From IMG/VR virus record IMGVR_UViG_3300031134_000641: a DNA stretch of 48,601 nucleotides. The stretch is one strand, 5' to 3'. Positions within the stretch are counted from its first letter, which is position 1. Every line of letters begins with the position of its first letter. A model generated the notes under the pieces. That model had not been told where the DNA came from, searched no databases, and was given only the letters and a program-made list of their open reading frames with translations. The position numbers were made by a program, and so were the translations under genes. This document shows, one piece after another, positions 1-48,601 of the stretch. This DNA comes from an uncultured virus (IMG/VR IMGVR_UViG_3300031134_000641). Its lineage: Duplodnaviria > Heunggongvirae > Uroviricota > Caudoviricetes.

Positions 1-2
1 GG

Positions 3-1241
3 GACAAAAAAGTCTCTGACTGGCTTGTAGATAAGTTCAAGCAGAGTTCAGGTGTCAACCTCTCTGGAGACAAGATTGCTATGCAGCGTCTAAAGGAAGC
101 TGCTGAGCAGGCTAAGAAGGAACTCTCTAGCTCCACTTCAACAACCATTCAGCTTCCTTACCTTTCTTTGACTCCTGAAGGCCCTGTCAACATGGAGGAA
201 ACCCTTACTCGTGCACAGTTTGAGAGCCTAACTTCTGACCTGCTCGCTCGCACACGTAAGCCGTTTGAGGATGCTATTCGTGAGGCTAAGATCACCGTAG
301 ATGACATTCACCATGTTGTTCTTGTTGGTGGTTCAACCCGTATGCCTGCTGTAGTTGAGCTTGTTAAAGAACTTACCGGTGGTAAAGCACCTAACCAGGG
401 AGTAAACCCTGATGAGGTTGTAGCTATTGGTGCTGCTCTTCAGGCCGGTGTGCTAAAGGGTGAGCGTAAAGACGTTCTACTTATTGACGTTACACCTTTG
501 TCATTGGGAATCGCAACTAATGGTGACATTATGACTAAGATTATTGAGCGTAACACAGCTATCCCGTCTAAGCGTAGTGAGACCTTCACCACTGCTTCTG
601 ATAACCAGTCTAGTGTGACAATTCAGGTTTACCAGGGTGAGCGTGAGTTCATTCGTGACAACAAGCTTCTTGGCAAGTTTGACCTGACCGGTATTCTGCC
701 TGCACCTAAGGGCGTTCCTCAGATTGAGGTCAGCTTTGACATTGATGCTAACGGTATCGTGCATGTCTCTGCTAAAGACAAGGCCACAGGACGTGAACAG
801 CAGACCGTCATCACTGGCGGCTCCTCTCTTTCCAAAGAAGAGGTAGCCCGTATGGTTGCTGACGCTGAAACTCATGCTGCTGAGGATAAGAAACGTCGTG
901 AGGAAATTGACCTCATCAACTCTTCCGAGCAGCTTGCTTATGCTTTTGAGAAAGCACTCAAAGAGAACGAAGATAAGCTCTCACCTGAAGTCCGCGATGA
1001 GCTACATGCTGACTTGAGTGAGCTTAAAGCAGCTGTAGAGTCTAAAGATGTTGAACGTATCAAGGCTGCCGCTGAGAAGGCTAACAAGAGCCAGAGCAAG
1101 ATTGGTGAAGCAGTCTACGGCGCTCAGGGTTCTAACTCATCTGAGGCCCCTACAGAGCCTCAGGATGCTTCCTCTGAAGCACCTGCTGCCGAAGATGAAG
1201 AAGATATCGTTGACGCAGAAATTGTTGATGACGAGAAGTAA
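3..1241 (+). CDS. dnaK: DnaK/Hsp70 chaperone, 5'-truncated by the window edge
   Basis: Frame is open from position 3 ([13 protein letters not shown]). Motifs [53 protein letters not shown]; actinobacterial-type tail [12 protein letters not shown]. Confidence 0.98.
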
Positions 1242-1245
1242 AGTC

Positions 1246-1293
1246 AAATAGAAAGTGGGCCATATCAATATTGATATGGCCCACTTTCTATTT
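1246..1293. terminator. 48-bp perfect palindrome after dnaK, probable terminator
   Basis: aaatagaaagtgggccatatcaat|attgatatggcccactttctattt is self-complementary with no loop. Confidence 0.75.
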
Positions 1294-1325
1294 AGTCAGA
1301 GGGGTAAAAAACTTTTTTCAGCACA

Positions 1326-1335
1326 GTTAGATATA
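1326..1335 (+). promoter_or_regulatory. GTTAGnnAT motif (putative element-specific promoter)
   Basis: GTTAGATATA; GTTAG ends 10 nt before ATG 1341; no SD. Confidence 0.65.
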
Positions 1336-1340
1336 GAAGT

Positions 1341-2837
1341 ATGAAGACCACAATCACTAATGTCTGTAAAGCCCAACGCCCTCTGTTCTGTCGTTACCAT
1401 GGCGATGCTAAACGTGCATCCTATGAGAAGCGCCTTCAGACAGCCCTTGTCAACGCGCAAGCTAACGTTGATCGTGCTGCTAAATCTAATGATGCAGAAG
1501 TTTTCTTGGATGCGAAACAGTACCTTGACAATGCGCAGATTGCTTACGCTGCCACCATTGAAGGTGAACAGAAACTCCGTGAAGAAATTGAGGTAAGCTA
1601 CGGGCTAGAACGTGATGTTCTTCAAAAACGCTTGGATGACGCTCTTGCTGAGAGAGACGAATTAGAGCAAGAAGACGACCAGGATGGTATTTACTCTTTC
1701 CCTTCATCTAAACTAGATGAAGCAGTGGCAAAGATTGAGAAGGCCAACCGTAAGTTGACGCGGGCTGGTCTTGAAGGTGAGTTTGGTTACACAACTAGTA
1801 CCTACATTAAAACTGACCCTAAAACTGGTGAACACTACGAGATGACCAGACTTGAACTCAATCGTCCTCCTGTCAAGATAGGCGGATGGGACTTTGTGGC
1901 TTCAGTTGATAAAGCTCCGAACAACGATTTCATCACACGTGTCCTACCTGGACAAGATCTAAACGGTTACCGACCTGATGCACAAGAGTGCGAACATTGT
2001 GGTTCTACCCGCCGCCGTAACACCACATATCTTCTCCGCAGTGAAGACGGTAGTCTACGACAGGTTGGTTCAAACTGTCTAGAGCCGTTCCTTGGTGTAA
2101 AGCCTAAGGGTTTGTGGGCACTAAACTACGACCCCGAAGAAAACGAACCTTTCTACGACAAGGAATCACCAATTCCTAAGAGCGACAAAGTTCTTCCTCT
2201 TGAAGATACAATCGCTATGGCATTAGCTGTGTCAGATGATGGTGCAAGGTATGTTTCTAAAACCAAAGCTTACGAGTACGGCGGGACTTCAACTGCTGAG
2301 AGTGTTATGAACTCATTCTACTCTAGCTCCGTTGACGCCCATGTGGACCATGAGCCTTACAGAGAAAAAGCGAAAGAGATTATCTCTTCAGTTAACTTTG
2401 AAGGTGACAGTGATTACAACACTAACATGAGGACTGTGCTAGGAGGCGAATGGGTTAGCAACAAGCATGTTGGTCTAGCTGTGTCTGCTGTAGGAGCCTA
2501 CCAGCGTCAGAAGTTCTTCAACGAAAAGAAAACTGAACCTAAATCTGTTGGTTTCCTGGGTGAGCCAAAAGACAAAATCAAAGACGTTAAAGTAACTGTC
2601 AAAAGAGTTGACCACTACGAAAATGATTACAGTTACACTGGTGGTATGCAGTCTCGTTTGATTATGGTGACTGAGGATGGCAAAGAAGTCAAATGGCAAG
2701 CGTCAAGCTACCAGGACCTAAAACAGGGGGACAAGCTACTTCTTACTGGAGGTTCTGTGAAAGGCCACGGCACATTCAACGGCAACGACCAGACAATTAT
2801 TACTAGAACGAAATTTGCTCAACTGAAAGAAGAGTAA
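1341..2837 (+). CDS. Hypothetical protein: N-terminal C-x7-C-x2-H tag, coiled coil, Zn-ribbon, probable C-terminal OB-like domain
   Basis: CKAQRPLFCRYHG at aa 9-21; CEHC...VGSNC; beta-rich C-terminus starting GFLGEPKDKIKDVKVTV. The OB call is inference. Confidence 0.6.
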   Translation: MKTTITNVCKAQRPLFCRYHGDAKRASYEKRLQTALVNAQANVDRAAKSNDAEVFLDAKQYLDNAQIAYAATIEGEQKLREEIEVSYGLERDVLQKRLDDALAERDELEQEDDQDGIYSFPSSKLDEAVAKIEKANRKLTRAGLEGEFGYTTSTYIKTDPKTGEHYEMTRLELNRPPVKIGGWDFVASVDKAPNNDFITRVLPGQDLNGYRPDAQECEHCGSTRRRNTTYLLRSEDGSLRQVGSNCLEPFLGVKPKGLWALNYDPEENEPFYDKESPIPKSDKVLPLEDTIAMALAVSDDGARYVSKTKAYEYGGTSTAESVMNSFYSSSVDAHVDHEPYREKAKEIISSVNFEGDSDYNTNMRTVLGGEWVSNKHVGLAVSAVGAYQRQKFFNEKKTEPKSVGFLGEPKDKIKDVKVTVKRVDHYENDYSYTGGMQSRLIMVTEDGKEVKWQASSYQDLKQGDKLLLTGGSVKGHGTFNGNDQTIITRTKFAQLKEE

Positions 2838-2860
2838 ACTTAAACTAGGTGGGATTTCTT

Positions 2861-2889
2861 TTGCAAAGTTTTCTTTATTGTGCTATGAT
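2861..2889 (+). promoter_or_regulatory. SigA-type promoter
   Basis: TTGCAA-N17-TATGAT with TGn extension. Confidence 0.65.
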
Positions 2890-2928
2890 AGAGGAACAGA
2901 AACGATTAGACAAGGATTCATCCCTATA

Positions 2929-4188
2929 ATGACTTCAACTGAACAGAATGAAGAGTTCGTCGGTAAGGCCCCTGAGAAATTTAGCTTGGCTACTGCTAAA
3001 GCTAGTGCTGATATTGTTGTGCAAAGCGATGAGGCAGCTAAGACAATTGCCCCACCGGTTTCAGACAGTCAGGAGCGTATCCTACGCAAGGAAGCTGAAG
3101 CTTACATCAATGAGCTTTCTAAGCTTGACCACAAATCTCCTGAGTTCAGCAAGAAAATTCAGGAAATCTCTAACAAGGCTAACTCTGACATTGCCGCCTC
3201 CACTGACTTCTCCAATAGCGCTAAGAGCATCCTAGACCGTAAGACAACATCTGTTGCCGGAGCTAAGCGTGCTGGCAACGAAGGCCAGAAAGTTGTTTCA
3301 ACTGAGCTAGCTAACCTCCGTAACCTTGTGGAGGATTTCTCTCCTCACGGTAAGCACCTTTCTGGTACACGCAAAATCCTTGGTGTTATCCCTATGGGTA
3401 AGAACATTGAGCGATACGTTAAACGTTTTGACACTGCTGAGGACCAGCTTGAAGCGATCAGCGCTTCGCTATTCCACGGGCGTGATGAGCTTCTGCGTGA
3501 CAATGCTGAGCTTTACACGCAGGAGGAGAAGCTTTGGAATGCGATGGGTAAGCTCAACGAGGCTGCTTTCTACCTTCAGGCTCTTGATGACGCCACAGTT
3601 AAGCGTATGGAAGAGATTAAAGCTTCTGGTGACATGGAAGAGTACAAGGTTATGGATAACGATATCCTCAACCCTATCCGTCAGCGTAATCAGGATGTTA
3701 CAACACAGATGGCTGTGACAGCACAGGCTTACCTGTCAATGGGTCTCATCCGAAACAACAACGTCGAGATTGTCAAGGGTGTAGAGCGCGCACAGAACAC
3801 CACTGTTGTCGCCCTGTCAACTGCTGTTCGTGTTGCCACCTCACTTGCCGGTTCTGAGGATGCTCTGCGACAGCTGGAGGCTACTAAGGCAACAACTGAG
3901 AAGCTTATTCTAGAGAACAGCAAGCGTTTGAAAGACAACGTTGCGCGTACTCACAAGCTTGCCACCGAAACAACTATTGATGTTAATGTGCTTCGCCAGG
4001 CATTCACTGACACGTTCGCAACAATGGACGCGATTGACGTTGCCAAGTCTGAGGCGAACATCAAAATGGATGCAGCTAAGAATGCTCTTATTGAGCAGCT
4101 TGAGCGAACCAAACCTTACCTTGAGCGTTCACGTAACGAGTCACTAGGCTTTGACAACGGCGCAAGTCGCGGTCAGATTTCCTCGTAA
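2929..4188 (+). CDS. Toxic anion resistance protein, TelA/KlaB family
   Basis: All-helical; GRDELLRDNAEL, IRQRNQDVTTQMAV, IRNNNVEIVKGVERA, AFTDTFATMDAID. Start moved from 2878 to ATG 2929, which lies downstream of the promoter. Confidence 0.85.
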   Translation: MTSTEQNEEFVGKAPEKFSLATAKASADIVVQSDEAAKTIAPPVSDSQERILRKEAEAYINELSKLDHKSPEFSKKIQEISNKANSDIAASTDFSNSAKSILDRKTTSVAGAKRAGNEGQKVVSTELANLRNLVEDFSPHGKHLSGTRKILGVIPMGKNIERYVKRFDTAEDQLEAISASLFHGRDELLRDNAELYTQEEKLWNAMGKLNEAAFYLQALDDATVKRMEEIKASGDMEEYKVMDNDILNPIRQRNQDVTTQMAVTAQAYLSMGLIRNNNVEIVKGVERAQNTTVVALSTAVRVATSLAGSEDALRQLEATKATTEKLILENSKRLKDNVARTHKLATETTIDVNVLRQAFTDTFATMDAIDVAKSEANIKMDAAKNALIEQLERTKPYLERSRNESLGFDNGASRGQISS

Positions 4189-4248
4189 GCACATACAAGT
4201 GTGGCCCTGAACTAGAAACTTAGTTCAGGGCCACACTTGTACGTGCTT
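4187..4248. terminator. Long hairpin between convergent genes (bidirectional terminator)
   Basis: ~28-bp arms with one mismatch, loop gaaact. Core 4199-4236 is the exact reverse complement of 14130-14167. Confidence 0.8.
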
Positions 4249-4926
4249 TTAGCAGTATGTGAACATTGTACCTGAGTAGATACTTGTCACTGTTCCATCT
4301 AATGCTAATGCAATAGCTCCTCTTGCATCACCAGCATCAGCAGGGATACCTTCCTGGTCAGATGACTGGTCAGCCACTAGCCAATGATATTCTGTGTTTG
4401 TCTCACTGTCTTGATAAACTTGGTTTAGAGCGCCTGATACTTTTGCTTCGGCAGCATCGTAGGTGTCACCAATCATGACACCACCTTTTGCCTCAACAGG
4501 AACAGGAGTTTTGTCTGAGCTTGCTGTTAATGTAAACTTTTTAGCTTCTTCTGATTTTTCACCAGCAAAACCAACCATTAAGCTTCCCCAACTGTACCCC
4601 TTAGCATCCACGTAGCAACCATCTGACTCATGGTCGCTTAGTTTAGGTTCAGAACCAAAATTCTCAGTAAGAGAATCAATTGCTTCCACTGGTGATTCAT
4701 CGTATCTAAAAGAAGATATGGTTTCACCGGAGAAGCTTAAGAGTTCAAACTCTTCACCGTTCAAAACAATTTTAGCTAAATCCTGGTTTCCTTTAGCCAT
4801 GGAAGGGGCCGACTCAGAAACCTCTGGGGTAGGGGACTGGGAAGGTGCGGGCGTGTTTCCAGAGCAGCTGGCAAGTAACACGGTTAGACATGCTACGCCG
4901 ATGGCAGCGATAATCTTTTTTCTCAT
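4249..4926 (-). CDS. Lipoprotein of unknown function
   Basis: Signal peptide MRKKIIAAIGVACLTVLLASC with lipobox, followed by a P/S-rich linker. Start set at ATG 4926. Confidence 0.8.
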   Translation of the reverse strand: MRKKIIAAIGVACLTVLLASCSGNTPAPSQSPTPEVSESAPSMAKGNQDLAKIVLNGEEFELLSFSGETISSFRYDESPVEAIDSLTENFGSEPKLSDHESDGCYVDAKGYSWGSLMVGFAGEKSEEAKKFTLTASSDKTPVPVEAKGGVMIGDTYDAAEAKVSGALNQVYQDSETNTEYHWLVADQSSDQEGIPADAGDARGAIALALDGTVTSIYSGTMFTYC

Positions 4927-4934
4927 GACTCTAT

Positions 4935-4949
4935 TATCGGAGTCCGATA
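4935..4949. promoter_or_regulatory. Back-to-back divergent CCGATA motifs
   Basis: TATCGG-agt-CCGATA between divergent genes. The minus-strand copy is 8 nt before ATG 4926. Confidence 0.6.
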
Positions 4950-4961
4950 TTATACTATGAT

Positions 4962-5639
4962 ATGACTTCAGATACAGTGTTTCTTGGTATAGCTGCTGTA
5001 GCAGTAGCATTCAGTTTATATTTTAAACTGACACGTAGTTTGCTCAACCATTTTATAACTGTCGTTCATGAGTTTGGTCACGCAATCGCTGCTCTATTCC
5101 TTGGCGGAAAAGTTCAAGGAATCAAGATAAATAGTGATGGCAGTGGGGTGACAATGAGTGGACATGAAGTTAACATGAGCTACATCCCTATAAGAATTGT
5201 TACCCTGCTATCTGGTTACAGTTTTCCTATTTTCTTGGGGATAGGCTTACTTTGGGCATGGTTTAACAACTATGTTGTTGCAGGGGTCATAACATTAGCA
5301 ATTGTAAGCCTACTTAGCTTTGTTTTCTTACGAAATTTCTTTGCCTTGTTTGTCATGATTTTGTTTTCAGCGATAACTGTAGGAACTTTTTTCCTCCCAT
5401 GGACTGGCTATCCTTACGTGCTAGCTTCTGTAGGGTTGGTTTTCCTTATCTTAGGCCTGAAAGATGCAGGGCAGATAAGTAAAGCTGTTTTTCAAAAGCG
5501 ACCAGAACTAAACTCTGACTTCAATTTACTTAAAGATCAAACACATATTCCAGCCCAAGTCTGGGTTATCATATTCTGGGGTATCCAGATAGCGCTGTTA
5601 ACTGCATTTCTTCTTCTCACAGGCCTACTAAAAGTATAA
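4962..5639 (+). CDS. Membrane metallopeptidase, M50B-like
   Basis: Multi-TM; HEFGH zinc motif, SGY, and a late SDF motif. Confidence 0.85.
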   Translation: MTSDTVFLGIAAVAVAFSLYFKLTRSLLNHFITVVHEFGHAIAALFLGGKVQGIKINSDGSGVTMSGHEVNMSYIPIRIVTLLSGYSFPIFLGIGLLWAWFNNYVVAGVITLAIVSLLSFVFLRNFFALFVMILFSAITVGTFFLPWTGYPYVLASVGLVFLILGLKDAGQISKAVFQKRPELNSDFNLLKDQTHIPAQVWVIIFWGIQIALLTAFLLLTGLLKV

Positions 5640-5691
5640 TTTTGTACCCCAAAAGGCGGACATAAATGCTTTTTGAACCGATAAAGTACAT

Positions 5692-5823
5692 ATGATTGAC
5701 ATTAGCCTTCCCGAAGCTGAGACCATAGTAAACCCGCAGCTTGAAGCAGTTAAACGCGCCCTGGATGAGTTAACTGCCAACCATGAGAACTCTCTGCTTG
5801 AATCTTTAGAGACAGTTGAATAG
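5692..5823 (+). CDS. Small hypothetical protein (43 aa), not in the ORF track
   Basis: MIDISLPEAETIVNPQLEAVKRALDELTANHENSLLESLETVE; fills the intergenic gap; CCGATA 8 nt before the ATG. Confidence 0.55.
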   Translation: MIDISLPEAETIVNPQLEAVKRALDELTANHENSLLESLETVE

Positions 5824-5844
5824 TTAACCGAGGTGTGCTATGGT
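5816..5844 (+). promoter_or_regulatory. SigA-type promoter, leaderless PNKP transcript
   Basis: TTGAAT-N17-TATGGT, 7 nt before ATG 5852. Confidence 0.55.
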
Positions 5845-5851
5845 TTGAAGT

Positions 5852-6793
5852 ATGAATACCAACCATAAATCCACTTTAACTCTTACCCTATGCCGTGGCC
5901 TGCCAGGATCTGGTAAAACAACGTGGGCGGAACAGCAGATGCGCGCCAACCCAGACAAGTATGTACGGGTCAGTCGTGACAGTATCCGTAATGCCTTCTA
6001 CCAGAAGAGTATTCTTTCTCCCTTTGATGAGCAGAAGGTAACAGAAATTCAGATTGATATGATCAGGAAGTTCCTTCTCAGCAAAAAAGATGTTCTTGTA
6101 GATGACACTAATCTCTCTGGTAGGGCCATGAACCGCTTTTACAACTTAGTTCAGGAGTTCGAAGGAAGAGTCCAGATTCGTGTACAGGATTTCTCTGTTG
6201 ACTACAAAAAGGTAATTGAACGTGACCGTCTGCGGGGTGAAAACGGTGGGACTTCTGTTGGCAAAGACGTTATTATGGGCATGGTAAACAAGCGTATGAA
6301 CGGATCATCTGAGCTTCCTACTCTTGATGCCAAATTCTATCAGCCTATTGTAAAGCGTGAGACAATTGAGCAGGATGCCGCTTTGCCGTCCGCCTGGCTG
6401 GTTGATATTGACGGTACTTTAAGTGATTTAAACGGACGCAATCCGTATGACTACGATAAGGTAGACAATGATGCTCCCATTGAGCACATTATTGAACTAG
6501 TAAGTACATTAAAAGCTGCGGGTAACATTATTGTTCTTATGACTGGACGTGATGCTGTAGCTCGCGTTTTAACTGAAGAGTGGCTAAAAGTATGGGAAGT
6601 CTCTTACGACCACTTATACATGCGAGCAGCGAATGACACACGTAAAGACAGTGTTGTGAAGAAAGAACTCTATAATGCACATGTCAAAGGGACATACAAC
6701 GTAAAGGGTGTCCTTGATGACCGTAGCAGTGTAGTGCAGATGTGGAGAAGCGAAGGCTTATTCTGCGCTCAGGTAGCTGACGGCTTATTTTAA
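5852..6793 (+). CDS. Polynucleotide 5'-kinase/3'-phosphatase (T4 PseT-like), copy 1
   Basis: P-loop GLPGSGKT, SRDSIR, VDDTNL; HAD motifs DIDGT, TGR, DDR. Confidence 0.92.
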   Translation: MNTNHKSTLTLTLCRGLPGSGKTTWAEQQMRANPDKYVRVSRDSIRNAFYQKSILSPFDEQKVTEIQIDMIRKFLLSKKDVLVDDTNLSGRAMNRFYNLVQEFEGRVQIRVQDFSVDYKKVIERDRLRGENGGTSVGKDVIMGMVNKRMNGSSELPTLDAKFYQPIVKRETIEQDAALPSAWLVDIDGTLSDLNGRNPYDYDKVDNDAPIEHIIELVSTLKAAGNIIVLMTGRDAVARVLTEEWLKVWEVSYDHLYMRAANDTRKDSVVKKELYNAHVKGTYNVKGVLDDRSSVVQMWRSEGLFCAQVADGLF

Positions 6794-6835
6794 GGTTCGT
6801 TTCCGATAACTGTATAGATAACAGTAGGAGGAAAC

Positions 6836-7201
6836 ATGTTAGCAGAACTTACAGTTGTAGACAGTGAAAAGAAAATTGTTCAAATTGAGTTCACAAACGA
6901 TTTACAGTATGACATTCAGTATTTAGATTTGAATCATGTGAATGCACAAGAGTTGGAAGATTTTTTTCAGTTTGAGCCACCAATTGTGCACAAAGATAGA
7001 GTTGCTGTAACTGAGGCAACAGATGAGATAATCATTCTTAAGCCAGGTGAGGAATATGTAACATCTCCCATCAGTTTGAACGAACACTACTCTTTGTCTT
7101 CAGTAATACCTTTGCAGCTGAGGTATCATTCTCTACATAGAACAAATCAGAGTGATGAATCTGAGAAAATACTGGTAGAAAGTAATTGGATCGCATTGTA
7201 A
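6836..7201 (+). CDS. Hypothetical beta-rich protein
   Basis: Strong SD (AGGAGG); LKPGEEY...VESNWI pattern suggests an Ig-like fold (inference). Confidence 0.6.
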   Translation: MLAELTVVDSEKKIVQIEFTNDLQYDIQYLDLNHVNAQELEDFFQFEPPIVHKDRVAVTEATDEIIILKPGEEYVTSPISLNEHYSLSSVIPLQLRYHSLHRTNQSDESEKILVESNWIAL

Positions 7202-7245
7202 ATCAGTTTTTAAGATAGACTAGCAAAAACATTTTAGGAAAGTAT

Positions 7246-8106
7246 ATGAGTTTAAACCCAACACCAAGTAAAAATGAGAAGCGCGAAGCTTCTCGTGAGA
7301 AAGCTAGACAAAAAAGGCTAGCCGAAGCAAAAAAGAAGAAGCGCATCAAAATTTTCGCCCAGGTGGGTGCGGGCGTTGGAATTCTCGCAGTCGCTGGTTT
7401 GGTGGTAGCACTAGTGGTTAATAACAATCAGCCTGCTGTCGCTCAGGTTAACCCTGCAAACTTAGCATCAAATGGTGTTGTAGTCACAGGTGAAAACCTT
7501 TCTACTGTGAGGACTGATGCCACACCTGTTGGCGAAAAGTCTACTCCTACAGCAGTCAAAGACGATGTAACCAAGGTTGATATTTACCTTGACTACCTCT
7601 GCCCTTTCTGTAACGACTTTGAGACTGCCAACTCTGATACTATTGCTGAGGCAGTAAAAGCTGGTGACGTAGAAGTAGAAATACATCCTCTTGCAGTATT
7701 AGACGGTAACGCACGCCAGTATTCTTCTCGTGCAGCTAACGCTGCTGCCTGTGTCGTAAACTACTCACCAGATTCATTCTGGGACTTCAACACAGCATTG
7801 TTTGCTAACCAGCCAGCAGAAACATCAGCAGCTGGCCTACAGGATCGTCAGATAGTTAGCATTGCAAACGAAGTTGGCGTAGAAAACATTGATGCCATCA
7901 CAGAATGCATTAATGATAAGTCTTTCGGTAACTGGGTAGATGACGCAACTCAGCAAGCGCTAGCTGGACCTATTCCTAACTCTGACGTTCCCGCTATCAC
8001 TGGAACACCAACAGTAATCGTTGACGGAGAGCAGTATAACCCAGGTGAGAACCCTGACTTTGGTTCCTTCTTAGACTCAGCTATTTCTGCTAAGCAAGGC
8101 GCATAA
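7246..8106 (+). CDS. Membrane-anchored DsbA-family thiol-disulfide oxidoreductase
   Basis: Basic N-terminus plus TM; DYLCPFC; cis-Pro loop GTPT. Confidence 0.9.
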   Translation: MSLNPTPSKNEKREASREKARQKRLAEAKKKKRIKIFAQVGAGVGILAVAGLVVALVVNNNQPAVAQVNPANLASNGVVVTGENLSTVRTDATPVGEKSTPTAVKDDVTKVDIYLDYLCPFCNDFETANSDTIAEAVKAGDVEVEIHPLAVLDGNARQYSSRAANAAACVVNYSPDSFWDFNTALFANQPAETSAAGLQDRQIVSIANEVGVENIDAITECINDKSFGNWVDDATQQALAGPIPNSDVPAITGTPTVIVDGEQYNPGENPDFGSFLDSAISAKQGA

Positions 8107-8120
8107 AAGCTGAACATGAA

Positions 8121-8159
8121 TAGGAAAGGCCCATACAGATTTTGTATGGGCCTTTCCTA
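8121..8159. terminator. Hairpin between convergent genes
   Basis: taggaaaggcccataca-gattt-tgtatgggcctttccta. Confidence 0.8.
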
Positions 8160-8162
8160 CAA

Positions 8163-8759
8163 TCAAAAGTGATTTATCCGCCAGCCAGTTTCTGTTTTTG
8201 TTAGGCCAACTGTGGTAGACAATTCTTCTGGCTCTCCGTTAGCTTCCAAAAATTCAATATCCTGGTAGGTAACATCTTCAACACTATTAACAGTTACATC
8301 AACAGTTGAACTATCAACAGGATTTATCTCATCCAATGAAGTGACCTCGCAAGTGTTTTCTAACGCGACCGGATTATAGAAATCTCCGTCATTATAGATG
8401 TTATCGCTCGTAGTGTACTGCTTGATCCTATTAGCACGTACATCTATGTTCTCTTCTTTATCCAGAAGGCAAAATTCTTTGTACCCTCTAGTAGCAATAT
8501 CGTTGATCTGCGTTTTCTCTTCTTCTGTGAGCGTTATTGTGCTTTCAGAAGGAGAAAAAGAAGGCTCTGGAGAAGCAGAGTAAGAGTCAGATGGTAAACT
8601 ACTTTGGGCTTCTGTGCTATCAGTTCTAGCATCTTGAGGCAAAGCCAGCGACACGCCTAAAGCTATGATACCCAGGCCAACAAAAGCACATGAGATAACA
8701 CTAACTAGCCTTATTGGGGCTGGTATTGTTTTCCATGTTTGTTTAAAGTTAACTGACAT
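8163..8759 (-). CDS. Single-TM membrane-anchored hypothetical protein
   Basis: N-terminal TM, S/P-rich linker, acidic extracellular domain. ATG 8759 has an AAGGA SD; alternative GTG start at 8789. Confidence 0.7.
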   Translation of the reverse strand: MSVNFKQTWKTIPAPIRLVSVISCAFVGLGIIALGVSLALPQDARTDSTEAQSSLPSDSYSASPEPSFSPSESTITLTEEEKTQINDIATRGYKEFCLLDKEENIDVRANRIKQYTTSDNIYNDGDFYNPVALENTCEVTSLDEINPVDSSTVDVTVNSVEDVTYQDIEFLEANGEPEELSTTVGLTKTETGWRINHF

Positions 8760-8947
8760 ATTGTTCCTTTTAGCTTTCTTATAGCTCACAAATCTATATC
8801 GGAGATAGTCTTATCTTTGTTTTTAGGGGATAAATATGCTTAAAACGCAATTTTTTAGAGAAAACTTCTATTTCGATTAGTATTTTAACCGATGATAGTG
8901 TATAGTAAGCCTCAAGTAGTAAATAATAGCAGACAAGGAATACTATT

Positions 8948-11900
8948 TTGAAGAAAATTGCAGGAGCGGGGATTCTCTCCCTTGTTGTCTCTGCGTTACT
9001 GGTTGCAGCCCCGCTGACTTCAGCATCTGCCGCACCCAGCGACCGTGATAACATCTATGGTCTTACCAACAATCTAAGGCAGAGCCAGGGCCTAGACACA
9101 CTAGACCGAAACTCAAGTCTTGACAGTGTAGCTCAGAACTGGGCAACATACATGGGAGAGACTGGCGACTACCGCCACCAGACACAGAGCGAAATGGCTC
9201 AGCGTATTCCTACAGGTTGGATGCGATGGGGCGAGAACATTGCTTATGTTTCTTCAAGCAGCACTTCAACTGACCTGTTCAACAACTGGGTCAACTCACC
9301 TGGTCACTACGTAAACATCGTTGGTGACTTCACAGATATTGGTGTAGGTTACTACACTAACACCATTGATGGTCTTTCCTACGGAGTCCAGATCTTCGCT
9401 GACTATCCGCCTGGGCCTCCTACAGGTCAGAATGCGCCCTCAGTGTCAGCCGTTGACGCTCGCAACGTAAACGTCTCATGGAAAGCTCCTGGTTCTGACG
9501 GTGGTTCAACCGTAACAGGATATGACGTTTACCTTACAAGACAGTATGACAACGCAACTGTTGCTAGCTCATCCGTTGACGCTAACACTCTAAGCACAGC
9601 TTTTGGGAATCTAACCCCGGGTACTGCATACTACGCATTTGTGTCTGCTAAAAACGCAATTGGAAACTCTGGTTTCTCCCCAAGCTCTGCTGTCGTAGTG
9701 ACACCTGCTGTAGCTCCCTCTGCTCCTACCACACCTGTTGTCACAGCAGGTAATCAGAAGCTGACAGTGTCATGGGATAGCCCCACTGATAATGGTGGCG
9801 CTGCTGTAACAGGTTATACTGTTAACCTTACACCTGCGGGTGGAGCAGCAGTAGCACTTGAAGTTGGTGCTGTTAACACAGTTGACTATGCTGACTTCCA
9901 GCCTGGTGTTTCTTACACCGCTACAGTAGTTGCCAAGAACTCAGCTGGTGCATCACCTGCATCCGCTGCATCTGCTTCTGTCATCTCACCATTCAAAGCT
10001 CCTGGCGCTCCTGCTGCTCCCACAGCACAGGTCACAGCAACAGCTGGACAAGTTGGTGTGACCTGGGCCGCTCCAGTTAACACTGGAGGAACAAAGATAA
10101 CAGGTTACACTGTAACAATCACCAACGTAAACAATGTTGCTGACACAAAAACATTGTCAACTGCTAACCTTTCTGCTGGGTTCTCAGGGCTAACCCCTGG
10201 TGCAACCTACACTGCTACTGTGTCCGCTAAAAACTCTGTGGGCAACTCACCTGCATCAGCAGCGTCAAACACTGTTTATGTTCTTCCTGTAGCACCTGAT
10301 GCTCCCACATCAATCGTTGCTGAACTAAGTGATGAGAAGCAGATTACTGTAACATGGGAGGCACCTGCTTACGCTGGTGGTGGAACAATTTCATCTTATG
10401 TTGTCACTTTGACTTCACAGAAAGCTGGAGTTGAGAAGAAAGTTGTCACAGTCAACGGCGACAGCAGAAGTGCTGTAGTTGAAGGTCTAGCATCTGACAC
10501 AACATACACTGCTACAGTAACAGCTGTAAACGAGACTGGTACTAGTGTCTCATCAACGGCTTCTAACAAGGTAGTCATTCCTAAATCACCTGTCGCACCC
10601 GACGCTGTCGCTCCTGCTCTAATCTCAGGTGTAACAGCAGAAGGCTTCACCTTCTCATGGGTAGAGCCTGCTTCAAATGGTGGTTCAGCAATCACAAACT
10701 ACAACGTAACAGTTGTTGCTGCTGATGGAAACAAAGTTCTTGATAACGATTACGCTGAGCCTACTTCAGTTACCTTAGATTCACTGGACTATGCAACAGG
10801 CTATACTGTTTCAATTGTTGCTGAAAACCGTATTGGTAACTCCAAGGGTTCAGAGGTAGTTGCGTACACTCTGGCTAAGGCTCCTGGTGAGGCTTACCGT
10901 CTTAACGGTCAGGCCGATGCAAAGGGTGGTCTTACTCTAAACTGGAGTGCCCCTACAGACACTGGTGGATATGTCATCAGCAACTATGCTGTCAACCTGT
11001 ACCTGGCTGAAGATCGTAGTTTGGTCAAGACAGTCAACTCTCAGGAATCTGAAGTTACTATCAACGGTCTAACTCCTGGAACTGATTACTTCTACACAGT
11101 AGTTTCATCTAACAAGGATGCTACAGGTGCGGAAAGCTCATCCTCTGGTGTTATCACCACAAGAGATGTACCTGCTGCTCCTACAAATGTTGTAACATCA
11201 GTATCTTCTGAGAACGCTTCAACTGTAACAATTACATGGGATGACGTTGCCGACAGTGACGGTTTCATTGTGACACTTACCGGCGATGACGGTAAAACTT
11301 ACACTGCTACAAATGAAAGCACAACCACCGGCTTTGCTCAGCTTACCCCTGGCGTTAGCTACACTGCTACAGTTCAGGCCGTCAATGCGATTGGAACTTC
11401 AGCTGTTTCAGCTGAGTCTAACGTAACACGAGTTGCACCTGTTGCTCCTGATGCTGTAACAAACGTTAAAACAGTTGTTGCAGGCACCAAAGCTACTGTC
11501 ACCTGGAACGCACCAGCGTTTAATGGCGGCGGCACCGACCTTCGTTACTTTGTATCTGTAGCGAACCAGGCAAATAACCAGGATGTTCGCACTGGAACAG
11601 TTACTGACACAACCTTTGTAGCAGAGAACTTGACACCTGGTGCAGTTTACGATGTTCTTGTTGTCTCTGCGAACAGTGAAGGTTTCGCTCAGCTAGGCGG
11701 AAAGGCTGTAGCAAGCATTGCTGCGGTTGCTCCTGATGCTGTGAGAGATGCAACTGCTTCCCTTGACGCTGACCGAGTAAACTCTGCTGTTGTCAGATGG
11801 AATGCTCCTGAGTTTGATGGTGGTTCTAAGGTTTACGAGTACCGCGTTACTCTTACTCCTACTACATCCAGAGGAACAGAGCAGGTCGTAGCCGTTAAGG

Positions 11901-12952
11901 CTGATGACACAGAAGCTCGTTTTAGCAACCTAACTCCTGGTGCAACTTATACTACATCAATTGAAGCTCGCAACAAAGTTGGCTTCTCTGAGGTAACAAA
12001 GGCAGATAACGTGGCTGTGCCAGCAACAGTTTCATCTGCTCCAGTTGACACAGCAGTTTCTCTAGCTTCAAAGAGTAGTGTCAAAGTGACATGGTCTGCT
12101 CCTACCTCTGATGGTGGTGCGGATGTTACCGGATATGTTGTAACACTAGTCAACTCAAATGGTGAGAAGGTTTCTTCTGTAACAGTTGGTAGCGTAGCTG
12201 AGTATGTCTTCAGTGATGTAGTCGGTAGCGAGAGCTACAGTGCTACTGTCCAGGCTATCAACGCAGCTGGAACAAGTGAGGCAACAAAGTCTACTTCTGA
12301 AGTGGATGTAGAGCCTTCAACTACACCTGAGGCACCTGCTGCCGATGACACTCAGCTAAAAGAGCTAGAGAACAGTGAAATTGTAGAAGTCAAAGCTGTT
12401 ACAGATAACACTATCACAGCACGTGTTAGCGGAAATTCAGGAGACTGGGTATACGCTTACGCTTACTCAACTCCTACTCCTCTAGGTTGGGCACAGATTA
12501 ACGCTGACGGCGAAGCTTCATGGAGTCTAGCATCAGCAAGCCTAGTTGAGGGTGTTCACACTCTCGCTGTGCTAAACGAAGATGGCACTCTACGTGGCTA
12601 CGATGATTTCACTGTCGCCGCTGTCGTCGCCCCCGTTGACCCAACAACACCAGTTGAGCCAACACCAGGCACTCCTGCCGACCCAACAACACCAGTAACA
12701 CCTGAAACCCCAGTATCTATTAACCCTAATGATGCTGCTGTTAACAATGGTACAAACCCTGTTGCAGTTCAGGTAACAGATGCTGATGTTAAAGCAAGCA
12801 ACGAAAGAGCACGTACTTTAGCCTTCACCGGTTCTGAGCCAGGAAACAACATTGGCTCAGCAGTGCTCCTTCTACTAGCTGGGCTAGGACTGCTAGGCGT
12901 AGCTCGTGTACGTCAGCAGAAAACAGCCAAAAAAGCTACACAAATTGGTTAA
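8948..12952 (+). CDS. Cell-wall-anchored surface protein: signal peptide, CAP/SCP domain, ~10 fibronectin-III repeats, LAFTG sortase signal
   Basis: CAP motifs GENIA and WVNSPGHYVNI; ten W-x-x-P...Y...L-x-PG-x-x-Y-type repeats; P/T linker; LAFTG then TM then basic tail. Confidence 0.9.
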   Translation: MKKIAGAGILSLVVSALLVAAPLTSASAAPSDRDNIYGLTNNLRQSQGLDTLDRNSSLDSVAQNWATYMGETGDYRHQTQSEMAQRIPTGWMRWGENIAYVSSSSTSTDLFNNWVNSPGHYVNIVGDFTDIGVGYYTNTIDGLSYGVQIFADYPPGPPTGQNAPSVSAVDARNVNVSWKAPGSDGGSTVTGYDVYLTRQYDNATVASSSVDANTLSTAFGNLTPGTAYYAFVSAKNAIGNSGFSPSSAVVVTPAVAPSAPTTPVVTAGNQKLTVSWDSPTDNGGAAVTGYTVNLTPAGGAAVALEVGAVNTVDYADFQPGVSYTATVVAKNSAGASPASAASASVISPFKAPGAPAAPTAQVTATAGQVGVTWAAPVNTGGTKITGYTVTITNVNNVADTKTLSTANLSAGFSGLTPGATYTATVSAKNSVGNSPASAASNTVYVLPVAPDAPTSIVAELSDEKQITVTWEAPAYAGGGTISSYVVTLTSQKAGVEKKVVTVNGDSRSAVVEGLASDTTYTATVTAVNETGTSVSSTASNKVVIPKSPVAPDAVAPALISGVTAEGFTFSWVEPASNGGSAITNYNVTVVAADGNKVLDNDYAEPTSVTLDSLDYATGYTVSIVAENRIGNSKGSEVVAYTLAKAPGEAYRLNGQADAKGGLTLNWSAPTDTGGYVISNYAVNLYLAEDRSLVKTVNSQESEVTINGLTPGTDYFYTVVSSNKDATGAESSSSGVITTRDVPAAPTNVVTSVSSENASTVTITWDDVADSDGFIVTLTGDDGKTYTATNESTTTGFAQLTPGVSYTATVQAVNAIGTSAVSAESNVTRVAPVAPDAVTNVKTVVAGTKATVTWNAPAFNGGGTDLRYFVSVANQANNQDVRTGTVTDTTFVAENLTPGAVYDVLVVSANSEGFAQLGGKAVASIAAVAPDAVRDATASLDADRVNSAVVRWNAPEFDGGSKVYEYRVTLTPTTSRGTEQVVAVKADDTEARFSNLTPGATYTTSIEARNKVGFSEVTKADNVAVPATVSSAPVDTAVSLASKSSVKVTWSAPTSDGGADVTGYVVTLVNSNGEKVSSVTVGSVAEYVFSDVVGSESYSATVQAINAAGTSEATKSTSEVDVEPSTTPEAPAADDTQLKELENSEIVEVKAVTDNTITARVSGNSGDWVYAYAYSTPTPLGWAQINADGEASWSLASASLVEGVHTLAVLNEDGTLRGYDDFTVAAVVAPVDPTTPVEPTPGTPADPTTPVTPETPVSINPNDAAVNNGTNPVAVQVTDADVKASNERARTLAFTGSEPGNNIGSAVLLLLAGLGLLGVARVRQQKTAKKATQIG

Positions 12953-12957
12953 ACAGT

Positions 12958-13015
12958 AATTCCCATGAGTAAGGCCCCAACTAGAAAATTAGTTGGGGCC
13001 TTACTCATGGGAATT
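12958..13015. terminator. 26-bp-arm hairpin followed by a T-tract
   Basis: aattcccatgagtaaggccccaacta-gaaaat-tagttggggccttactcatgggaatt. Confidence 0.85.
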
Positions 13016-13044
13016 TTTATTTTTATATGATGTTGTAGTTCTGT

Positions 13045-13380
13045 ATGACCGATCAAAAACATTTCCCAGTCCAATTAACTGATGCAGCTGCACAGAAAGC
13101 TCTTTCCCTAGTTGGTTCACGCGATGATTTAAAACTCCGTATTAGTGTGCAGCCAGGAGGTTGCTCAGGATTGATTTATCAGCTTTACTTTGACGAGCGT
13201 GAGCTTGAAGGCGACTTAGTGAAAGACTTCGGTGGTATAGAAGCAATAGTAGATAAGATGAGCGCACCATATCTTGATGGTTCCACCATCAACTTTGAGG
13301 ACACAATTGAGAAGCAAGGTTTTCAGATAGACAATCCCAATGCAGCTGGCTCCTGTGCTTGCGGTGACAGCTTCCATTGA
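13045..13380 (+). CDS. iscA: A-type Fe-S cluster carrier (HesB/IscA/ErpA family)
   Basis: GGCSG and NPNA-x-GSCACGDSFH. Confidence 0.93.
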   Translation: MTDQKHFPVQLTDAAAQKALSLVGSRDDLKLRISVQPGGCSGLIYQLYFDERELEGDLVKDFGGIEAIVDKMSAPYLDGSTINFEDTIEKQGFQIDNPNAAGSCACGDSFH

Positions 13381-13381
13381 T

Positions 13382-13391
13382 GTTAGATATC
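13382..13391 (+). promoter_or_regulatory. GTTAGnnAT motif
   Basis: GTTAGATATC; 9-nt spacer from GTTAG to ATG 13396. Confidence 0.7.
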
Positions 13392-13395
13392 ACCT

Positions 13396-14124
13396 ATGAC
13401 AAGTCATACACCTATTGCCTTAGGTCATGGTAAATTTTGCTATTCTGGACCCAACTGTCGGATTCACGGCAAGAAAAACTCTTTTGATAGCTTAACAGAT
13501 GTTTTTAATAGGGTAGATGCGGAGTTTCCCGCAGTTACAGAAAAATCTGAAACCACTACTGTACAATTTGAGAAAGAAGCGAAAGCCTTTTTTAAAACAC
13601 TTTCGCCTAACGAGAAATATGCAATTGCTAAGTACTCAGACAAGAACGGTTCTATCCGGGTAAACCGAACCTTAGATCAGAATGCAAAAATACATGATCC
13701 TGAGGTTATCCGGATGGTTACGGACCTGGATTCGTCCTTCCAGAAGCAGCAGGATGGCGCTCAGCGAACTTTATACCGTGGGGTGGAGAACTTACCGCTC
13801 TCATGGGCTGAGGACCTTAGAAAGGGTTCTACAGTTACTAGCCTAAGTTACATGTCAACTAGCTTGAACCCTCACAAAGCTTTTGAGTTTACATCAAGGG
13901 AAAAGCCTATTCTTTTCAAAATAGACTCCGGCAGAGGCTTGCCTATTTTAGTTCACGAAAATGAGTTTGAGATACTTCTCCCTCGCAAACAAAGCTACCA
14001 GGTAGTTAGCATTGAAGAAAATATTGCTGTTAATGCCTACAGCCCCAACCATGACGTGGGCATAAATACAAGCGGCTTGAAAACCAGACATGGTGTCATG
14101 TTGGTTACGCTTAAAGCCTTATAA
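13396..14124 (+). CDS. ADP-ribosyltransferase (R-S-E, VIP2/C3-like) with N-terminal Cys/His tag, ART1
   Basis: LYRG, YMSTS, ENEFEILLPR; tag CYSGPNCRIHG. Confidence 0.88.
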   Translation: MTSHTPIALGHGKFCYSGPNCRIHGKKNSFDSLTDVFNRVDAEFPAVTEKSETTTVQFEKEAKAFFKTLSPNEKYAIAKYSDKNGSIRVNRTLDQNAKIHDPEVIRMVTDLDSSFQKQQDGAQRTLYRGVENLPLSWAEDLRKGSTVTSLSYMSTSLNPHKAFEFTSREKPILFKIDSGRGLPILVHENEFEILLPRKQSYQVVSIEENIAVNAYSPNHDVGINTSGLKTRHGVMLVTLKAL

Positions 14125-14127
14125 AAG

Positions 14128-14169
14128 AGGTGTGGCCCTGAACTAAGTTTCTAGTTCAGGGCCACACCT
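14128..14169. terminator. Bidirectional terminator hairpin
   Basis: aggtgtggccctgaacta-agtttc-tagttcagggccacacct between convergent genes. Confidence 0.85.
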
Positions 14170-14181
14170 TTTTGTTAATCA

Positions 14182-14928
14182 CTACTCTCTAAAAATAGCG
14201 ATGATACGAAGAATTTCTGTATACAACCAGACAAGCGTTACCATAAGACCGAATGCAGCTGTCCAACCGTCTTGGATTGGAGCACGGTTCTCGGCACCTT
14301 GTTGAATATAAGTGAAATCAAGCACTAATGAGTATGAAGCTAGTAGAACTGCGAACGCTCCAATAATTAGCCCTAATGGGATACCAAAGACTTCGTAACC
14401 ACGAATACCGAATGCGTTGTCCATCACGCCTGTTAATGAGATAACAAAGTTAACAAGGGAGAACAACGCGTAGCTGATTAAAGCTACCATGAAGACTTTC
14501 GTTAGTTTCGGAGTAGCCCTTACTTTACCACTAGTGAACAATGCAAGTACGACACCGAACACAACTAAGGTTCCAATGACAGCTTGGCTGACGATACCAG
14601 GATACCTTCCTTCAAAAATTCCCGATAGTGCACCAAGGAACACACCTTCTACAAGTGAATAGGCGAGGATAAGAGGAACATTAGGGTTTCTTCGGAAAGC
14701 GTTGACGAGTCCTAGGACAAGTGCTCCTATCGCTGCTGGTATCAGCAGCGCAGGAATGAACCATCCTACCGCTGCACCTACAAGCAGGACAGCGAAGAGT
14801 CCAACTGTTTTTGTAATGGTGTTTTCTACCGTCATAACATCGTTTTGATTATTGGTGACATTGGGGTTGTAGTAGTAACCATTTTGAGGTTGGAACTCAG
14901 GGTTCTTTCTCAATACGGGGCTTGACAT
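14182..14928 (-). CDS. Bax inhibitor-1/YccA-like membrane protein
   Basis: Multi-TM; SLVLDF; C-terminal AAFGLMVTLVWLYTEILRI. Confidence 0.88.
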   Translation of the reverse strand: MSSPVLRKNPEFQPQNGYYYNPNVTNNQNDVMTVENTITKTVGLFAVLLVGAAVGWFIPALLIPAAIGALVLGLVNAFRRNPNVPLILAYSLVEGVFLGALSGIFEGRYPGIVSQAVIGTLVVFGVVLALFTSGKVRATPKLTKVFMVALISYALFSLVNFVISLTGVMDNAFGIRGYEVFGIPLGLIIGAFAVLLASYSLVLDFTYIQQGAENRAPIQDGWTAAFGLMVTLVWLYTEILRIIAIFRE

Positions 14929-15150
14929 TAATTTCTCCTTATACTGACAGCCATTATAACATCTATATCGGTGTGAATACTGTGTGTTGTCTGAAAGCGA
15001 GCAGGCAAAATGTGTGGTATAGTTGTTTCATACGTTTTGCGCATTTGTTACATTTGTGTTACAGTGACCGATAACGATATTAACCGGGCAATTACCCACA
15101 AGGTGATTGTCTGTATTTTTGTGTCCATAAGAAGAAAAGAAAGAAACACC

Positions 15151-15306
15151 ATGTTTAAGAGAATTACCACTGCACTATCCCCTCGTGAAATCTTCGCTGA
15201 GGAAGAGCGCCAGAAACGCGCTAATGCTCGTAAAAAGTATGTAGCTCACGAAGAAGGTCGCCCTGAGGCAGATATCAAAATGCCTCTCAATATCTTCATC
15301 CGCTAA
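15151..15306 (+). CDS. Small basic hypothetical protein (51 aa)
   Basis: ATG 15151 follows a purine-rich SD-like stretch; CCGATA at 15068. Confidence 0.55.
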   Translation: MFKRITTALSPREIFAEEERQKRANARKKYVAHEEGRPEADIKMPLNIFIR

Positions 15307-15399
15307 CTTATGAGATTTCTATGAACTCTCTGTGTACTAGCTGTATTTAAATTATCATAACAGATAGATATAGCACCACCTCATAGAACAGGAACTTAC

Positions 15400-15774
15400 A
15401 TGGATGAGACTACTCAACCAAACGACAGTGGAACCTCTGATGCAACCGCTCCGCAGAAGGGGAACAACCGCTGGACCGTTAAATCTAAAACTACTGCTAA
15501 AGTTTTAGGGGCTGTTGCTGTAGGTTTTGTTCTATTTACAGGTGGGGTTGTAGTCGGAACAGATGTAGACCATGGTGGAGATCACTCTCGTCCTTCTGTC
15601 ATGGATAAACAAGAACATAACAGAACTGGAACAGACGAACAGGCAAATAGACCTGATCGTCCTATACGTCAGAATGGGCAACGCGTAGAAGGTGCTGACT
15701 CTGGCAGACCAGGACAAAGCAATGTTCAACCGGAAAATCAGTTAGAAGATGTTCCAGATATCTCTTCTGAGTAA
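15400..15774 (+). CDS. Single-TM hypothetical protein with disordered tail
   Basis: TM VLGAVAVGFVLFTGGVVVG; AGGA SD. Confidence 0.7.
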   Translation: MDETTQPNDSGTSDATAPQKGNNRWTVKSKTTAKVLGAVAVGFVLFTGGVVVGTDVDHGGDHSRPSVMDKQEHNRTGTDEQANRPDRPIRQNGQRVEGADSGRPGQSNVQPENQLEDVPDISSE

Positions 15775-15785
15775 ACAACAGATAT

Positions 15786-15835
15786 AAATGAGTGTGGCCC
15801 CTAAGATATCGCTCTCTTAGGGGCCACACTCATTT
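15786..15835. terminator. 21-bp-arm hairpin
   Basis: aaatgagtgtggcccctaaga-N8-tcttaggggccacactcattt. Confidence 0.75.
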
Positions 15836-15845
15836 GTTAGTTATA
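15836..15845 (+). promoter_or_regulatory. GTTAGnnAT motif
   Basis: GTTAGTTATA; 9-nt spacer to ATG 15850. Confidence 0.7.
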
Positions 15846-15849
15846 GGTT

Positions 15850-16737
15850 ATGAAACGCTTTCCACGAATAGCTGTAGGTACAAACACAGCAGGTAACACA
15901 ATGTACTGCTATGCAGGTCCAGAATGTCGTCTACATGGCTCTCAGGCGGCCTCTGCGGCCTTTGACAAGCGAATACAAGTGCTTCAGTCGGATCTCATTA
16001 AAACTCCTTTAGAACGGCTCCTACCTGACCGCACACTTGTACGCAGAGGTCTGAACGGACCAGATAGCACTGACAAAGTTATGGCCCTTACAAAAGAGGG
16101 CCATGACTGGCGTAGCAAGCTTACAGAAGATGAAATAGAAGAAATAGAAAACTACCGCAACACCGGTTTTGACTATATCAACGAATACCTGAACTTTCCA
16201 TCTACAAAACAAGGCTTGTCCAACGAAGGTATAGACAGTCGCATCTCTGAGATTGACTCAGCACTAGCAAAAGCGACTCCACCAGTAGAGCCACGCTTAC
16301 TGTATCGCTCTTTTAAGGTACCCGGCCTGGGAAAGAAAGTCAAGGATGCTAAAGCCGTAGCGAAATACATTGACGAAAACTTCACACCAGGAACAAAATT
16401 AAAATGGAATGCATTTCTTTCTACTAGCCTAGACTCCGACTTGATGGTTTATCACACATCACGTCGGGAAAACCTTGTCATCTTTGAAATCATCTCTGCA
16501 AGAGGTGCGATTGTTCACACCGAAAATAGTCGTCCCGGCTGGTCAGCCAAGGATGAAGAAAAAGAAGTTCTTATCCCACGTGGGAGCACAATGAGAGTAG
16601 CAAATGTGCTCAAAAATGTTAGCTATGAGACAACACACGCTGAAGGGGTTACCTCACCTGAAAATCCTTTCGCCGCCTATATGAAACCTAAGCCCAGAAG
16701 AAGATTCACTGTTGTCCAGCTAGTTGATGAGAGTTAA
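15850..16737 (+). CDS. ADP-ribosyltransferase (R-S-E type) with N-terminal Cys/His tag, ART2
   Basis: INEYL, LYRS, FLSTSL, EEKEVLIPRG; tag CYAGPECRLHG. Confidence 0.85.
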   Translation: MKRFPRIAVGTNTAGNTMYCYAGPECRLHGSQAASAAFDKRIQVLQSDLIKTPLERLLPDRTLVRRGLNGPDSTDKVMALTKEGHDWRSKLTEDEIEEIENYRNTGFDYINEYLNFPSTKQGLSNEGIDSRISEIDSALAKATPPVEPRLLYRSFKVPGLGKKVKDAKAVAKYIDENFTPGTKLKWNAFLSTSLDSDLMVYHTSRRENLVIFEIISARGAIVHTENSRPGWSAKDEEKEVLIPRGSTMRVANVLKNVSYETTHAEGVTSPENPFAAYMKPKPRRRFTVVQLVDES

Positions 16738-17075
16738 AATCTTCTGACCATTTCATACCACTGACTTTTCTCTTCAGCTGAAAGCGGTGTATCGTGCAAA
16801 GCTGCGTTAAGTTCTGCACGATCATGTTCAGAATATGTGTCATAGGAACGGAAGCTTGCCTTTTCAAGTTTACGTGTGTTCCATACGTGCATTTCTAAAC
16901 TTAAGAAGCATGCTGCAAAAGTATATACGAACAGGAATAGTAGAACCGAACTAAGAGGACTGTCTTTTGGGAAAAAGATGCCAACAATGGCTACCAGCAT
17001 TGCGAGGATAATGGCTACCAGCCCGGATACGAAAAGGTTACGGGCGAAGCTTTCCATCGTAATGTTTTTTATCAT
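16734..17075 (-). CDS. Two-TM hypothetical membrane protein
   Basis: Two hydrophobic helices; C-terminal LSAEEKSQWYEMVRRF. Confidence 0.7.
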   Translation of the reverse strand: MIKNITMESFARNLFVSGLVAIILAMLVAIVGIFFPKDSPLSSVLLFLFVYTFAACFLSLEMHVWNTRKLEKASFRSYDTYSEHDRAELNAALHDTPLSAEEKSQWYEMVRRF

Positions 17076-17117
17076 ACTTTAACTATATCAGTTTTTTCTA
17101 TGAAATCAAAATTGGTA

Positions 17118-17510
17118 TCAGAAGTCTTTCATTATTTCTGCCCATTGCTTCTGCTCATCAACACTTAGAGTGTGATTAGCTTTAGTCTGTGATGATGAAG
17201 AAGGCACTTTAATTTTAGTAAGGTCTTCTCCCGCGTCGTATTTTTGATGTATGTGGCGCTCAAAAATTCCGAAACGTACGCCTGTTGATTCCCTAATTTT
17301 AAATAAAGCCCAGAACCCGTATGATAGAGGTATGATAGGAACTACTATTAAAAGCAAGCCTACAACGATAGCTGAGCTAAAGTTAGAAGCGTGTAGTATA
17401 AAAATGAAAACTAGAATAGGAACAGCTATGAGGACTAACCCTGTTCTCACGAGAAAAACAGCGTTGTCAGCATCTTTAGCAAGGTTCTTTGTTCTGGTGT
17501 CACTACTCAT
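17118..17510 (-). CDS. Two-TM hypothetical membrane protein
   Basis: Two hydrophobic helices; C-terminal LSVDEQKQWAEIMKDF; AGGA SD. Confidence 0.7.
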   Translation of the reverse strand: MSSDTRTKNLAKDADNAVFLVRTGLVLIAVPILVFIFILHASNFSSAIVVGLLLIVVPIIPLSYGFWALFKIRESTGVRFGIFERHIHQKYDAGEDLTKIKVPSSSSQTKANHTLSVDEQKQWAEIMKDF

Positions 17511-17561
17511 AACTATTCCTAAGATAGATGTTTATACTGTCGTGTTCGAATATCGGGCAAA

Positions 17562-18152
17562 TCAACCAAAAATTAACTTTCTGGACCATTCTCTAGGCAA
17601 GTTCTCATGGTCAGGCAAGTCCACCATGGTAATAATTTTCTCAGCTAAACCGTTTATAACCGGATGATATGCTGTCATCTGTTTTGACAAGGCATAGTCT
17701 GTGACCTCTATTGGGGTGGCAGACAGGAAGAAAGGCAATATCAACTTGTTTTTGTTAGCCTCACCTAGCCTGTTAAAGTTCGCTGGTAAGTTTTTGAGCT
17801 TGCTACGGTAAGCTAGCAAATTCTGGTACTGCTCCTCAACTGCGAGTTTAACTTGCTTGTCATCTTTGAAACATAGGTTCACAAGCAATCTTGAATGCCA
17901 TCTTGCATAATCTTGTGCATATGAGTTACGCGTGGTTGCTGTAGTTTGGTGTATAGGTGTGGGCATTAGCGCTAAGCCGTTGTTCCACTTGTAGCTACTC
18001 CCAGTGCGAGCTTGGTATTTACCCATGTCCCATTCAAAAGCGCTGTCACTTTGTAGGGATATGTTCCATATTCGGTCTCTATTTTGCTTTGTGAGTTTAT
18101 ACCCGGTGTTGTGTAACTTAAGCACAATCGGGTCTGTCGGCTTTGCTGTCAT
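17562..18152 (-). CDS. Hypothetical protein
   Basis: ATG 18152 has a GGAAGG SD; C-terminal LPREWSRKL motif. Confidence 0.65.
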   Translation of the reverse strand: MTAKPTDPIVLKLHNTGYKLTKQNRDRIWNISLQSDSAFEWDMGKYQARTGSSYKWNNGLALMPTPIHQTTATTRNSYAQDYARWHSRLLVNLCFKDDKQVKLAVEEQYQNLLAYRSKLKNLPANFNRLGEANKNKLILPFFLSATPIEVTDYALSKQMTAYHPVINGLAEKIITMVDLPDHENLPREWSRKLIFG

Positions 18153-18220
18153 TGCAACCTTCCTTGCAAACGTAAGGCAGTTCTGCATTTACGTTCATGA
18201 AATGACTAGGCTACCACATT

Positions 18221-19024
18221 TTAGAAAATACGAGGCAAAGAGTCGGCTTCAGTAATAAGGTCTTCATCTGAGTATGTGCGTGGCTCTATTTTAGTCCATT
18301 GCCCATCATTCCAGGATAAAGCACTATCCCACGGCGAAATACTACGCCTCCACTGAAGTTTCTCTGTAAGTTCACCTGTCTCAGGGTTCTTTCTAGTGTA
18401 ATGAAGAATCTGGCAGTTGCTCATCTTGTAAGCTTCGTCATCATCCATTTCCTCCCACTGAAGAGGAGTCATTCGTTCAATGACGAACTGTGCAGTGCGA
18501 ATCATCTCCCCATGAACAACCGCAATGACTTTGCCGTGTCCTGACTGTCTGTGTAGGGTGTCAAGGATATCCTCAAAGCGAAGTCTGACACCAGCTGCTA
18601 ATGATTCGCCGCCTGTAGGGCACCAATACCATTCACTTAGAGCGCGTGAAGCCAGGTTTCTTTTGTAGAAAGTGTCACGCTCTTTGATGGTTGCCGTTCC
18701 GAACTCGCCCCAGTCGCGTTCACGCCAACGGTCATCACGAATCCAATTACCTCCAAGACGTAGGTGCCCTGCTGTCTCTAGCGTACGAAGATGTGGAGAA
18801 ACATAATAATCGGAGAACTCTGCTAGCTCGTGCTCTCTGAGCCATTCTCCTGCTTTCTCTGCCTGCTGCACGCCTTTCTCCGTTAGACGCATGCGAGAGT
18901 CATGTCTACTAGAAAAGTTTGTGGGGAACTCGTAGTTCTCGGTATCAAGTTTGTTCTGCTTCTGAACGATGTTAGCTTCTGACTCACCATGGCGGACAAG
19001 CACTAGATCAATTGGCATTACCAT
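18221..19024 (-). CDS. Histidine phosphatase / phosphoglycerate mutase family
   Basis: LVRHGES, SPHLRT, RERDWG, GGES, VVHG. Start at ATG 19024 with a GAGGAG SD. Confidence 0.92.
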   Translation of the reverse strand: MVMPIDLVLVRHGESEANIVQKQNKLDTENYEFPTNFSSRHDSRMRLTEKGVQQAEKAGEWLREHELAEFSDYYVSPHLRTLETAGHLRLGGNWIRDDRWRERDWGEFGTATIKERDTFYKRNLASRALSEWYWCPTGGESLAAGVRLRFEDILDTLHRQSGHGKVIAVVHGEMIRTAQFVIERMTPLQWEEMDDDEAYKMSNCQILHYTRKNPETGELTEKLQWRRSISPWDSALSWNDGQWTKIEPRTYSDEDLITEADSLPRIF

Positions 19025-19151
19025 ATTGTCTCCTCTTTGTTTGCTTTCTTTATCTGTATACCTCAACTATAGCACTTATATGCGCGAATACCTAAAAAGA
19101 TTACCGATAGTAGTCAGGTAACCTACGACCACTTATTATGGAGAGCACAAT

Positions 19152-19613
19152 ATGTTGAGAAAAAAGCTAGCAGTAAGTCTTACAGTTGGAGCAAGCATGG
19201 CAATGCTTCTTGCTGGTTGCGCATCAGCTGAAACACAGCCTGAGAGGACAATCTCTAGTAAGCCAACGCAGTCTTCTACTCCTTCGGCTGAAGCGTCCTC
19301 TTCTCCATCGCCAACAACCAATGCTAAAGCTCAAGAGTTTGCCACTAAGACAGTAAACCTTGTGTGCGGTTTGACAGAAAAAGATGCTATCTCAGCTGAG
19401 GATGTACAACAGTTCCGCGATTTCTCTGCCGAAATTAGAACAGGCGCTGCCGAGTTCGGTGGGCAGGAGATAGCCAACCAAACAGCAGATAGTATCAACA
19501 GCTACGCTGATACATTAGCAACTATTGTTGACCAACCTTTGAATGCTGAAGCTAAAGCAAGCCTAGTAGAAACATGTGAATCAGCTCAACAGGAGTTTGG
19601 ACCTACCGAGTAA
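19152..19613 (+). CDS. Lipoprotein of unknown function
   Basis: Lipobox LLAGC, S/P/T-rich linker, two Cys in the mature domain. Confidence 0.8.
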   Translation: MLRKKLAVSLTVGASMAMLLAGCASAETQPERTISSKPTQSSTPSAEASSSPSPTTNAKAQEFATKTVNLVCGLTEKDAISAEDVQQFRDFSAEIRTGAAEFGGQEIANQTADSINSYADTLATIVDQPLNAEAKASLVETCESAQQEFGPTE

Positions 19614-19625
19614 TTTTTGTTCTGT

Positions 19626-19672
19626 AAAAGCTTTGTTTGAGTACTAGTATAATGTACTCAAACAAAGCTTTT
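19626..19672. terminator. 19-bp-arm hairpin with T-tract; TATAAT in the loop
   Basis: aaaagctttgtttgagtac-tagtataat-gtactcaaacaaagctttt. Confidence 0.7.
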
Positions 19673-19713
19673 TTCATTTCTTCAAAATTTTTAGAAAAAG
19701 TTTGAAGAAAAAC

Positions 19714-19743
19714 TTGCACTAAGCTTATGTTGTGTGTTATAGT
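19714..19743 (+). promoter_or_regulatory. SigA-type promoter of the large ncRNA
   Basis: TTGCAC-N18-TATAGT with TGn extension. Confidence 0.65.
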
Positions 19744-19749
19744 TGTCTT

Positions 19750-20715
19750 ACAGGCAAGCGGAACAGCTTGCCAAGGAATTTTTAAAACTAAACAGCGCTT
19801 AGGGATCGGAAAGAGTCCTCACGTTAACCGTAAAGGTGTCATGAAAACGAAGTAGTGATGTGAGAACAGAGTACCGGTCGCAGGTAATGAAATGAACTTA
19901 CGGTTCATTGATTGCTCTCATTGAGAACAGGTCACAAAGGTTTTTAACTCAAAACCATTACCCATAAAGCTTCTTGGTTTATGTTCGGAGTAATTACCAA
20001 CATATTGGATGCGAGCGACGGCTCGTTCACCAGAAAATTGAATGCCTCTTTATCATAGGGGTCCGGTAGCTTCGGATGAATGTAGCTCAATGCTGCTTCA
20101 TCTGATGAGCCAGACCCCGAAAAATTGAGAATTTCGGTTACCAAGATTAGACAAGGGGAAGCGACGGCCAACCCGAGAGTGTCACCTAAGAATCCTTGCT
20201 GACCAGCTTGGGGGATAAGGTACATGAATTAGTTCGTTGAACTGAGCTTAACGCCTGCTCTCTCCACAGGGCTACCGCTTAAAGGGAGAATAGATAACAG
20301 CTGAGGTGCCTCCTCAGGGTTTAGCTACACGTGATGGTGGATTTATGGTGCGGAGCAGCCGAAAGCTTCGTTCAAGGGAAGAAAATCTCTTGCACTCGCA
20401 ATTTTTAAATGGCACAACGAAGTGTCCTAGACTTCCGGGGGTAGCTCCTCTGGAACTAGCAGTGGCTGAACAACTACTCGTCGGAGGGTTGTAAAGCACA
20501 TGCATAGTTAACGCTAATGCAACAACAGGGACCAAACTGGTTGAGTGTTGCAAGTAGTAGCTGGTATCGCCAGCAAGTTAACTAGGGTGGCCCCAATGCA
20601 TGGTCTGGTGTTAATACGTCAACTTTAATCAGTCAACGTCTGGCACACTGGTAAAGGTAATCAATCCTTTCTGCACTAAACTTATGAAAACCCTCAGCAT
20701 TTGCTGGGGGTTTTC
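19750..20715 (+). ncRNA. Large structured non-coding RNA (~0.96 kb), possibly GOLLD/ROOL class or new
   Basis: No credible ORF; own promoter and terminator; many hairpins (19753-19772, 19891-19909, 20058-20118, 20301-20317, 20427-20459, 20560-20574, 20653-20670). Family not verified. Confidence 0.75.
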
Positions 20716-20720
20716 TTTTT
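20686..20720 (+). terminator. Intrinsic terminator of the ncRNA
   Basis: gaaaaccctcagca-tt-tgctgggggttttc followed by ttttt. Confidence 0.85.
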
Positions 20721-20850
20721 GCCTGCAATAAACGTGCACTAAGTGCATATTTTGGCCGATATGTACACGGTACGTAAAACAGACAAAGAAACTTCAACTG
20801 TGGCAAAGGAGCTTTTATGGAGCTTCTACACCAACTAACTTGAAGGAAAA

Positions 20851-22491
20851 ATGACTGACACTACAATAAAGCCAGCTAAATCTGCTGAGCCTTCTTTTGA
20901 TATATTCTACAACCATCGCAAGCAGCTTTTTGCTATACTCGCAGCACTAATGACTGTTATGCTGCTTTCTGCGCTAGACCAGATGATTTTCTCTACCGCA
21001 CTCCCCACAATAGTTGGTGAGCTTGATGGTGTAGACCACATGCTTTGGGTTACAACAGCGTATATCCTTGCTGCAACAATAGTCATGCCTCTCTACGGTA
21101 AAGTAAGCGACTTAATCGGACGAAAAACTTTACTTTTAATGGGTATAGCTATTTTCATGGTCGGCTCAATAGTCGGTGGTCTTGCTCAAGATATGACCTT
21201 GCTTATTGTGGGTAGAGCAATCCAAGGAATCGGTGGCGGTGGCCTTATGATTCTATCCCAGGCAGTGATTGCAGATGTTATACCTCTACGTCAACGAGGT
21301 AAATACATGGGACTCATTGGCGCTGTGTTTGCTCTGTCCAGCGTGCTAGGTCCTATACTTGGTGGCTGGTTTACAGAAGGAATTGGATGGCGTTGGGCGT
21401 TCTGGCTCAACATACCTTTGGGTGTAATAGCTTTGGTCGTTGCTGCAATTTGGTTGAAAACCCCGCACACTTCCTCCAAAAACAAGTTTGACATACTCGG
21501 CACGATTACAATGGCTGTCAGTGTAAGCTCTCTCGTCTTGTTCACATCCTGGGGTGGAACCGAATATGACTGGAATTCAACAATCATATTGAGTCTAATT
21601 GCCGTCTTCGTAGTATTCACTGGCCTGTTCATTATTGCTGAGCTAAAAGCTTCAGACCCCATCATTCCCCTACGCCTATTTAAGGATAGAAACTTTAGTC
21701 TAGCTGCCGGTGCTGGGTTGCTTGTTGGAATTGGCATGTTCGGTGCTTTAGCTTACTTGCCAACATATCTACAAATGGTCTACAGCCTAGGGGCAACCAA
21801 TTCAGGTCTCCTTCTTTTGCCTATGATGGCAGGGTTGATGTTTGCCTCTGTTGTCTCAGGCCAGATTGTCTCTAGGACAGGTAACTACAAATGGTTACCT
21901 GTGGTTGGCTTTGTCCTTATTGGCTTTGCGCTGTTCTGTTTCTCAACAATGCAGGTAGATACTCCTCTGTGGCAGACAAGCCTGTATATGGTAGTGATGG
22001 GGCTAGGTATAGGTTCTGCTATGCAAATTCTTGTACTTATCATTCAAAACTCAGTTTCTCATGACGAAGTCGGTACAGCTACAGCAACTAACAACTTCTT
22101 CCGTGAAATAGGTGCTTCGCTAGGAGGAGCTTTCGTTGGTGGTTTGTTCTCACACAAACTAGGAGAACTCTTGAGAGAGAATCTTCCTACTAACGCTGTT
22201 CCTGGTGGTGACACAAATGCTTTGACACCAGATGTAGTTAGTGGACTTCCAGACCAGATCCATGATATAATTATTGCAGCTTACAACAGTGCTTTGACCC
22301 CTGTATTTGCGTATATGATTCCTGTATTCGTAGTTGGTGTCGTAGCCCTGATTTTCGTGAAACAGAAAAATATATCTGGTGACAAACAAGAGTTAGCTGA
22401 CGAAAATAGTACTTCTTCAACTGATATTGTATTCTCACGCGCGGAACGTAGGCTCAATAAAAAAGAGCTTAAAACTGTCAAAAGCCTGTAA
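20851..22491 (+). CDS. MFS drug:H+ antiporter, DHA2 (EmrB/QacA) family
   Basis: ~14 TM; LDQMIFSTALP, motif A GKVSDLIGRK, GRAIQGIGGG, GPILGG, GWRWAFWLNIPLG. Confidence 0.95.
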   Translation: MTDTTIKPAKSAEPSFDIFYNHRKQLFAILAALMTVMLLSALDQMIFSTALPTIVGELDGVDHMLWVTTAYILAATIVMPLYGKVSDLIGRKTLLLMGIAIFMVGSIVGGLAQDMTLLIVGRAIQGIGGGGLMILSQAVIADVIPLRQRGKYMGLIGAVFALSSVLGPILGGWFTEGIGWRWAFWLNIPLGVIALVVAAIWLKTPHTSSKNKFDILGTITMAVSVSSLVLFTSWGGTEYDWNSTIILSLIAVFVVFTGLFIIAELKASDPIIPLRLFKDRNFSLAAGAGLLVGIGMFGALAYLPTYLQMVYSLGATNSGLLLLPMMAGLMFASVVSGQIVSRTGNYKWLPVVGFVLIGFALFCFSTMQVDTPLWQTSLYMVVMGLGIGSAMQILVLIIQNSVSHDEVGTATATNNFFREIGASLGGAFVGGLFSHKLGELLRENLPTNAVPGGDTNALTPDVVSGLPDQIHDIIIAAYNSALTPVFAYMIPVFVVGVVALIFVKQKNISGDKQELADENSTSSTDIVFSRAERRLNKKELKTVKSL

Positions 22492-22549
22492 TAAACTGCA
22501 ATAAACCGATAGTTTATGTTCTACCGCCCTCTACCTTAAAGTTAGAAGT

Positions 22550-23284
22550 ATGCCTTACACTAAATCATCCTTAAGAAAAAATGTAATTGTCGCATCTGCC
22601 TTAGTAGCTGTTATCTCCTACGGGGCAACTAGCACCGCTGTTGCTAACCCTACAGTAACTCCTTACGATTCAGGCGTTGGTTTTCCTCAAACTGAGTCAC
22701 TATACCTTCCAGTAGCAAACACACAGACTCTAGTTGTTTCTTCTGATGTTCAGTCTCCTGATGTTAGCCGAGATGGTTTCTCTGCTACAGACCCTCAGGT
22801 TCTTGCTGCTATTAAGGCTGAAGAAGAACGCGTGGCCGCTGAGAAAGCTGCCGCTGAAGCAGCTGCTCTTAAAGCCGCTGAAGACGCCAAAGCAGCTGCG
22901 GAAGCTGCCGCAAAGCTGAAGTCTAACTCCAAGAGCGGTAGCTCTAGCTCTGTAGCTCCTGCTCCTTCTTTCACACCCGATCCAGGTAGTGCACAGGCAT
23001 ATGCTCAGACAGCTGTTGCAGCTAGAGGCTGGTCAACGGCAGATTACAACTGCCTTGTGTCGCTGTGGAACAAAGAGTCAGGTTGGAGAGCCAACGCTAA
23101 CAACCCTTCTTCTGGCGCTTATGGTATTCCTCAGGCCCTTCCTGGCTCAAAGATGGCATCAGCTGGTGCTGACTGGCAAACTAACGCCAACACTCAGATT
23201 GAGTGGGGCTTAGGATACATTGCTGGCCGTTACGGCACCCCTTGCGGTGCTTGGGGTCACTCTGTTTCAAATAATTGGTACTGA
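22550..23284 (+). CDS. Secreted lytic transglycosylase-like protein (actinobacterial type)
   Basis: Signal/TM, Ala/Glu/Lys coil, LWNKESGW, GAYGIPQALPGSKM, YIAGRYGTPC. Confidence 0.9.
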   Translation: MPYTKSSLRKNVIVASALVAVISYGATSTAVANPTVTPYDSGVGFPQTESLYLPVANTQTLVVSSDVQSPDVSRDGFSATDPQVLAAIKAEEERVAAEKAAAEAAALKAAEDAKAAAEAAAKLKSNSKSGSSSSVAPAPSFTPDPGSAQAYAQTAVAARGWSTADYNCLVSLWNKESGWRANANNPSSGAYGIPQALPGSKMASAGADWQTNANTQIEWGLGYIAGRYGTPCGAWGHSVSNNWY

Positions 23285-23301
23285 TTCTGTCAAAAAGCTT
23301 G

Positions 23302-23324
23302 CTAATACTCACAATGAGTGTTAG
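23302..23324. promoter_or_regulatory. Putative NrtR operator 1, overlapping a SigA-type promoter
   Basis: Palindrome ctaatactcacaatgagtgttag (CT-N7-AG core), within TTGCTA(23299)-N17-TAGTAT(23322). Confidence 0.7.
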
Positions 23325-23368
23325 TATAGTAGTAACAAGACAAACACAGACAGATTGAAGGAACCAAA

Positions 23369-23839
23369 ATGGTTTTAACAGATGAATACGTCGCAATGCT
23401 AGCTGTAGAAGGTAACGGCGCAGTTCAGGCCGAACTGCCTGAAGGCAAGCCTTTGTTCACAGTGCTAGCTGGACCCATCAAGTATTGGTGGGGAAGAATG
23501 GACACTGATGAGTTCAAGGAGTACACAACATGGCGTGAAGCTGTGCGAGTTGCGCTCATCAAGCAAGGCCATCTGGTTTATTCACCTCACCGAGCTTGGA
23601 ATGGTGCATGGCACGAATCAGCCCAGCTAGTCAATGACATGGCAATCATGCAGGCAGACGCGCTCATCGTAGTTACTCCTGAGGGAATTCCTGCTGAAGG
23701 AACAGACGCAGAGATTGAAGTGGCGAAAGCTCACAATCGTCCAATCATCATGGCACCTCCTGGAGGACGAGAGGCAATTCAGAAGTTGGTGGACGCAATT
23801 CGTGATCTGCACGAAACTACAGAAGAAGCCGCAGCTTAA
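23369..23839 (+). CDS. Nucleoside 2-deoxyribosyltransferase-like (NDT-fold) protein
   Basis: LAGPI, VYSPH, DMAIMQADALIVV, GTDAEIEVA-x3-RPI pattern. Confidence 0.65.
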   Translation: MVLTDEYVAMLAVEGNGAVQAELPEGKPLFTVLAGPIKYWWGRMDTDEFKEYTTWREAVRVALIKQGHLVYSPHRAWNGAWHESAQLVNDMAIMQADALIVVTPEGIPAEGTDAEIEVAKAHNRPIIMAPPGGREAIQKLVDAIRDLHETTEEAAA

Positions 23840-23848
23840 CAGCGAAAC

Positions 23849-23889
23849 AAAGGTGGGATAGCATGCTACAAATGCTATCCCACCTTTTT
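23849..23889 (+). terminator. Intrinsic terminator
   Basis: aaaggtgggatagcat-N7-atgctatcccaccttt followed by tt. Confidence 0.8.
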
Positions 23890-23953
23890 GCGTTTGGGAA
23901 TATAAATCCTTTGCTCGTGGTTATCTCGACTCCGAAAAGAAAAAGAGGATAAA

Positions 23954-24259
23954 ATGACAGTAATCAATATCAACTCTGTAGAAGAACTACAAAAAGCAGT
24001 TGCAGATAACCCCACCTTACTTGTAGACTTTTGGGCAACCTGGTGTGGTCCATGTAGAGTGATGGGGCCAATCCTAGACAAAGTTTCCGAAGAGAAAAAT
24101 GTAGTAATTGCTAAAGTAGATGTTGACAGCAACCCAGAGCTTTCGCAGATGTTTAACGTCATGAGCATTCCAACATTGTATTCATTTAAAGACGGTGAAC
24201 CAGCTGGAAAAGTCATTGGTGCAGTACCCAAAAAAGTTGTGGAAGATCTAGTTAAATAA
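23954..24259 (+). CDS. trxA: Thioredoxin
   Basis: DFWATWCGPC; SIPT. Confidence 0.96.
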   Translation: MTVININSVEELQKAVADNPTLLVDFWATWCGPCRVMGPILDKVSEEKNVVIAKVDVDSNPELSQMFNVMSIPTLYSFKDGEPAGKVIGAVPKKVVEDLVK

Positions 24260-24328
24260 CTTGACTTTTTTTATTAGCATCTGCTAAAATAATTGTATTC
24301 TTAACCGTACAATTTAGAAGGTGCAAAT

Positions 24329-24580
24329 ATGTCAAAGTCCCGTCGTAAGTTCCTCTGCCTAGACTGCCGTATTGACACAGGAAAAATCCGTGAGCACTAC
24401 ATGCTAGTAGACAAAACATGGTTTGAGGTTCACACTTCCAACGTAGGCATGATGTGCATCGGATGTGTAGAAAACCGACTCGGTAGGACACTGGTCTCCT
24501 CTGACTTCAACGACAGCCACGTGAACAACCCTCGGTTATACGAAATGTCAGGGCGACTCCTCAGCAGGATTAAGTCATAA
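24329..24580 (+). CDS. Small Cys4 zinc-binding hypothetical protein
   Basis: CLDC...CIGCVENRLGR; own promoter TTGACT(24261)-N18-TAAAAT. Confidence 0.75.
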   Translation: MSKSRRKFLCLDCRIDTGKIREHYMLVDKTWFEVHTSNVGMMCIGCVENRLGRTLVSSDFNDSHVNNPRLYEMSGRLLSRIKS

Positions 24581-24635
24581 AACAAAAAGGTAAGGCCCTC
24601 ACAACATACTGTTGTGAGGGCCTTACCTTTTTGTT
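24581..24635. terminator. 26-bp-arm bidirectional terminator
   Basis: aacaaaaaggtaaggccctcacaaca-tac-tgttgtgagggccttacctttttgtt between convergent genes. Confidence 0.85.
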
Positions 24636-24638
24636 ACA

Positions 24639-25409
24639 CTAGCTCTTAAGGGAAGTTCTCAGGATAGCAGGGTGGAGCATTGACAAGTTACCTGACTCGT
24701 ACAGGTCAGCTGTTCGGCCTGTATCAAACTTGGACTCACCTTTAGTACCCACCGGAACTACGAAACCAGTTGTTGAAAGCACTTTGCGGCGGAAGTTAGC
24801 AGCATGTAGGCTCTCTCCCCAAACTGCTTCGTAGACACGGCGCAGATCAGAAAGAGTGAACTGCTCCTCAAGGAACACAGCGGCAAGAGGAGTGTACTCC
24901 AGCTTAGAAGCTGCTCGCTCTAGAGCATCCCTAATGATAAGCTCGTGGTCAAAGGCCAGGTTGATGTTCTCTTCATCATCAAAAAGGTCTTCAATAGCGA
25001 AGAAGTGAGCCTCAGCAGCATCATCTCCACCAACAGGAGTGGGGAGGTCTGGGATGAAAGCGATGTAGGCAGTTGAAATGATACGCATACGTGGGTCACG
25101 GCCAGGAGTAGAGTATGTCTTCAGCTGCTCAATGTAAACCTTGTCAATGGAGATACCTGTCTCCTCCACAAGCTCACGGACAGCGCCTTCATCAGCTGAC
25201 TCATCATGGTTGACAAAGCCTCCAGGAAGTGCCCAGTGATCCTTGTAGGGGAACCCACCACGCTTGATAAGCAAGACAGCTAGTTTACCATTACGGATGG
25301 TGAGAACTACGGTGTCGGCGGTGTAGCCAACTCCAGGACCGTACTTTGTAGGGTTGTAATTGGCAAGGAACTCAGCTTCCTCGGGTGAACTGGGAATGTA
25401 GTCAGACAA
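24639..25409 (-). CDS. nrtR: NrtR-family Nudix plus winged-HTH regulator
   Basis: WALPGGF, Nudix box AVRELVEETG, RDPRMR, LAFDH, FTLSDLRRVYE, NFRRK. Confidence 0.88.
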   Translation of the reverse strand: MSDYIPSSPEEAEFLANYNPTKYGPGVGYTADTVVLTIRNGKLAVLLIKRGGFPYKDHWALPGGFVNHDESADEGAVRELVEETGISIDKVYIEQLKTYSTPGRDPRMRIISTAYIAFIPDLPTPVGGDDAAEAHFFAIEDLFDDEENINLAFDHELIIRDALERAASKLEYTPLAAVFLEEQFTLSDLRRVYEAVWGESLHAANFRRKVLSTTGFVVPVGTKGESKFDTGRTADLYESGNLSMLHPAILRTSLKS

Positions 25410-25974
25410 TTGTTGCTCCTTCGTTTGTTAGTTCGTTTAGTGCGGCAGCACTGCGGTCGGGGTTGACTCCAGCGATAAATTTCTTCAGTACGTTTACCTT
25501 GAACCCTGCGGCGAGAGCATCTAACGCAGTTGCGCGAACACAGTGGTCAGTTGCGAGACCAACAATGTCTAGCTCGTCTACACCAGCTTCTTTAAGGAAG
25601 TCAGCTAGAAGCTCAGCGGTCTCTACTGTTTTGCCTTCAAAGCCGGAGTAAGCTGCTTCCCACTCGCCTTTGTGAACAATTGTAAGGTTAGGGAGGGTAT
25701 CTAGGACGCGCTGAAGGGTTTCGTGAATTTCGGAACCGTGGGTGTCTGCGGCGCAGTGCACAGGCCAGGTGTCAGCGTAATCAGGGGTCTCGCTCCAGTG
25801 ATGACCGGGCTTGATGTGCCAGTCTTGCGTTGCAACAATGTGCGAGTAGTCGCTTTTGAGGGCTTGAACATAGTATGCCAGGTCTCGGGCTACATTCTTG
25901 CCTCCAGTGACGGCAAGACTTCCGCCTTCAATGAAGTCATTCTGAACGTCAACTAGAATAAGTGCTTTAGTCAT
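25402..25974 (-). CDS. pncA: Nicotinamidase/pyrazinamidase
   Basis: VDVQNDF, GGSL, QDWH, WPVHC, AYSGF, GLATDHCVRATA. Confidence 0.93.
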   Translation of the reverse strand: MTKALILVDVQNDFIEGGSLAVTGGKNVARDLAYYVQALKSDYSHIVATQDWHIKPGHHWSETPDYADTWPVHCAADTHGSEIHETLQRVLDTLPNLTIVHKGEWEAAYSGFEGKTVETAELLADFLKEAGVDELDIVGLATDHCVRATALDALAAGFKVNVLKKFIAGVNPDRSAAALNELTNEGATIV

Positions 25975-25992
25975 TTCTACTCCTTGCTTTCT

Positions 25993-26013
25993 TAATTCTC
26001 ATTATGAGTATTA
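25993..26013. promoter_or_regulatory. Putative NrtR operator 2, upstream of pncA-nrtR
   Basis: Palindrome taattctcattatgagtatta (CT-N7-AG core), abutting the minus-strand -10 TATACT (26018-26013). Confidence 0.75.
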
Positions 26014-26086
26014 GTATAGCATACTTATCGGCTTTGAACAACAAAACGTGCAAAAAGAAAGGATTTAAAGAAAACATCAAAATTCT

Positions 26087-26115
26087 TTGACAACAACCGA
26101 TATTAGTGCTATAAT
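26087..26115 (+). promoter_or_regulatory. Consensus SigA promoter of tmRNA
   Basis: TTGACA-N17-TATAAT with TGn extension; CCGATA lies in the spacer. Confidence 0.85.
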
Positions 26116-26132
26116 TAAACAGTAACAAAAAT

Positions 26133-26488
26133 GGGAATGACCGGTTTCGACTGGCAGACGCGATTTATAGAAGCATGCAGAGACACGCTAGATAATCTCT
26201 CCAAAAAGTTTTAGCAAAAACAGACGCAAAACAGTCTAACTTCGCACTCGCTGCTTAAGCAGTGCGGGAAGTGCATGAAGCAGTTACACCTTCATGAAAC
26301 GCTTCCTCAAAAAGTGTAACTTACTTATTCACAGGTTTCCATGTGGACTAGGAAATTTTAGGAAACAAAGAATGTGTTCTGATGGGATGCACAAAGCAGA
26401 ACATTCTAAAACGACACCGCATCTAAGCATGTAGAAGGATAAAACAAAACCTGTTAGGACGGGGGTTCGATTCCCCCCATTTCCACCA
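26133..26488 (+). ncRNA. ssrA: tmRNA
   Basis: Acceptor GGGAATG/CATTTCC-ACCA with G3-U wobble; GGTTTCGAC; T-arm GGGGGTTCGATTCCCCC; tag frame ...AKQSNFALAA* at 26226-26258. Confidence 0.96.
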
Positions 26489-26490
26489 CA

Positions 26491-26531
26491 AACTGCCGTG
26501 AGATACACATTGCATGTATCTCACGGCAGTT
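26491..26531 (+). terminator. Hairpin after tmRNA
   Basis: aactgccgtgagataca-N7-tgtatctcacggcagtt. Confidence 0.7.
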
Positions 26532-26578
26532 CTTATGTATGAGAACAACCATCAAATAACTCTTGAAAGAAGAACAAC

Positions 26579-27661
26579 TTGACAACCGTACTGACACCGC
26601 CCGTATCTAAACCACTAAGAAAGACAGGGCCAAGCGAGTACACTGCTTTATCAAAACAAATTAAAGAAAACAACCTACTCAAAAGAGAAGTAGGCTTCTA
26701 CATCAAAACTTTTAGCTTCTGGGTTACATTCCTTATCGCTACTATCGTTGCATCAACTTTCATAGGAGACAGCTGGCTCCAGCTTATCCCTGCCGCGCTA
26801 CTAGGTGTTGGTACCACACAAATTGCATTCCTAGCTCACGAAGCTTCACACCGACAGATTTTCAACACAAACAAGCTAAACGACAAAGCAGGCCTAATCC
26901 TTGCAGACTTCTTTGCAGGCTTAAGTTACACATGGTGGATGACAAAGCACACACGTCACCACGCTAACCCAAACCATGTGGAAAAAGATCCTGACATTAA
27001 CATTCGTGTTCTTTCATTCACAGTAGACCAGGCTAAGGCTAAAACTGGACTCATGAAGGTCATCTCCAAAGGCCAAGGTTGGCTATTCTTCCCCATCCTA
27101 ACTCTGACTGTACTTGACCTGCTCATCTCCTCAGCAAGTGTTCTCTTCGGTAAAGAGAAAGTAAAAAACCGTGCTCTAGAGTTGACCTTATTCTTAGGGC
27201 ACTACGTCATCCTTGTCTCATTACCTTTCATCTTCTTAAGCCCTGGAATAGCAGCAGCTTTCATCGCCGTCCAAATGATGGTATTCGGATTCTACATGGG
27301 AATGGCATTTGCGCCTAACCACAAGGGAATGCCTGTACTAGCCAAAGACTCTAACGTGGACTTCCTAAGACGACAGGTGCTAACATCTCGCAACATCAAA
27401 GGAAGCTGGTTCACCGACAACTTCATGGGCGGACTAAACTACCAGATTGAGCATCACCTTTTCCCCAGCATGGCCCGCCCACAGCTGAGAGCAGCCCAGA
27501 AACTCACACAACAGTACTGTGAGGAAAAGAACATTCCTTACCTTGAAACAACTCTGCCTGACTCCTACAAGCAGGTTATTGTCTATCTGAACAAGGTTGG
27601 TCTAAAAGAAGTTGACCCATTTGATTGCCCAATGGTGTCTCAGTACCGTCGTCGTGACTGA
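26579..27661 (+). CDS. Membrane fatty-acid (acyl-CoA) desaturase
   Basis: His boxes HEASH, HTRHH and QIEHHLFP; TM segments; TTG start. Confidence 0.93.
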   Translation: MTTVLTPPVSKPLRKTGPSEYTALSKQIKENNLLKREVGFYIKTFSFWVTFLIATIVASTFIGDSWLQLIPAALLGVGTTQIAFLAHEASHRQIFNTNKLNDKAGLILADFFAGLSYTWWMTKHTRHHANPNHVEKDPDINIRVLSFTVDQAKAKTGLMKVISKGQGWLFFPILTLTVLDLLISSASVLFGKEKVKNRALELTLFLGHYVILVSLPFIFLSPGIAAAFIAVQMMVFGFYMGMAFAPNHKGMPVLAKDSNVDFLRRQVLTSRNIKGSWFTDNFMGGLNYQIEHHLFPSMARPQLRAAQKLTQQYCEEKNIPYLETTLPDSYKQVIVYLNKVGLKEVDPFDCPMVSQYRRRD

Positions 27662-27673
27662 GGTTCAAGCACT

Positions 27674-27683
27674 GTTAGAAATA
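27674..27683 (+). promoter_or_regulatory. GTTAGnnAT motif
   Basis: GTTAGAAATA; 9-nt spacer to ATG 27688. Confidence 0.7.
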
Positions 27684-27687
27684 AAGC

Positions 27688-28458
27688 ATGTCCAGAAATC
27701 GTTGCGAAGCTAAAGACCCGGCTAACTGCAAGTTCCACAGGCCGAAACTATTTCCTTTGCCTGCACCACCTTCCGCTGAAGAGCACTTCAACGAATCAAA
27801 AAAGTTTGAATTTGTTGTAAACGCGAACCAGAAGGAGGCGTTAGAGGGTTACCTAGACAACGACTATATGGATATGACACCTGTGCTATATGGCGCTAGC
27901 GACTATAAGAAGGACAAGTTTCTTAAACAAGCAGACTTAATACAGGAAGCTATTGAGACCTACGAGGCTGTCTCTGACAAGAAACCGAAAACAGTTTACA
28001 GGGCAACACGGCTTAAGGCTGGTCATAGTTTTAACAGCCCTGAAGAGATGAAAGACTTCGTAGAAAAGAACTTTAAACCAGGTTCTGTTATCACTACAGC
28101 TGGTTTCACATCAACAACAGTCAGACCTGAAGTTTTGTTTGACTTCCTCCCAGACGGCCACAATGATTACGTTATCAACAACCCCAAAAAAGAAATGTCA
28201 TCTAAACGCTACCATGAACTTATGGGTAGCGACGAGAGCCTAAACAACCTAGTCTATGAGATAAGCACTCCCTCTGGCGTGGCTGTATCATCTTTTGGTC
28301 ACAGCCACGCTACTAGAGAACAAGAGTACCTACTTGGTAGAAACAAGCGTTTCGTCATCAAAGAAGTATTACCCATCTCTAGACTAGATAATCCCGCAGA
28401 GCGCCCTTTCCGTAAGCACGCTCATGCTACCATCATTAAACTGGAAGAAATTGTTTAG
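27688..28458 (+). CDS. ADP-ribosyltransferase (R-S-E type) with N-terminal Cys/His tag, ART3
   Basis: VYRA, GFTSTT, REQEYLLGR; tag CEAKDPANCKFH. Confidence 0.8.
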   Translation: MSRNRCEAKDPANCKFHRPKLFPLPAPPSAEEHFNESKKFEFVVNANQKEALEGYLDNDYMDMTPVLYGASDYKKDKFLKQADLIQEAIETYEAVSDKKPKTVYRATRLKAGHSFNSPEEMKDFVEKNFKPGSVITTAGFTSTTVRPEVLFDFLPDGHNDYVINNPKKEMSSKRYHELMGSDESLNNLVYEISTPSGVAVSSFGHSHATREQEYLLGRNKRFVIKEVLPISRLDNPAERPFRKHAHATIIKLEEIV

Positions 28459-28466
28459 TACTGATT

Positions 28467-28476
28467 GTTAGACATA
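28467..28476 (+). promoter_or_regulatory. GTTAGnnAT motif
   Basis: GTTAGACATA; 9-nt spacer to ATG 28481. Confidence 0.7.
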
Positions 28477-28480
28477 AACT

Positions 28481-29455
28481 ATGAATGGAATACTACAACC
28501 AGACGGAAAACGCTGCTACACCGGACCAGAATGCAAACTGCATGGTGCGCACAATCAAAAGGTACTATCTGGTAAGAAAAAGCCTTCATACCTAGATGAA
28601 ACGCCAACAGCTGATAGTGTGTTCACTATGGAACCTAAAAAAGTAGACTTTGATAAAACATCCCTTCTTCGCGCTAGGCACCTTATTCGTCAATTGTCCA
28701 TGAAAGATATGGACTCAAGCTTGCTAGCTAACACAATTCTGACTGATGTGGCAAAGATGAAGCACGTTGACTACGAAAAGGTTTCATCAGCCATTGAAGT
28801 AGCTTCCTACCTGCACCGTAACGATACTAGGGCTAACCGTAAAGGTTTGCCACGTACACCATATATTGAGCATCCTCTTCGTAACACTTTACGAATTATG
28901 CGATATGAGTGCACTGACCAGAATGTTATCGTAGCTTCAATCTTGCATGACACTGTTGAAGACCACCCACATGAGATAGCTGCCGAATTTGCTGAGCAGC
29001 CAGTTGAAGATGAAGCAGAAGCTCGTGAAACTGCCTTAAACTTTATCTCAGAAACCTACGGAGATAACGTAGCACACATTGTTTACAAGGTGTCCAACCC
29101 AATCCTTCCTGAAGGCCTATCTAAGGAAGAGAAAAGGGAGAAGTACATTGAACATGTTGACTCTGTAATCGGTGATGGTTCAGTTGCTCTAGTGAAATTC
29201 AGTGACTTCGTTGATAACGCTGTTGGTTTGTACCACAACCTAGTTGTAGACGAAAACAATCCTAAAGTAAACAACAAGGGAATGGTTTCACACCTTTCCA
29301 AGAAATATCTGCCTCTTATTCCAATCTGGCGTGAGCGTTTAGAACGAGAAAGAACAAACCGTACTATCCCAGTCACGAACAAGGGACTAGAAGAAATGTT
29401 CCGTCATTTGGAGCATGGAGAACGAGAACTTACAAAGCTTTCCCAACTCGCATAA
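28481..29455 (+). CDS. HD-domain hydrolase, RelA/SpoT-hydrolase/MESH1-like, with N-terminal Cys/His tag
   Basis: PYIEHP, ASILHDTVED, VKFSDFVDN; tag CYTGPECKLHG. Confidence 0.82.
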   Translation: MNGILQPDGKRCYTGPECKLHGAHNQKVLSGKKKPSYLDETPTADSVFTMEPKKVDFDKTSLLRARHLIRQLSMKDMDSSLLANTILTDVAKMKHVDYEKVSSAIEVASYLHRNDTRANRKGLPRTPYIEHPLRNTLRIMRYECTDQNVIVASILHDTVEDHPHEIAAEFAEQPVEDEAEARETALNFISETYGDNVAHIVYKVSNPILPEGLSKEEKREKYIEHVDSVIGDGSVALVKFSDFVDNAVGLYHNLVVDENNPKVNNKGMVSHLSKKYLPLIPIWRERLERERTNRTIPVTNKGLEEMFRHLEHGERELTKLSQLA

Positions 29456-29484
29456 AAATAGTTGGAATATTTTAGCTTAATTAG

Positions 29485-29513
29485 TTGCTTTACCGATAAT
29501 AGTAGTGTATGAT
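29485..29513 (+). promoter_or_regulatory. SigA-type promoter of the tRNA
   Basis: TTGCTT-N17-TATGAT; CCGATA in the spacer at 29493. Confidence 0.7.
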
Positions 29514-29539
29514 AGTTCTTGTAACTAAAAATACACTAT

Positions 29540-29626
29540 GGCATGGTGGCAGAGTCCGGCCGAATGCGCTTGCTTCGAAAGCTTGTAGGGGTCTTCCCCT
29601 CGGAGGTTCGAATCCTTCCCATGCCG
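29540..29626 (+). tRNA. tRNA-Ser(CGA)
   Basis: Acceptor GGCATGG/CCATGCC, discriminator G, long variable arm AGGGG-tctt-CCCCT, T-loop TTCGAAT, anticodon CGA at 29576-29578. Two U-U mismatches in the anticodon stem; CCA not encoded. Confidence 0.85.
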
Positions 29627-29687
29627 CAACCAAAATGTAACAAACTAATGTCTAATCTATTGAAAATGAAAGAGTGGTGAAAAAGTA

Positions 29688-30218
29688 ATGCAGTCTACAC
29701 TTGTACTCAACGCGTCCTATGAGCCGTTGTCTATTGTGTCTGGCCGTCGCGGGGTGAAGATGATCCTAAACGGGCGCGCTTCTTCACTTGATGACTCTGA
29801 AGTAGTTTTCAACTCTGAAGACATTTCCATACCGGTACCCTACGTTGTACTTTTGAACCGTTACGTCCGAAAGGACGCCTTCACGAAGAAGCCTCGCTTC
29901 TCCAGACGAGGTGTTCTTGTCCGTGACGGGTTCGCATGTACCTATTGTGGCAACTACGCTGACACAATTGACCACGTTATCCCTCGTATGGACGGTGGAG
30001 AATCCACTTACGAAAACTGTGTTGCAGCTTGTGGACCATGTAACCGTAAGAAGGGTCACAAGACTCTTAAGGAAATGGGTTGGAGCATAAACTTCAAGCC
30101 AACCGCTCCATCCTTGTTCACAACCATGCTTGGCAAAGCGCGTTCCAACGAACGTCAGCTTGAAGCATGGGGCAGGTACATATCCATGTTCCAGCCGGAA
30201 CTCGCTAAAAGCAACTAA
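29688..30218 (+). CDS. HNH endonuclease
   Basis: LVLNASYEPL, RDGFACTYCG, TIDHVIP, NCVAACGPCN. Confidence 0.92.
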   Translation: MQSTLVLNASYEPLSIVSGRRGVKMILNGRASSLDDSEVVFNSEDISIPVPYVVLLNRYVRKDAFTKKPRFSRRGVLVRDGFACTYCGNYADTIDHVIPRMDGGESTYENCVAACGPCNRKKGHKTLKEMGWSINFKPTAPSLFTTMLGKARSNERQLEAWGRYISMFQPELAKSN

Positions 30219-30258
30219 ATAGTTTAGGCCCACCCAACTCGGGTGGGCCTAAACTATT
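30218..30258. terminator. 18-bp-arm hairpin
   Basis: aatagtttaggcccaccc-aactc-gggtgggcctaaactatt. Confidence 0.75.
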
Positions 30259-30348
30259 CGACGGAGCTTTACATTCTTGGAATAAAATCATTCCCGTTTC
30301 GGCTTTACATGCTAAACTACAATCAACTTACAGAAAGAAAAGATAAAC

Positions 30349-31374
30349 GTGAGCTTAACAGCAGAAGAAACAAAAAACGATGAAGTCCGACTATGCTACG
30401 ACATGGTAATCGTCGGTGGAGGTGTAGCAGGCCTCTCAGCAGCCGTGTATGCCGCTCGTGACGGCTTTAAAACCCTAGTCCTTGAAGGTGAAGCCATCTC
30501 CAGCGTTGACGCCCCAGGTGGCGCTCTAATGCTTACCTCCAGCATTGAGAACTTCCCCGGGTTTGTTCAGGGAGAAGGAATGGAGCTAATCAACATCATT
30601 CGTTCCCAGGCAGAAAACTTTGGCGCTGAGATTGTTGAAGAACGAGCAGAAAGCATTGTCACAACACAAGAACACGGCAAACTTCATCTAGTTAAAACGG
30701 GTGAGAACACTTACCGCACTAAAAGTATTATCCTAGCTACCGGTGCTGTCGCCCGCCAGTTAGGTGTTCCAGGTGAAATAGAGCTTTATGGTCAGGGAGT
30801 ATCCACATGCGCTACCTGTGACGGTTTCTTCTATCAGGATAAAACTGTGGCTGTCGTAGGTGGTGGAGACACAGCAGTTGAAGATGCACTCTTCCTGACT
30901 CGTTACGCGAAAAAAGTATACTTACTTCCTCGCCGTACCGAGCTTCGTGCCTCCGGACCAGAAGCTCGAGAAATCCTTGAACACCCTAAAGTTGAGATTC
31001 TTTGGTCATCCGAAGTTGAGTCAATCATTGAGTCAAACAACACCGTGGGTGGTATCGTTTACCGTCAGGAAGGCGAGCTAAAAGACCTTGCAACAGATGG
31101 TCTCTTCGTTGCTATTGGCCGTGACCCTGCTACAGGATACTTGAATGACAGTGAAGTACAGCTAGACAGTGAAGGTTATATCCTCACAGTTGACAATTCA
31201 AACCGTGTTCTAGGAGATATTCCTGGAGTCTTCGCTGCTGGTGACGCTGTTGACAAAGTATTCCGTCAGGCTATCACCTCTGCCGGTCGCGCTGTTGAAG
31301 CTGAATTAGAAGCGCGTCACTACCTTCTTTCAGCTGACCGAACACCTCTAAAGCAACCAACTCAGCAGAGCTAA
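30349..31374 (+). CDS. trxB: Thioredoxin reductase
   Basis: GGGVAG, ENFPGF, CATCDG, GGGDTAVE, GVFAAGD, RQAITSA. Confidence 0.95.
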   Translation: MSLTAEETKNDEVRLCYDMVIVGGGVAGLSAAVYAARDGFKTLVLEGEAISSVDAPGGALMLTSSIENFPGFVQGEGMELINIIRSQAENFGAEIVEERAESIVTTQEHGKLHLVKTGENTYRTKSIILATGAVARQLGVPGEIELYGQGVSTCATCDGFFYQDKTVAVVGGGDTAVEDALFLTRYAKKVYLLPRRTELRASGPEAREILEHPKVEILWSSEVESIIESNNTVGGIVYRQEGELKDLATDGLFVAIGRDPATGYLNDSEVQLDSEGYILTVDNSNRVLGDIPGVFAAGDAVDKVFRQAITSAGRAVEAELEARHYLLSADRTPLKQPTQQS

Positions 31375-31451
31375 ACAACCTAAAGCTTCTGCGTTAAAAA
31401 AAGAAAGCATGCTATGATGAAACATGTCATGCTAAAGAAAAGGTGGAATGA

Positions 31452-31664
31452 ATGAAATCAAAAAACCTTGTTATCACAGCTAACGATGGTCAACATATGA
31501 GACAGTTAGCAGATGATTACATCTACATTGGCCGAGAAGTTGATGTGGACCCTCAGACTTTTAAAGTCACAGTTTTAGCTTTGCCTCGCTCATACAAGAA
31601 AAAGCGTGCAGCAGAAACAAAACTGGAATCTAGAAGGTCTAACTCAGATGAGGAATACAAATAA
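31452..31664 (+). CDS. Small hypothetical protein
   Basis: AGGTGG SD; 70 aa; co-oriented with its neighbours. Confidence 0.65.
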   Translation: MKSKNLVITANDGQHMRQLADDYIYIGREVDVDPQTFKVTVLALPRSYKKKRAAETKLESRRSNSDEEYK

Positions 31665-31691
31665 AAACTGAATAGAAAGGAAGGATATCTT

Positions 31692-31952
31692 ATGGTTGTT
31701 GAAGAGCGTAAGTATCCAGACAGTATTACAACAGACAATGGCAAGACCATTCGGCTGTCACAACTTAAAAAGAACAACAAAGTCCGTATTCACGGTCACA
31801 ACATAAAAGTGGGAGACATTCCACTAACTGCGGCGCAACTTAACTGCGGGCATGTCGTAAGAGGAATTGCTCTACAGCTAAACGATGTTGTGTTCTGTGA
31901 TAAAGATGAACACCGAGAAGATACGTATGTCTCTCAAATTATATCTGGATGA
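31692..31952 (+). CDS. Small hypothetical protein, possible Zn site
   Basis: AAGGA SD; NCGH...FCDKDEH. Confidence 0.65.
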   Translation: MVVEERKYPDSITTDNGKTIRLSQLKKNNKVRIHGHNIKVGDIPLTAAQLNCGHVVRGIALQLNDVVFCDKDEHREDTYVSQIISG

Positions 31953-32060
31953 AAATCTTGTCCGATAAAAATTAGAGGGGAACACACCCTGTTAAAAGGA
32001 ACAGTGTTCCCCTCTAACAAAGCCACAAACTAACTCTTGCAAGGAAACTCTTAAACACAA

Positions 32061-33485
32061 ATGTCCAACTCATATTTAGCTCAAGATGTACTCGCTGAAC
32101 AGGCTGTTCTCAGTAACCTGTTCAATGAACCTACAGTAGTTGACTTACTCTCCGAAATCTTGGTACCATCTGAGTTCTTTGAGCCAAAGAATGAGCTTAT
32201 ATTTCAGGCCATCCTTAAACTGCGTCAAGAAGGTAAATCTTTTGACCCTGTAAGCTTGATGACAGAAATGTCCAGAGACGACACACTAGCCGCTGCGGGT
32301 GGCCCGCTGTACATCTATGAGATTGTTTCACCTAACAACATTGCATCATACGGTAACGACGTTATTGGACACGCTACCGCAGTTAAAGAGAACGCTCGCC
32401 GCAGAGTCCTCACAGATGCCGCAGAGGCAATTCTCCAGGCAGCTAGATTAGGTTCAGGCTTATCAGCCGAAGAAGCCACCATCTTAGCTGAAAAAACAAT
32501 CTACGATATCACCAACGAAGAAGCAATCTCAAACGATGTTTACAAAGTTGCTGACCTGTATGCTCCAGTTACAGAGGAAGTACGACGAGCTAAAGACCGA
32601 CCTGAAGGTGTAATGGCAGGTATCCCCACTGGATTCCCTGACTTAGACAAGAAAACAAACGGGTTCAAACCAGGTCAGCTTATCTTCATCGCAGCAAGGC
32701 CCGGTATCGGTAAGTCAACTCTAGCGGTAGACTTCTGTAGAGCAGCTGCGTTCTTAGCTGAAAAAACTGTTCTCTTCTTCTCACTGGAGATGAGCAAAGA
32801 AGAAATCACCGAACGTATCATCTCTGCGGAAGCACGAGTCGCCTTGCAGGACCTGCGTTCAGGTAACGTTACCAAAGAAGACTGGATGAACATTGATGAA
32901 GTTGAAAACAAAATCAAAACAGGAACCTTCCTTGTAGACCCTTCCCCTAACGTTTCACTGTCTAAGATTCGTTCCCTAAGTGTCCGCCAGCAGATGAAGC
33001 CTGAAGGCTTAGACATGATCGTTATTGACTACCTTCAGCTTATGGAAGTACCCAAAGGTTCATCAAAAGGTGCTTCCCGCCAGGAGCAGGTCAGTGAGTT
33101 GTCTCGTGGTCTTAAGCTTTTAGCTAAAGAGCTTCAAATCCCAGTTATCGTTCTATCTCAGCTTAACCGTTCCAGTGAAACCCGAGTTGACCGTGTCCCC
33201 CAGGTGTCCGACCTCCGTGAGTCCGGTTCACTAGAGCAGGACGCTGACATTGTTTTCCTAATTCACCGCCCTGAAGCTGGTGACGAGAACAACCGACCCG
33301 GAGAAACAGATTTAATCATCGGTAAGCACCGTTCCGGCCCCACAGGCAAGATCCCTCTAACCTCCATGCTTGAATACTCCAAGTTCGTACAAGGACAGGG
33401 TATCTTTGAACGCGAAGAAGAGCGTGTTGGTGATGGAACTGGTACCGGCGACTACACAGCAACAGCTGATGAAACTCCATGGTAA
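32061..33485 (+). CDS. dnaB: Replicative DNA helicase
   Basis: AEQAVL, GIPTGFPDLD, AARPGIGKS, FSLEM, IDYLQLM, LSQLNR, LRESGSLEQDAD. Confidence 0.97.
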   Translation: MSNSYLAQDVLAEQAVLSNLFNEPTVVDLLSEILVPSEFFEPKNELIFQAILKLRQEGKSFDPVSLMTEMSRDDTLAAAGGPLYIYEIVSPNNIASYGNDVIGHATAVKENARRRVLTDAAEAILQAARLGSGLSAEEATILAEKTIYDITNEEAISNDVYKVADLYAPVTEEVRRAKDRPEGVMAGIPTGFPDLDKKTNGFKPGQLIFIAARPGIGKSTLAVDFCRAAAFLAEKTVLFFSLEMSKEEITERIISAEARVALQDLRSGNVTKEDWMNIDEVENKIKTGTFLVDPSPNVSLSKIRSLSVRQQMKPEGLDMIVIDYLQLMEVPKGSSKGASRQEQVSELSRGLKLLAKELQIPVIVLSQLNRSSETRVDRVPQVSDLRESGSLEQDADIVFLIHRPEAGDENNRPGETDLIIGKHRSGPTGKIPLTSMLEYSKFVQGQGIFEREEERVGDGTGTGDYTATADETPW

Positions 33486-33520
33486 ACCGATAAAACAGGT
33501 AGAAAGGGAAACATAACCTC

Positions 33521-33742
33521 ATGAATGATGTAATAATTGACACTTTCACCTTAATCTTCGGAGCAATCGCACTCTTAGCTCTCATAGGTGTGGTAGTATC
33601 GTTACTGATGAAAAGTAGTCAGAAGAGTAAATCCAAGAAATCTATGCCATCATATGGCTCTGACAACTCCACTATCGCAAGAGACCTACAAGACAAATAC
33701 AAAACCGACCGCAGCGACGGAAACGAAAGAAGAATAAACTAA
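33521..33742 (+). CDS. Small single-TM protein
   Basis: N-terminal TM plus basic tail; CCGATA at 33487. Confidence 0.7.
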   Translation: MNDVIIDTFTLIFGAIALLALIGVVVSLLMKSSQKSKSKKSMPSYGSDNSTIARDLQDKYKTDRSDGNERRIN

Positions 33743-33743
33743 A

Positions 33744-34775
33744 TTGGACGACCAGAGCAGAACACCCAAGCAGACTTCAGGAATCTGGGGTGACAACCCC
33801 ACAGTACCGGAACAGCGTACTCCATTGAACACAAATGACGTTAGTACTACCCCGCAGCAGCCTGAAGCTAACTCACCTCAGAGATTCCGTCGCAAAAAGG
33901 CTCAATGGGGACTGCGTCACGTAATCTACTCAGTAGTTGGATTCCTAGGCGTACAGATCCTAGCCAGCATCGGACTTATTGTTTATGCTTTCACACAAAC
34001 AGACGTTGCCTCAGTCATTACCAACCCCGCAGCAACAACAGATGAGATTACACAAGCTACAACCAGTCTACTCTCTGCCCCTCTAGTCCTAGCAGCAGTA
34101 CAGTTCTCCATGTACCTAACCTGGCTAGCATTTGCCTGGTTCGCCACAAAGTTCCGTGGACTCAACTCATTCAAGAAAGACTTCTGGCTACGATTCCGTT
34201 GGTATGACGCTCCACTAGGTGCGGTGATAGCATGGGGTCTAATTGCTCTAGAGACAGCTATTTTCTCACTGCTCCCCATGATATTCCCTGGACTTAACAT
34301 GGAAGGAACAGACAACGGTAGCTTCCTAACCCAGTACACAGGTGTTTGGTTCGTAATCGTAGCAATCGGAATTGGTGGAATCGCAGGGCCATTCTTTGAG
34401 GAACTATACTTCCGTGGTTTCGTAATGCAAGGTTTAATTCGCTACTTCCGAAAAGGTCTAAGAAGAAAACCTACCAGCAAGCTAGGAAACAAAGTATACA
34501 CAGACAACCCTGGCCTATACAACGGTTATCTAAAAGTCAAACGTTGGATGTACGACAAGAAATACATTCTAGCGATGATTATCTCCTCCGTAGCATTCGG
34601 TCTTATGCACTGGCAGGGTACAGAAACATTCGGCCAAATGATTGTACCAGTGTTCACAGGTCTACTCGGTCTACTATTCGCATACGTTTCAATCAAAATG
34701 CGAAGAATTGGACTCGCTGTGTTCATACACATCTTCTTCAACACAACAACATTAATCCTCTCAACATTCAGTTGA
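33744..34775 (+). CDS. CPBP/Abi (CAAX type II) intramembrane protease
   Basis: EELYFRG, AFGLMH, HIFFN; multi-TM. Confidence 0.9.
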   Translation: MDDQSRTPKQTSGIWGDNPTVPEQRTPLNTNDVSTTPQQPEANSPQRFRRKKAQWGLRHVIYSVVGFLGVQILASIGLIVYAFTQTDVASVITNPAATTDEITQATTSLLSAPLVLAAVQFSMYLTWLAFAWFATKFRGLNSFKKDFWLRFRWYDAPLGAVIAWGLIALETAIFSLLPMIFPGLNMEGTDNGSFLTQYTGVWFVIVAIGIGGIAGPFFEELYFRGFVMQGLIRYFRKGLRRKPTSKLGNKVYTDNPGLYNGYLKVKRWMYDKKYILAMIISSVAFGLMHWQGTETFGQMIVPVFTGLLGLLFAYVSIKMRRIGLAVFIHIFFNTTTLILSTFS

Positions 34776-34786
34776 GATACAAGTAA

Positions 34787-34830
34787 AACAGTTGAGGCCA
34801 CCCACAAAAAAGTGGGTGGCCTCAACTGTT
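34787..34830. terminator. 19-bp-arm hairpin
   Basis: aacagttgaggccacccac-aaaaaa-gtgggtggcctcaactgtt. Confidence 0.75.
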
Positions 34831-34837
34831 AGGAATA
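34828..34837 (+). promoter_or_regulatory. GTTAGnnAT motif
   Basis: GTTAGGAATA; 9-nt spacer to ATG 34842. Confidence 0.7.
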
Positions 34838-34841
34838 CAGT

Positions 34842-35918
34842 ATGTCAAACCAAGAACAAGAACTAAGAGTTTTCCGTGGGTTACCAGGATCAGGAAAATC
34901 AACTGAAGCCGAGAAGCTAGTACAAAGCGACCCCGACAGGTGGGTGCGCGTAAACCGCGATGATATCCGCTTTGAGCTATACAACAAATATGTTATCCTC
35001 AATTCCAAAGGTGAGATGGATAAAAACGCTGAGAACCATGTCACCGAAGTAGAAAAGCGTCGTATGAATGATGCTTTCAAAGCTGGCAAATCAGTCGTCA
35101 GTGACAACACAAACTTAGGCATCAAAACCGTTAAAAAGCACATTGCCTTAGCGCAATCCCACGGAGTCAAAGTTACACACCAGGACTTCCCAGTGCCTCT
35201 AGAAGAAGTGCAAAGACGTAACGCTGCTAGGTCAAGAGTAGTAGAGCCATGGGTTATCAACCGTATGCACAAACAGAGCATGGGACCCAACGGAGAATTC
35301 CACCTGTTCCCAGGAAGTTACCCTCTAAGGCCTTTTGTCAAGCCCGCAAGTAAAGAGCATGCGGTGGTGTACGATATGGACGGCACAACCACCGATATAT
35401 CAGGTATCAGACATTTTGTTCGCGGTAAATATAGGAACTTCGACGCCTTCCACCGTTCTTCATTGTTCTGCCCACCTAATCAAGATGTGCTGGATATGAT
35501 GCATGATACAGCTGCTGCTGGACTCACCAATATTGTGGTGACTGCCCGAAATCGTGAGTATGAGGATGTTACAGTAAAATGGCTTGACGACCACAACGCT
35601 CCATTCTCCAATATTTACATGCGTAAAGATGGTGACCAGCGTAAAGATAACATTGTTAAAGCGGAAATTCTTGAGGATATTTTAGTTGATTACGATGTTG
35701 TGCACGCAGTAGACGACCGCCCTGAGGTAATTGATGTTTGGCACAGTGCTGGTATCCAGACTACCCTAGTGCCAGGGCTTGACTACACTGACGAAGAAAT
35801 TGCTGCCGGTAAGCCTATCTCCATAGTTAACCCTCTGCGCGCAGGTAGATGCTTGCGCTGTGGCCGCCCTATCTCCGGAGGTCGAGCCTTAGGCCCGACT
35901 TGTGAGAAAATAGGTTAA
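34842..35918 (+). CDS. Polynucleotide kinase/phosphatase (PseT-like), copy 2, with C-terminal Cys-rich finger
   Basis: GLPGSGKS, NRDDIR, SDNTNL, DMDGT, DDRP; tail CLRCGRP...GPTC. Confidence 0.92.
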   Translation: MSNQEQELRVFRGLPGSGKSTEAEKLVQSDPDRWVRVNRDDIRFELYNKYVILNSKGEMDKNAENHVTEVEKRRMNDAFKAGKSVVSDNTNLGIKTVKKHIALAQSHGVKVTHQDFPVPLEEVQRRNAARSRVVEPWVINRMHKQSMGPNGEFHLFPGSYPLRPFVKPASKEHAVVYDMDGTTTDISGIRHFVRGKYRNFDAFHRSSLFCPPNQDVLDMMHDTAAAGLTNIVVTARNREYEDVTVKWLDDHNAPFSNIYMRKDGDQRKDNIVKAEILEDILVDYDVVHAVDDRPEVIDVWHSAGIQTTLVPGLDYTDEEIAAGKPISIVNPLRAGRCLRCGRPISGGRALGPTCEKIG

Positions 35919-35972
35919 ATCGGAAACTGTGAAGGCCCAACTAGCACTAGTTGGGCCTTCACAGTTTCCGAT
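35919..35972. terminator. 26-bp-arm hairpin, right arm overlapping CCGATA
   Basis: atcggaaactgtgaaggcccaactag-ca-ctagttgggccttcacagtttccgat. Confidence 0.7.
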
Positions 35973-36128
35973 AACACTAGTATGAAGAATACTTTGCTTA
36001 ACTCTTCTTCTCAATAATATTGTTACTATATTATAGTAAACAGCTATACAACCTTTGCGTTTGTGGTACACTTGGCATGGCGATCAGCTTGGCACTGGGC
36101 AAAGTAGATTTTAGTAAAGGAAAAGTCA

Positions 36129-37250
36129 ATGGGCTTATTGGGTTCACTTTTGAGGACAGCTGCACATTCAGCAGTGGCAACGGGGGCAGGTACACTTGTC
36201 GCTCGCGGGATGAATGGCAGTGGGGGAGGTTATGGTTCTCAAGCCCCGTTGATACGTGAGGGGGCGGACACATTATACTTTAATGAGCATCTTCACCCGA
36301 GTCAACGTATTTTTGGCGTTCCTGGGGCTTCTTTGTACTTTGCTAACCTAGACGAAGATGCGTTGAATGCTGGCATTAAGGGTGAACAGGTGGTTGCCGA
36401 AAAGTTGGATAAGCTGACAGAGACAAACTCTAACCTTTATGTATTCCATTCAGTAAAAATCCCCGGTCACCTTGGAGACATTGACCATGTGTTAGTTCAA
36501 GGTAACGTTGTTATTTTGGTTGACAGCAAGAATTGGAAGCATGATGCAACTTATGAGGTGCATACTTCTGGAGTGCTCGGTGAAGAGGATGTTGTTCTTC
36601 GTGATGGGTTAGAGTTTGCAGGTGGCACTATTGGTTTGCAGCGTCAGACAGGGGATTGGGTTCAGTCTATACCTGATTATTATCGTGTCTACTCTGCTCT
36701 GGTTGTGTCTAACACTAAATCAACCATAGTAGACCGCAGGTCATCAGATAAGCCCTACACGTTTATTAACCTTGGAGACCTTGAGCCTTTTGTAAACTCT
36801 TTACTTCATCGTGAGCGCAACGGTTATGAGGCGAACCCTTTACCTTATATTGAGCTACAGAGGTTTGCAACGCGGACTCAGAATCCTAATTTTAATCCTA
36901 ACGATATGAATAACTATGTATATCCAAATGGCATGCCTTATGTGACAGAGAATCAGCCCGCACCTGTCGCCCAGCCTATTGTTAAAGCACCGGCTACAGG
37001 GCTATCAATTGGCATAACAATTTGGTCAATCCTCAATTGGCTCTTGGTACCTCTTATTTATGCGATTATCCCTCTTACAGCTGGCCCTCTTCTTTTTGTA
37101 GCACATCGTCATCTGGCTAAAGCTAAGCGTGAGGGTTTGGGCGGTCAAGGTTTGACTCTTACAAGCATAATTTTCACGTACGCCTTGCTCGGAGTTTGGG
37201 TTGTGTTTATTCTCCTTTACTTTGCCGCTAAGTTACTCTATTCCAGTTGA
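36129..37250 (+). CDS. NERD-domain (PD-D/ExK-like) nuclease with C-terminal TM helices
   Basis: GIKGEQ, FHSV, DIDHVLV, LVDSKNW; 2-3 hydrophobic helices at the C-terminus. Confidence 0.8.
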   Translation: MGLLGSLLRTAAHSAVATGAGTLVARGMNGSGGGYGSQAPLIREGADTLYFNEHLHPSQRIFGVPGASLYFANLDEDALNAGIKGEQVVAEKLDKLTETNSNLYVFHSVKIPGHLGDIDHVLVQGNVVILVDSKNWKHDATYEVHTSGVLGEEDVVLRDGLEFAGGTIGLQRQTGDWVQSIPDYYRVYSALVVSNTKSTIVDRRSSDKPYTFINLGDLEPFVNSLLHRERNGYEANPLPYIELQRFATRTQNPNFNPNDMNNYVYPNGMPYVTENQPAPVAQPIVKAPATGLSIGITIWSILNWLLVPLIYAIIPLTAGPLLFVAHRHLAKAKREGLGGQGLTLTSIIFTYALLGVWVVFILLYFAAKLLYSS

Positions 37251-37309
37251 CTTACAGCTATCAACTATGATATACTTGAGTCAACTTTAGATGACTTTAG
37301 GAGATTATC

Positions 37310-37621
37310 ATGGAAATTGTTCGTTATAACGCGGAGGAGTGGTCTGCGCTGTATGTTGACGGTAAGCTAGACCGTGTTGGCGATGCTTACTTGGTTGACG
37401 AGCGAGTTGGGGAGATTTTGGGAGTTAAGGTAATCTCCGGGGATGAGGGTGAAGATTTCCTTAGGGGAGGTAACACCCGTGAGGATGTTGCTCAGACTCT
37501 GACTGATATCTCAGTTTGGAAGTCTGCGCAGGAGGCTGAGGCAGGTAAGGCCGAACTTCTGGCTCAGGCGGATGCTCTTCAGGCTGAGGTTGACCGTCTG
37601 CGAGCGGCAGCGTCAAACTAG
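37310..37621 (+). CDS. Hypothetical protein with C-terminal coiled coil
   Basis: AGGAG SD; promoter TTGACT(37247)-N18-TATACT. Confidence 0.75.
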   Translation: MEIVRYNAEEWSALYVDGKLDRVGDAYLVDERVGEILGVKVISGDEGEDFLRGGNTREDVAQTLTDISVWKSAQEAEAGKAELLAQADALQAEVDRLRAAASN

Positions 37622-37623
37622 TC

Positions 37624-37673
37624 AACTAAAAAGGAGGCTGACACAGAATTCTGTGTCAGCCTCCTTTTTAGTT
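37624..37673. terminator. 50-bp perfect palindrome, bidirectional terminator
   Basis: aactaaaaaggaggctgacacagaa|ttctgtgtcagcctcctttttagtt between convergent genes. Confidence 0.85.
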
Positions 37674-37678
37674 TCAGG

Positions 37679-38440
37679 TTATGAGTTCATAAGTTTTGAC
37701 AACATTGATTGGAAGTTTGCATTCTCCATGATGAATGTTCTGTTGTGAACTTGGCCGCATGCGCAGGACATGTCTGCTTTGATTCCTACATAATCGTCGC
37801 TGTTGTATGTGTTGTAAAGTTGCCAACTGTAATTTTCTTCGTAGTTTTTGATGATAGCTGGCTTACAATCTTCTTTGATGTGCCTTCGGGCAGAATAGTC
37901 TGAGTTTCCTCTGGAGTCTCCCCATGCACTACCGTTTAAGTCGTAGGCGTCTCCTTCTTCTACGAGTAGGTTTGCTACAGCAAGCTTGAATCCTTCTAAG
38001 GGTTTTTGTGCAGCTTTTTCTAACGCGATTTCTTTTTCAACATTGCTTTTCATGTCTGCTAGCAGGTCTTCACGCAGCTGAGTTATCTTGTTGACATATT
38101 TTCGTGCGTTGGTGGTTGGCTTCATGGTTGCTTTGAGCTTAGCAATGTCACGTTCTTGGTTTTTGGTCCAGTCCGTAAAGAATGTGTATGACTGCAAAGC
38201 AATTTCTTGGTCTGAAATATCTTGTGCAGCTTTCTGTGCTTTCTTAAGGGCACCAGCGGTCACGCTAGGGTCTTTAGCATCAAATTTTACGAAAGTTTCT
38301 TTTAAATCTTTTCGTTGGTTTTCTAGCTTCTCTAGATATGCCCAAATGTCCTCTTGGACACGTGAGTCTGCGCTACCTGTTCTCACAGGGTGCTTGCGGC
38401 AGTTGATGTAGTTTTTACTACAGTTACCATATGCGGTCAT
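37679..38440 (-). CDS. Hypothetical protein with N-terminal Cys/His tag, coiled coil and C-terminal Cys/His residues
   Basis: Tag CSKNYINCRKH; later HIKEDC...CACG; AGGAG SD. Confidence 0.75.
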   Translation of the reverse strand: MTAYGNCSKNYINCRKHPVRTGSADSRVQEDIWAYLEKLENQRKDLKETFVKFDAKDPSVTAGALKKAQKAAQDISDQEIALQSYTFFTDWTKNQERDIAKLKATMKPTTNARKYVNKITQLREDLLADMKSNVEKEIALEKAAQKPLEGFKLAVANLLVEEGDAYDLNGSAWGDSRGNSDYSARRHIKEDCKPAIIKNYEENYSWQLYNTYNSDDYVGIKADMSCACGQVHNRTFIMENANFQSMLSKLMNS

Positions 38441-38458
38441 GTTTTCTCCTTATTAGTT

Positions 38459-38468
38459 TATAGCTAAC
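38459..38468 (-). promoter_or_regulatory. GTTAGnnAT motif
   Basis: Minus strand reads GTTAGCTATA, then a short leader with AGGAG, then ATG 38440. Confidence 0.65.
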
Positions 38469-38601
38469 AGTTTTTGTATCTGATGCATTCTGTGCATTTC
38501 AGTCATGTTACACCAATATTGCCGATATATTAAGCTTGTAAGCCAAAGAAGTCTGCCACCTCACCCTAAAACTACATGTTAACCTTGAAAGGCTTACTTC
38601 T

Positions 38602-39282
38602 GTGTCACAAAATGATATTTTCCTGTTAGCTCTTGGGATTGTATCATCACTCTCAATGGTTATGTCTGCTATCGCTATTAAGCGTGGCAGGCTTCTTACT
38701 TTCTCTCTGATAGCAAACCTCCTCTGCGTCGCGCAGTATGCTTTCATCGGCTCCTATGTTGGCATGCTCATGTGCAGTGTCGGCGTCATCCGAAGCCTAA
38801 TTTTCTTGCTAGGTGAAAAACATGCTGTCTTCAATCATTGGCTTTTTCTTTTCGGGTTCATCTCTACTAGTGTGTTCGGCTTCTTCGCCTTGAACAACTG
38901 GAGTGACGTTTCTTGGCACTCTTTCCTACCTTTAGTTGGCTCTATACTCAGCAGCATAGCAGTGTTCTTCACTGATGTTCGCTACACTAAGGTCACTTTG
39001 ATTGCCACTGGTTCTGTGTGGCTAACCTATGAGTTTTACAGTGGGCTTTATACTCAGATGATTGGTGAAGGTTTTACTGTGCTAGGGAACATCGTAGCTT
39101 TGAGTGTGCTAGCAGCTGGTTACCGTAAGGGTGTACCTGTTGACCAGATTCGTTCTGTTGAGGAACAGTTTGGTGATGCTGTAACTGGAGCTATACCTGT
39201 TATTACAGGAAAAATACCGGTCATTACAGGTAAAATTTCTCAGGTTACAACAAAAACTAGGCCTATACCTGTTCAGTACTAG
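38602..39282 (+). CDS. YgjV-like inner membrane protein with C-terminal repeats
   Basis: Multi-TM; QYAFIGSYVG, GVIRSLIF, WLTYEF, EGFTVLGNI; tail TGAIPV-ITGKIPV-ITGKI. Confidence 0.7.
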   Translation: MSQNDIFLLALGIVSSLSMVMSAIAIKRGRLLTFSLIANLLCVAQYAFIGSYVGMLMCSVGVIRSLIFLLGEKHAVFNHWLFLFGFISTSVFGFFALNNWSDVSWHSFLPLVGSILSSIAVFFTDVRYTKVTLIATGSVWLTYEFYSGLYTQMIGEGFTVLGNIVALSVLAAGYRKGVPVDQIRSVEEQFGDAVTGAIPVITGKIPVITGKISQVTTKTRPIPVQY

Positions 39283-39310
39283 GAGTGTCTTTGGGTAAGA
39301 TTATGGTATC

Positions 39311-39320
39311 GTTAGTTATC
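39311..39320 (+). promoter_or_regulatory. GTTAGnnAT motif
   Basis: GTTAGTTATC, then a leader with AAGGA, then ATG 39349. Confidence 0.6.
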
Positions 39321-39348
39321 TAGAGTAACCTGATTTAAGGAAAAACAA

Positions 39349-40647
39349 ATGCCAGCTACTAAATGCCGTGCTAAAGGTGGAGTTGCTACCTGCAAGGATC
39401 CCAACTGCCCAGAGAAACGATACCTCGCGGGCCTACAAGGCTCTGGGGCGGCTTTTGGCATCGCCCCTGACAGGGACGCATTCCAGCGAGATTGGTTCCC
39501 TGATGAGGCTCCTGAGGCCGCTGAGGGCATAGCCTGCATTGACAGTATCGCTTCGCTTGAAGAGTTCAACAAAGCTGTGGAAGAAAACCGTATCAGCGGT
39601 CAGAAGCACCCTACTCTTCCTCTTCGTATTTACAAGTACACACCTCAGACAACGTTCAAAAAAGATTGGGATGATGTAACACTTGCCTCCCGTGGTTTGA
39701 TTGTTAACCAGGAGACAGGTGAGATTGTAGCGCGACCTTTTGGTAAGTTCTTTAACTACAATGAGCAGAGTGTCCCTGTGGAACTTATGCGCGGACCTAT
39801 TAGCGTAACTGAGAAACTTGACGGTTCTCTTGGTATCAGCTATGAGGGTGAGAACGGTCTTGAGATTACAACAGCTGGTGGCTTCACTGCTCCTCAGGCT
39901 GCTCACGCTACTAAAGTATACCGTGAGCGTTATGAAGGAAACTGGTCTCCTGACCCTGACAAGACATACATGTGGGAAATCATTTACCCTGAAAACCGTA
40001 TCGTAGTTGACTACGGCGACGAGGATGACATTCACCTTATTGGTGCTGTAGACAAAAGAACAGGTGTAAGCGTTCCTGTTTCTCAGGTGACTGAGTGGAA
40101 GTGGAAGAGAGCCGAAGAGCACACCAACTTGAAAGATATCAACTCTGTAGTTGGCTCTGACGAGCGAAGTAACCATGAAGGTTTCATTGTCCACTACACT
40201 GATACTGACACTCGTGTTAAATTCAAACATGCTGAGTACTTAAACCATCACCGTTATGCTACAGGTATCAACTCCCGTCGTATTTGGGAGATGATGCAGA
40301 GTGGTGAAGATATGACTGAATGGCGCAAGCGTGCACCTGAAGAGTTTGAAGATTACATCAACAACTCAACAAAGAAAATTCAGGATAGTTACGACTCACG
40401 CTACAAAGCTATCCACAAAAGCTATGCCGAGTTCGCTAAAACTGTTCCAGCGGGTGCATCTCAGAAGGAGTTTGCTATCGCCGTGCAGTCAAGAGTGCCA
40501 AGCAAAGACCGAGGTTACTTCTTCAAGATTCACAACTACGGTAAACTGTCTGATGACCCTAAATCTGTTAAAAGCATTTGGGATGAAATCAAGCCAGAAC
40601 ATGAGAATTCATTGTGGGCAGCTGGTAACGGCGTAGAGAAAGAATAA
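39349..40647 (+). CDS. RNA ligase 1 (T4 Rnl1/RnlA family) with Cys-rich N-terminal extension
   Basis: SRGLI, ARPFGKFFN, motif I EKLDGSL, WEII, EGFIV, RVKFK; N-terminus CRAKGGVATCKDPNCP. Confidence 0.92.
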   Translation: MPATKCRAKGGVATCKDPNCPEKRYLAGLQGSGAAFGIAPDRDAFQRDWFPDEAPEAAEGIACIDSIASLEEFNKAVEENRISGQKHPTLPLRIYKYTPQTTFKKDWDDVTLASRGLIVNQETGEIVARPFGKFFNYNEQSVPVELMRGPISVTEKLDGSLGISYEGENGLEITTAGGFTAPQAAHATKVYRERYEGNWSPDPDKTYMWEIIYPENRIVVDYGDEDDIHLIGAVDKRTGVSVPVSQVTEWKWKRAEEHTNLKDINSVVGSDERSNHEGFIVHYTDTDTRVKFKHAEYLNHHRYATGINSRRIWEMMQSGEDMTEWRKRAPEEFEDYINNSTKKIQDSYDSRYKAIHKSYAEFAKTVPAGASQKEFAIAVQSRVPSKDRGYFFKIHNYGKLSDDPKSVKSIWDEIKPEHENSLWAAGNGVEKE

Positions 40648-40664
40648 GGCTTAAAAGCGCTGGA

Positions 40665-40714
40665 AAAAGGCTTTCTGTGATATACTGAAAAGTACACATC
40701 ACAGAAAGCCTTTT
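40665..40714. terminator. 17-bp-arm hairpin with T-tract; TATACT at the loop edge
   Basis: aaaaggctttctgtgat-N16-atcacagaaagcctttt. Confidence 0.6.
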
Positions 40715-40726
40715 CTTTTACATATC

Positions 40727-42814
40727 ATGTCAAAAAAGTACGGTATTGTCTCACCTCCTTCAACTTCCCGCCATGTTAACTTTGTAGCTAACAAAGATGA
40801 AGACCTGACACCTATTGTCGGTCGCTTAGTATTCTTTGACCAAAACGTTGCTGGTGACGTTTACCGCTCAATTGGTACAGTGTCTAACATCAGCACTGAG
40901 AACTCAGACTTCAACGCAACCTACCAGAACATTGTGTCCAGCAACCCAGGTTACAGCAAAACAAACCGAGACTTTAGAAAGACGGAGTTCTCAATCCAGG
41001 CTGTATTTAAGCAGGTTGGAACCGGCTGGCAACAGTATGGTTCTGCACTTCCGACTTCTCCTAGCACAAACAGTGACGTTTACTTGCTTACGGAAGAGAC
41101 AGTAGAGCAGATGCTTTCCGAGGGCGACTATCCTACAGTTGGTTTCTTCAGAGGTATGCAGACGACTCCTCTTCCTTTGAACGTACCTAACTTTGATTCA
41201 TCTCGTGGTGCAGCGCACAGTGCTGTGTTAGGTAAGTCAGGTTCTGGTAAGACCCAGCTTTACGGTATGGTGCTTGGTGGATACATGAAGCATGAAAACC
41301 ATGCTATCTTAGCTATTGACCCTCAGGGGCAGTGGGCTAGCGAAAATGGAATGATCTTCTCTCCACAAAACTTTGCCCGTGGATTAGGACGCAAAGTTTC
41401 TGTTATTCGTGTTTCAGAAGACATTAAGCTTCCCATGGATATTGATGTTCTCACTAAGATGATTGACAAAATTAATCTTTGGTCACGCTTCCGACGAATG
41501 GGAACTGAGCAGCGTGAGGCTTTCTCTAATGAAGTAGCTGAACGTATTGCAGCAACACACAACCTTGACGTTGAGCCTCGCGCCTTGCTGACAACAATCT
41601 TTGCAGGTATCGCCAAATCATCTAACACACTGTCACGTATTTATGTTAAAGGTGAACGTCAGGATGCTTTCCGTGATGAGTTAAAACATCTCGCTGGTAT
41701 CCCTGTTTTCAATGACGAAGGTGAAGAACGTATCTTCACTGAAGAAGATGATGCAGACAAGGAAGCTGTCTGGGATAAGGTTCTATCTGCCTTCAAACCG
41801 CTCCACAGCTTATTTGCGTCCAAGAACCTCACCGGTGGTGTACGACGCCCTCTAGGCGGCAACAGAGGCTTCCTAGGTGAAGTTTTCCAGGTGCGCACAG
41901 CTGACAGCGAACCAGCACCTTACGTTATCCTTGACATGTCGCCTAACATTGAGTTGCATGCTAAAGCATCACTTGACCCATCTAACGACTCTGGCTTTGC
42001 CATGCAGAAACTACTTGACAACCAGGATATCAAAGCACTTATCCTTACCATGGTTCTTGAGGAAATGAAGAAAGCTTCAGAAATAGCATTCGCTGCTGGT
42101 GGAGGAAACCTTAACACACAGATTATGTTTGATGAGGCATGGCGTTATGCACCTGAGGGCCGTGCTACCCCTGAGATTGAAGCTCTAGCTAGTATGCTAG
42201 AAGGTTTTGCTCTTGACACCCGTAAGTTTGGTATTGGTTGGACATACATTCTTCAGTCACCTTCTGACCTGAAGTACGGTATCTGGCGTCAGCTTACCTA
42301 TGTGTTTGCAGGTCACGGTTTAGTCGGTGAAGACGTTAAGCGCCTAGAGGGTCTTACTGACGATCCGAAGCAGATTGACCTTTACCGACAGTTTATTTCG
42401 CCTGCTTCAACCGGTGATTATCCGTTCATGGTAATGGGTCCTATTTCACCTCTTATCTTCACATCCTCACCAACCTTCCTAAACGCTTTCAAAGGTAACA
42501 GTGAATTCCTCTCAGCTAACAAACTTTGGGTTGACGATATCACTTCAAAGCGCTCTCTTCCTAGCATCACCGAAGATTTCTTGAAAGTCAAGATTTCTAA
42601 AAAGCGCAAACCCAAAACCACTGCGGCTGTTGCACCGACAGCAACCGTTGAAGTTGCTAACGATATTGAAGAAACAGTTGAAGCTCCTAAGACAGACTCA
42701 AGCTACCATGTTGGTAAAACTTATGCCTCTGTTAAGCCGCAGATAGCAGTTAAAACAGGCACACGCACACCAACTACACCTATAGTTGACGACCTTGGCG
42801 ACACGCCATTCTGA
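40727..42814 (+). CDS. herA: HerA-like (FtsK/HerA superfamily) ATPase/DNA translocase
   Basis: N-terminal beta-rich (HAS-like) region; HSAVLGKSGSGKT, IDPQGQW, Walker B IMFDEAW, arginine finger TRKFGIG, LQSP; nurA nearby. Confidence 0.8.
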   Translation: MSKKYGIVSPPSTSRHVNFVANKDEDLTPIVGRLVFFDQNVAGDVYRSIGTVSNISTENSDFNATYQNIVSSNPGYSKTNRDFRKTEFSIQAVFKQVGTGWQQYGSALPTSPSTNSDVYLLTEETVEQMLSEGDYPTVGFFRGMQTTPLPLNVPNFDSSRGAAHSAVLGKSGSGKTQLYGMVLGGYMKHENHAILAIDPQGQWASENGMIFSPQNFARGLGRKVSVIRVSEDIKLPMDIDVLTKMIDKINLWSRFRRMGTEQREAFSNEVAERIAATHNLDVEPRALLTTIFAGIAKSSNTLSRIYVKGERQDAFRDELKHLAGIPVFNDEGEERIFTEEDDADKEAVWDKVLSAFKPLHSLFASKNLTGGVRRPLGGNRGFLGEVFQVRTADSEPAPYVILDMSPNIELHAKASLDPSNDSGFAMQKLLDNQDIKALILTMVLEEMKKASEIAFAAGGGNLNTQIMFDEAWRYAPEGRATPEIEALASMLEGFALDTRKFGIGWTYILQSPSDLKYGIWRQLTYVFAGHGLVGEDVKRLEGLTDDPKQIDLYRQFISPASTGDYPFMVMGPISPLIFTSSPTFLNAFKGNSEFLSANKLWVDDITSKRSLPSITEDFLKVKISKKRKPKTTAAVAPTATVEVANDIEETVEAPKTDSSYHVGKTYASVKPQIAVKTGTRTPTTPIVDDLGDTPF

Positions 42815-42858
42815 TAAGAGGAAACAGGATAAAAATGCCAAAAAATGCTTTTAGGAAC

Positions 42859-42868
42859 GTTAGTCATA
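42859..42868 (+). promoter_or_regulatory. GTTAGnnAT motif
   Basis: GTTAGTCATA; 9-nt spacer to ATG 42873. Confidence 0.65.
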
Positions 42869-42872
42869 TCGT

Positions 42873-43406
42873 ATGAGTAGCACACAAGAGATTTTGCGCA
42901 GAGCGCTAGAAGATGATCCTATGATTGTGGAAGCAGTCAACACGGAAGCACCCTCAGCGGTTGGCTCCTTATCTAGCGTACTAAACTACATCATCACAGA
43001 TGCTTTTGACTTATCCTCTGAGGAGTCTCTTTGGGTAGGATATCACATGGGTATCCTGTTGACTCCTCTATCTAATCTTATCCCTACAGCGTCATTAGGT
43101 GCTGTCCGCCAGGAAATGCGGACAAAGGAATACAGTGCCAGGCTTTTCAAACGAAAAGAGTATCCAGATGCTGTGAAAATTGACTCCGCTGTTAAGTATG
43201 CTCCCATTGAGGACTGGGTGGAGTCTTTAAGTGAAATTGTTCTTTCAAGCTATCCTGAGTTACGCCCTATGATTCGCTCCAGCATTATAGGTTCAATCCA
43301 CGGTCTACTAACAGAGTTAGGTTTGAACTCTAACCCTAAGAAATCTCGTGGTTCCCTATACCTACCTAATGCTGTTCGCCACCTACTAGGCTCACGCAGA
43401 GATTAA
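42873..43406 (+). CDS. Hypothetical helical protein
   Basis: 177-aa ORF with a motif-positioned start; possible weak internal duplication (GILLTPL / HGLLTEL). Confidence 0.7.
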   Translation: MSSTQEILRRALEDDPMIVEAVNTEAPSAVGSLSSVLNYIITDAFDLSSEESLWVGYHMGILLTPLSNLIPTASLGAVRQEMRTKEYSARLFKRKEYPDAVKIDSAVKYAPIEDWVESLSEIVLSSYPELRPMIRSSIIGSIHGLLTELGLNSNPKKSRGSLYLPNAVRHLLGSRRD

Positions 43407-43410
43407 TTTT

Positions 43411-43466
43411 TTATATACAAGTTAGGCCCCGTTTAGAATTCTAAACGGGGCCTAACTTGTATATAA
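43411..43466. terminator. 56-bp perfect palindrome between convergent genes
   Basis: ttatatacaagttaggccccgtttagaa|ttctaaacggggcctaacttgtatataa. Confidence 0.8.
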
Positions 43467-43472
43467 CTTACA

Positions 43473-44660
43473 TCAGCTACGGTAACCTTTAAGGAGACCA
43501 TCAATCTCATGTGGAGTCTCAGCTGACTCTAGGAGATAACTTTTGATTAGGTTAGCTCCAGCTGACACATTTTTAGCTAACCTATCAGCAGCATACTGGC
43601 ACCAGGGTTCTAAGATAGCTTCATCCAGAATATCCTGGTCAATCAAAGATATAACTTCCCGTGCACGCTGCAAAGCACCTTCACTAATACTAGTGTTAGC
43701 AACAGGGTAGTAAACAAACTCTACTTTGATAGCTGGTGAGTAGTCTGACCATGCAGTTGGCTTGAAGTAAGTTGTCCAAAGGATTCCTTCTTCAGTATTC
43801 TGTGCGTCTAACCTTGTTAGAAGACCGGCTTTATCATGAATGAGTTCATGCAGTAACTCTGGGTGAGTACTGTGCTTGCGGTAATCAGTTTTTACAAAAC
43901 GGTTCAGTGATGTAATTAGGTTGTTGTTTGACGCAAGGTTACGAGGTTGAAGTAGCTCGCCACGCTGAAGGATCCTGTTAGCCAGAATTCTGTCAGACAC
44001 TTTCTTGGACAGAGGGTTACTCTCGCCAAGAATCTTCTTACTAAAAACGAAAGAGGAATCTGATTTAGCTACTGCTACATAGTCTTTCAAGTTACGGTCA
44101 GGATAAAGAATTGTGTTCAATGCTTTCCTGAGCAAGCCATCTTCATCACCGTTGTTGAGACCCAGAATGATGTTGCTTGTGGCCGGGTCGTTGCTGATTA
44201 ATGAAAAAAGAACCTGAGAGGCGTTACCAAGGTAAGCTCCATCAATAATTTTCATGTCAGCTTCTGTTTTCTGGAAAATACGCAACTCTAAAGCTGCCAT
44301 GATTCCAGATTCAACGTTCTGGTTCTGAGATGTGTGAGGAATGATAGCACTGTAAGCTTCAGCTGGAATTTCTTCGTCGCTAGCGAACAGTTGCTTGCTA
44401 CGGTAACCTTCACCTGCTGTGGCTCCTACAACAATAAGGTCACCACCTGCTAACTTGTCTGTAACACGGCCACCGTCTACAGCTATCAAGGTTTTGTCTT
44501 CAATGCTGGATTGACGATCAAATTTATGAACCGTGTGGCCTTTCTTAAGCAGGTCTTCTCTTAAGTTAAGTAGGGCCTTAGACGGCTCGGCAATGTTGAC
44601 AACATAAGTAGATGTTATGTTGTCAACATTGCCGAGTAGCAAATCCGTGATGGAAGTCAT
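43473..44660 (-). CDS. nurA: NurA-family 5'-3' nuclease
   Basis: IAVDGG, ALE, IIDGA, VAVAKS, SDR, C-terminal EPWCQYAADRLAK. Confidence 0.8.
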   Translation of the reverse strand: MTSITDLLLGNVDNITSTYVVNIAEPSKALLNLREDLLKKGHTVHKFDRQSSIEDKTLIAVDGGRVTDKLAGGDLIVVGATAGEGYRSKQLFASDEEIPAEAYSAIIPHTSQNQNVESGIMAALELRIFQKTEADMKIIDGAYLGNASQVLFSLISNDPATSNIILGLNNGDEDGLLRKALNTILYPDRNLKDYVAVAKSDSSFVFSKKILGESNPLSKKVSDRILANRILQRGELLQPRNLASNNNLITSLNRFVKTDYRKHSTHPELLHELIHDKAGLLTRLDAQNTEEGILWTTYFKPTAWSDYSPAIKVEFVYYPVANTSISEGALQRAREVISLIDQDILDEAILEPWCQYAADRLAKNVSAGANLIKSYLLESAETPHEIDGLLKGYRS

Positions 44661-44667
44661 GCTATTT

Positions 44668-45726
44668 TTAGTCGTCCAGGTCTTCCGCAGCGGCAGCAGC
44701 AGGCTCTGGCTCAGCTGGCTTAGGTAGACGAGCCTCTAGAATCTGAGCCTCAATAGCGTTAGCTACATCAGGGTTGTCAGAAAGGAATGCACGGGCTTTC
44801 TCTTTACCCTGACCAAGCTGCTTTCCACCGTCGTAGGTGTACCATGAACCAGACTTCTTGATGAAGCCTTCTTCTGTACCCATGTCAATAATGTCACCTT
44901 CACGGGAGAAACCAGGACGCTTTCCACCGTATACAAGGTCGAACTCTGCAACCTTGAATGGCGGCGCAACCTTGTTTTTAGCAATCTTGACCTTAGTACG
45001 GGCACCGATGATATCTGTACCTTCTTTAAGGGCACCGATACGGCGGATGTCGATACGTACGGAAGCGTAGAACTTAAGGGCCTTACCACCGGTTGTTGTC
45101 TCGGAAGGACCGAATGAAAGTCCACCAATCTTCTCACGCAACTGGTTGATGAAGATAACAATAGTCTTTGACTTGTTAACCTCTGCTGTGATCTTACGAA
45201 GACCCTGAGACATTAGACGTGCCTGGAGACCCACGTGGGCGTCACCCATGTCACCCTCAAGCTCCTTACGAGGAGTTAGAGCAGCAACGGAGTCGACTAC
45301 GATAATATCAAAAGCCTTGGAAGAAATTAGAGTATCAAGAATGTCCATACCCTGCTCACCGTCATCAGGCTGAGTCACAACCAACTGGTCAATGTCAACA
45401 CCAATTTTCTTAGCCCACTCAGGGTCAAGAGCGTGCTCAGCGTCAATGAACGCTGCGTTTCCACCCTGGCGCTGGACTTCAGCGATAGCGTGGAGGGTCA
45501 AAAGAGTCTTACCAGAAGACTCAGGCCCATAAACTTCGATGATACGGCCTTTAGGTAAACCACCAACACCTAGAGCAAGGTTGATAGCCAGTGAACCTGT
45601 TGAAATTGTTTGAACCTGCTGGGCGGGTGCGTCACCTAGCTTGTTAATTGAACCTTTACCGTACTTTTTCTCTACTTGTGCCATTGCAGCGGCTAGAGCT
45701 TTTTCGCGGTCTTCACTTGTTGTCAT
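44668..45726 (-). CDS. recA: RecA recombinase
   Basis: [51 protein letters not shown]. Confidence 0.99.
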
Positions 45727-45827
45727 TTGTTTAATAATCCTTTTTATTGAGGTGAGACAATCATAACATGGAACACTTTTTTACCTCACTTTTTTGGCCT
45801 CAAAACAGAATATTTCTGTTCCAAGTA

Positions 45828-45856
45828 TTGCTTTATTGTAGAAAATGATGTATAGT
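45828..45856 (+). promoter_or_regulatory. SigA-type promoter
   Basis: TTGCTT-N17-TATAGT. Confidence 0.65.
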
Positions 45857-45892
45857 TGTGAACCAGCTAACTGTACCTAACGAGAGAGCACC

Positions 45893-46546
45893 ATGGAAAA
45901 CGATTCAACTGAGCTATTGTCATCGCAATCACCTGAGGACTCTGTTCTTACGGCCTATGAAGAGTTAACTGATGCTGCCAGAGAGTTCACACAGAAACTG
46001 AATTTCTTGGATGCTACATGGTATAAAGACGCGGTATCAACTAAAACGCAGAACAGGGTTGAGTACCGTCTTATAGACAACGTAAGTGGCTACCCTATCA
46101 TTGCGTTCATGAAAGTCGGAGGAAACACTGCTGTTCCTCTTAAGTTTGCAGTCCACGTCAAAAATCGTATTCTAGACCAGCCTTTGTATGAACAGGCTAA
46201 GCTTTCAGCTGAAGCAGTCTTTGCGATGGATGCAGAACGCTTCTTTGTTGTATTAGAGGAAGCCAGAAAAGCTTTAGCTGAGAAATGGGATGCAGCAGAA
46301 CGACTAAACGAATATTTTGCATTCAGCTTGGTCTACCGTTTTCCTCTTGAAGAGGTTGTTAAAAGTAGCCCTGCTCTTCTAGAGAGCGAATATCATTTGG
46401 ATGCTTCACGCAGGTCAAGGCTTCTCATCCGAAGCCAAATCTATGAACTTATGAAGCTAAGCCAGCACACTGAAAGCTTGGAAGAGTTGGAGCAGTGGGC
46501 TGAACTTCCTGAGGACTGGAAAAGTAAGCTGATTGCAGGCAATTGA
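45893..46546 (+). CDS. Hypothetical protein
   Basis: 217-aa ORF; C-terminal LPEDWKSKL motif. Confidence 0.7.
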   Translation: MENDSTELLSSQSPEDSVLTAYEELTDAAREFTQKLNFLDATWYKDAVSTKTQNRVEYRLIDNVSGYPIIAFMKVGGNTAVPLKFAVHVKNRILDQPLYEQAKLSAEAVFAMDAERFFVVLEEARKALAEKWDAAERLNEYFAFSLVYRFPLEEVVKSSPALLESEYHLDASRRSRLLIRSQIYELMKLSQHTESLEELEQWAELPEDWKSKLIAGN

Positions 46547-46624
46547 AAGCCAAAATATGAGGTAAAAGCTCAAAGCATGATAGACTTAGCAATCTAATAA
46601 ATAAGATTGGTTTACACTTAAAGC

Positions 46625-48601
46625 ATGTCAGAGTCTGTTGAGCTTCTAAAGAAAATTGTTTCACTTAACCCTAAAGGTGAGCACCGTCCACAGCAGGAAA
46701 CCGCTGTAGAAGAGATTGAGTGCGCCTTAAATAATGACCAGCACCTTCTCATTGAAGCGCCCACTGGGTCAGGTAAGACTTTTGCATATATGGTTCCTCT
46801 TATTTACGTGGGAACTAAAGCAGTCGTATCTACTGCTACTAAGCAGCTTTCTGAACAGATTATGAAAACTGACGTTCCGTTCCTTCAGAAGGCATTGAAG
46901 AATGTTGCTCCAGGTAAAAAGTTCTCAGCTGCATTGCTTAAAGGACGTGAGAACTACTACTGCCTTAAGCGTGATGCCGAAGCAGGTAAGCTAGAGGACG
47001 AGTCAAACACTCTATTTGGTACTGTAGACGTTGGGATGCCTTCAGCTAAAGGTAAAGCAATCGCTAAAGAGACAGCTGAACTCAAAGCTTGGGCTGATGT
47101 AACCACCACAGGCGACAGGAGCGAGGCTCCCGCTGTTTCAGAGCAGACATGGAAGCAGTACTCAGTTACTTCAAGTGAGTGCCCTGGCCGCGCACAGTGC
47201 CCGTTTGGTGACGTATGTTTTGCTGAGATTGCCCGAGAAAAGGCAAGGAAAGCAACTATTGTTGTTACAAACCACGCTGTTGTAGCTAATGACCTCATCC
47301 AGGAGGGCGAAGGAATTCTAGGCGAGCGCGATGCTTACGTATTTGATGAGTTGCACGAGCTTGACAACTACCTATCCTCAGCCTGGGGAACACAACTTTC
47401 TGCTAAGAGCGTAAAAGATGCACACAAGGCCTTCAAACAGTATGGCGAACTTAACGCTAAAAGTGTGGACGATGTAGAAAAAGTTGGAAAGATGCTGGAC
47501 AAGGCGCTTCTGGATCTCAGCGAAGGCCCCCTCCAGTCTACTCCACACAAGTTAGGTGAGCTTCTAACTATACTTCATGCTGCTACCACTAGGATTGGTA
47601 TTGAAGCCGGTAAGACTGTAAACGACAAGACAGCTAACGAAGCTATCCGAAATGTTGTTTCTGTCCTCAAGAAGAGAGCAGATGAACTTTCTGAGGCTGC
47701 TGCTCTTCTTCTTAACGACAGTATTGAAATTGTTCGTTGGGTTAACGTCCGTGAGGATGTTCCTTACCTGCATGCCGCACCGTTGCGTGTTGGACCTAAG
47801 CTACAGGATGCTCTTAGTGCCCGCAACGCTACCATGATTGGTACAAGCGCAACTATCACTGTTGCTGGTTCCTTTGATATCCCAGTACATAACTTGGACT
47901 TGAACTCATCAGAGAGCTTCAAAACTGTTGCTCTTGATAGCCCATTTGATTTCAGCAAGCAGGCTATGATGTACATTCCTGACCCAGCAACTTTCCCTGC
48001 TCCTGTGGGTGCAGACCGTAAAGACCACACTGAAGCTGTTCGTAACACTTCTGTTGAGCTTATCAAAGCAACTGACGGTCGCGCACTGGTACTAAGCACA
48101 ACTACTTCTGGTGCTAAGTACATTGCCGACTTCCTACGACGTAAGCTACCTAAGATGAACATTATGCTTCAGGGAGATGCGCCTCCTGCCCAGCTTGTTG
48201 AGGAATTCAGAGAGGATGAGAAAAGCGTTCTCGTTGCAACTATGGGAATGTGGCACGGTCTGGATGTACCAGGTCAGGCTCTTTCACTTGTTATCATTGA
48301 CAAGATTCCGTTTAAGCCTATGGATGAGCCACTTTCTGTAGCACGTCAACGTTATGCAGAAGAAAATGGCCGTAGCGGATTCATGGACGTATATGTCGCA
48401 GATGCTAACGTTATGCTTGCACAGGGTGTCGGTAGACTAATCAGGTCTACAATTGACCGTGGTATCGTGGCAGTATTGGACACACGTCTTCTTTCTAAGC
48501 CTTACGGTAAGTCTATGTTAGCGTCTCTTCCTCCTATCAAAATTTATACGAAGAAAGACATTATCTTGTCAGCTGCTTCCCGCCTAGTTAAAGACTATTA
48601 A
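46625..48601 (+). CDS. dinG: DinG/YoaA-family Fe-S SF2 helicase
   Basis: RPQQ, EAPTGSGKT, KGRENYYC, C-x5-C-x4-C, FDELHEL, TSAT, GLDVPG, QGVGRLIR; TAA at 48599-48601. Confidence 0.92.
   Translation: MSESVELLKKIVSLNPKGEHRPQQETAVEEIECALNNDQHLLIEAPTGSGKTFAYMVPLIYVGTKAVVSTATKQLSEQIMKTDVPFLQKALKNVAPGKKFSAALLKGRENYYCLKRDAEAGKLEDESNTLFGTVDVGMPSAKGKAIAKETAELKAWADVTTTGDRSEAPAVSEQTWKQYSVTSSECPGRAQCPFGDVCFAEIAREKARKATIVVTNHAVVANDLIQEGEGILGERDAYVFDELHELDNYLSSAWGTQLSAKSVKDAHKAFKQYGELNAKSVDDVEKVGKMLDKALLDLSEGPLQSTPHKLGELLTILHAATTRIGIEAGKTVNDKTANEAIRNVVSVLKKRADELSEAAALLLNDSIEIVRWVNVREDVPYLHAAPLRVGPKLQDALSARNATMIGTSATITVAGSFDIPVHNLDLNSSESFKTVALDSPFDFSKQAMMYIPDPATFPAPVGADRKDHTEAVRNTSVELIKATDGRALVLSTTTSGAKYIADFLRRKLPKMNIMLQGDAPPAQLVEEFREDEKSVLVATMGMWHGLDVPGQALSLVIIDKIPFKPMDEPLSVARQRYAEENGRSGFMDVYVADANVMLAQGVGRLIRSTIDRGIVAVLDTRLLSKPYGKSMLASLPPIKIYTKKDIILSAASRLVKDY

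Follow-up and report, generated by a model that had tools for sequence, protein, structure and literature searches.

A module of about 25 residues, in which a short beta-hairpin turning at N-G or D-G leads into a loop, opens seven genes in the window (the whole stretch of 48,601 nucleotides analysed here, IMG/VR record IMGVR_UViG_3300031134_000641). Hairpin and loop between them hold two Cys and one His, and the tag comes in several subtypes. On balance, we lean towards reading this tag as a modular N-terminal handle, probably stapled by a metal, through which one common partner would recognise the phage-like enzymes of a leaderless regulon. The module is always N-terminal, and a linker of 40-115 residues, floppy or helical, joins it to unrelated enzyme bodies. 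Such a portable tag has apparently not been described before. The tagged proteins and their tags are as follows.

1341..2837, + strand: tagged protein 1341 (498 aa), helical linker to about residue 115, then a phrog_2319-type body
nt 1365-1400, + strand: tag of 1341, CKAQRPLFCRYHG, knuckle C9..C17-R-Y-H20
13396..14124, + strand: ART1 (242 aa), PF03496 body with YRG / STS / ExE
nt 13438-13467, + strand: subtype A tag of ART1, CYSGPNCRIHG, C15..C21-R-I-H24
15850..16737, + strand: ART2 (295 aa), PF03496 body
nt 15907-15936, + strand: subtype A tag of ART2, CYAGPECRLHG, C20..C26-R-L-H29
27688..28458, + strand: ART3 (256 aa), PF03496 body
nt 27703-27738, + strand: subtype B tag of ART3, CEAKDPANCKFH, C6-EAKDPAN-C14-K-F-H17
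28481..29455, + strand: HD hydrolase (324 aa), RelA/SpoT-type HD body from about residue 100
nt 28514-28543, + strand: subtype A tag of the HD hydrolase, CYTGPECKLHG, C12..C18-K-L-H21
37679..38440, - strand: tagged protein 38440(-) (253 aa), no known family
nt 38390-38422, - strand: tag of 38440(-), CSKNYINCRKH, knuckle C7-x6-C14-R-K-H17
39349..40647, + strand: RNA ligase, T4 Rnl1-type (432 aa), body from about residue 64-114, KLDG motif
nt 39364-39408, + strand: tag of the RNA ligase, CRAKGGVATCKDPNC, His-less knuckle C6-x8-C15-x4-C20

In one database gene call, ART2 starts at M18 (278 aa). The sequence-only reading had reported the tag on seven N-termini, and all of them read as quoted, with six full motifs and a His-less variant on the seventh protein, RNA ligase 39349. 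The pattern C-x5-8-C-[RK]-x-H occurs in 6 ORFs of a greedy non-overlapping set of 60 (each at least 45 aa), a denominator inflated by doubtful small ORFs, some of them surely spurious. It always starts at residue 6-20 and lies within the first 30, and it is found nowhere else in the 14,989 residues of this set. That the motif is commoner at N-termini than by chance is borne out by 2000 per-protein shuffles, in which a mean of 0.006 proteins (maximum 1) carried it in the first 40 aa. ART1, ART2 and the HD hydrolase have the common subtype CYxGPxC[RK]xHG (subtype A), while ART3 has a different one (subtype B), just as the earlier reading had it. Pfam assigns three of the tagged proteins to the PF03496 ARTs, one to an HD domain and one to T4-type Rnl1, and gives no family for 1341 and 38440(-). 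The catalytic motifs are intact in the cargo bodies.

All seven tagged genes lie behind the nonamer GTTAGnnAT, as had been claimed. The spacing to the ATG is 5-6 nt in five of them; in 38440(-) and 39349 the motif lies 27-37 nt upstream of it, separated from the ATG by a leader with a Shine-Dalgarno sequence. The elements, the terminator-like hairpins near them and two untagged genes with the same promoter are listed below.

1248-1291: terminator-like hairpin shortly 5' of the gene 1341 element
1326..1334, + strand: promoter-like element of gene 1341, GTTAGATAT, ends 6 nt before ATG
13382..13390, + strand: promoter element of ART1, GTTAGATAT, 5 nt before ATG
15787-15834: terminator-like hairpin directly 5' of the ART2 promoter element
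15836..15844, + strand: promoter element of ART2, GTTAGTTAT, 5 nt before ATG
27674..27682, + strand: promoter element of ART3, GTTAGAAAT, 5 nt before ATG
28467..28475, + strand: promoter element of the HD hydrolase, GTTAGACAT, 5 nt before ATG
34787-34830: hairpin just 5' of the PNKP promoter
34828..35918, + strand: untagged PNKP 34842 (T4-type polynucleotide kinase-phosphatase) with promoter GTTAGGAAT-N5-ATG
38460..38468, - strand: promoter element of 38440(-), GTTAGCTAT, 19 nt before ATG, starts at -28, AAGGAG Shine-Dalgarno between
39311..39319, + strand: promoter element of the RNA ligase, GTTAGTTAT, 29 nt before ATG, starts at -38, AAGGA Shine-Dalgarno between
42859..43406, + strand: untagged 177-aa protein 42873, no known family, with promoter GTTAGTCAT-N5-ATG

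Across both strands of the window, GTTAGNNAT occurs 13 times, against 6.28 +/- 2.23 in shuffles (maximum 11), and 9 of the 13 occurrences lie just 5' of an ORF start. The arrangement GTTAGNNAT-N5-ATG is found 6 times where 0.12 are expected; gene 1341 has N6. The proposed correlation between tag and promoter holds in the window (table 7/0/2/51 for the 60 ORFs, Fisher p = 9e-8) and recurs in relatives, whose metagenome loci hold seven distinct tagged genes, four with the exact GTTAGnnAT and two with a one-mismatch variant. No conserved -35 region was found in 15 aligned promoter sites, and at several sites terminator-like hairpins lie near the motif or directly abut it. Since GTTAGnnAT stands without a -35 region, usually 5-6 nt from the ATG and often abutting a terminator, leaderless mRNAs are predicted for these genes, which should form one regulon. 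The PNKP is a member of this regulon outside the tag set. That it has the same promoter yet no tag speaks against the preferred reading.

The sequence-only reading had placed these genes in a phage and proposed the tag as a label for capsid targeting or packaging, which would load late-made takeover enzymes into the virion in the manner of the T4 internal proteins and Alt. Cargo resembling T4-type early enzymes (Alt-like ART, RnlA, Pnk) favours this, as does the promoter lacking a -35 region, which T4 late promoters also lack. Ribosomal protein and tRNA synthetase genes are absent from the window, a further point on its side. Virion genes are absent too: no capsid, portal, terminase or tail gene is found in the window. 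The window does encode the cellular genes DnaK, RecA, DnaB, TrxB, a DinG-like helicase, tmRNA and tRNA-Ser, together with an MFS transporter, a fatty-acid desaturase, M50B and CAAX (membrane) proteases and NrtR/PncA. Its RecA has as top PDB match (469 bits) a RecA which we take to be the mycobacterial one. Megablast of the window DNA against 50,697 phage records gave no match, and the tag pattern had 0 matches in IMG/VR (2.9 million viral contigs), where searches with the window RecA and Rnl returned no close relative of either (RecA identity at most 48%, none for Rnl). Relatives were found on contigs of 0.6-1.0 Mb, and the tagged sequences compared have no conserved cleavage motif, specifically no L-x-E site, after the tag. 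The source of the window is an uncultured bacterium with a small genome, and the stretch belongs to a cellular chromosome. The phage frame fails, and virion loading is therefore without basis; the packaging reading is largely refuted and we regard it as very improbable. This bacterium, of 0.6-1.0 Mb, is probably host-dependent, a lifestyle guessed from the contig sizes only.

The tag is a portable module. Tag profile A1, searched against 1.84 billion protein cluster representatives at E <= 1e-3, matched 64, of which 60 have it within residues 1-30 or, in cases where the start was called too long, directly behind an internal Met. Trimmed of their tags, these 60 matches and the seven window proteins give 19 body clusters, or 16 when any local match is counted. 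One and the same subtype is found on ART, on HD and on no fewer than four further unrelated bodies, and P0046 has the same body as 1341, yet a subtype A tag; the earlier suggestion that the tag moves independently of its cargo is thereby upheld. Relatives of tagged bodies are often without the module. Tagless homologues of the HD hydrolase, the RNA ligase and the 1341 body exist, and phage homologues of the last align only from residue 116-131 onward. Among the best 120 HD relatives, 75 are tagless, 23 have subtype B, 13 a Cys-less hairpin, 4 subtype A, 3 another form and 1 subtype C; the best 120 Rnl relatives comprise 62 with subtype C, 28 tagless, 20 with subtype B, 2 with the window's type and a few others. 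The window's HD clade adjoins tagless bodies at 60% identity. The body trees require at least 10 changes of tag state for HD and at least 21 for Rnl, against 41 and 50 with shuffled labels. Tag state mostly follows the body trees, so tag swapping is only occasional, and some of the variety in subtypes may have arisen by divergence without any swap. With Pfam at E <= 10, ten N-termini of 50 residues each returned nothing except one chance-level row; no NCBIfam, PADLOC or PHROG model covers the tag, all matches starting after it. The module is restricted to its lineage.

Metal binding by the tag is probable in view of its conserved Cys and His. The three candidate ligands are arranged as C..C-x2-H in type A, whereas in type C the His stands on the first strand and precedes C-x4-C. 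The earlier reading had the metal as zinc, with a fourth ligand possibly coming from a partner. Cys-less hairpin variants are present on HD and Rnl relatives, so that metal, if any, is dispensable for at least some forms. In the AlphaFold models, tag residues 1-30 of ART1 have pLDDT 40-47 against 84-92 for the ART core, and the knuckle of 1341 has 45-47 against 77-98 for its four linker helices; the hairpin is of low confidence and undocked on the body, and no confident metal site was built. A flexible, undocked tag could be a regulatory switch (a redox- or metal-sensing cap or a degron) that holds potentially self-toxic enzymes in an inactive or short-lived state until stress, phage infection or another signal releases them. 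A Cys2His site with an open coordination position would be chemically reactive, the genes have a dedicated common promoter, and no immunity genes adjoin the ARTs; convergent genes follow ART1 and ART2, therefore there is no immunity gene downstream. However, an undocked tag on a linker of 40-115 residues is badly positioned to inhibit an active site, the harmless-looking RNA ligase is tagged too and the Cys-less variants exist, and we hold a switch to be rather improbable.

Somewhat less doubtful, though still unlikely, is a metal-stapled nucleic-acid-binding knuckle that would hold enzymes handling RNA and NAD (the ARTs, the RNA ligase and the HD hydrolase) on RNA, on DNA or on the ribosome inside the producer, in a regulon for stress or RNA repair. 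Annotated cargo centres on nucleotides and RNA (Rnl1, RelA/SpoT-type HD, ARTs and, untagged in the regulon, Pnk), and Rnl1 with Pnk gives a full RNA repair pair of the T4 type. The first Cys is followed by Y or W in subtypes A and C, and the second has K or R beside it. Nucleic-acid knuckles are commonly internal or in tandem, whereas all 60 tags are single-copy and strictly N-terminal. Moreover, the tag has three ligands only and no match to zinc-finger models, most cargo families are without a nucleic-acid link (50/60 have no Pfam row), and these would be many genes to spend for a genome of about 0.9 Mb.

Under the preferred reading, the tag would be a metal-stapled handle with three ligands, read by one common partner so that the whole co-expressed set would be recognised. 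As to the partner, we favour, tentatively and at less than even chance, a delivery or export route handing phage-like host-takeover enzymes to another cell. The delivered arsenal would comprise Alt-like ADP-ribosyltransferases, Rnl1, the HD hydrolase and, in relatives, a dNMP-kinase-like protein; PHROG matches of the cargo bodies are Alt-like ART, RnlA and HD, with a dNMP-kinase PHROG in one relative. Delivery fits a probably host-dependent bacterium of this size, and the intact catalytic motifs and the lack of an immunity gene downstream of ART1 and ART2 count as further points for effectors. Against it, RNA ligase and HD hydrolase are unusual as exported toxins and may work within the cytoplasm of the producer itself. 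Neither a partner nor secretion machinery nor a sigma factor was identified in the sequences covered, which were the window and loci of relatives.

Polymorphic toxins and effectors carry N-terminal trafficking or adaptor domains, e.g., LXG, MIX or PAAR-linked ones (Zhang et al., 2012, PMC3482391). The likeness lies in a common N-terminal module shared by many C-terminal bodies, enzymes or toxins, that are otherwise unrelated, ARTs included, and in several copies per genome. The tag differs in being only about 25 residues plus linker on small proteins (at most 440 aa) and in having RNA-repair-type enzymes among its cargo, no linked known secretion system and no match to trafficking-domain models; in the window, neither repeats nor neighbouring immunity genes nor cassettes were seen. 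T4 places a capsid-targeting sequence on internal proteins and packages the ART Alt. The tag is likewise a brief address at the N-terminus of otherwise unrelated proteins, including ones with Alt-like ART bodies, but here the genome is cellular, the window is without virion genes, there is no L-x-E protease site and nothing in the T4 sequence corresponds to the Cys/His hairpin. The CCHC zinc knuckle of the retroviral nucleocapsid type (C-x2-C-x4-H-x4-C) is a very small Cys/His module too, and it likewise has basic neighbours and an aromatic residue behind its first Cys; it differs from the tag, which has three conserved ligands and not four, is spaced C-x4-8-C-x2-H or has its His on the preceding strand, and is single-copy, strictly N-terminal and without a Pfam zinc-finger match. 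In Actinobacteria, leaderless mRNAs arise from promoters that have a TANNNT -10 box and lack a -35 region. The element described here resembles them as a -10-like sequence ending 5-6 nt before the start codon with no conserved -35; unlike them, it is a fixed nonamer, GTTAG-nn-AT(A), and it marks a specific set (9 of about 50-60 genes) and not the bulk of genes.

Seven proteins of the window begin with a Cys/His hairpin module of about 25 residues, referred to here as the tag or knuckle. They are the product of gene 1341, three ARTs (ART1 at 13396, ART2 at 15850 and ART3 at 27688), an HD hydrolase (28481), the minus-strand product 38440 and an Rnl1-type RNA ligase (39349), and their N-termini agree with those given in the sequence-only reading. 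In a set of 60 non-overlapping window ORFs, the pattern C-x5-8-C-[RK]-x-H was found in six, starting at residue 6-20 each time, and nowhere outside those N-terminal sites; shuffled proteins carried it at a mean of 0.006. The tagged genes amount to 7 of the about 50-60 genes in the window. The type B form is borne by ART3 and 1341. The three subtype-A tags of the window differ at most synonymous sites, and an origin at the nucleotide level, either as a regulatory RNA or as a recently copied cassette, was rejected for this reason. The database start of ART2 (15850-16737, P0001) is misplaced at M18, giving 278 aa, and the starts of other predicted leaderless genes are also put wrongly, with spurious upstream extensions in the relatives P0006, P0050 and P0064. 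For annotation, this means that the true starts of tagged genes are overlooked by gene callers. A word-based search with residues 1-45 of ART2 recovered only ART2 itself.

The proposed link between the tag and the promoter-like element GTTAGnnAT was upheld. GTTAGNNAT occurs 13 times in the window (6.3 expected) and, followed by five bases and ATG, six times (0.12 expected). Nine of the 13 sites lie directly upstream of ORF starts, and seven of these belong to tagged genes; the tag-promoter association has p = 9e-8 in the window. Among seven distinct tagged genes in the relatives' loci, four have the exact motif, two have it with one mismatch and one has none. The enrichment is shown for the window and a few loci of 3 kb. 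The two untagged genes with GTTAGnnAT encode a T4-type polynucleotide kinase-phosphatase (PNKP, 34842) and a 177-aa protein of no known function (42873). At five tagged genes the site stands 5-6 nt ahead of ATG without a Shine-Dalgarno sequence, while at 38440 (minus) and 39349 it lies farther upstream, with a Shine-Dalgarno leader between motif and gene. At three regulon genes, a terminator-like hairpin precedes GTTAGnnAT at a distance of 1 to about 35 nt, and no conserved -35 region was seen in fifteen aligned sites. Because the motif is placed 5-6 nt before ATG, the Shine-Dalgarno sequence is missing and the hairpins end shortly upstream, the geometry is predicted to be that of a -35-less promoter yielding leaderless mRNA. 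As a natural group, these genes would be a clean example of leaderless expression from a defined -35-less promoter. The membrane protein gene at 17118-17510 (minus) has the near-variant CTTAGGAAT 4 nt ahead of its ATG (17510-17525, minus), and it could be the tenth gene of this class, with a degenerate site. A second recurrent upstream motif, CCGATA, is present at 4962, 6836, 8789 (minus) and 33521 and corresponds to the CCGATA class named in the sequence-only reading; we take it to be similar to the -10 element of sigma-28/WhiG-type promoters.

Outside the window, metagenome contigs gave 13 matches to a degenerate DNA pattern encoding CYxGPxC[RK]xHG, and a set of 2.9 million viral contigs gave 0. 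Ten of these matches fall at ORF N-termini, and the loci L004, L014 and L016 were rejected as internal chance matches. The ten N-terminal loci widened the consensus to [RK]-[IV]-x-V-G-N-G-K-[YF]-C-Y-x-G-P-x-C-x-x-H-G. A profile built from 11 tags and searched against 1.84 billion protein representatives returned 64 matches at E <= 1e-3, from which four Cys-rich repeat proteins with 6-20 matched stretches were removed. The tag is N-terminal in all the remaining 60, including three with over-long called starts that have a Met just before the tag, and none of the 60 proteins exceeds 440 aa. The entries that were looked up are all of metagenomic origin and bear the label 'hypothetical protein'. 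Full-text searching of the literature found no description of the tag, which is not proof of its being unpublished; PMC5512222 holds 0 occurrences of 'cysteine', 'zinc ribbon' or 'Zn-ribbon'.

The bodies behind the tag are diverse. With the tag removed, the 60 profile matches and the seven window proteins fall into 19 clusters, or 16 when any local match counts; singletons are many, and eight ARTs are among the clustered proteins. A 14-member and a 5-member family have a common helical linker with a Y-D-A-T-x-E-G turn, and P0046 joins the 1341 body to a subtype A tag. The largest family (24 members, about 290 aa) ends in CGRK...C-x-H-C...H-x-G-H-G and is found as tandem pairs beside a purA-like gene in two genomes (L006:1453-3031 and L008:3-1574); kinship of this family with 38440 (minus) was rejected (hhalign probability 0.75%). 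Pfam returned no row for 50/60 profile matches, PF03496 for 5/60, PGDYG and DUF6900 on one protein, and four rows below the cut-off. The Protein Atlas found the 1341 body similar to viral hypothetical proteins and gave nothing above 0.78 for P0009; alignments of the 1341 body with its phage homologues begin only at residue 116-131.

Tag states of the best 120 of 433 HD relatives and the best 120 of 3600 Rnl relatives, classed approximately by regular expressions; three relatives, one HD and two Rnl, were left unclassed because of their short length
No tag: HD 75, Rnl 28
A (CYxGPxCxxH): HD 4, Rnl 1
B (C-[RQ]-A-K-x-P-x-x-C-x-x-H-G): HD 23, Rnl 20
C (P-Y-R-H-x-D-G-S-N-C-W-T-K-N-C): HD 1, Rnl 62
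D (the window's C-x8-C-x4-C): HD 0, Rnl 2
E (Cys-less hairpin): HD 13, Rnl 2
Other two-Cys: HD 3, Rnl 3

A label portable between cargoes, as had been suggested, is borne out by the 16-19 unrelated bodies and by the mixed tag states of HD and Rnl relatives, many of which are homologues lacking the extension altogether (75/120 and 28/120 among the best 120 of each). The only named HD relative among the best 120, from Agromyces humi, is untagged. On unrooted FastTree trees of the bodies, with the tag excluded, the minimum number of tag-state changes was 10 for HD and 21 for Rnl, compared with 41 and 50 for shuffled labels. Since these changes are fewer than with shuffled labels, the trees indicate that the tag has been mostly inherited with its cargo, though it would have been gained, lost or exchanged repeatedly. 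The type-A HD clade of the window has a single origin, and its nearest bodies, at 60% identity, are untagged. Several HD relatives (P0247, P0249, P0266 and others) carry the Cys-less hairpin P-E-x-R-x-D-K-N-G-K-x-V-V-R-H-V-K, and the Rnl relatives P0112, P0156 and P0163 carry the Cys-less extension H-P-R-[DN]-x-K-G-K-F. Both occupy the place of the knuckle and have a P-R...[ND]-G-K-hydrophobic hairpin in common with subtype A. A more widespread N-terminal hairpin may underlie the Cys/His tags, which would then be versions of it elaborated by a metal staple.

The window of 48.6 kb does not come from a phage. Among 41 window proteins, Pfam recognized a thioredoxin reductase, a DinG-like helicase, an Fe-S assembly protein, NrtR and PncA, together with the following housekeeping proteins:
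81-1241, DnaK (Pfam)
32061-33485, DnaB (Pfam)
44668-45726, minus strand, RecA (Pfam)
Membrane proteins recognized by Pfam are an MFS transporter, a fatty-acid desaturase, M50B and CAAX proteases, BaxI and YgjV. A tmRNA and a tRNA-Ser were found with ARAGORN and Rfam, and the Rfam scan of the window gave nothing besides tmRNA and tRNA. No virion gene is among the 41 proteins tested with Pfam, no ribosomal protein or tRNA synthetase gene lies within the window, and a megablast search with 13000-30000 found no match among 50,697 phage records. The window is called cellular because of its gene set, because cluster members and homologues of the tagged proteins sit on contigs of 0.6-1.0 Mb, and because no close relatives were found in IMG/VR. 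The phage frame of the sequence-only reading is thereby withdrawn. Its proposal of virion loading goes as well, given the missing virion genes, the lack of any tag-pattern match in IMG/VR and the lack of a conserved L-x-E after the tag.

The window seems to come from an organism of an uncultured lineage whose replicons measure 0.6-1.0 Mb at 37-47% GC (the window and the contigs behind loci L005, L006, L008, L010 and L013). This reduced-genome lineage is seen in plant-associated metagenomes: besides two possible source samples, four sequencing runs from three studies, labelled straw or plant metagenome, contain 61-74% of the words of 13000-17000. In a scan of genome contigs, RecA gave only 49-53% matches, in three Patescibacteria MAGs, and against 401 Patescibacteria genomes its top identity was 64%; Rnl matched one of the 401, at 33% identity. 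With the tag profile no convincing match emerged: the best in 201 genomes of the class to which genome G001 belongs was partial (19.8 bits), the 401 genomes of the phylum gave two rows of at most 22.4 bits (one with an internal stop, one inside a 1092-aa frame), and the five genomes with the best RecA gave none. The lineage was not found in the 201 + 401 (602) Patescibacteria genomes sampled. The best PDB matches of the window RecA and TrxB are, we presume, mycobacterial entries.

The tagged enzymes whose bodies could be named resemble phage proteins. ART1-3 belong to PF03496 (ADPrib_exo_Tox; 55.3, 70.7 and 33.0 bits against a cut-off of 23.4) and all have the R-S-E motifs YR, STS or STT, and ExE. 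Protein 39349 is a T4 Rnl1-type RNA ligase (PF09511, 52.6 bits against 28.3; phrog_562, 5.6e-63) with its KLDG adenylation motif at residue 156, and the H...HD motif of the HD protein is intact. PHROG matches of the cargo are an Alt-like RNA polymerase ART, T4 RnlA and an HD phosphohydrolase, in relatives also a dNMP kinase and phrog_2319 (no known function), and the untagged PNKP of the regulon matches T4 polynucleotide kinase. No immunity gene lies downstream of ART1 or ART2 on their own strand, where convergent genes follow; the next gene after ART3 is that of the HD hydrolase, which has a promoter of its own. Two paralogous T4-type PNKPs (5852-6793 and 34842-35918) accompany the ligase (39349-40647), and by their sequence matches the three are predicted to form a full set for RNA repair of the phage type within a cellular genome. 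Within this set the tag is on the ligase only, and the GTTAG promoter is on PNKP 34842 but not on its paralogue. A HerA-like ATPase of 695 aa (40727-42814) lies directly after the tagged ligase and ahead of the untagged, predicted leaderless 42873; it matches DUF87, PADLOC HerA (42 bits) and, at the level of Walker A only, VirB4, with no PDB sequence match. Elsewhere, 8948-12952 encodes a secreted-looking protein of 1334 aa with a CAP domain and ten fibronectin-III repeats, and 22550-23284 one whose C-terminal domain is of the aggregation-promoting-factor type; the two may act at the cell surface or in adhesion. Within 19614-20850 (about 1.2 kb) the only ORFs are short ones of 57-93 aa on the minus strand; the stretch has no Rfam match and could be a decayed gene or a novel RNA.

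The structural models set the tag apart from the body. In the AlphaFold model of ART1 (8-row alignment), the core has pLDDT 84-92 and residues 1-30 have 40-47, with slight signs of a hairpin (strands 7-10 and 13-15); the tag is not packed against the body. That the tag is a regulatory cap or degron, one of the two main rival readings, appears rather improbable. In the 1341-type N-terminus (23-row alignment), the knuckle has pLDDT 45-47 and is followed by a linker of four helices (22-49, 52-70, 73-85 and 88-119; pLDDT 77-98). Foldseek with this N-terminal model gave no match at E <= 0.001, only non-specific helical ones, all at E > 0.8. The conserved candidate ligands of the tag are two Cys and one His only, and in type C the His stands on the first strand and not after the second Cys. 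Because of this composition and this repositioning, a putative three-ligand site rebuilt in two ways is suggested. Two tag copies co-folded with Zn scored 0.02 against a mark of 0.42, a score that speaks neither for nor against binding. Pfam gave no match to the tag (ten N-terminal 50-mers, E <= 10) apart from one chance-level zinc-finger row at E = 0.1, and all matches in NCBIfam, PADLOC and PHROG start downstream of tag and linker. The other main rival reading, an RNA- or DNA-binding knuckle acting inside the producer, is unlikely.

We lean towards the tag as a handle, probably metal-stapled, by which one partner would recognise the products of the regulon. The address label of the sequence-only reading survives in this form, as a portable label on unrelated, co-regulated enzymes, without its phage setting and its loading into virions. 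For such a handle, the route that we tentatively favour is delivery or export, by which a bacterium with a small genome, probably dependent on a host, would send out a phage-like takeover kit. The reasons are that the tag is strictly N-terminal and flexibly tethered, the proportion of window genes involved, the missing immunity genes and the nature of the cargo. The kit would comprise Alt-like ARTs, Rnl1 and the HD hydrolase, with a dNMP-kinase-like protein and many novel bodies in relatives, and the whole arsenal would be switched on through a dedicated class of leaderless GTTAGnnAT promoters without -35. The complete picture, in which a reduced-genome bacterium sends its takeover kit into another cell by a novel delivery system that reads a new metal-stapled hairpin signal, under this leaderless -35-less promoter, is possible yet somewhat doubtful. 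If the tag is a recognition handle, it defines at once the cargo list of a novel system for targeting or delivery, belonging to an uncultured lineage with small genomes; the list already holds at least 16 protein families, mostly of no known function, and tag and promoter together give a simple sequence rule for finding further cargo. The putative minimal three-ligand Cys2His hairpin of about 25 residues is also suited to structural and metal-binding study.

Several known systems can be compared with the tag. T4-type capsid targeting needs a phage genome with capsid, portal and prohead protease genes, which the window lacks, and its peptide ends in an L-x-E-type prohead-protease site, whereas no conserved L-x-E follows the tag. 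The classical zinc knuckle or finger (zf-CCHC) has four conserved ligands and a model match; in contrast, the tag has two Cys and one His, its invariant columns being M, C, Y, G, P, C, H and G in alignment A1 and C, C, H and A in alignment A3, and does not qualify. The substrates of type VII secretion (WXG100/LXG) are marked by a helical hairpin with a W-x-G turn or by an LXG domain, while the linker turn of the tagged proteins is Y-D-A-T-x-E-G, and the tagged proteins (7 + 60 + 7) have no WXG100 or LXG Pfam match. The polymorphic toxin systems differ in that the tagged ARTs have no adjacent immunity gene and no known trafficking domain, but they are alike in plan, with a common N-terminal module before variable bodies, as the tag profile fronts 16-19 unrelated ones.

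What the first reader, a model, noticed from the sequence alone, without database searches (positions are those of the whole stretch)
19714..20720. ~960-nt ORF-free, highly structured RNA gene
Seen: the largest non-coding stretch in a dense window, bounded by a SigA-type promoter and an intrinsic terminator. It is tiled with hairpins, several containing G-U pairs on the + strand, e.g. ggcaagc/gcttgcc, ggggtc...gacccc, ttccggggg/cctctggaa, aaagg-taatcaat-ccttt. Established: giant ornate RNAs (GOLLD, ROOL) occur in phages and megaplasmids, often near tRNAs, and their function is unknown. I cannot assign the family by eye. An actinobacterial-element example of this length would be a divergent member or a new class.
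Basis: partly seen in the sequence, partly recalled or inferred. Interest (0 to 1): 0.75.

Follow-up and report, generated by a model that had tools for sequence, protein, structure and literature searches.

The report
Three-part noncoding RNA locus, manA-like end
The gene-free kilobase is a real, expressed and unusually well conserved non-coding RNA locus in an uncultured plant-surface bacterium, but it looks like a precursor of several RNAs, the last one a distant relative of the cage-forming manA RNA, and not like one giant GOLLD- or ROOL-type RNA.

Summary
The observation largely holds. Window 19614-20850 is the largest ORF-free gap. It ends in a strong intrinsic terminator, and the whole stretch folds far better than shuffles (z -6.6). 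The promoter is seen by eye only.

It is a real RNA locus. Two metatranscriptome runs hold contigs of it. A related strain differs by 1.4% here, against about 4.6% in the flanking genes.

It matches no GOLLD, ROOL, OLE, HEARO, intron or RNase P model. Only the last ~250 nt (20433-20679) match an Rfam family: manA, at 39 bits, E 3e-8, below the family cut-off of 55.2. True marine manA RNAs score 152-197 bits.

The RNA contigs argue against one 960-nt molecule:
- A 239-nt middle piece (20161-20399) is about 10-20 times deeper than the 5' part.
- One contig wraps round the manA-like piece (20675 joined back to 20432). This marks discrete ends, and perhaps a circle.

My reading is a precursor cut into separate stable RNAs. 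I found no homologues outside near-identical strains, so covariation could not be tested. The 5' and middle parts remain unclassified.

The parts
19626..19672 (+). Terminator hairpin of the upstream 153-aa lipoprotein-like gene (19152-19613). It isolates the RNA locus from upstream transcription.
   Evidence: Perfect 19-bp palindrome followed by a T run, read from the sequence. Picked up as inverted self-match and as spurious hairpin-family hits.
19714..19743 (+). Candidate promoter: TTGCAC (19714-19719), 18-nt spacer, TG-n-TATAGT (19735-19743). Predicted start near 19750.
   Evidence: By eye only; the consensus scan did not list it. The first RNA contigs begin at 19766 and 19780.
19715..19729 (+). 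Direct repeat copy 1, TGCACTAAGCTTATG, overlapping the -35 hexamer.
   Evidence: 14 of 15 identical to 20672-20686, spacing 957; all 3 TGCACTAA copies of the 48.6-kb window lie at this locus on one strand.
19750..20160 (+). Part D1 (~410 nt): strongly folded 5' part with no family match. Low RNA depth.
   Evidence: z -4.74, minimum-energy fold equals the centroid. No Rfam match at E<=10. RNA contigs 19766-19917, 19780-19931 and 20007-20157 at depth 2-3.5.
20161..20399 (+). Part D2 (239 nt): the most abundant RNA species of the locus. No family match and no thermodynamic fold signal.
   Evidence: RNA contigs 20173-20399 (depth 43.1, run X10) and 20161-20398 (depth 36.5, run X11), both stopping within 1 nt of each other while DNA run X8 continues. 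A sequencing-adapter loose end sits directly before 20173. z -0.26. Rfam on this part alone: only a 9.9-bit chance hit.
20400..20431 (+). 32-nt linker between D2 and D3, covered by no RNA contig.
   Evidence: tables 2 and 8. This is absence of cover only, so it is weak evidence.
20432..20679 (+). Part D3 (~246 nt): manA-like domain with a P1 hairpin, a closing or pseudoknot helix, the GUGGCUGAACAA junction and the GGUAAUCAAUCC hairpin. It carries an 86-nt insertion in the family's variable region.
   Evidence: cmscan RF01745, 20433-20679, 39.0 bits (cut-off 55.2), E 3.3e-8, model 1-192. The minimum-energy fold equals the centroid and reproduces the architecture, z -3.35. RNA contig 20432-20646 at depth 10.8, with a joint from 20675 back to 20432.
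20672..20686 (+). Direct repeat copy 2, TGCACTAAACTTATG, overlapping the 3' strand of the D3 closing helix and ending at the foot of the terminator.
20686..20720 (+). Intrinsic terminator of the RNA locus.
   Evidence: 13-bp stem, 7 G-C pairs, 4-nt loop, T run.
20734..20746 (+). Third TGCACTAA copy, here a perfect palindrome (TGCACT-A-AGTGCA), about 105 nt upstream of the MFS transporter gene. Possible operator.
   Evidence: the palindrome is read from the sequence.
20851..22491 (+). Downstream MFS transporter gene: neighbour, and possible cis target in the rival reading.
   Evidence: Pfam MFS_1, 7.8e-58. At most 60% identical to its best relatives, which are Microbacteriaceae.

Best explanation
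The gap holds a stand-alone non-coding transcription unit on the + strand, from about 19750 to the terminator at 20686-20720. It is best read as a three-part locus, not as one GOLLD- or ROOL-like molecule.

- D1 (19750-20160) is a strongly folded 5' part of no known family.
- D2 (20161-20399) is a very abundant RNA of no known family.
- D3 (20432-20679) is a distant relative of the manA RNA.

Shown: the locus is found as RNA. It evolves 3-4 times more slowly than its neighbours. D2 and D3 are much deeper than D1 and have recurring ends at domain borders.

Inferred: one primary transcript of about 970 nt is cut into separate stable RNAs. The linker and the terminator hairpin are removed.

Inferred by analogy only: D3 folds into the manA-type core, closed by the AGCAG/CUGC helix. 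Like the manA RNAs seen by cryo-EM, it then assembles into closed homo-oligomers through loop-loop contacts. It acts in trans, not as a switch for the transporter gene.

The role of D2 is open. Its depth approaches that of the tmRNA in one RNA run (36.5 against 13.7-113.7 in X11) and is lower in the other (43.1 against 79-243 in X10), which suggests a protein-bound or otherwise protected housekeeping-type RNA.
For: Expression:
- 20 of 24 listed public runs hold part of the stretch, and 7 of them are metatranscriptomes.
- In the two RNA runs laid, D2 has depth 43.1 and 36.5. D3 has 10.8 in one run. D1 has 2-3.5. Neighbouring mRNA contigs have 2-5. The tmRNA bins have 10-243.

Selection:
- A related strain (run X8) has 17 differences in 1215 nt over 19710-20925 (1.4%).
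- Six flanking coding pieces have 234 differences in 5141 nt (4.6%).
- The tmRNA stretch has 2 in 490 (table 8).

Structure-neutral variation:
- Of 7 substitutions visible in the locus, 4 lie in predicted helices. All 4 keep a pair (G-C to G-U twice, A-U to G-U, G-U to G-C), and 3 of these form a G-U pair that exists only on the + strand.
- The 1-nt deletion at 19779 would shift the frame of the 42-aa ORF.

Discrete products:
- Both RNA runs end D2 at 20398/20399. D2 starts at 20161 in one run, and next to an adapter at 20173 in the other.
- The X11 contig joins 20675 back to 20432. These are the borders of the manA-like domain, 20433-20679.

manA likeness:
- E 3.3e-8 over the full model.
- 39 of the 44 pairs printed are standard pairs.
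- The conserved GUG-CUGAA-AA, UAAAG, ACUUUA and GGUA..AAUCC elements are present.
- The P1 tip GGGGUAGCUCC is identical to that of 1 of 20 true marine manA RNAs.
- Two unrelated metagenome sequences that carry the same short motifs score nothing.

Precedent: a manA motif beside a tmRNA and tRNAs on an actinobacterial megaplasmid (PMC10832533, passages), and manA cages (bioRxiv 10.64898/2026.07.01.735769, passages).
Against: - I found no diverged homologue, so no covariation test supports any helix of D1 or D2. D3 rests on a single CM hit.
- D3 scores 39 bits. That is under the curated cut-off of 55.2 and far under true members at 152-197 bits. The hit is lost when the whole window is scanned.
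- D2 folds no better than shuffles (z -0.26).
- All read evidence comes from assembled contigs of two runs, not raw reads. Contigs cannot give strand or true ends. Depth is one figure per contig, and breaks can come from strain variants.
- The promoter did not pass the scan.
- No contig shows the full-length precursor. Separate promoters for D2 and D3 are therefore not excluded.
- Oligomer formation is pure analogy.
Confidence: 0.55

Rival explanations
1. One giant ornate RNA. The ~960-nt transcript functions as a single folded molecule comparable to GOLLD or ROOL, with the manA-like part as its 3' domain. The uneven contig depths would then be assembly or degradation artefacts.
For: A single plausible promoter and a single strong terminator bound the stretch. 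The whole stretch folds with z -6.64 and predicted long-range pairs between parts. Earlier notes of this scan describe multi-domain manA-type RNAs in archaeal viruses (unchecked leads).
Against: No Rfam match to GOLLD or ROOL at E<=10. Depth differs 10-20 fold between D1 and D2 in two runs from two studies. D3 has no contig in X10 while D2 has depth 43. No contig bridges 20158-20160 or 20400-20431. The joint 20675 to 20432 marks ends inside the supposed single RNA. In the full-length fold the long-range pairs are mostly absent from the centroid.
Confidence: 0.2
2. Cis-regulatory leader. The manA-like domain plus the terminator is a riboswitch-like attenuator controlling read-through into the MFS transporter gene. 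D1 and D2 would be a long leader.
For: manA was proposed as a cis-regulatory riboswitch candidate in 5' UTRs (PMC2864571, passages). D3 ends 10 nt before the terminator stem, on the same strand as the transporter gene 131 nt further on. The TGCACTAA motif is shared by the RNA promoter, the D3 end and the transporter's upstream region.
Against: The terminator does not overlap any D3 helix, so no obvious competing fold exists (sequence). A leader of ~970 nt would be extraordinary. Sub-fragments accumulate at 10.8-43.1 against 2-5 for neighbouring mRNA contigs; D2 nears the tmRNA's depth in one of the two RNA runs. No RNA contig spans 20676-20815. 3 of 20 true manA RNAs in viral contigs sit next to tRNA genes, not coding genes. 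The transporter has its own palindromic upstream site.
Confidence: 0.12
3. Non-functional remnant: a decayed gene or mobile-element scar that happens to be transcribed. The flanking 15-nt direct repeats would be the footprint of an insertion.
For: Direct repeats TGCACTAAGCTTATG and TGCACTAAACTTATG, 957 nt apart, bracket the locus. No homologue was found in any collection searched.
Against: The locus is 3-4 times more conserved than neighbouring coding genes, the opposite of a decaying remnant. There is no ORF with a Pfam match (0 of 7), no integrase or transposase, high RNA depth, and a significant manA-type hit. The repeats could equally be operator sites. A mobile origin would not exclude function.
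Confidence: 0.05

Closest known systems
manA RNA motif (Rfam RF01745; Weinberg et al. 2010, PMC2864571; cryo-EM assemblies in bioRxiv 10.64898/2026.07.01.735769)
   Same: D3 aligns to the full model (1-192) with E 3.3e-8. It has the P1 hairpin, the closing or pseudoknot helix (4 of 5 pairs, one of them flipped G-C to C-G), the GUG-CUGAA-AA junction, a P3 multi-branch, P4, and the GGUA..AAUCC hairpin. Its P1 tip is identical to one marine member.
   Different: It scores 39 bits against a cut-off of 55.2, and against 152-197 bits for 20 of 20 marine viral members. It has an 86-nt insertion where the model has two or three short hairpins. It comes from a terrestrial plant-surface organism with actinobacterial-type proteins, not from marine phage or gamma-proteobacteria. 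It sits at the 3' end of a ~1-kb non-coding unit with its own terminator, not directly in front of a gene or tRNA. Oligomer formation is untested.
GOLLD and ROOL (large ornate RNAs of phages and Lactobacillales; cryo-EM in PMC12286853, seen as search listing and abstract only)
   Same: Size class of the whole locus, absence of ORFs, own promoter and terminator, and a tmRNA and tRNA within 6-9 kb.
   Different: No match to either Rfam model at E<=10. The RNA contig evidence points to several shorter products, not one molecule.
manA motif beside tmRNA and tRNA genes on Bifidobacterium breve megaplasmid pMP7017 (PMC10832533, passages read)
   Same: An actinobacterial genetic element carrying a tmRNA, tRNA gene(s) and a transcribed manA-type RNA within a few kilobases. 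Here the tmRNA is at 26133-26488 and tRNA-Ser at 29540-29627.
   Different: There the motif is 178 bp and is reported alone. I could not fetch that record, so no sequence comparison was made. The window shows no conjugation or replication genes that would mark it as a plasmid.
Multi-domain manA-type RNAs in marine archaeal viruses
   Same: A manA-like module combined with further unclassified RNA domains in one ORF-free cassette.
   Different: There the manA-like part is the first half; here it is the last quarter. No shared sequence words with this window were found. Those notes are unchecked by me.

Membership tests
manA RNA (RF01745) | Covariance-model score at or above the curated gathering score (55.2 bits) | tested here: not met
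   39.0 bits. The hit is absent from the whole-window scans at gathering threshold and at E<=0.01. 20 of 20 marine viral members score 151.9-196.9 bits.
manA RNA (RF01745) | Statistically significant full-length match of sequence plus structure | tested here: met
   E 3.3e-8 for a 1.4-kb search of 4227 families, model positions 1-192. Two metagenome sequences with the same short motifs give no hit at E<=1.
manA RNA (RF01745) | Helices P1, P2, P2a, P3, P4, P4a and P5 formed | tested here: met
   In the printed alignment 39 of 44 pairs are standard. The losses are 1 pair in P2a, 1 in the pseudoknot and a 3-bp hairpin that is absent. An independent minimum-energy fold gives the same helices. Two further model hairpins (11 pairs) lie in the unprinted stretch, where D3 has 86 nt, and cannot be judged.
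manA RNA (RF01745) | Pseudoknot or closing helix GGGAG/CUCCC | tested here: inconclusive
   D3 has AGCAG/CUGC: 4 of 5 pairs, with one pair changed on both sides relative to the consensus. This helix is itself marked as uncertain in the original description (PMC2864571).
manA RNA (RF01745) | Conserved junction and loop nucleotides (GUGaCUGAAUAA, UAAgG, aCUguA, GGUA..AAUCC) | tested here: met
   D3 has GUGGCUGAACAA, UAAAG, ACUUUA and GGUAAUCAAUCC. In 20 marine members, GGGAGTGACTGAATAAACTT is invariant; D3 differs from it at several positions.
manA RNA (RF01745) | Position in the 5' UTR of a gene or next to tRNA genes | tested here: not met
   D3 is followed by its own terminator. The next gene starts 171 nt after D3, and the nearest tRNA gene is 8.9 kb away.
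manA RNA (RF01745) | Assembly into pentamer-based closed oligomers | not testable with these tools
   Known only from cryo-EM of other members (bioRxiv 10.64898/2026.07.01.735769).
GOLLD, ROOL, OLE, HEARO, RNase P RNA, group I and II introns | Match to the family's Rfam covariance model | tested here: not met
   None of these appears among matches up to E 10 in 19500-20900, or in D1 and D2 searched alone with the laxest filters.

The most novel reading that the evidence does not exclude
The manA-like module is cut out of the precursor and joined end to end into a ~246-nt circular RNA that builds RNA cages. The 239-nt middle RNA, nearly as deep as the tmRNA in one of the two RNA runs, is the founding member of a new class of abundant bacterial RNA. 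Together they would be a DNA-encoded, processed 'RNA operon' of a kind not described in bacteria. The evidence is one wrap-round contig (20675 + 2 letters + 20432, contig 274 nt for a 246-nt unit) in one metatranscriptome. A tandem copy in another strain, or template switching during library preparation, explains that contig as well.
Probability: 0.12. Interest if true: 0.85.

Novelty: new variant of a known kind. Interest (0 to 1): 0.6.

Why it matters
manA RNAs were for 15 years an orphan 'riboswitch candidate' of marine phages. A 2026 preprint reports that they build closed RNA cages of up to 60 subunits.

A distant manA-type module that is strongly expressed, stands behind its own promoter and ends in its own terminator argues that the class acts in trans. 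It would also extend the class to land bacteria of the actinobacterial type.

The module's partner RNAs (D1, D2) match nothing known, and D2 is the most abundant RNA species of the locus. If the parts are made from one precursor, the locus offers a natural system in which to ask what manA-type assemblies carry or bind.

The locus occurs in plant-surface, straw and plant samples of at least 17 studies, so material for experiments and for comparative analysis exists.

Tried and rejected
Homologue searches, all without a usable result:
- blastn of the 1007 nt against 50,697 phage records and 72,556 plasmid records: no match.
- 80 loci around relatives of the transporter gene: only chance matches of 28 nt or less.
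- 401 genomes of the class of a Saccharibacteria MAG: 1 of 401 matched, a 28-nt terminator-like stretch.
- 401 genomes of the order of Microbacterium: 6 of 401 gave 27-39-nt matches at E 0.001-0.005.
  - Three of these are one locus in related genomes.
  - The two I inspected (L103, L106) lie inside ORFs of 519 and 565 aa.
  - L101 and L102 were not inspected.
- Viral contigs: two DNA patterns gave 0 hits. Two window proteins had no relatives.
- Metagenome contigs: one pattern gave 14 stretches, none alike beyond the pattern.
  - 9 of the 14 were scanned with Rfam, with 0 hits.
  - The two that looked manA-like by eye were scanned alone, with 0 hits.
- RF01745 in 151 Actinomycetota genomes: 0 hits, but the 14 control genomes also gave 0, so this shows nothing.
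- The scan's own index: no look-alike.

Taxonomic placement failed:
- RecA is 58-67% identical to everything tried.
- DnaK finds nothing closer than 69% in 201 genomes of the order.
- The Saccharibacteria idea was dropped (DnaK 50-51%, DnaB 35-36%).
- The phage idea was dropped: no capsid or portal gene, and only a weak partial terminase-family match among 22 ORFs scanned.
- Plasmid look-ups of two proteins gave only 25-34% matches.
- tmRNA blastn gave only the conserved 3' end.
- The pMP7017 record could not be fetched.

Parts without RNA contig cover (20400-20431, 20676-20815) are not counted as evidence of absence.

Run X20 held only one 239-nt contig (19915-20153) and told nothing.

I considered that D1 or D2 are further manA-like repeats, and rejected it: only one manA hit at E<=10 and no internal repeats beyond short motifs.

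Full report
WHAT IS THERE

Window 19614-20850 lies between a 153-aa lipoprotein-like gene (19152-19613, with its own perfect hairpin terminator at 19626-19672) and an MFS transporter gene (20851-22491). At 1237 nt it is the largest ORF-free gap in the window; the next is 686 nt. Seven ORFs of 31-93 aa overlap it, and none matches Pfam at E<=1.

A strong intrinsic terminator sits at 20686-20715 on the + strand.

It is plausible by eye but did not pass the consensus scan.

FOLDING

| Stretch | Strand | Result |
|---|---|---|
| whole, 976 nt | + | -327.8 kcal/mol, z -6.64 |
| whole, 976 nt | - | -294.4 kcal/mol, z -5.80 |
| D1, 19750-20160 | + | z -4.74, minimum-energy fold equals centroid |
| D2, 20161-20399 | + | z -0.26 |
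| D3, 20432-20677 | + | z -3.35, minimum-energy fold equals centroid |

The minus strands give z -3.25, -0.18 and -3.50 for D1, D2 and D3. Thermodynamics alone therefore does not fix the strand.

FAMILY ASSIGNMENT

At gathering thresholds Rfam finds only the tmRNA (26133-26488) and tRNA-Ser (29540-29626) in the window.

With lax filters on 1.4 kb, one significant match appears: manA (RF01745) at 20433-20679 on the + strand. It scores 39.0 bits against a cut-off of 55.2, with E 3.3e-8, and covers the whole model.

- 39 of the 44 printed pairs are standard pairs.
- The conserved junction and loop elements are present.
- An 86-nt insertion sits where the model has its variable hairpins.
- The closing helix is AGCAG/CUGC instead of GGGAG/CUCCC.

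For scale, I collected manA RNAs from viral contigs with an 18-nt consensus motif. 20 of 20 loci scanned score 151.9-196.9 bits. D3 is therefore at best a very distant member. One of the 20 has the same P1 tip, GGGGUAGCUCC. Two metagenome sequences that share D3's short motifs give no hit, so the motifs alone do not produce the match.

The hit is lost when the whole window is scanned.

GOLLD, ROOL, OLE, HEARO, RNase P and group I/II introns give nothing at E<=10. D1 and D2 scanned alone also give nothing.

EXPRESSION AND SELECTION

20 of 24 listed public runs hold part of the stretch. Nine hold half or more of the sampled words, seven are metatranscriptomes, and 17 studies are involved. The labels are plant-surface, straw and plant metagenomes.

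I laid two RNA runs (X10, X11) and two others (X8, X20) on 18200-26600. All are assembled contigs, so strand, true ends and levels are only hinted at.

| Stretch | RNA contig depth |
|---|---|
| 20173-20399 (X10) | 43.1 |
| 20161-20398 (X11) | 36.5 |
| 20432-20646 (X11) | 10.8 |
| three D1 contigs | 2-3.5 |
| neighbouring mRNA pieces | 2-5 |
| tmRNA bins | 10-243 |

Both RNA runs stop D2 within 1 nt of each other, while the DNA-type run X8 continues. The tool rates that as a weak hint of a real end.

In X10 a sequencing adapter abuts 20173. From memory, it is the read-1 read-through adapter. In a dUTP library that would mean a recurrent 5' end of a + strand RNA.

X8 carries a colinear relative.

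| Stretch in X8 | Differences |
|---|---|
| 19710-20925 (RNA locus) | 17 in 1215 nt (1.4%) |
| six flanking coding pieces | 234 in 5141 nt (4.6%) |
| tmRNA stretch | 2 in 490 nt |

The locus therefore evolves like a functional RNA, not like spacer DNA or a dead gene.

Only 8 variant sites in the locus were printed; 282 rows of the table were cut. Of 7 substitutions, 4 lie in helices of the domain-wise folds, and all 4 keep the pair. Three of them create G-U pairs, which exist only on the + strand. The 1-nt deletion at 19779 breaks the 42-aa ORF.

THE JOINT

One X11 contig of 274 nt joins 20675 back to 20432, with two extra letters between. It therefore wraps round a 246-nt unit with about 28 nt of overlap. 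These are the borders of the manA-like domain. Three readings fit:
- a circular RNA;
- a tandem copy in that strain (X8's DNA is colinear, so not in all strains);
- reverse-transcriptase template switching between abundant linear molecules.

The first and third both imply discrete ends at the domain borders.

D3 has no contig in X10 while D2 has depth 43. D2 and D3 are therefore not one molecule in fixed ratio.

MY READING

This is a stand-alone unit whose ~970-nt primary transcript is cut into separate stable RNAs. D2 is the main product, and D3 is a trimmed manA-type RNA.

The transcript itself, the cuts and the trans-acting role are inferred. No contig shows the precursor.

By analogy with the cryo-EM preprint (passages), D3 would form closed oligomers. 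That is untested.

RIVALS

- A riboswitch-like leader of the transporter is less likely (0.12). The terminator overlaps no D3 helix, the leader would be ~970 nt, the fragments accumulate far above mRNA level, and 3 of 20 true manA RNAs sit beside tRNA genes, not coding genes.
- A decaying remnant is contradicted by the conservation.

HOST

No genome is held for the window.

| Protein | Identity to |
|---|---|
| DnaK, C-terminal part | 67-69% to 7 Microbacteriaceae genomes |
| DnaK, C-terminal part | 58-65% to other Actinomycetota |
| DnaK, C-terminal part | 50-51% to Saccharibacteria |
| DnaB | 43-45% to Actinomycetota, 35-36% to Saccharibacteria |
| RecA | 58-67% to everything tried |
| transporter | at most 60% to Microbacteriaceae |

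G+C is about 45%. The window carries DnaK, RecA, DnaB and a tmRNA. It has no capsid or portal gene and only a weak partial terminase-family match.

It is therefore an unplaced organism or large element with actinobacterial-type proteins. One search's tally included two genomes flagged as unpublished (G247, G343); nothing rests on them.

A published parallel is the Bifidobacterium breve megaplasmid pMP7017. It has a tmRNA, tRNA genes and a transcribed 178-bp manA motif within 2 kb (PMC10832533, passages). I could not fetch that record.

HOMOLOGUES

All searches for diverged relatives failed (listed under Tried and rejected). This is the main weakness of every structural claim here, above all for D1 and D2.

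UNEXPLAINED

TGCACTAAGCTTATG (19715-19729, over the -35 hexamer) recurs as TGCACTAAACTTATG at 20672-20686. That copy overlaps the 3' strand of the D3 closing helix. A third TGCACTAA lies in a perfect palindrome at 20734-20746, upstream of the transporter. These are the only three copies in 48.6 kb, all on one strand; chance expects 2.9 spread over both strands of the window. They may be operator sites of a shared regulator, or the footprint of an insertion.

VERDICT

This is a real and unusual non-coding RNA locus. I call it a new variant of a known kind: a distant manA-type module embedded in a longer unit with two unclassified parts. It is not a GOLLD or ROOL member. Interest 0.6.

Noticed in passing
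window 19715-19729, 20672-20686, 20734-20746: The only three TGCACTAA copies of the window cluster at this locus on one strand. Two form a 14-of-15 direct repeat 957 nt apart that brackets the RNA unit. The third is a perfect palindrome upstream of the transporter gene. They could be operator sites or an insertion footprint.
   Followed up: partly
window 31375-32060: Second largest ORF-free gap (686 nt), upstream of dnaB. No Rfam match at E<=0.01 in the whole-window scan.
   Followed up: no
window 26260-26455 (inside the tmRNA gene): RNA run X10 has a very deep contig (depth 1012) that skips 194 nt of the tmRNA, with only 22 nt on one side. It may be another organism's tmRNA or a processed form.
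   Followed up: no
window 13396-14124, 15850-16737, 27688-28458; 5852-6793, 34842-35918; 39349-40647; 29688-30218: Three ADP-ribosyltransferase-like genes, two polynucleotide kinase-phosphatase-like genes, a T4 Rnl1-type RNA ligase gene, and an HNH endonuclease gene right after tRNA-Ser. This is an RNA-damage-and-repair flavoured gene set in the same window as the RNA locus.
   Followed up: no
window 4213-4227 (-) and 14139-14153 (+): Identical 15-mers TGAACTAAGTTTCTA at two distant places, both close to gene ends.
   Followed up: no
L127 62-134, L108 59-132, L119 523-593: In 3 of 20 marine viral manA loci, a tRNA gene lies within about 10-50 nt downstream of the manA RNA on the same strand. 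This fits manA RNAs being made as processed stand-alone RNAs.
   Followed up: partly
whole window: Host puzzle: about 45% G+C. DnaK is 67-69% and the transporter at most 60% identical to Microbacteriaceae, yet DnaB is only 43-45% and RecA 65% identical to Microbacterium (62-67% across the Actinomycetota tried). No closer genome was found among the genomes sampled. Either a fast-evolving reduced relative or a large element of that family.
   Followed up: partly
window 19677-19710: AT-rich inverted repeat (CTTCAAA...TTTGAAG) directly upstream of the candidate -35 hexamer of the RNA unit.
   Followed up: no
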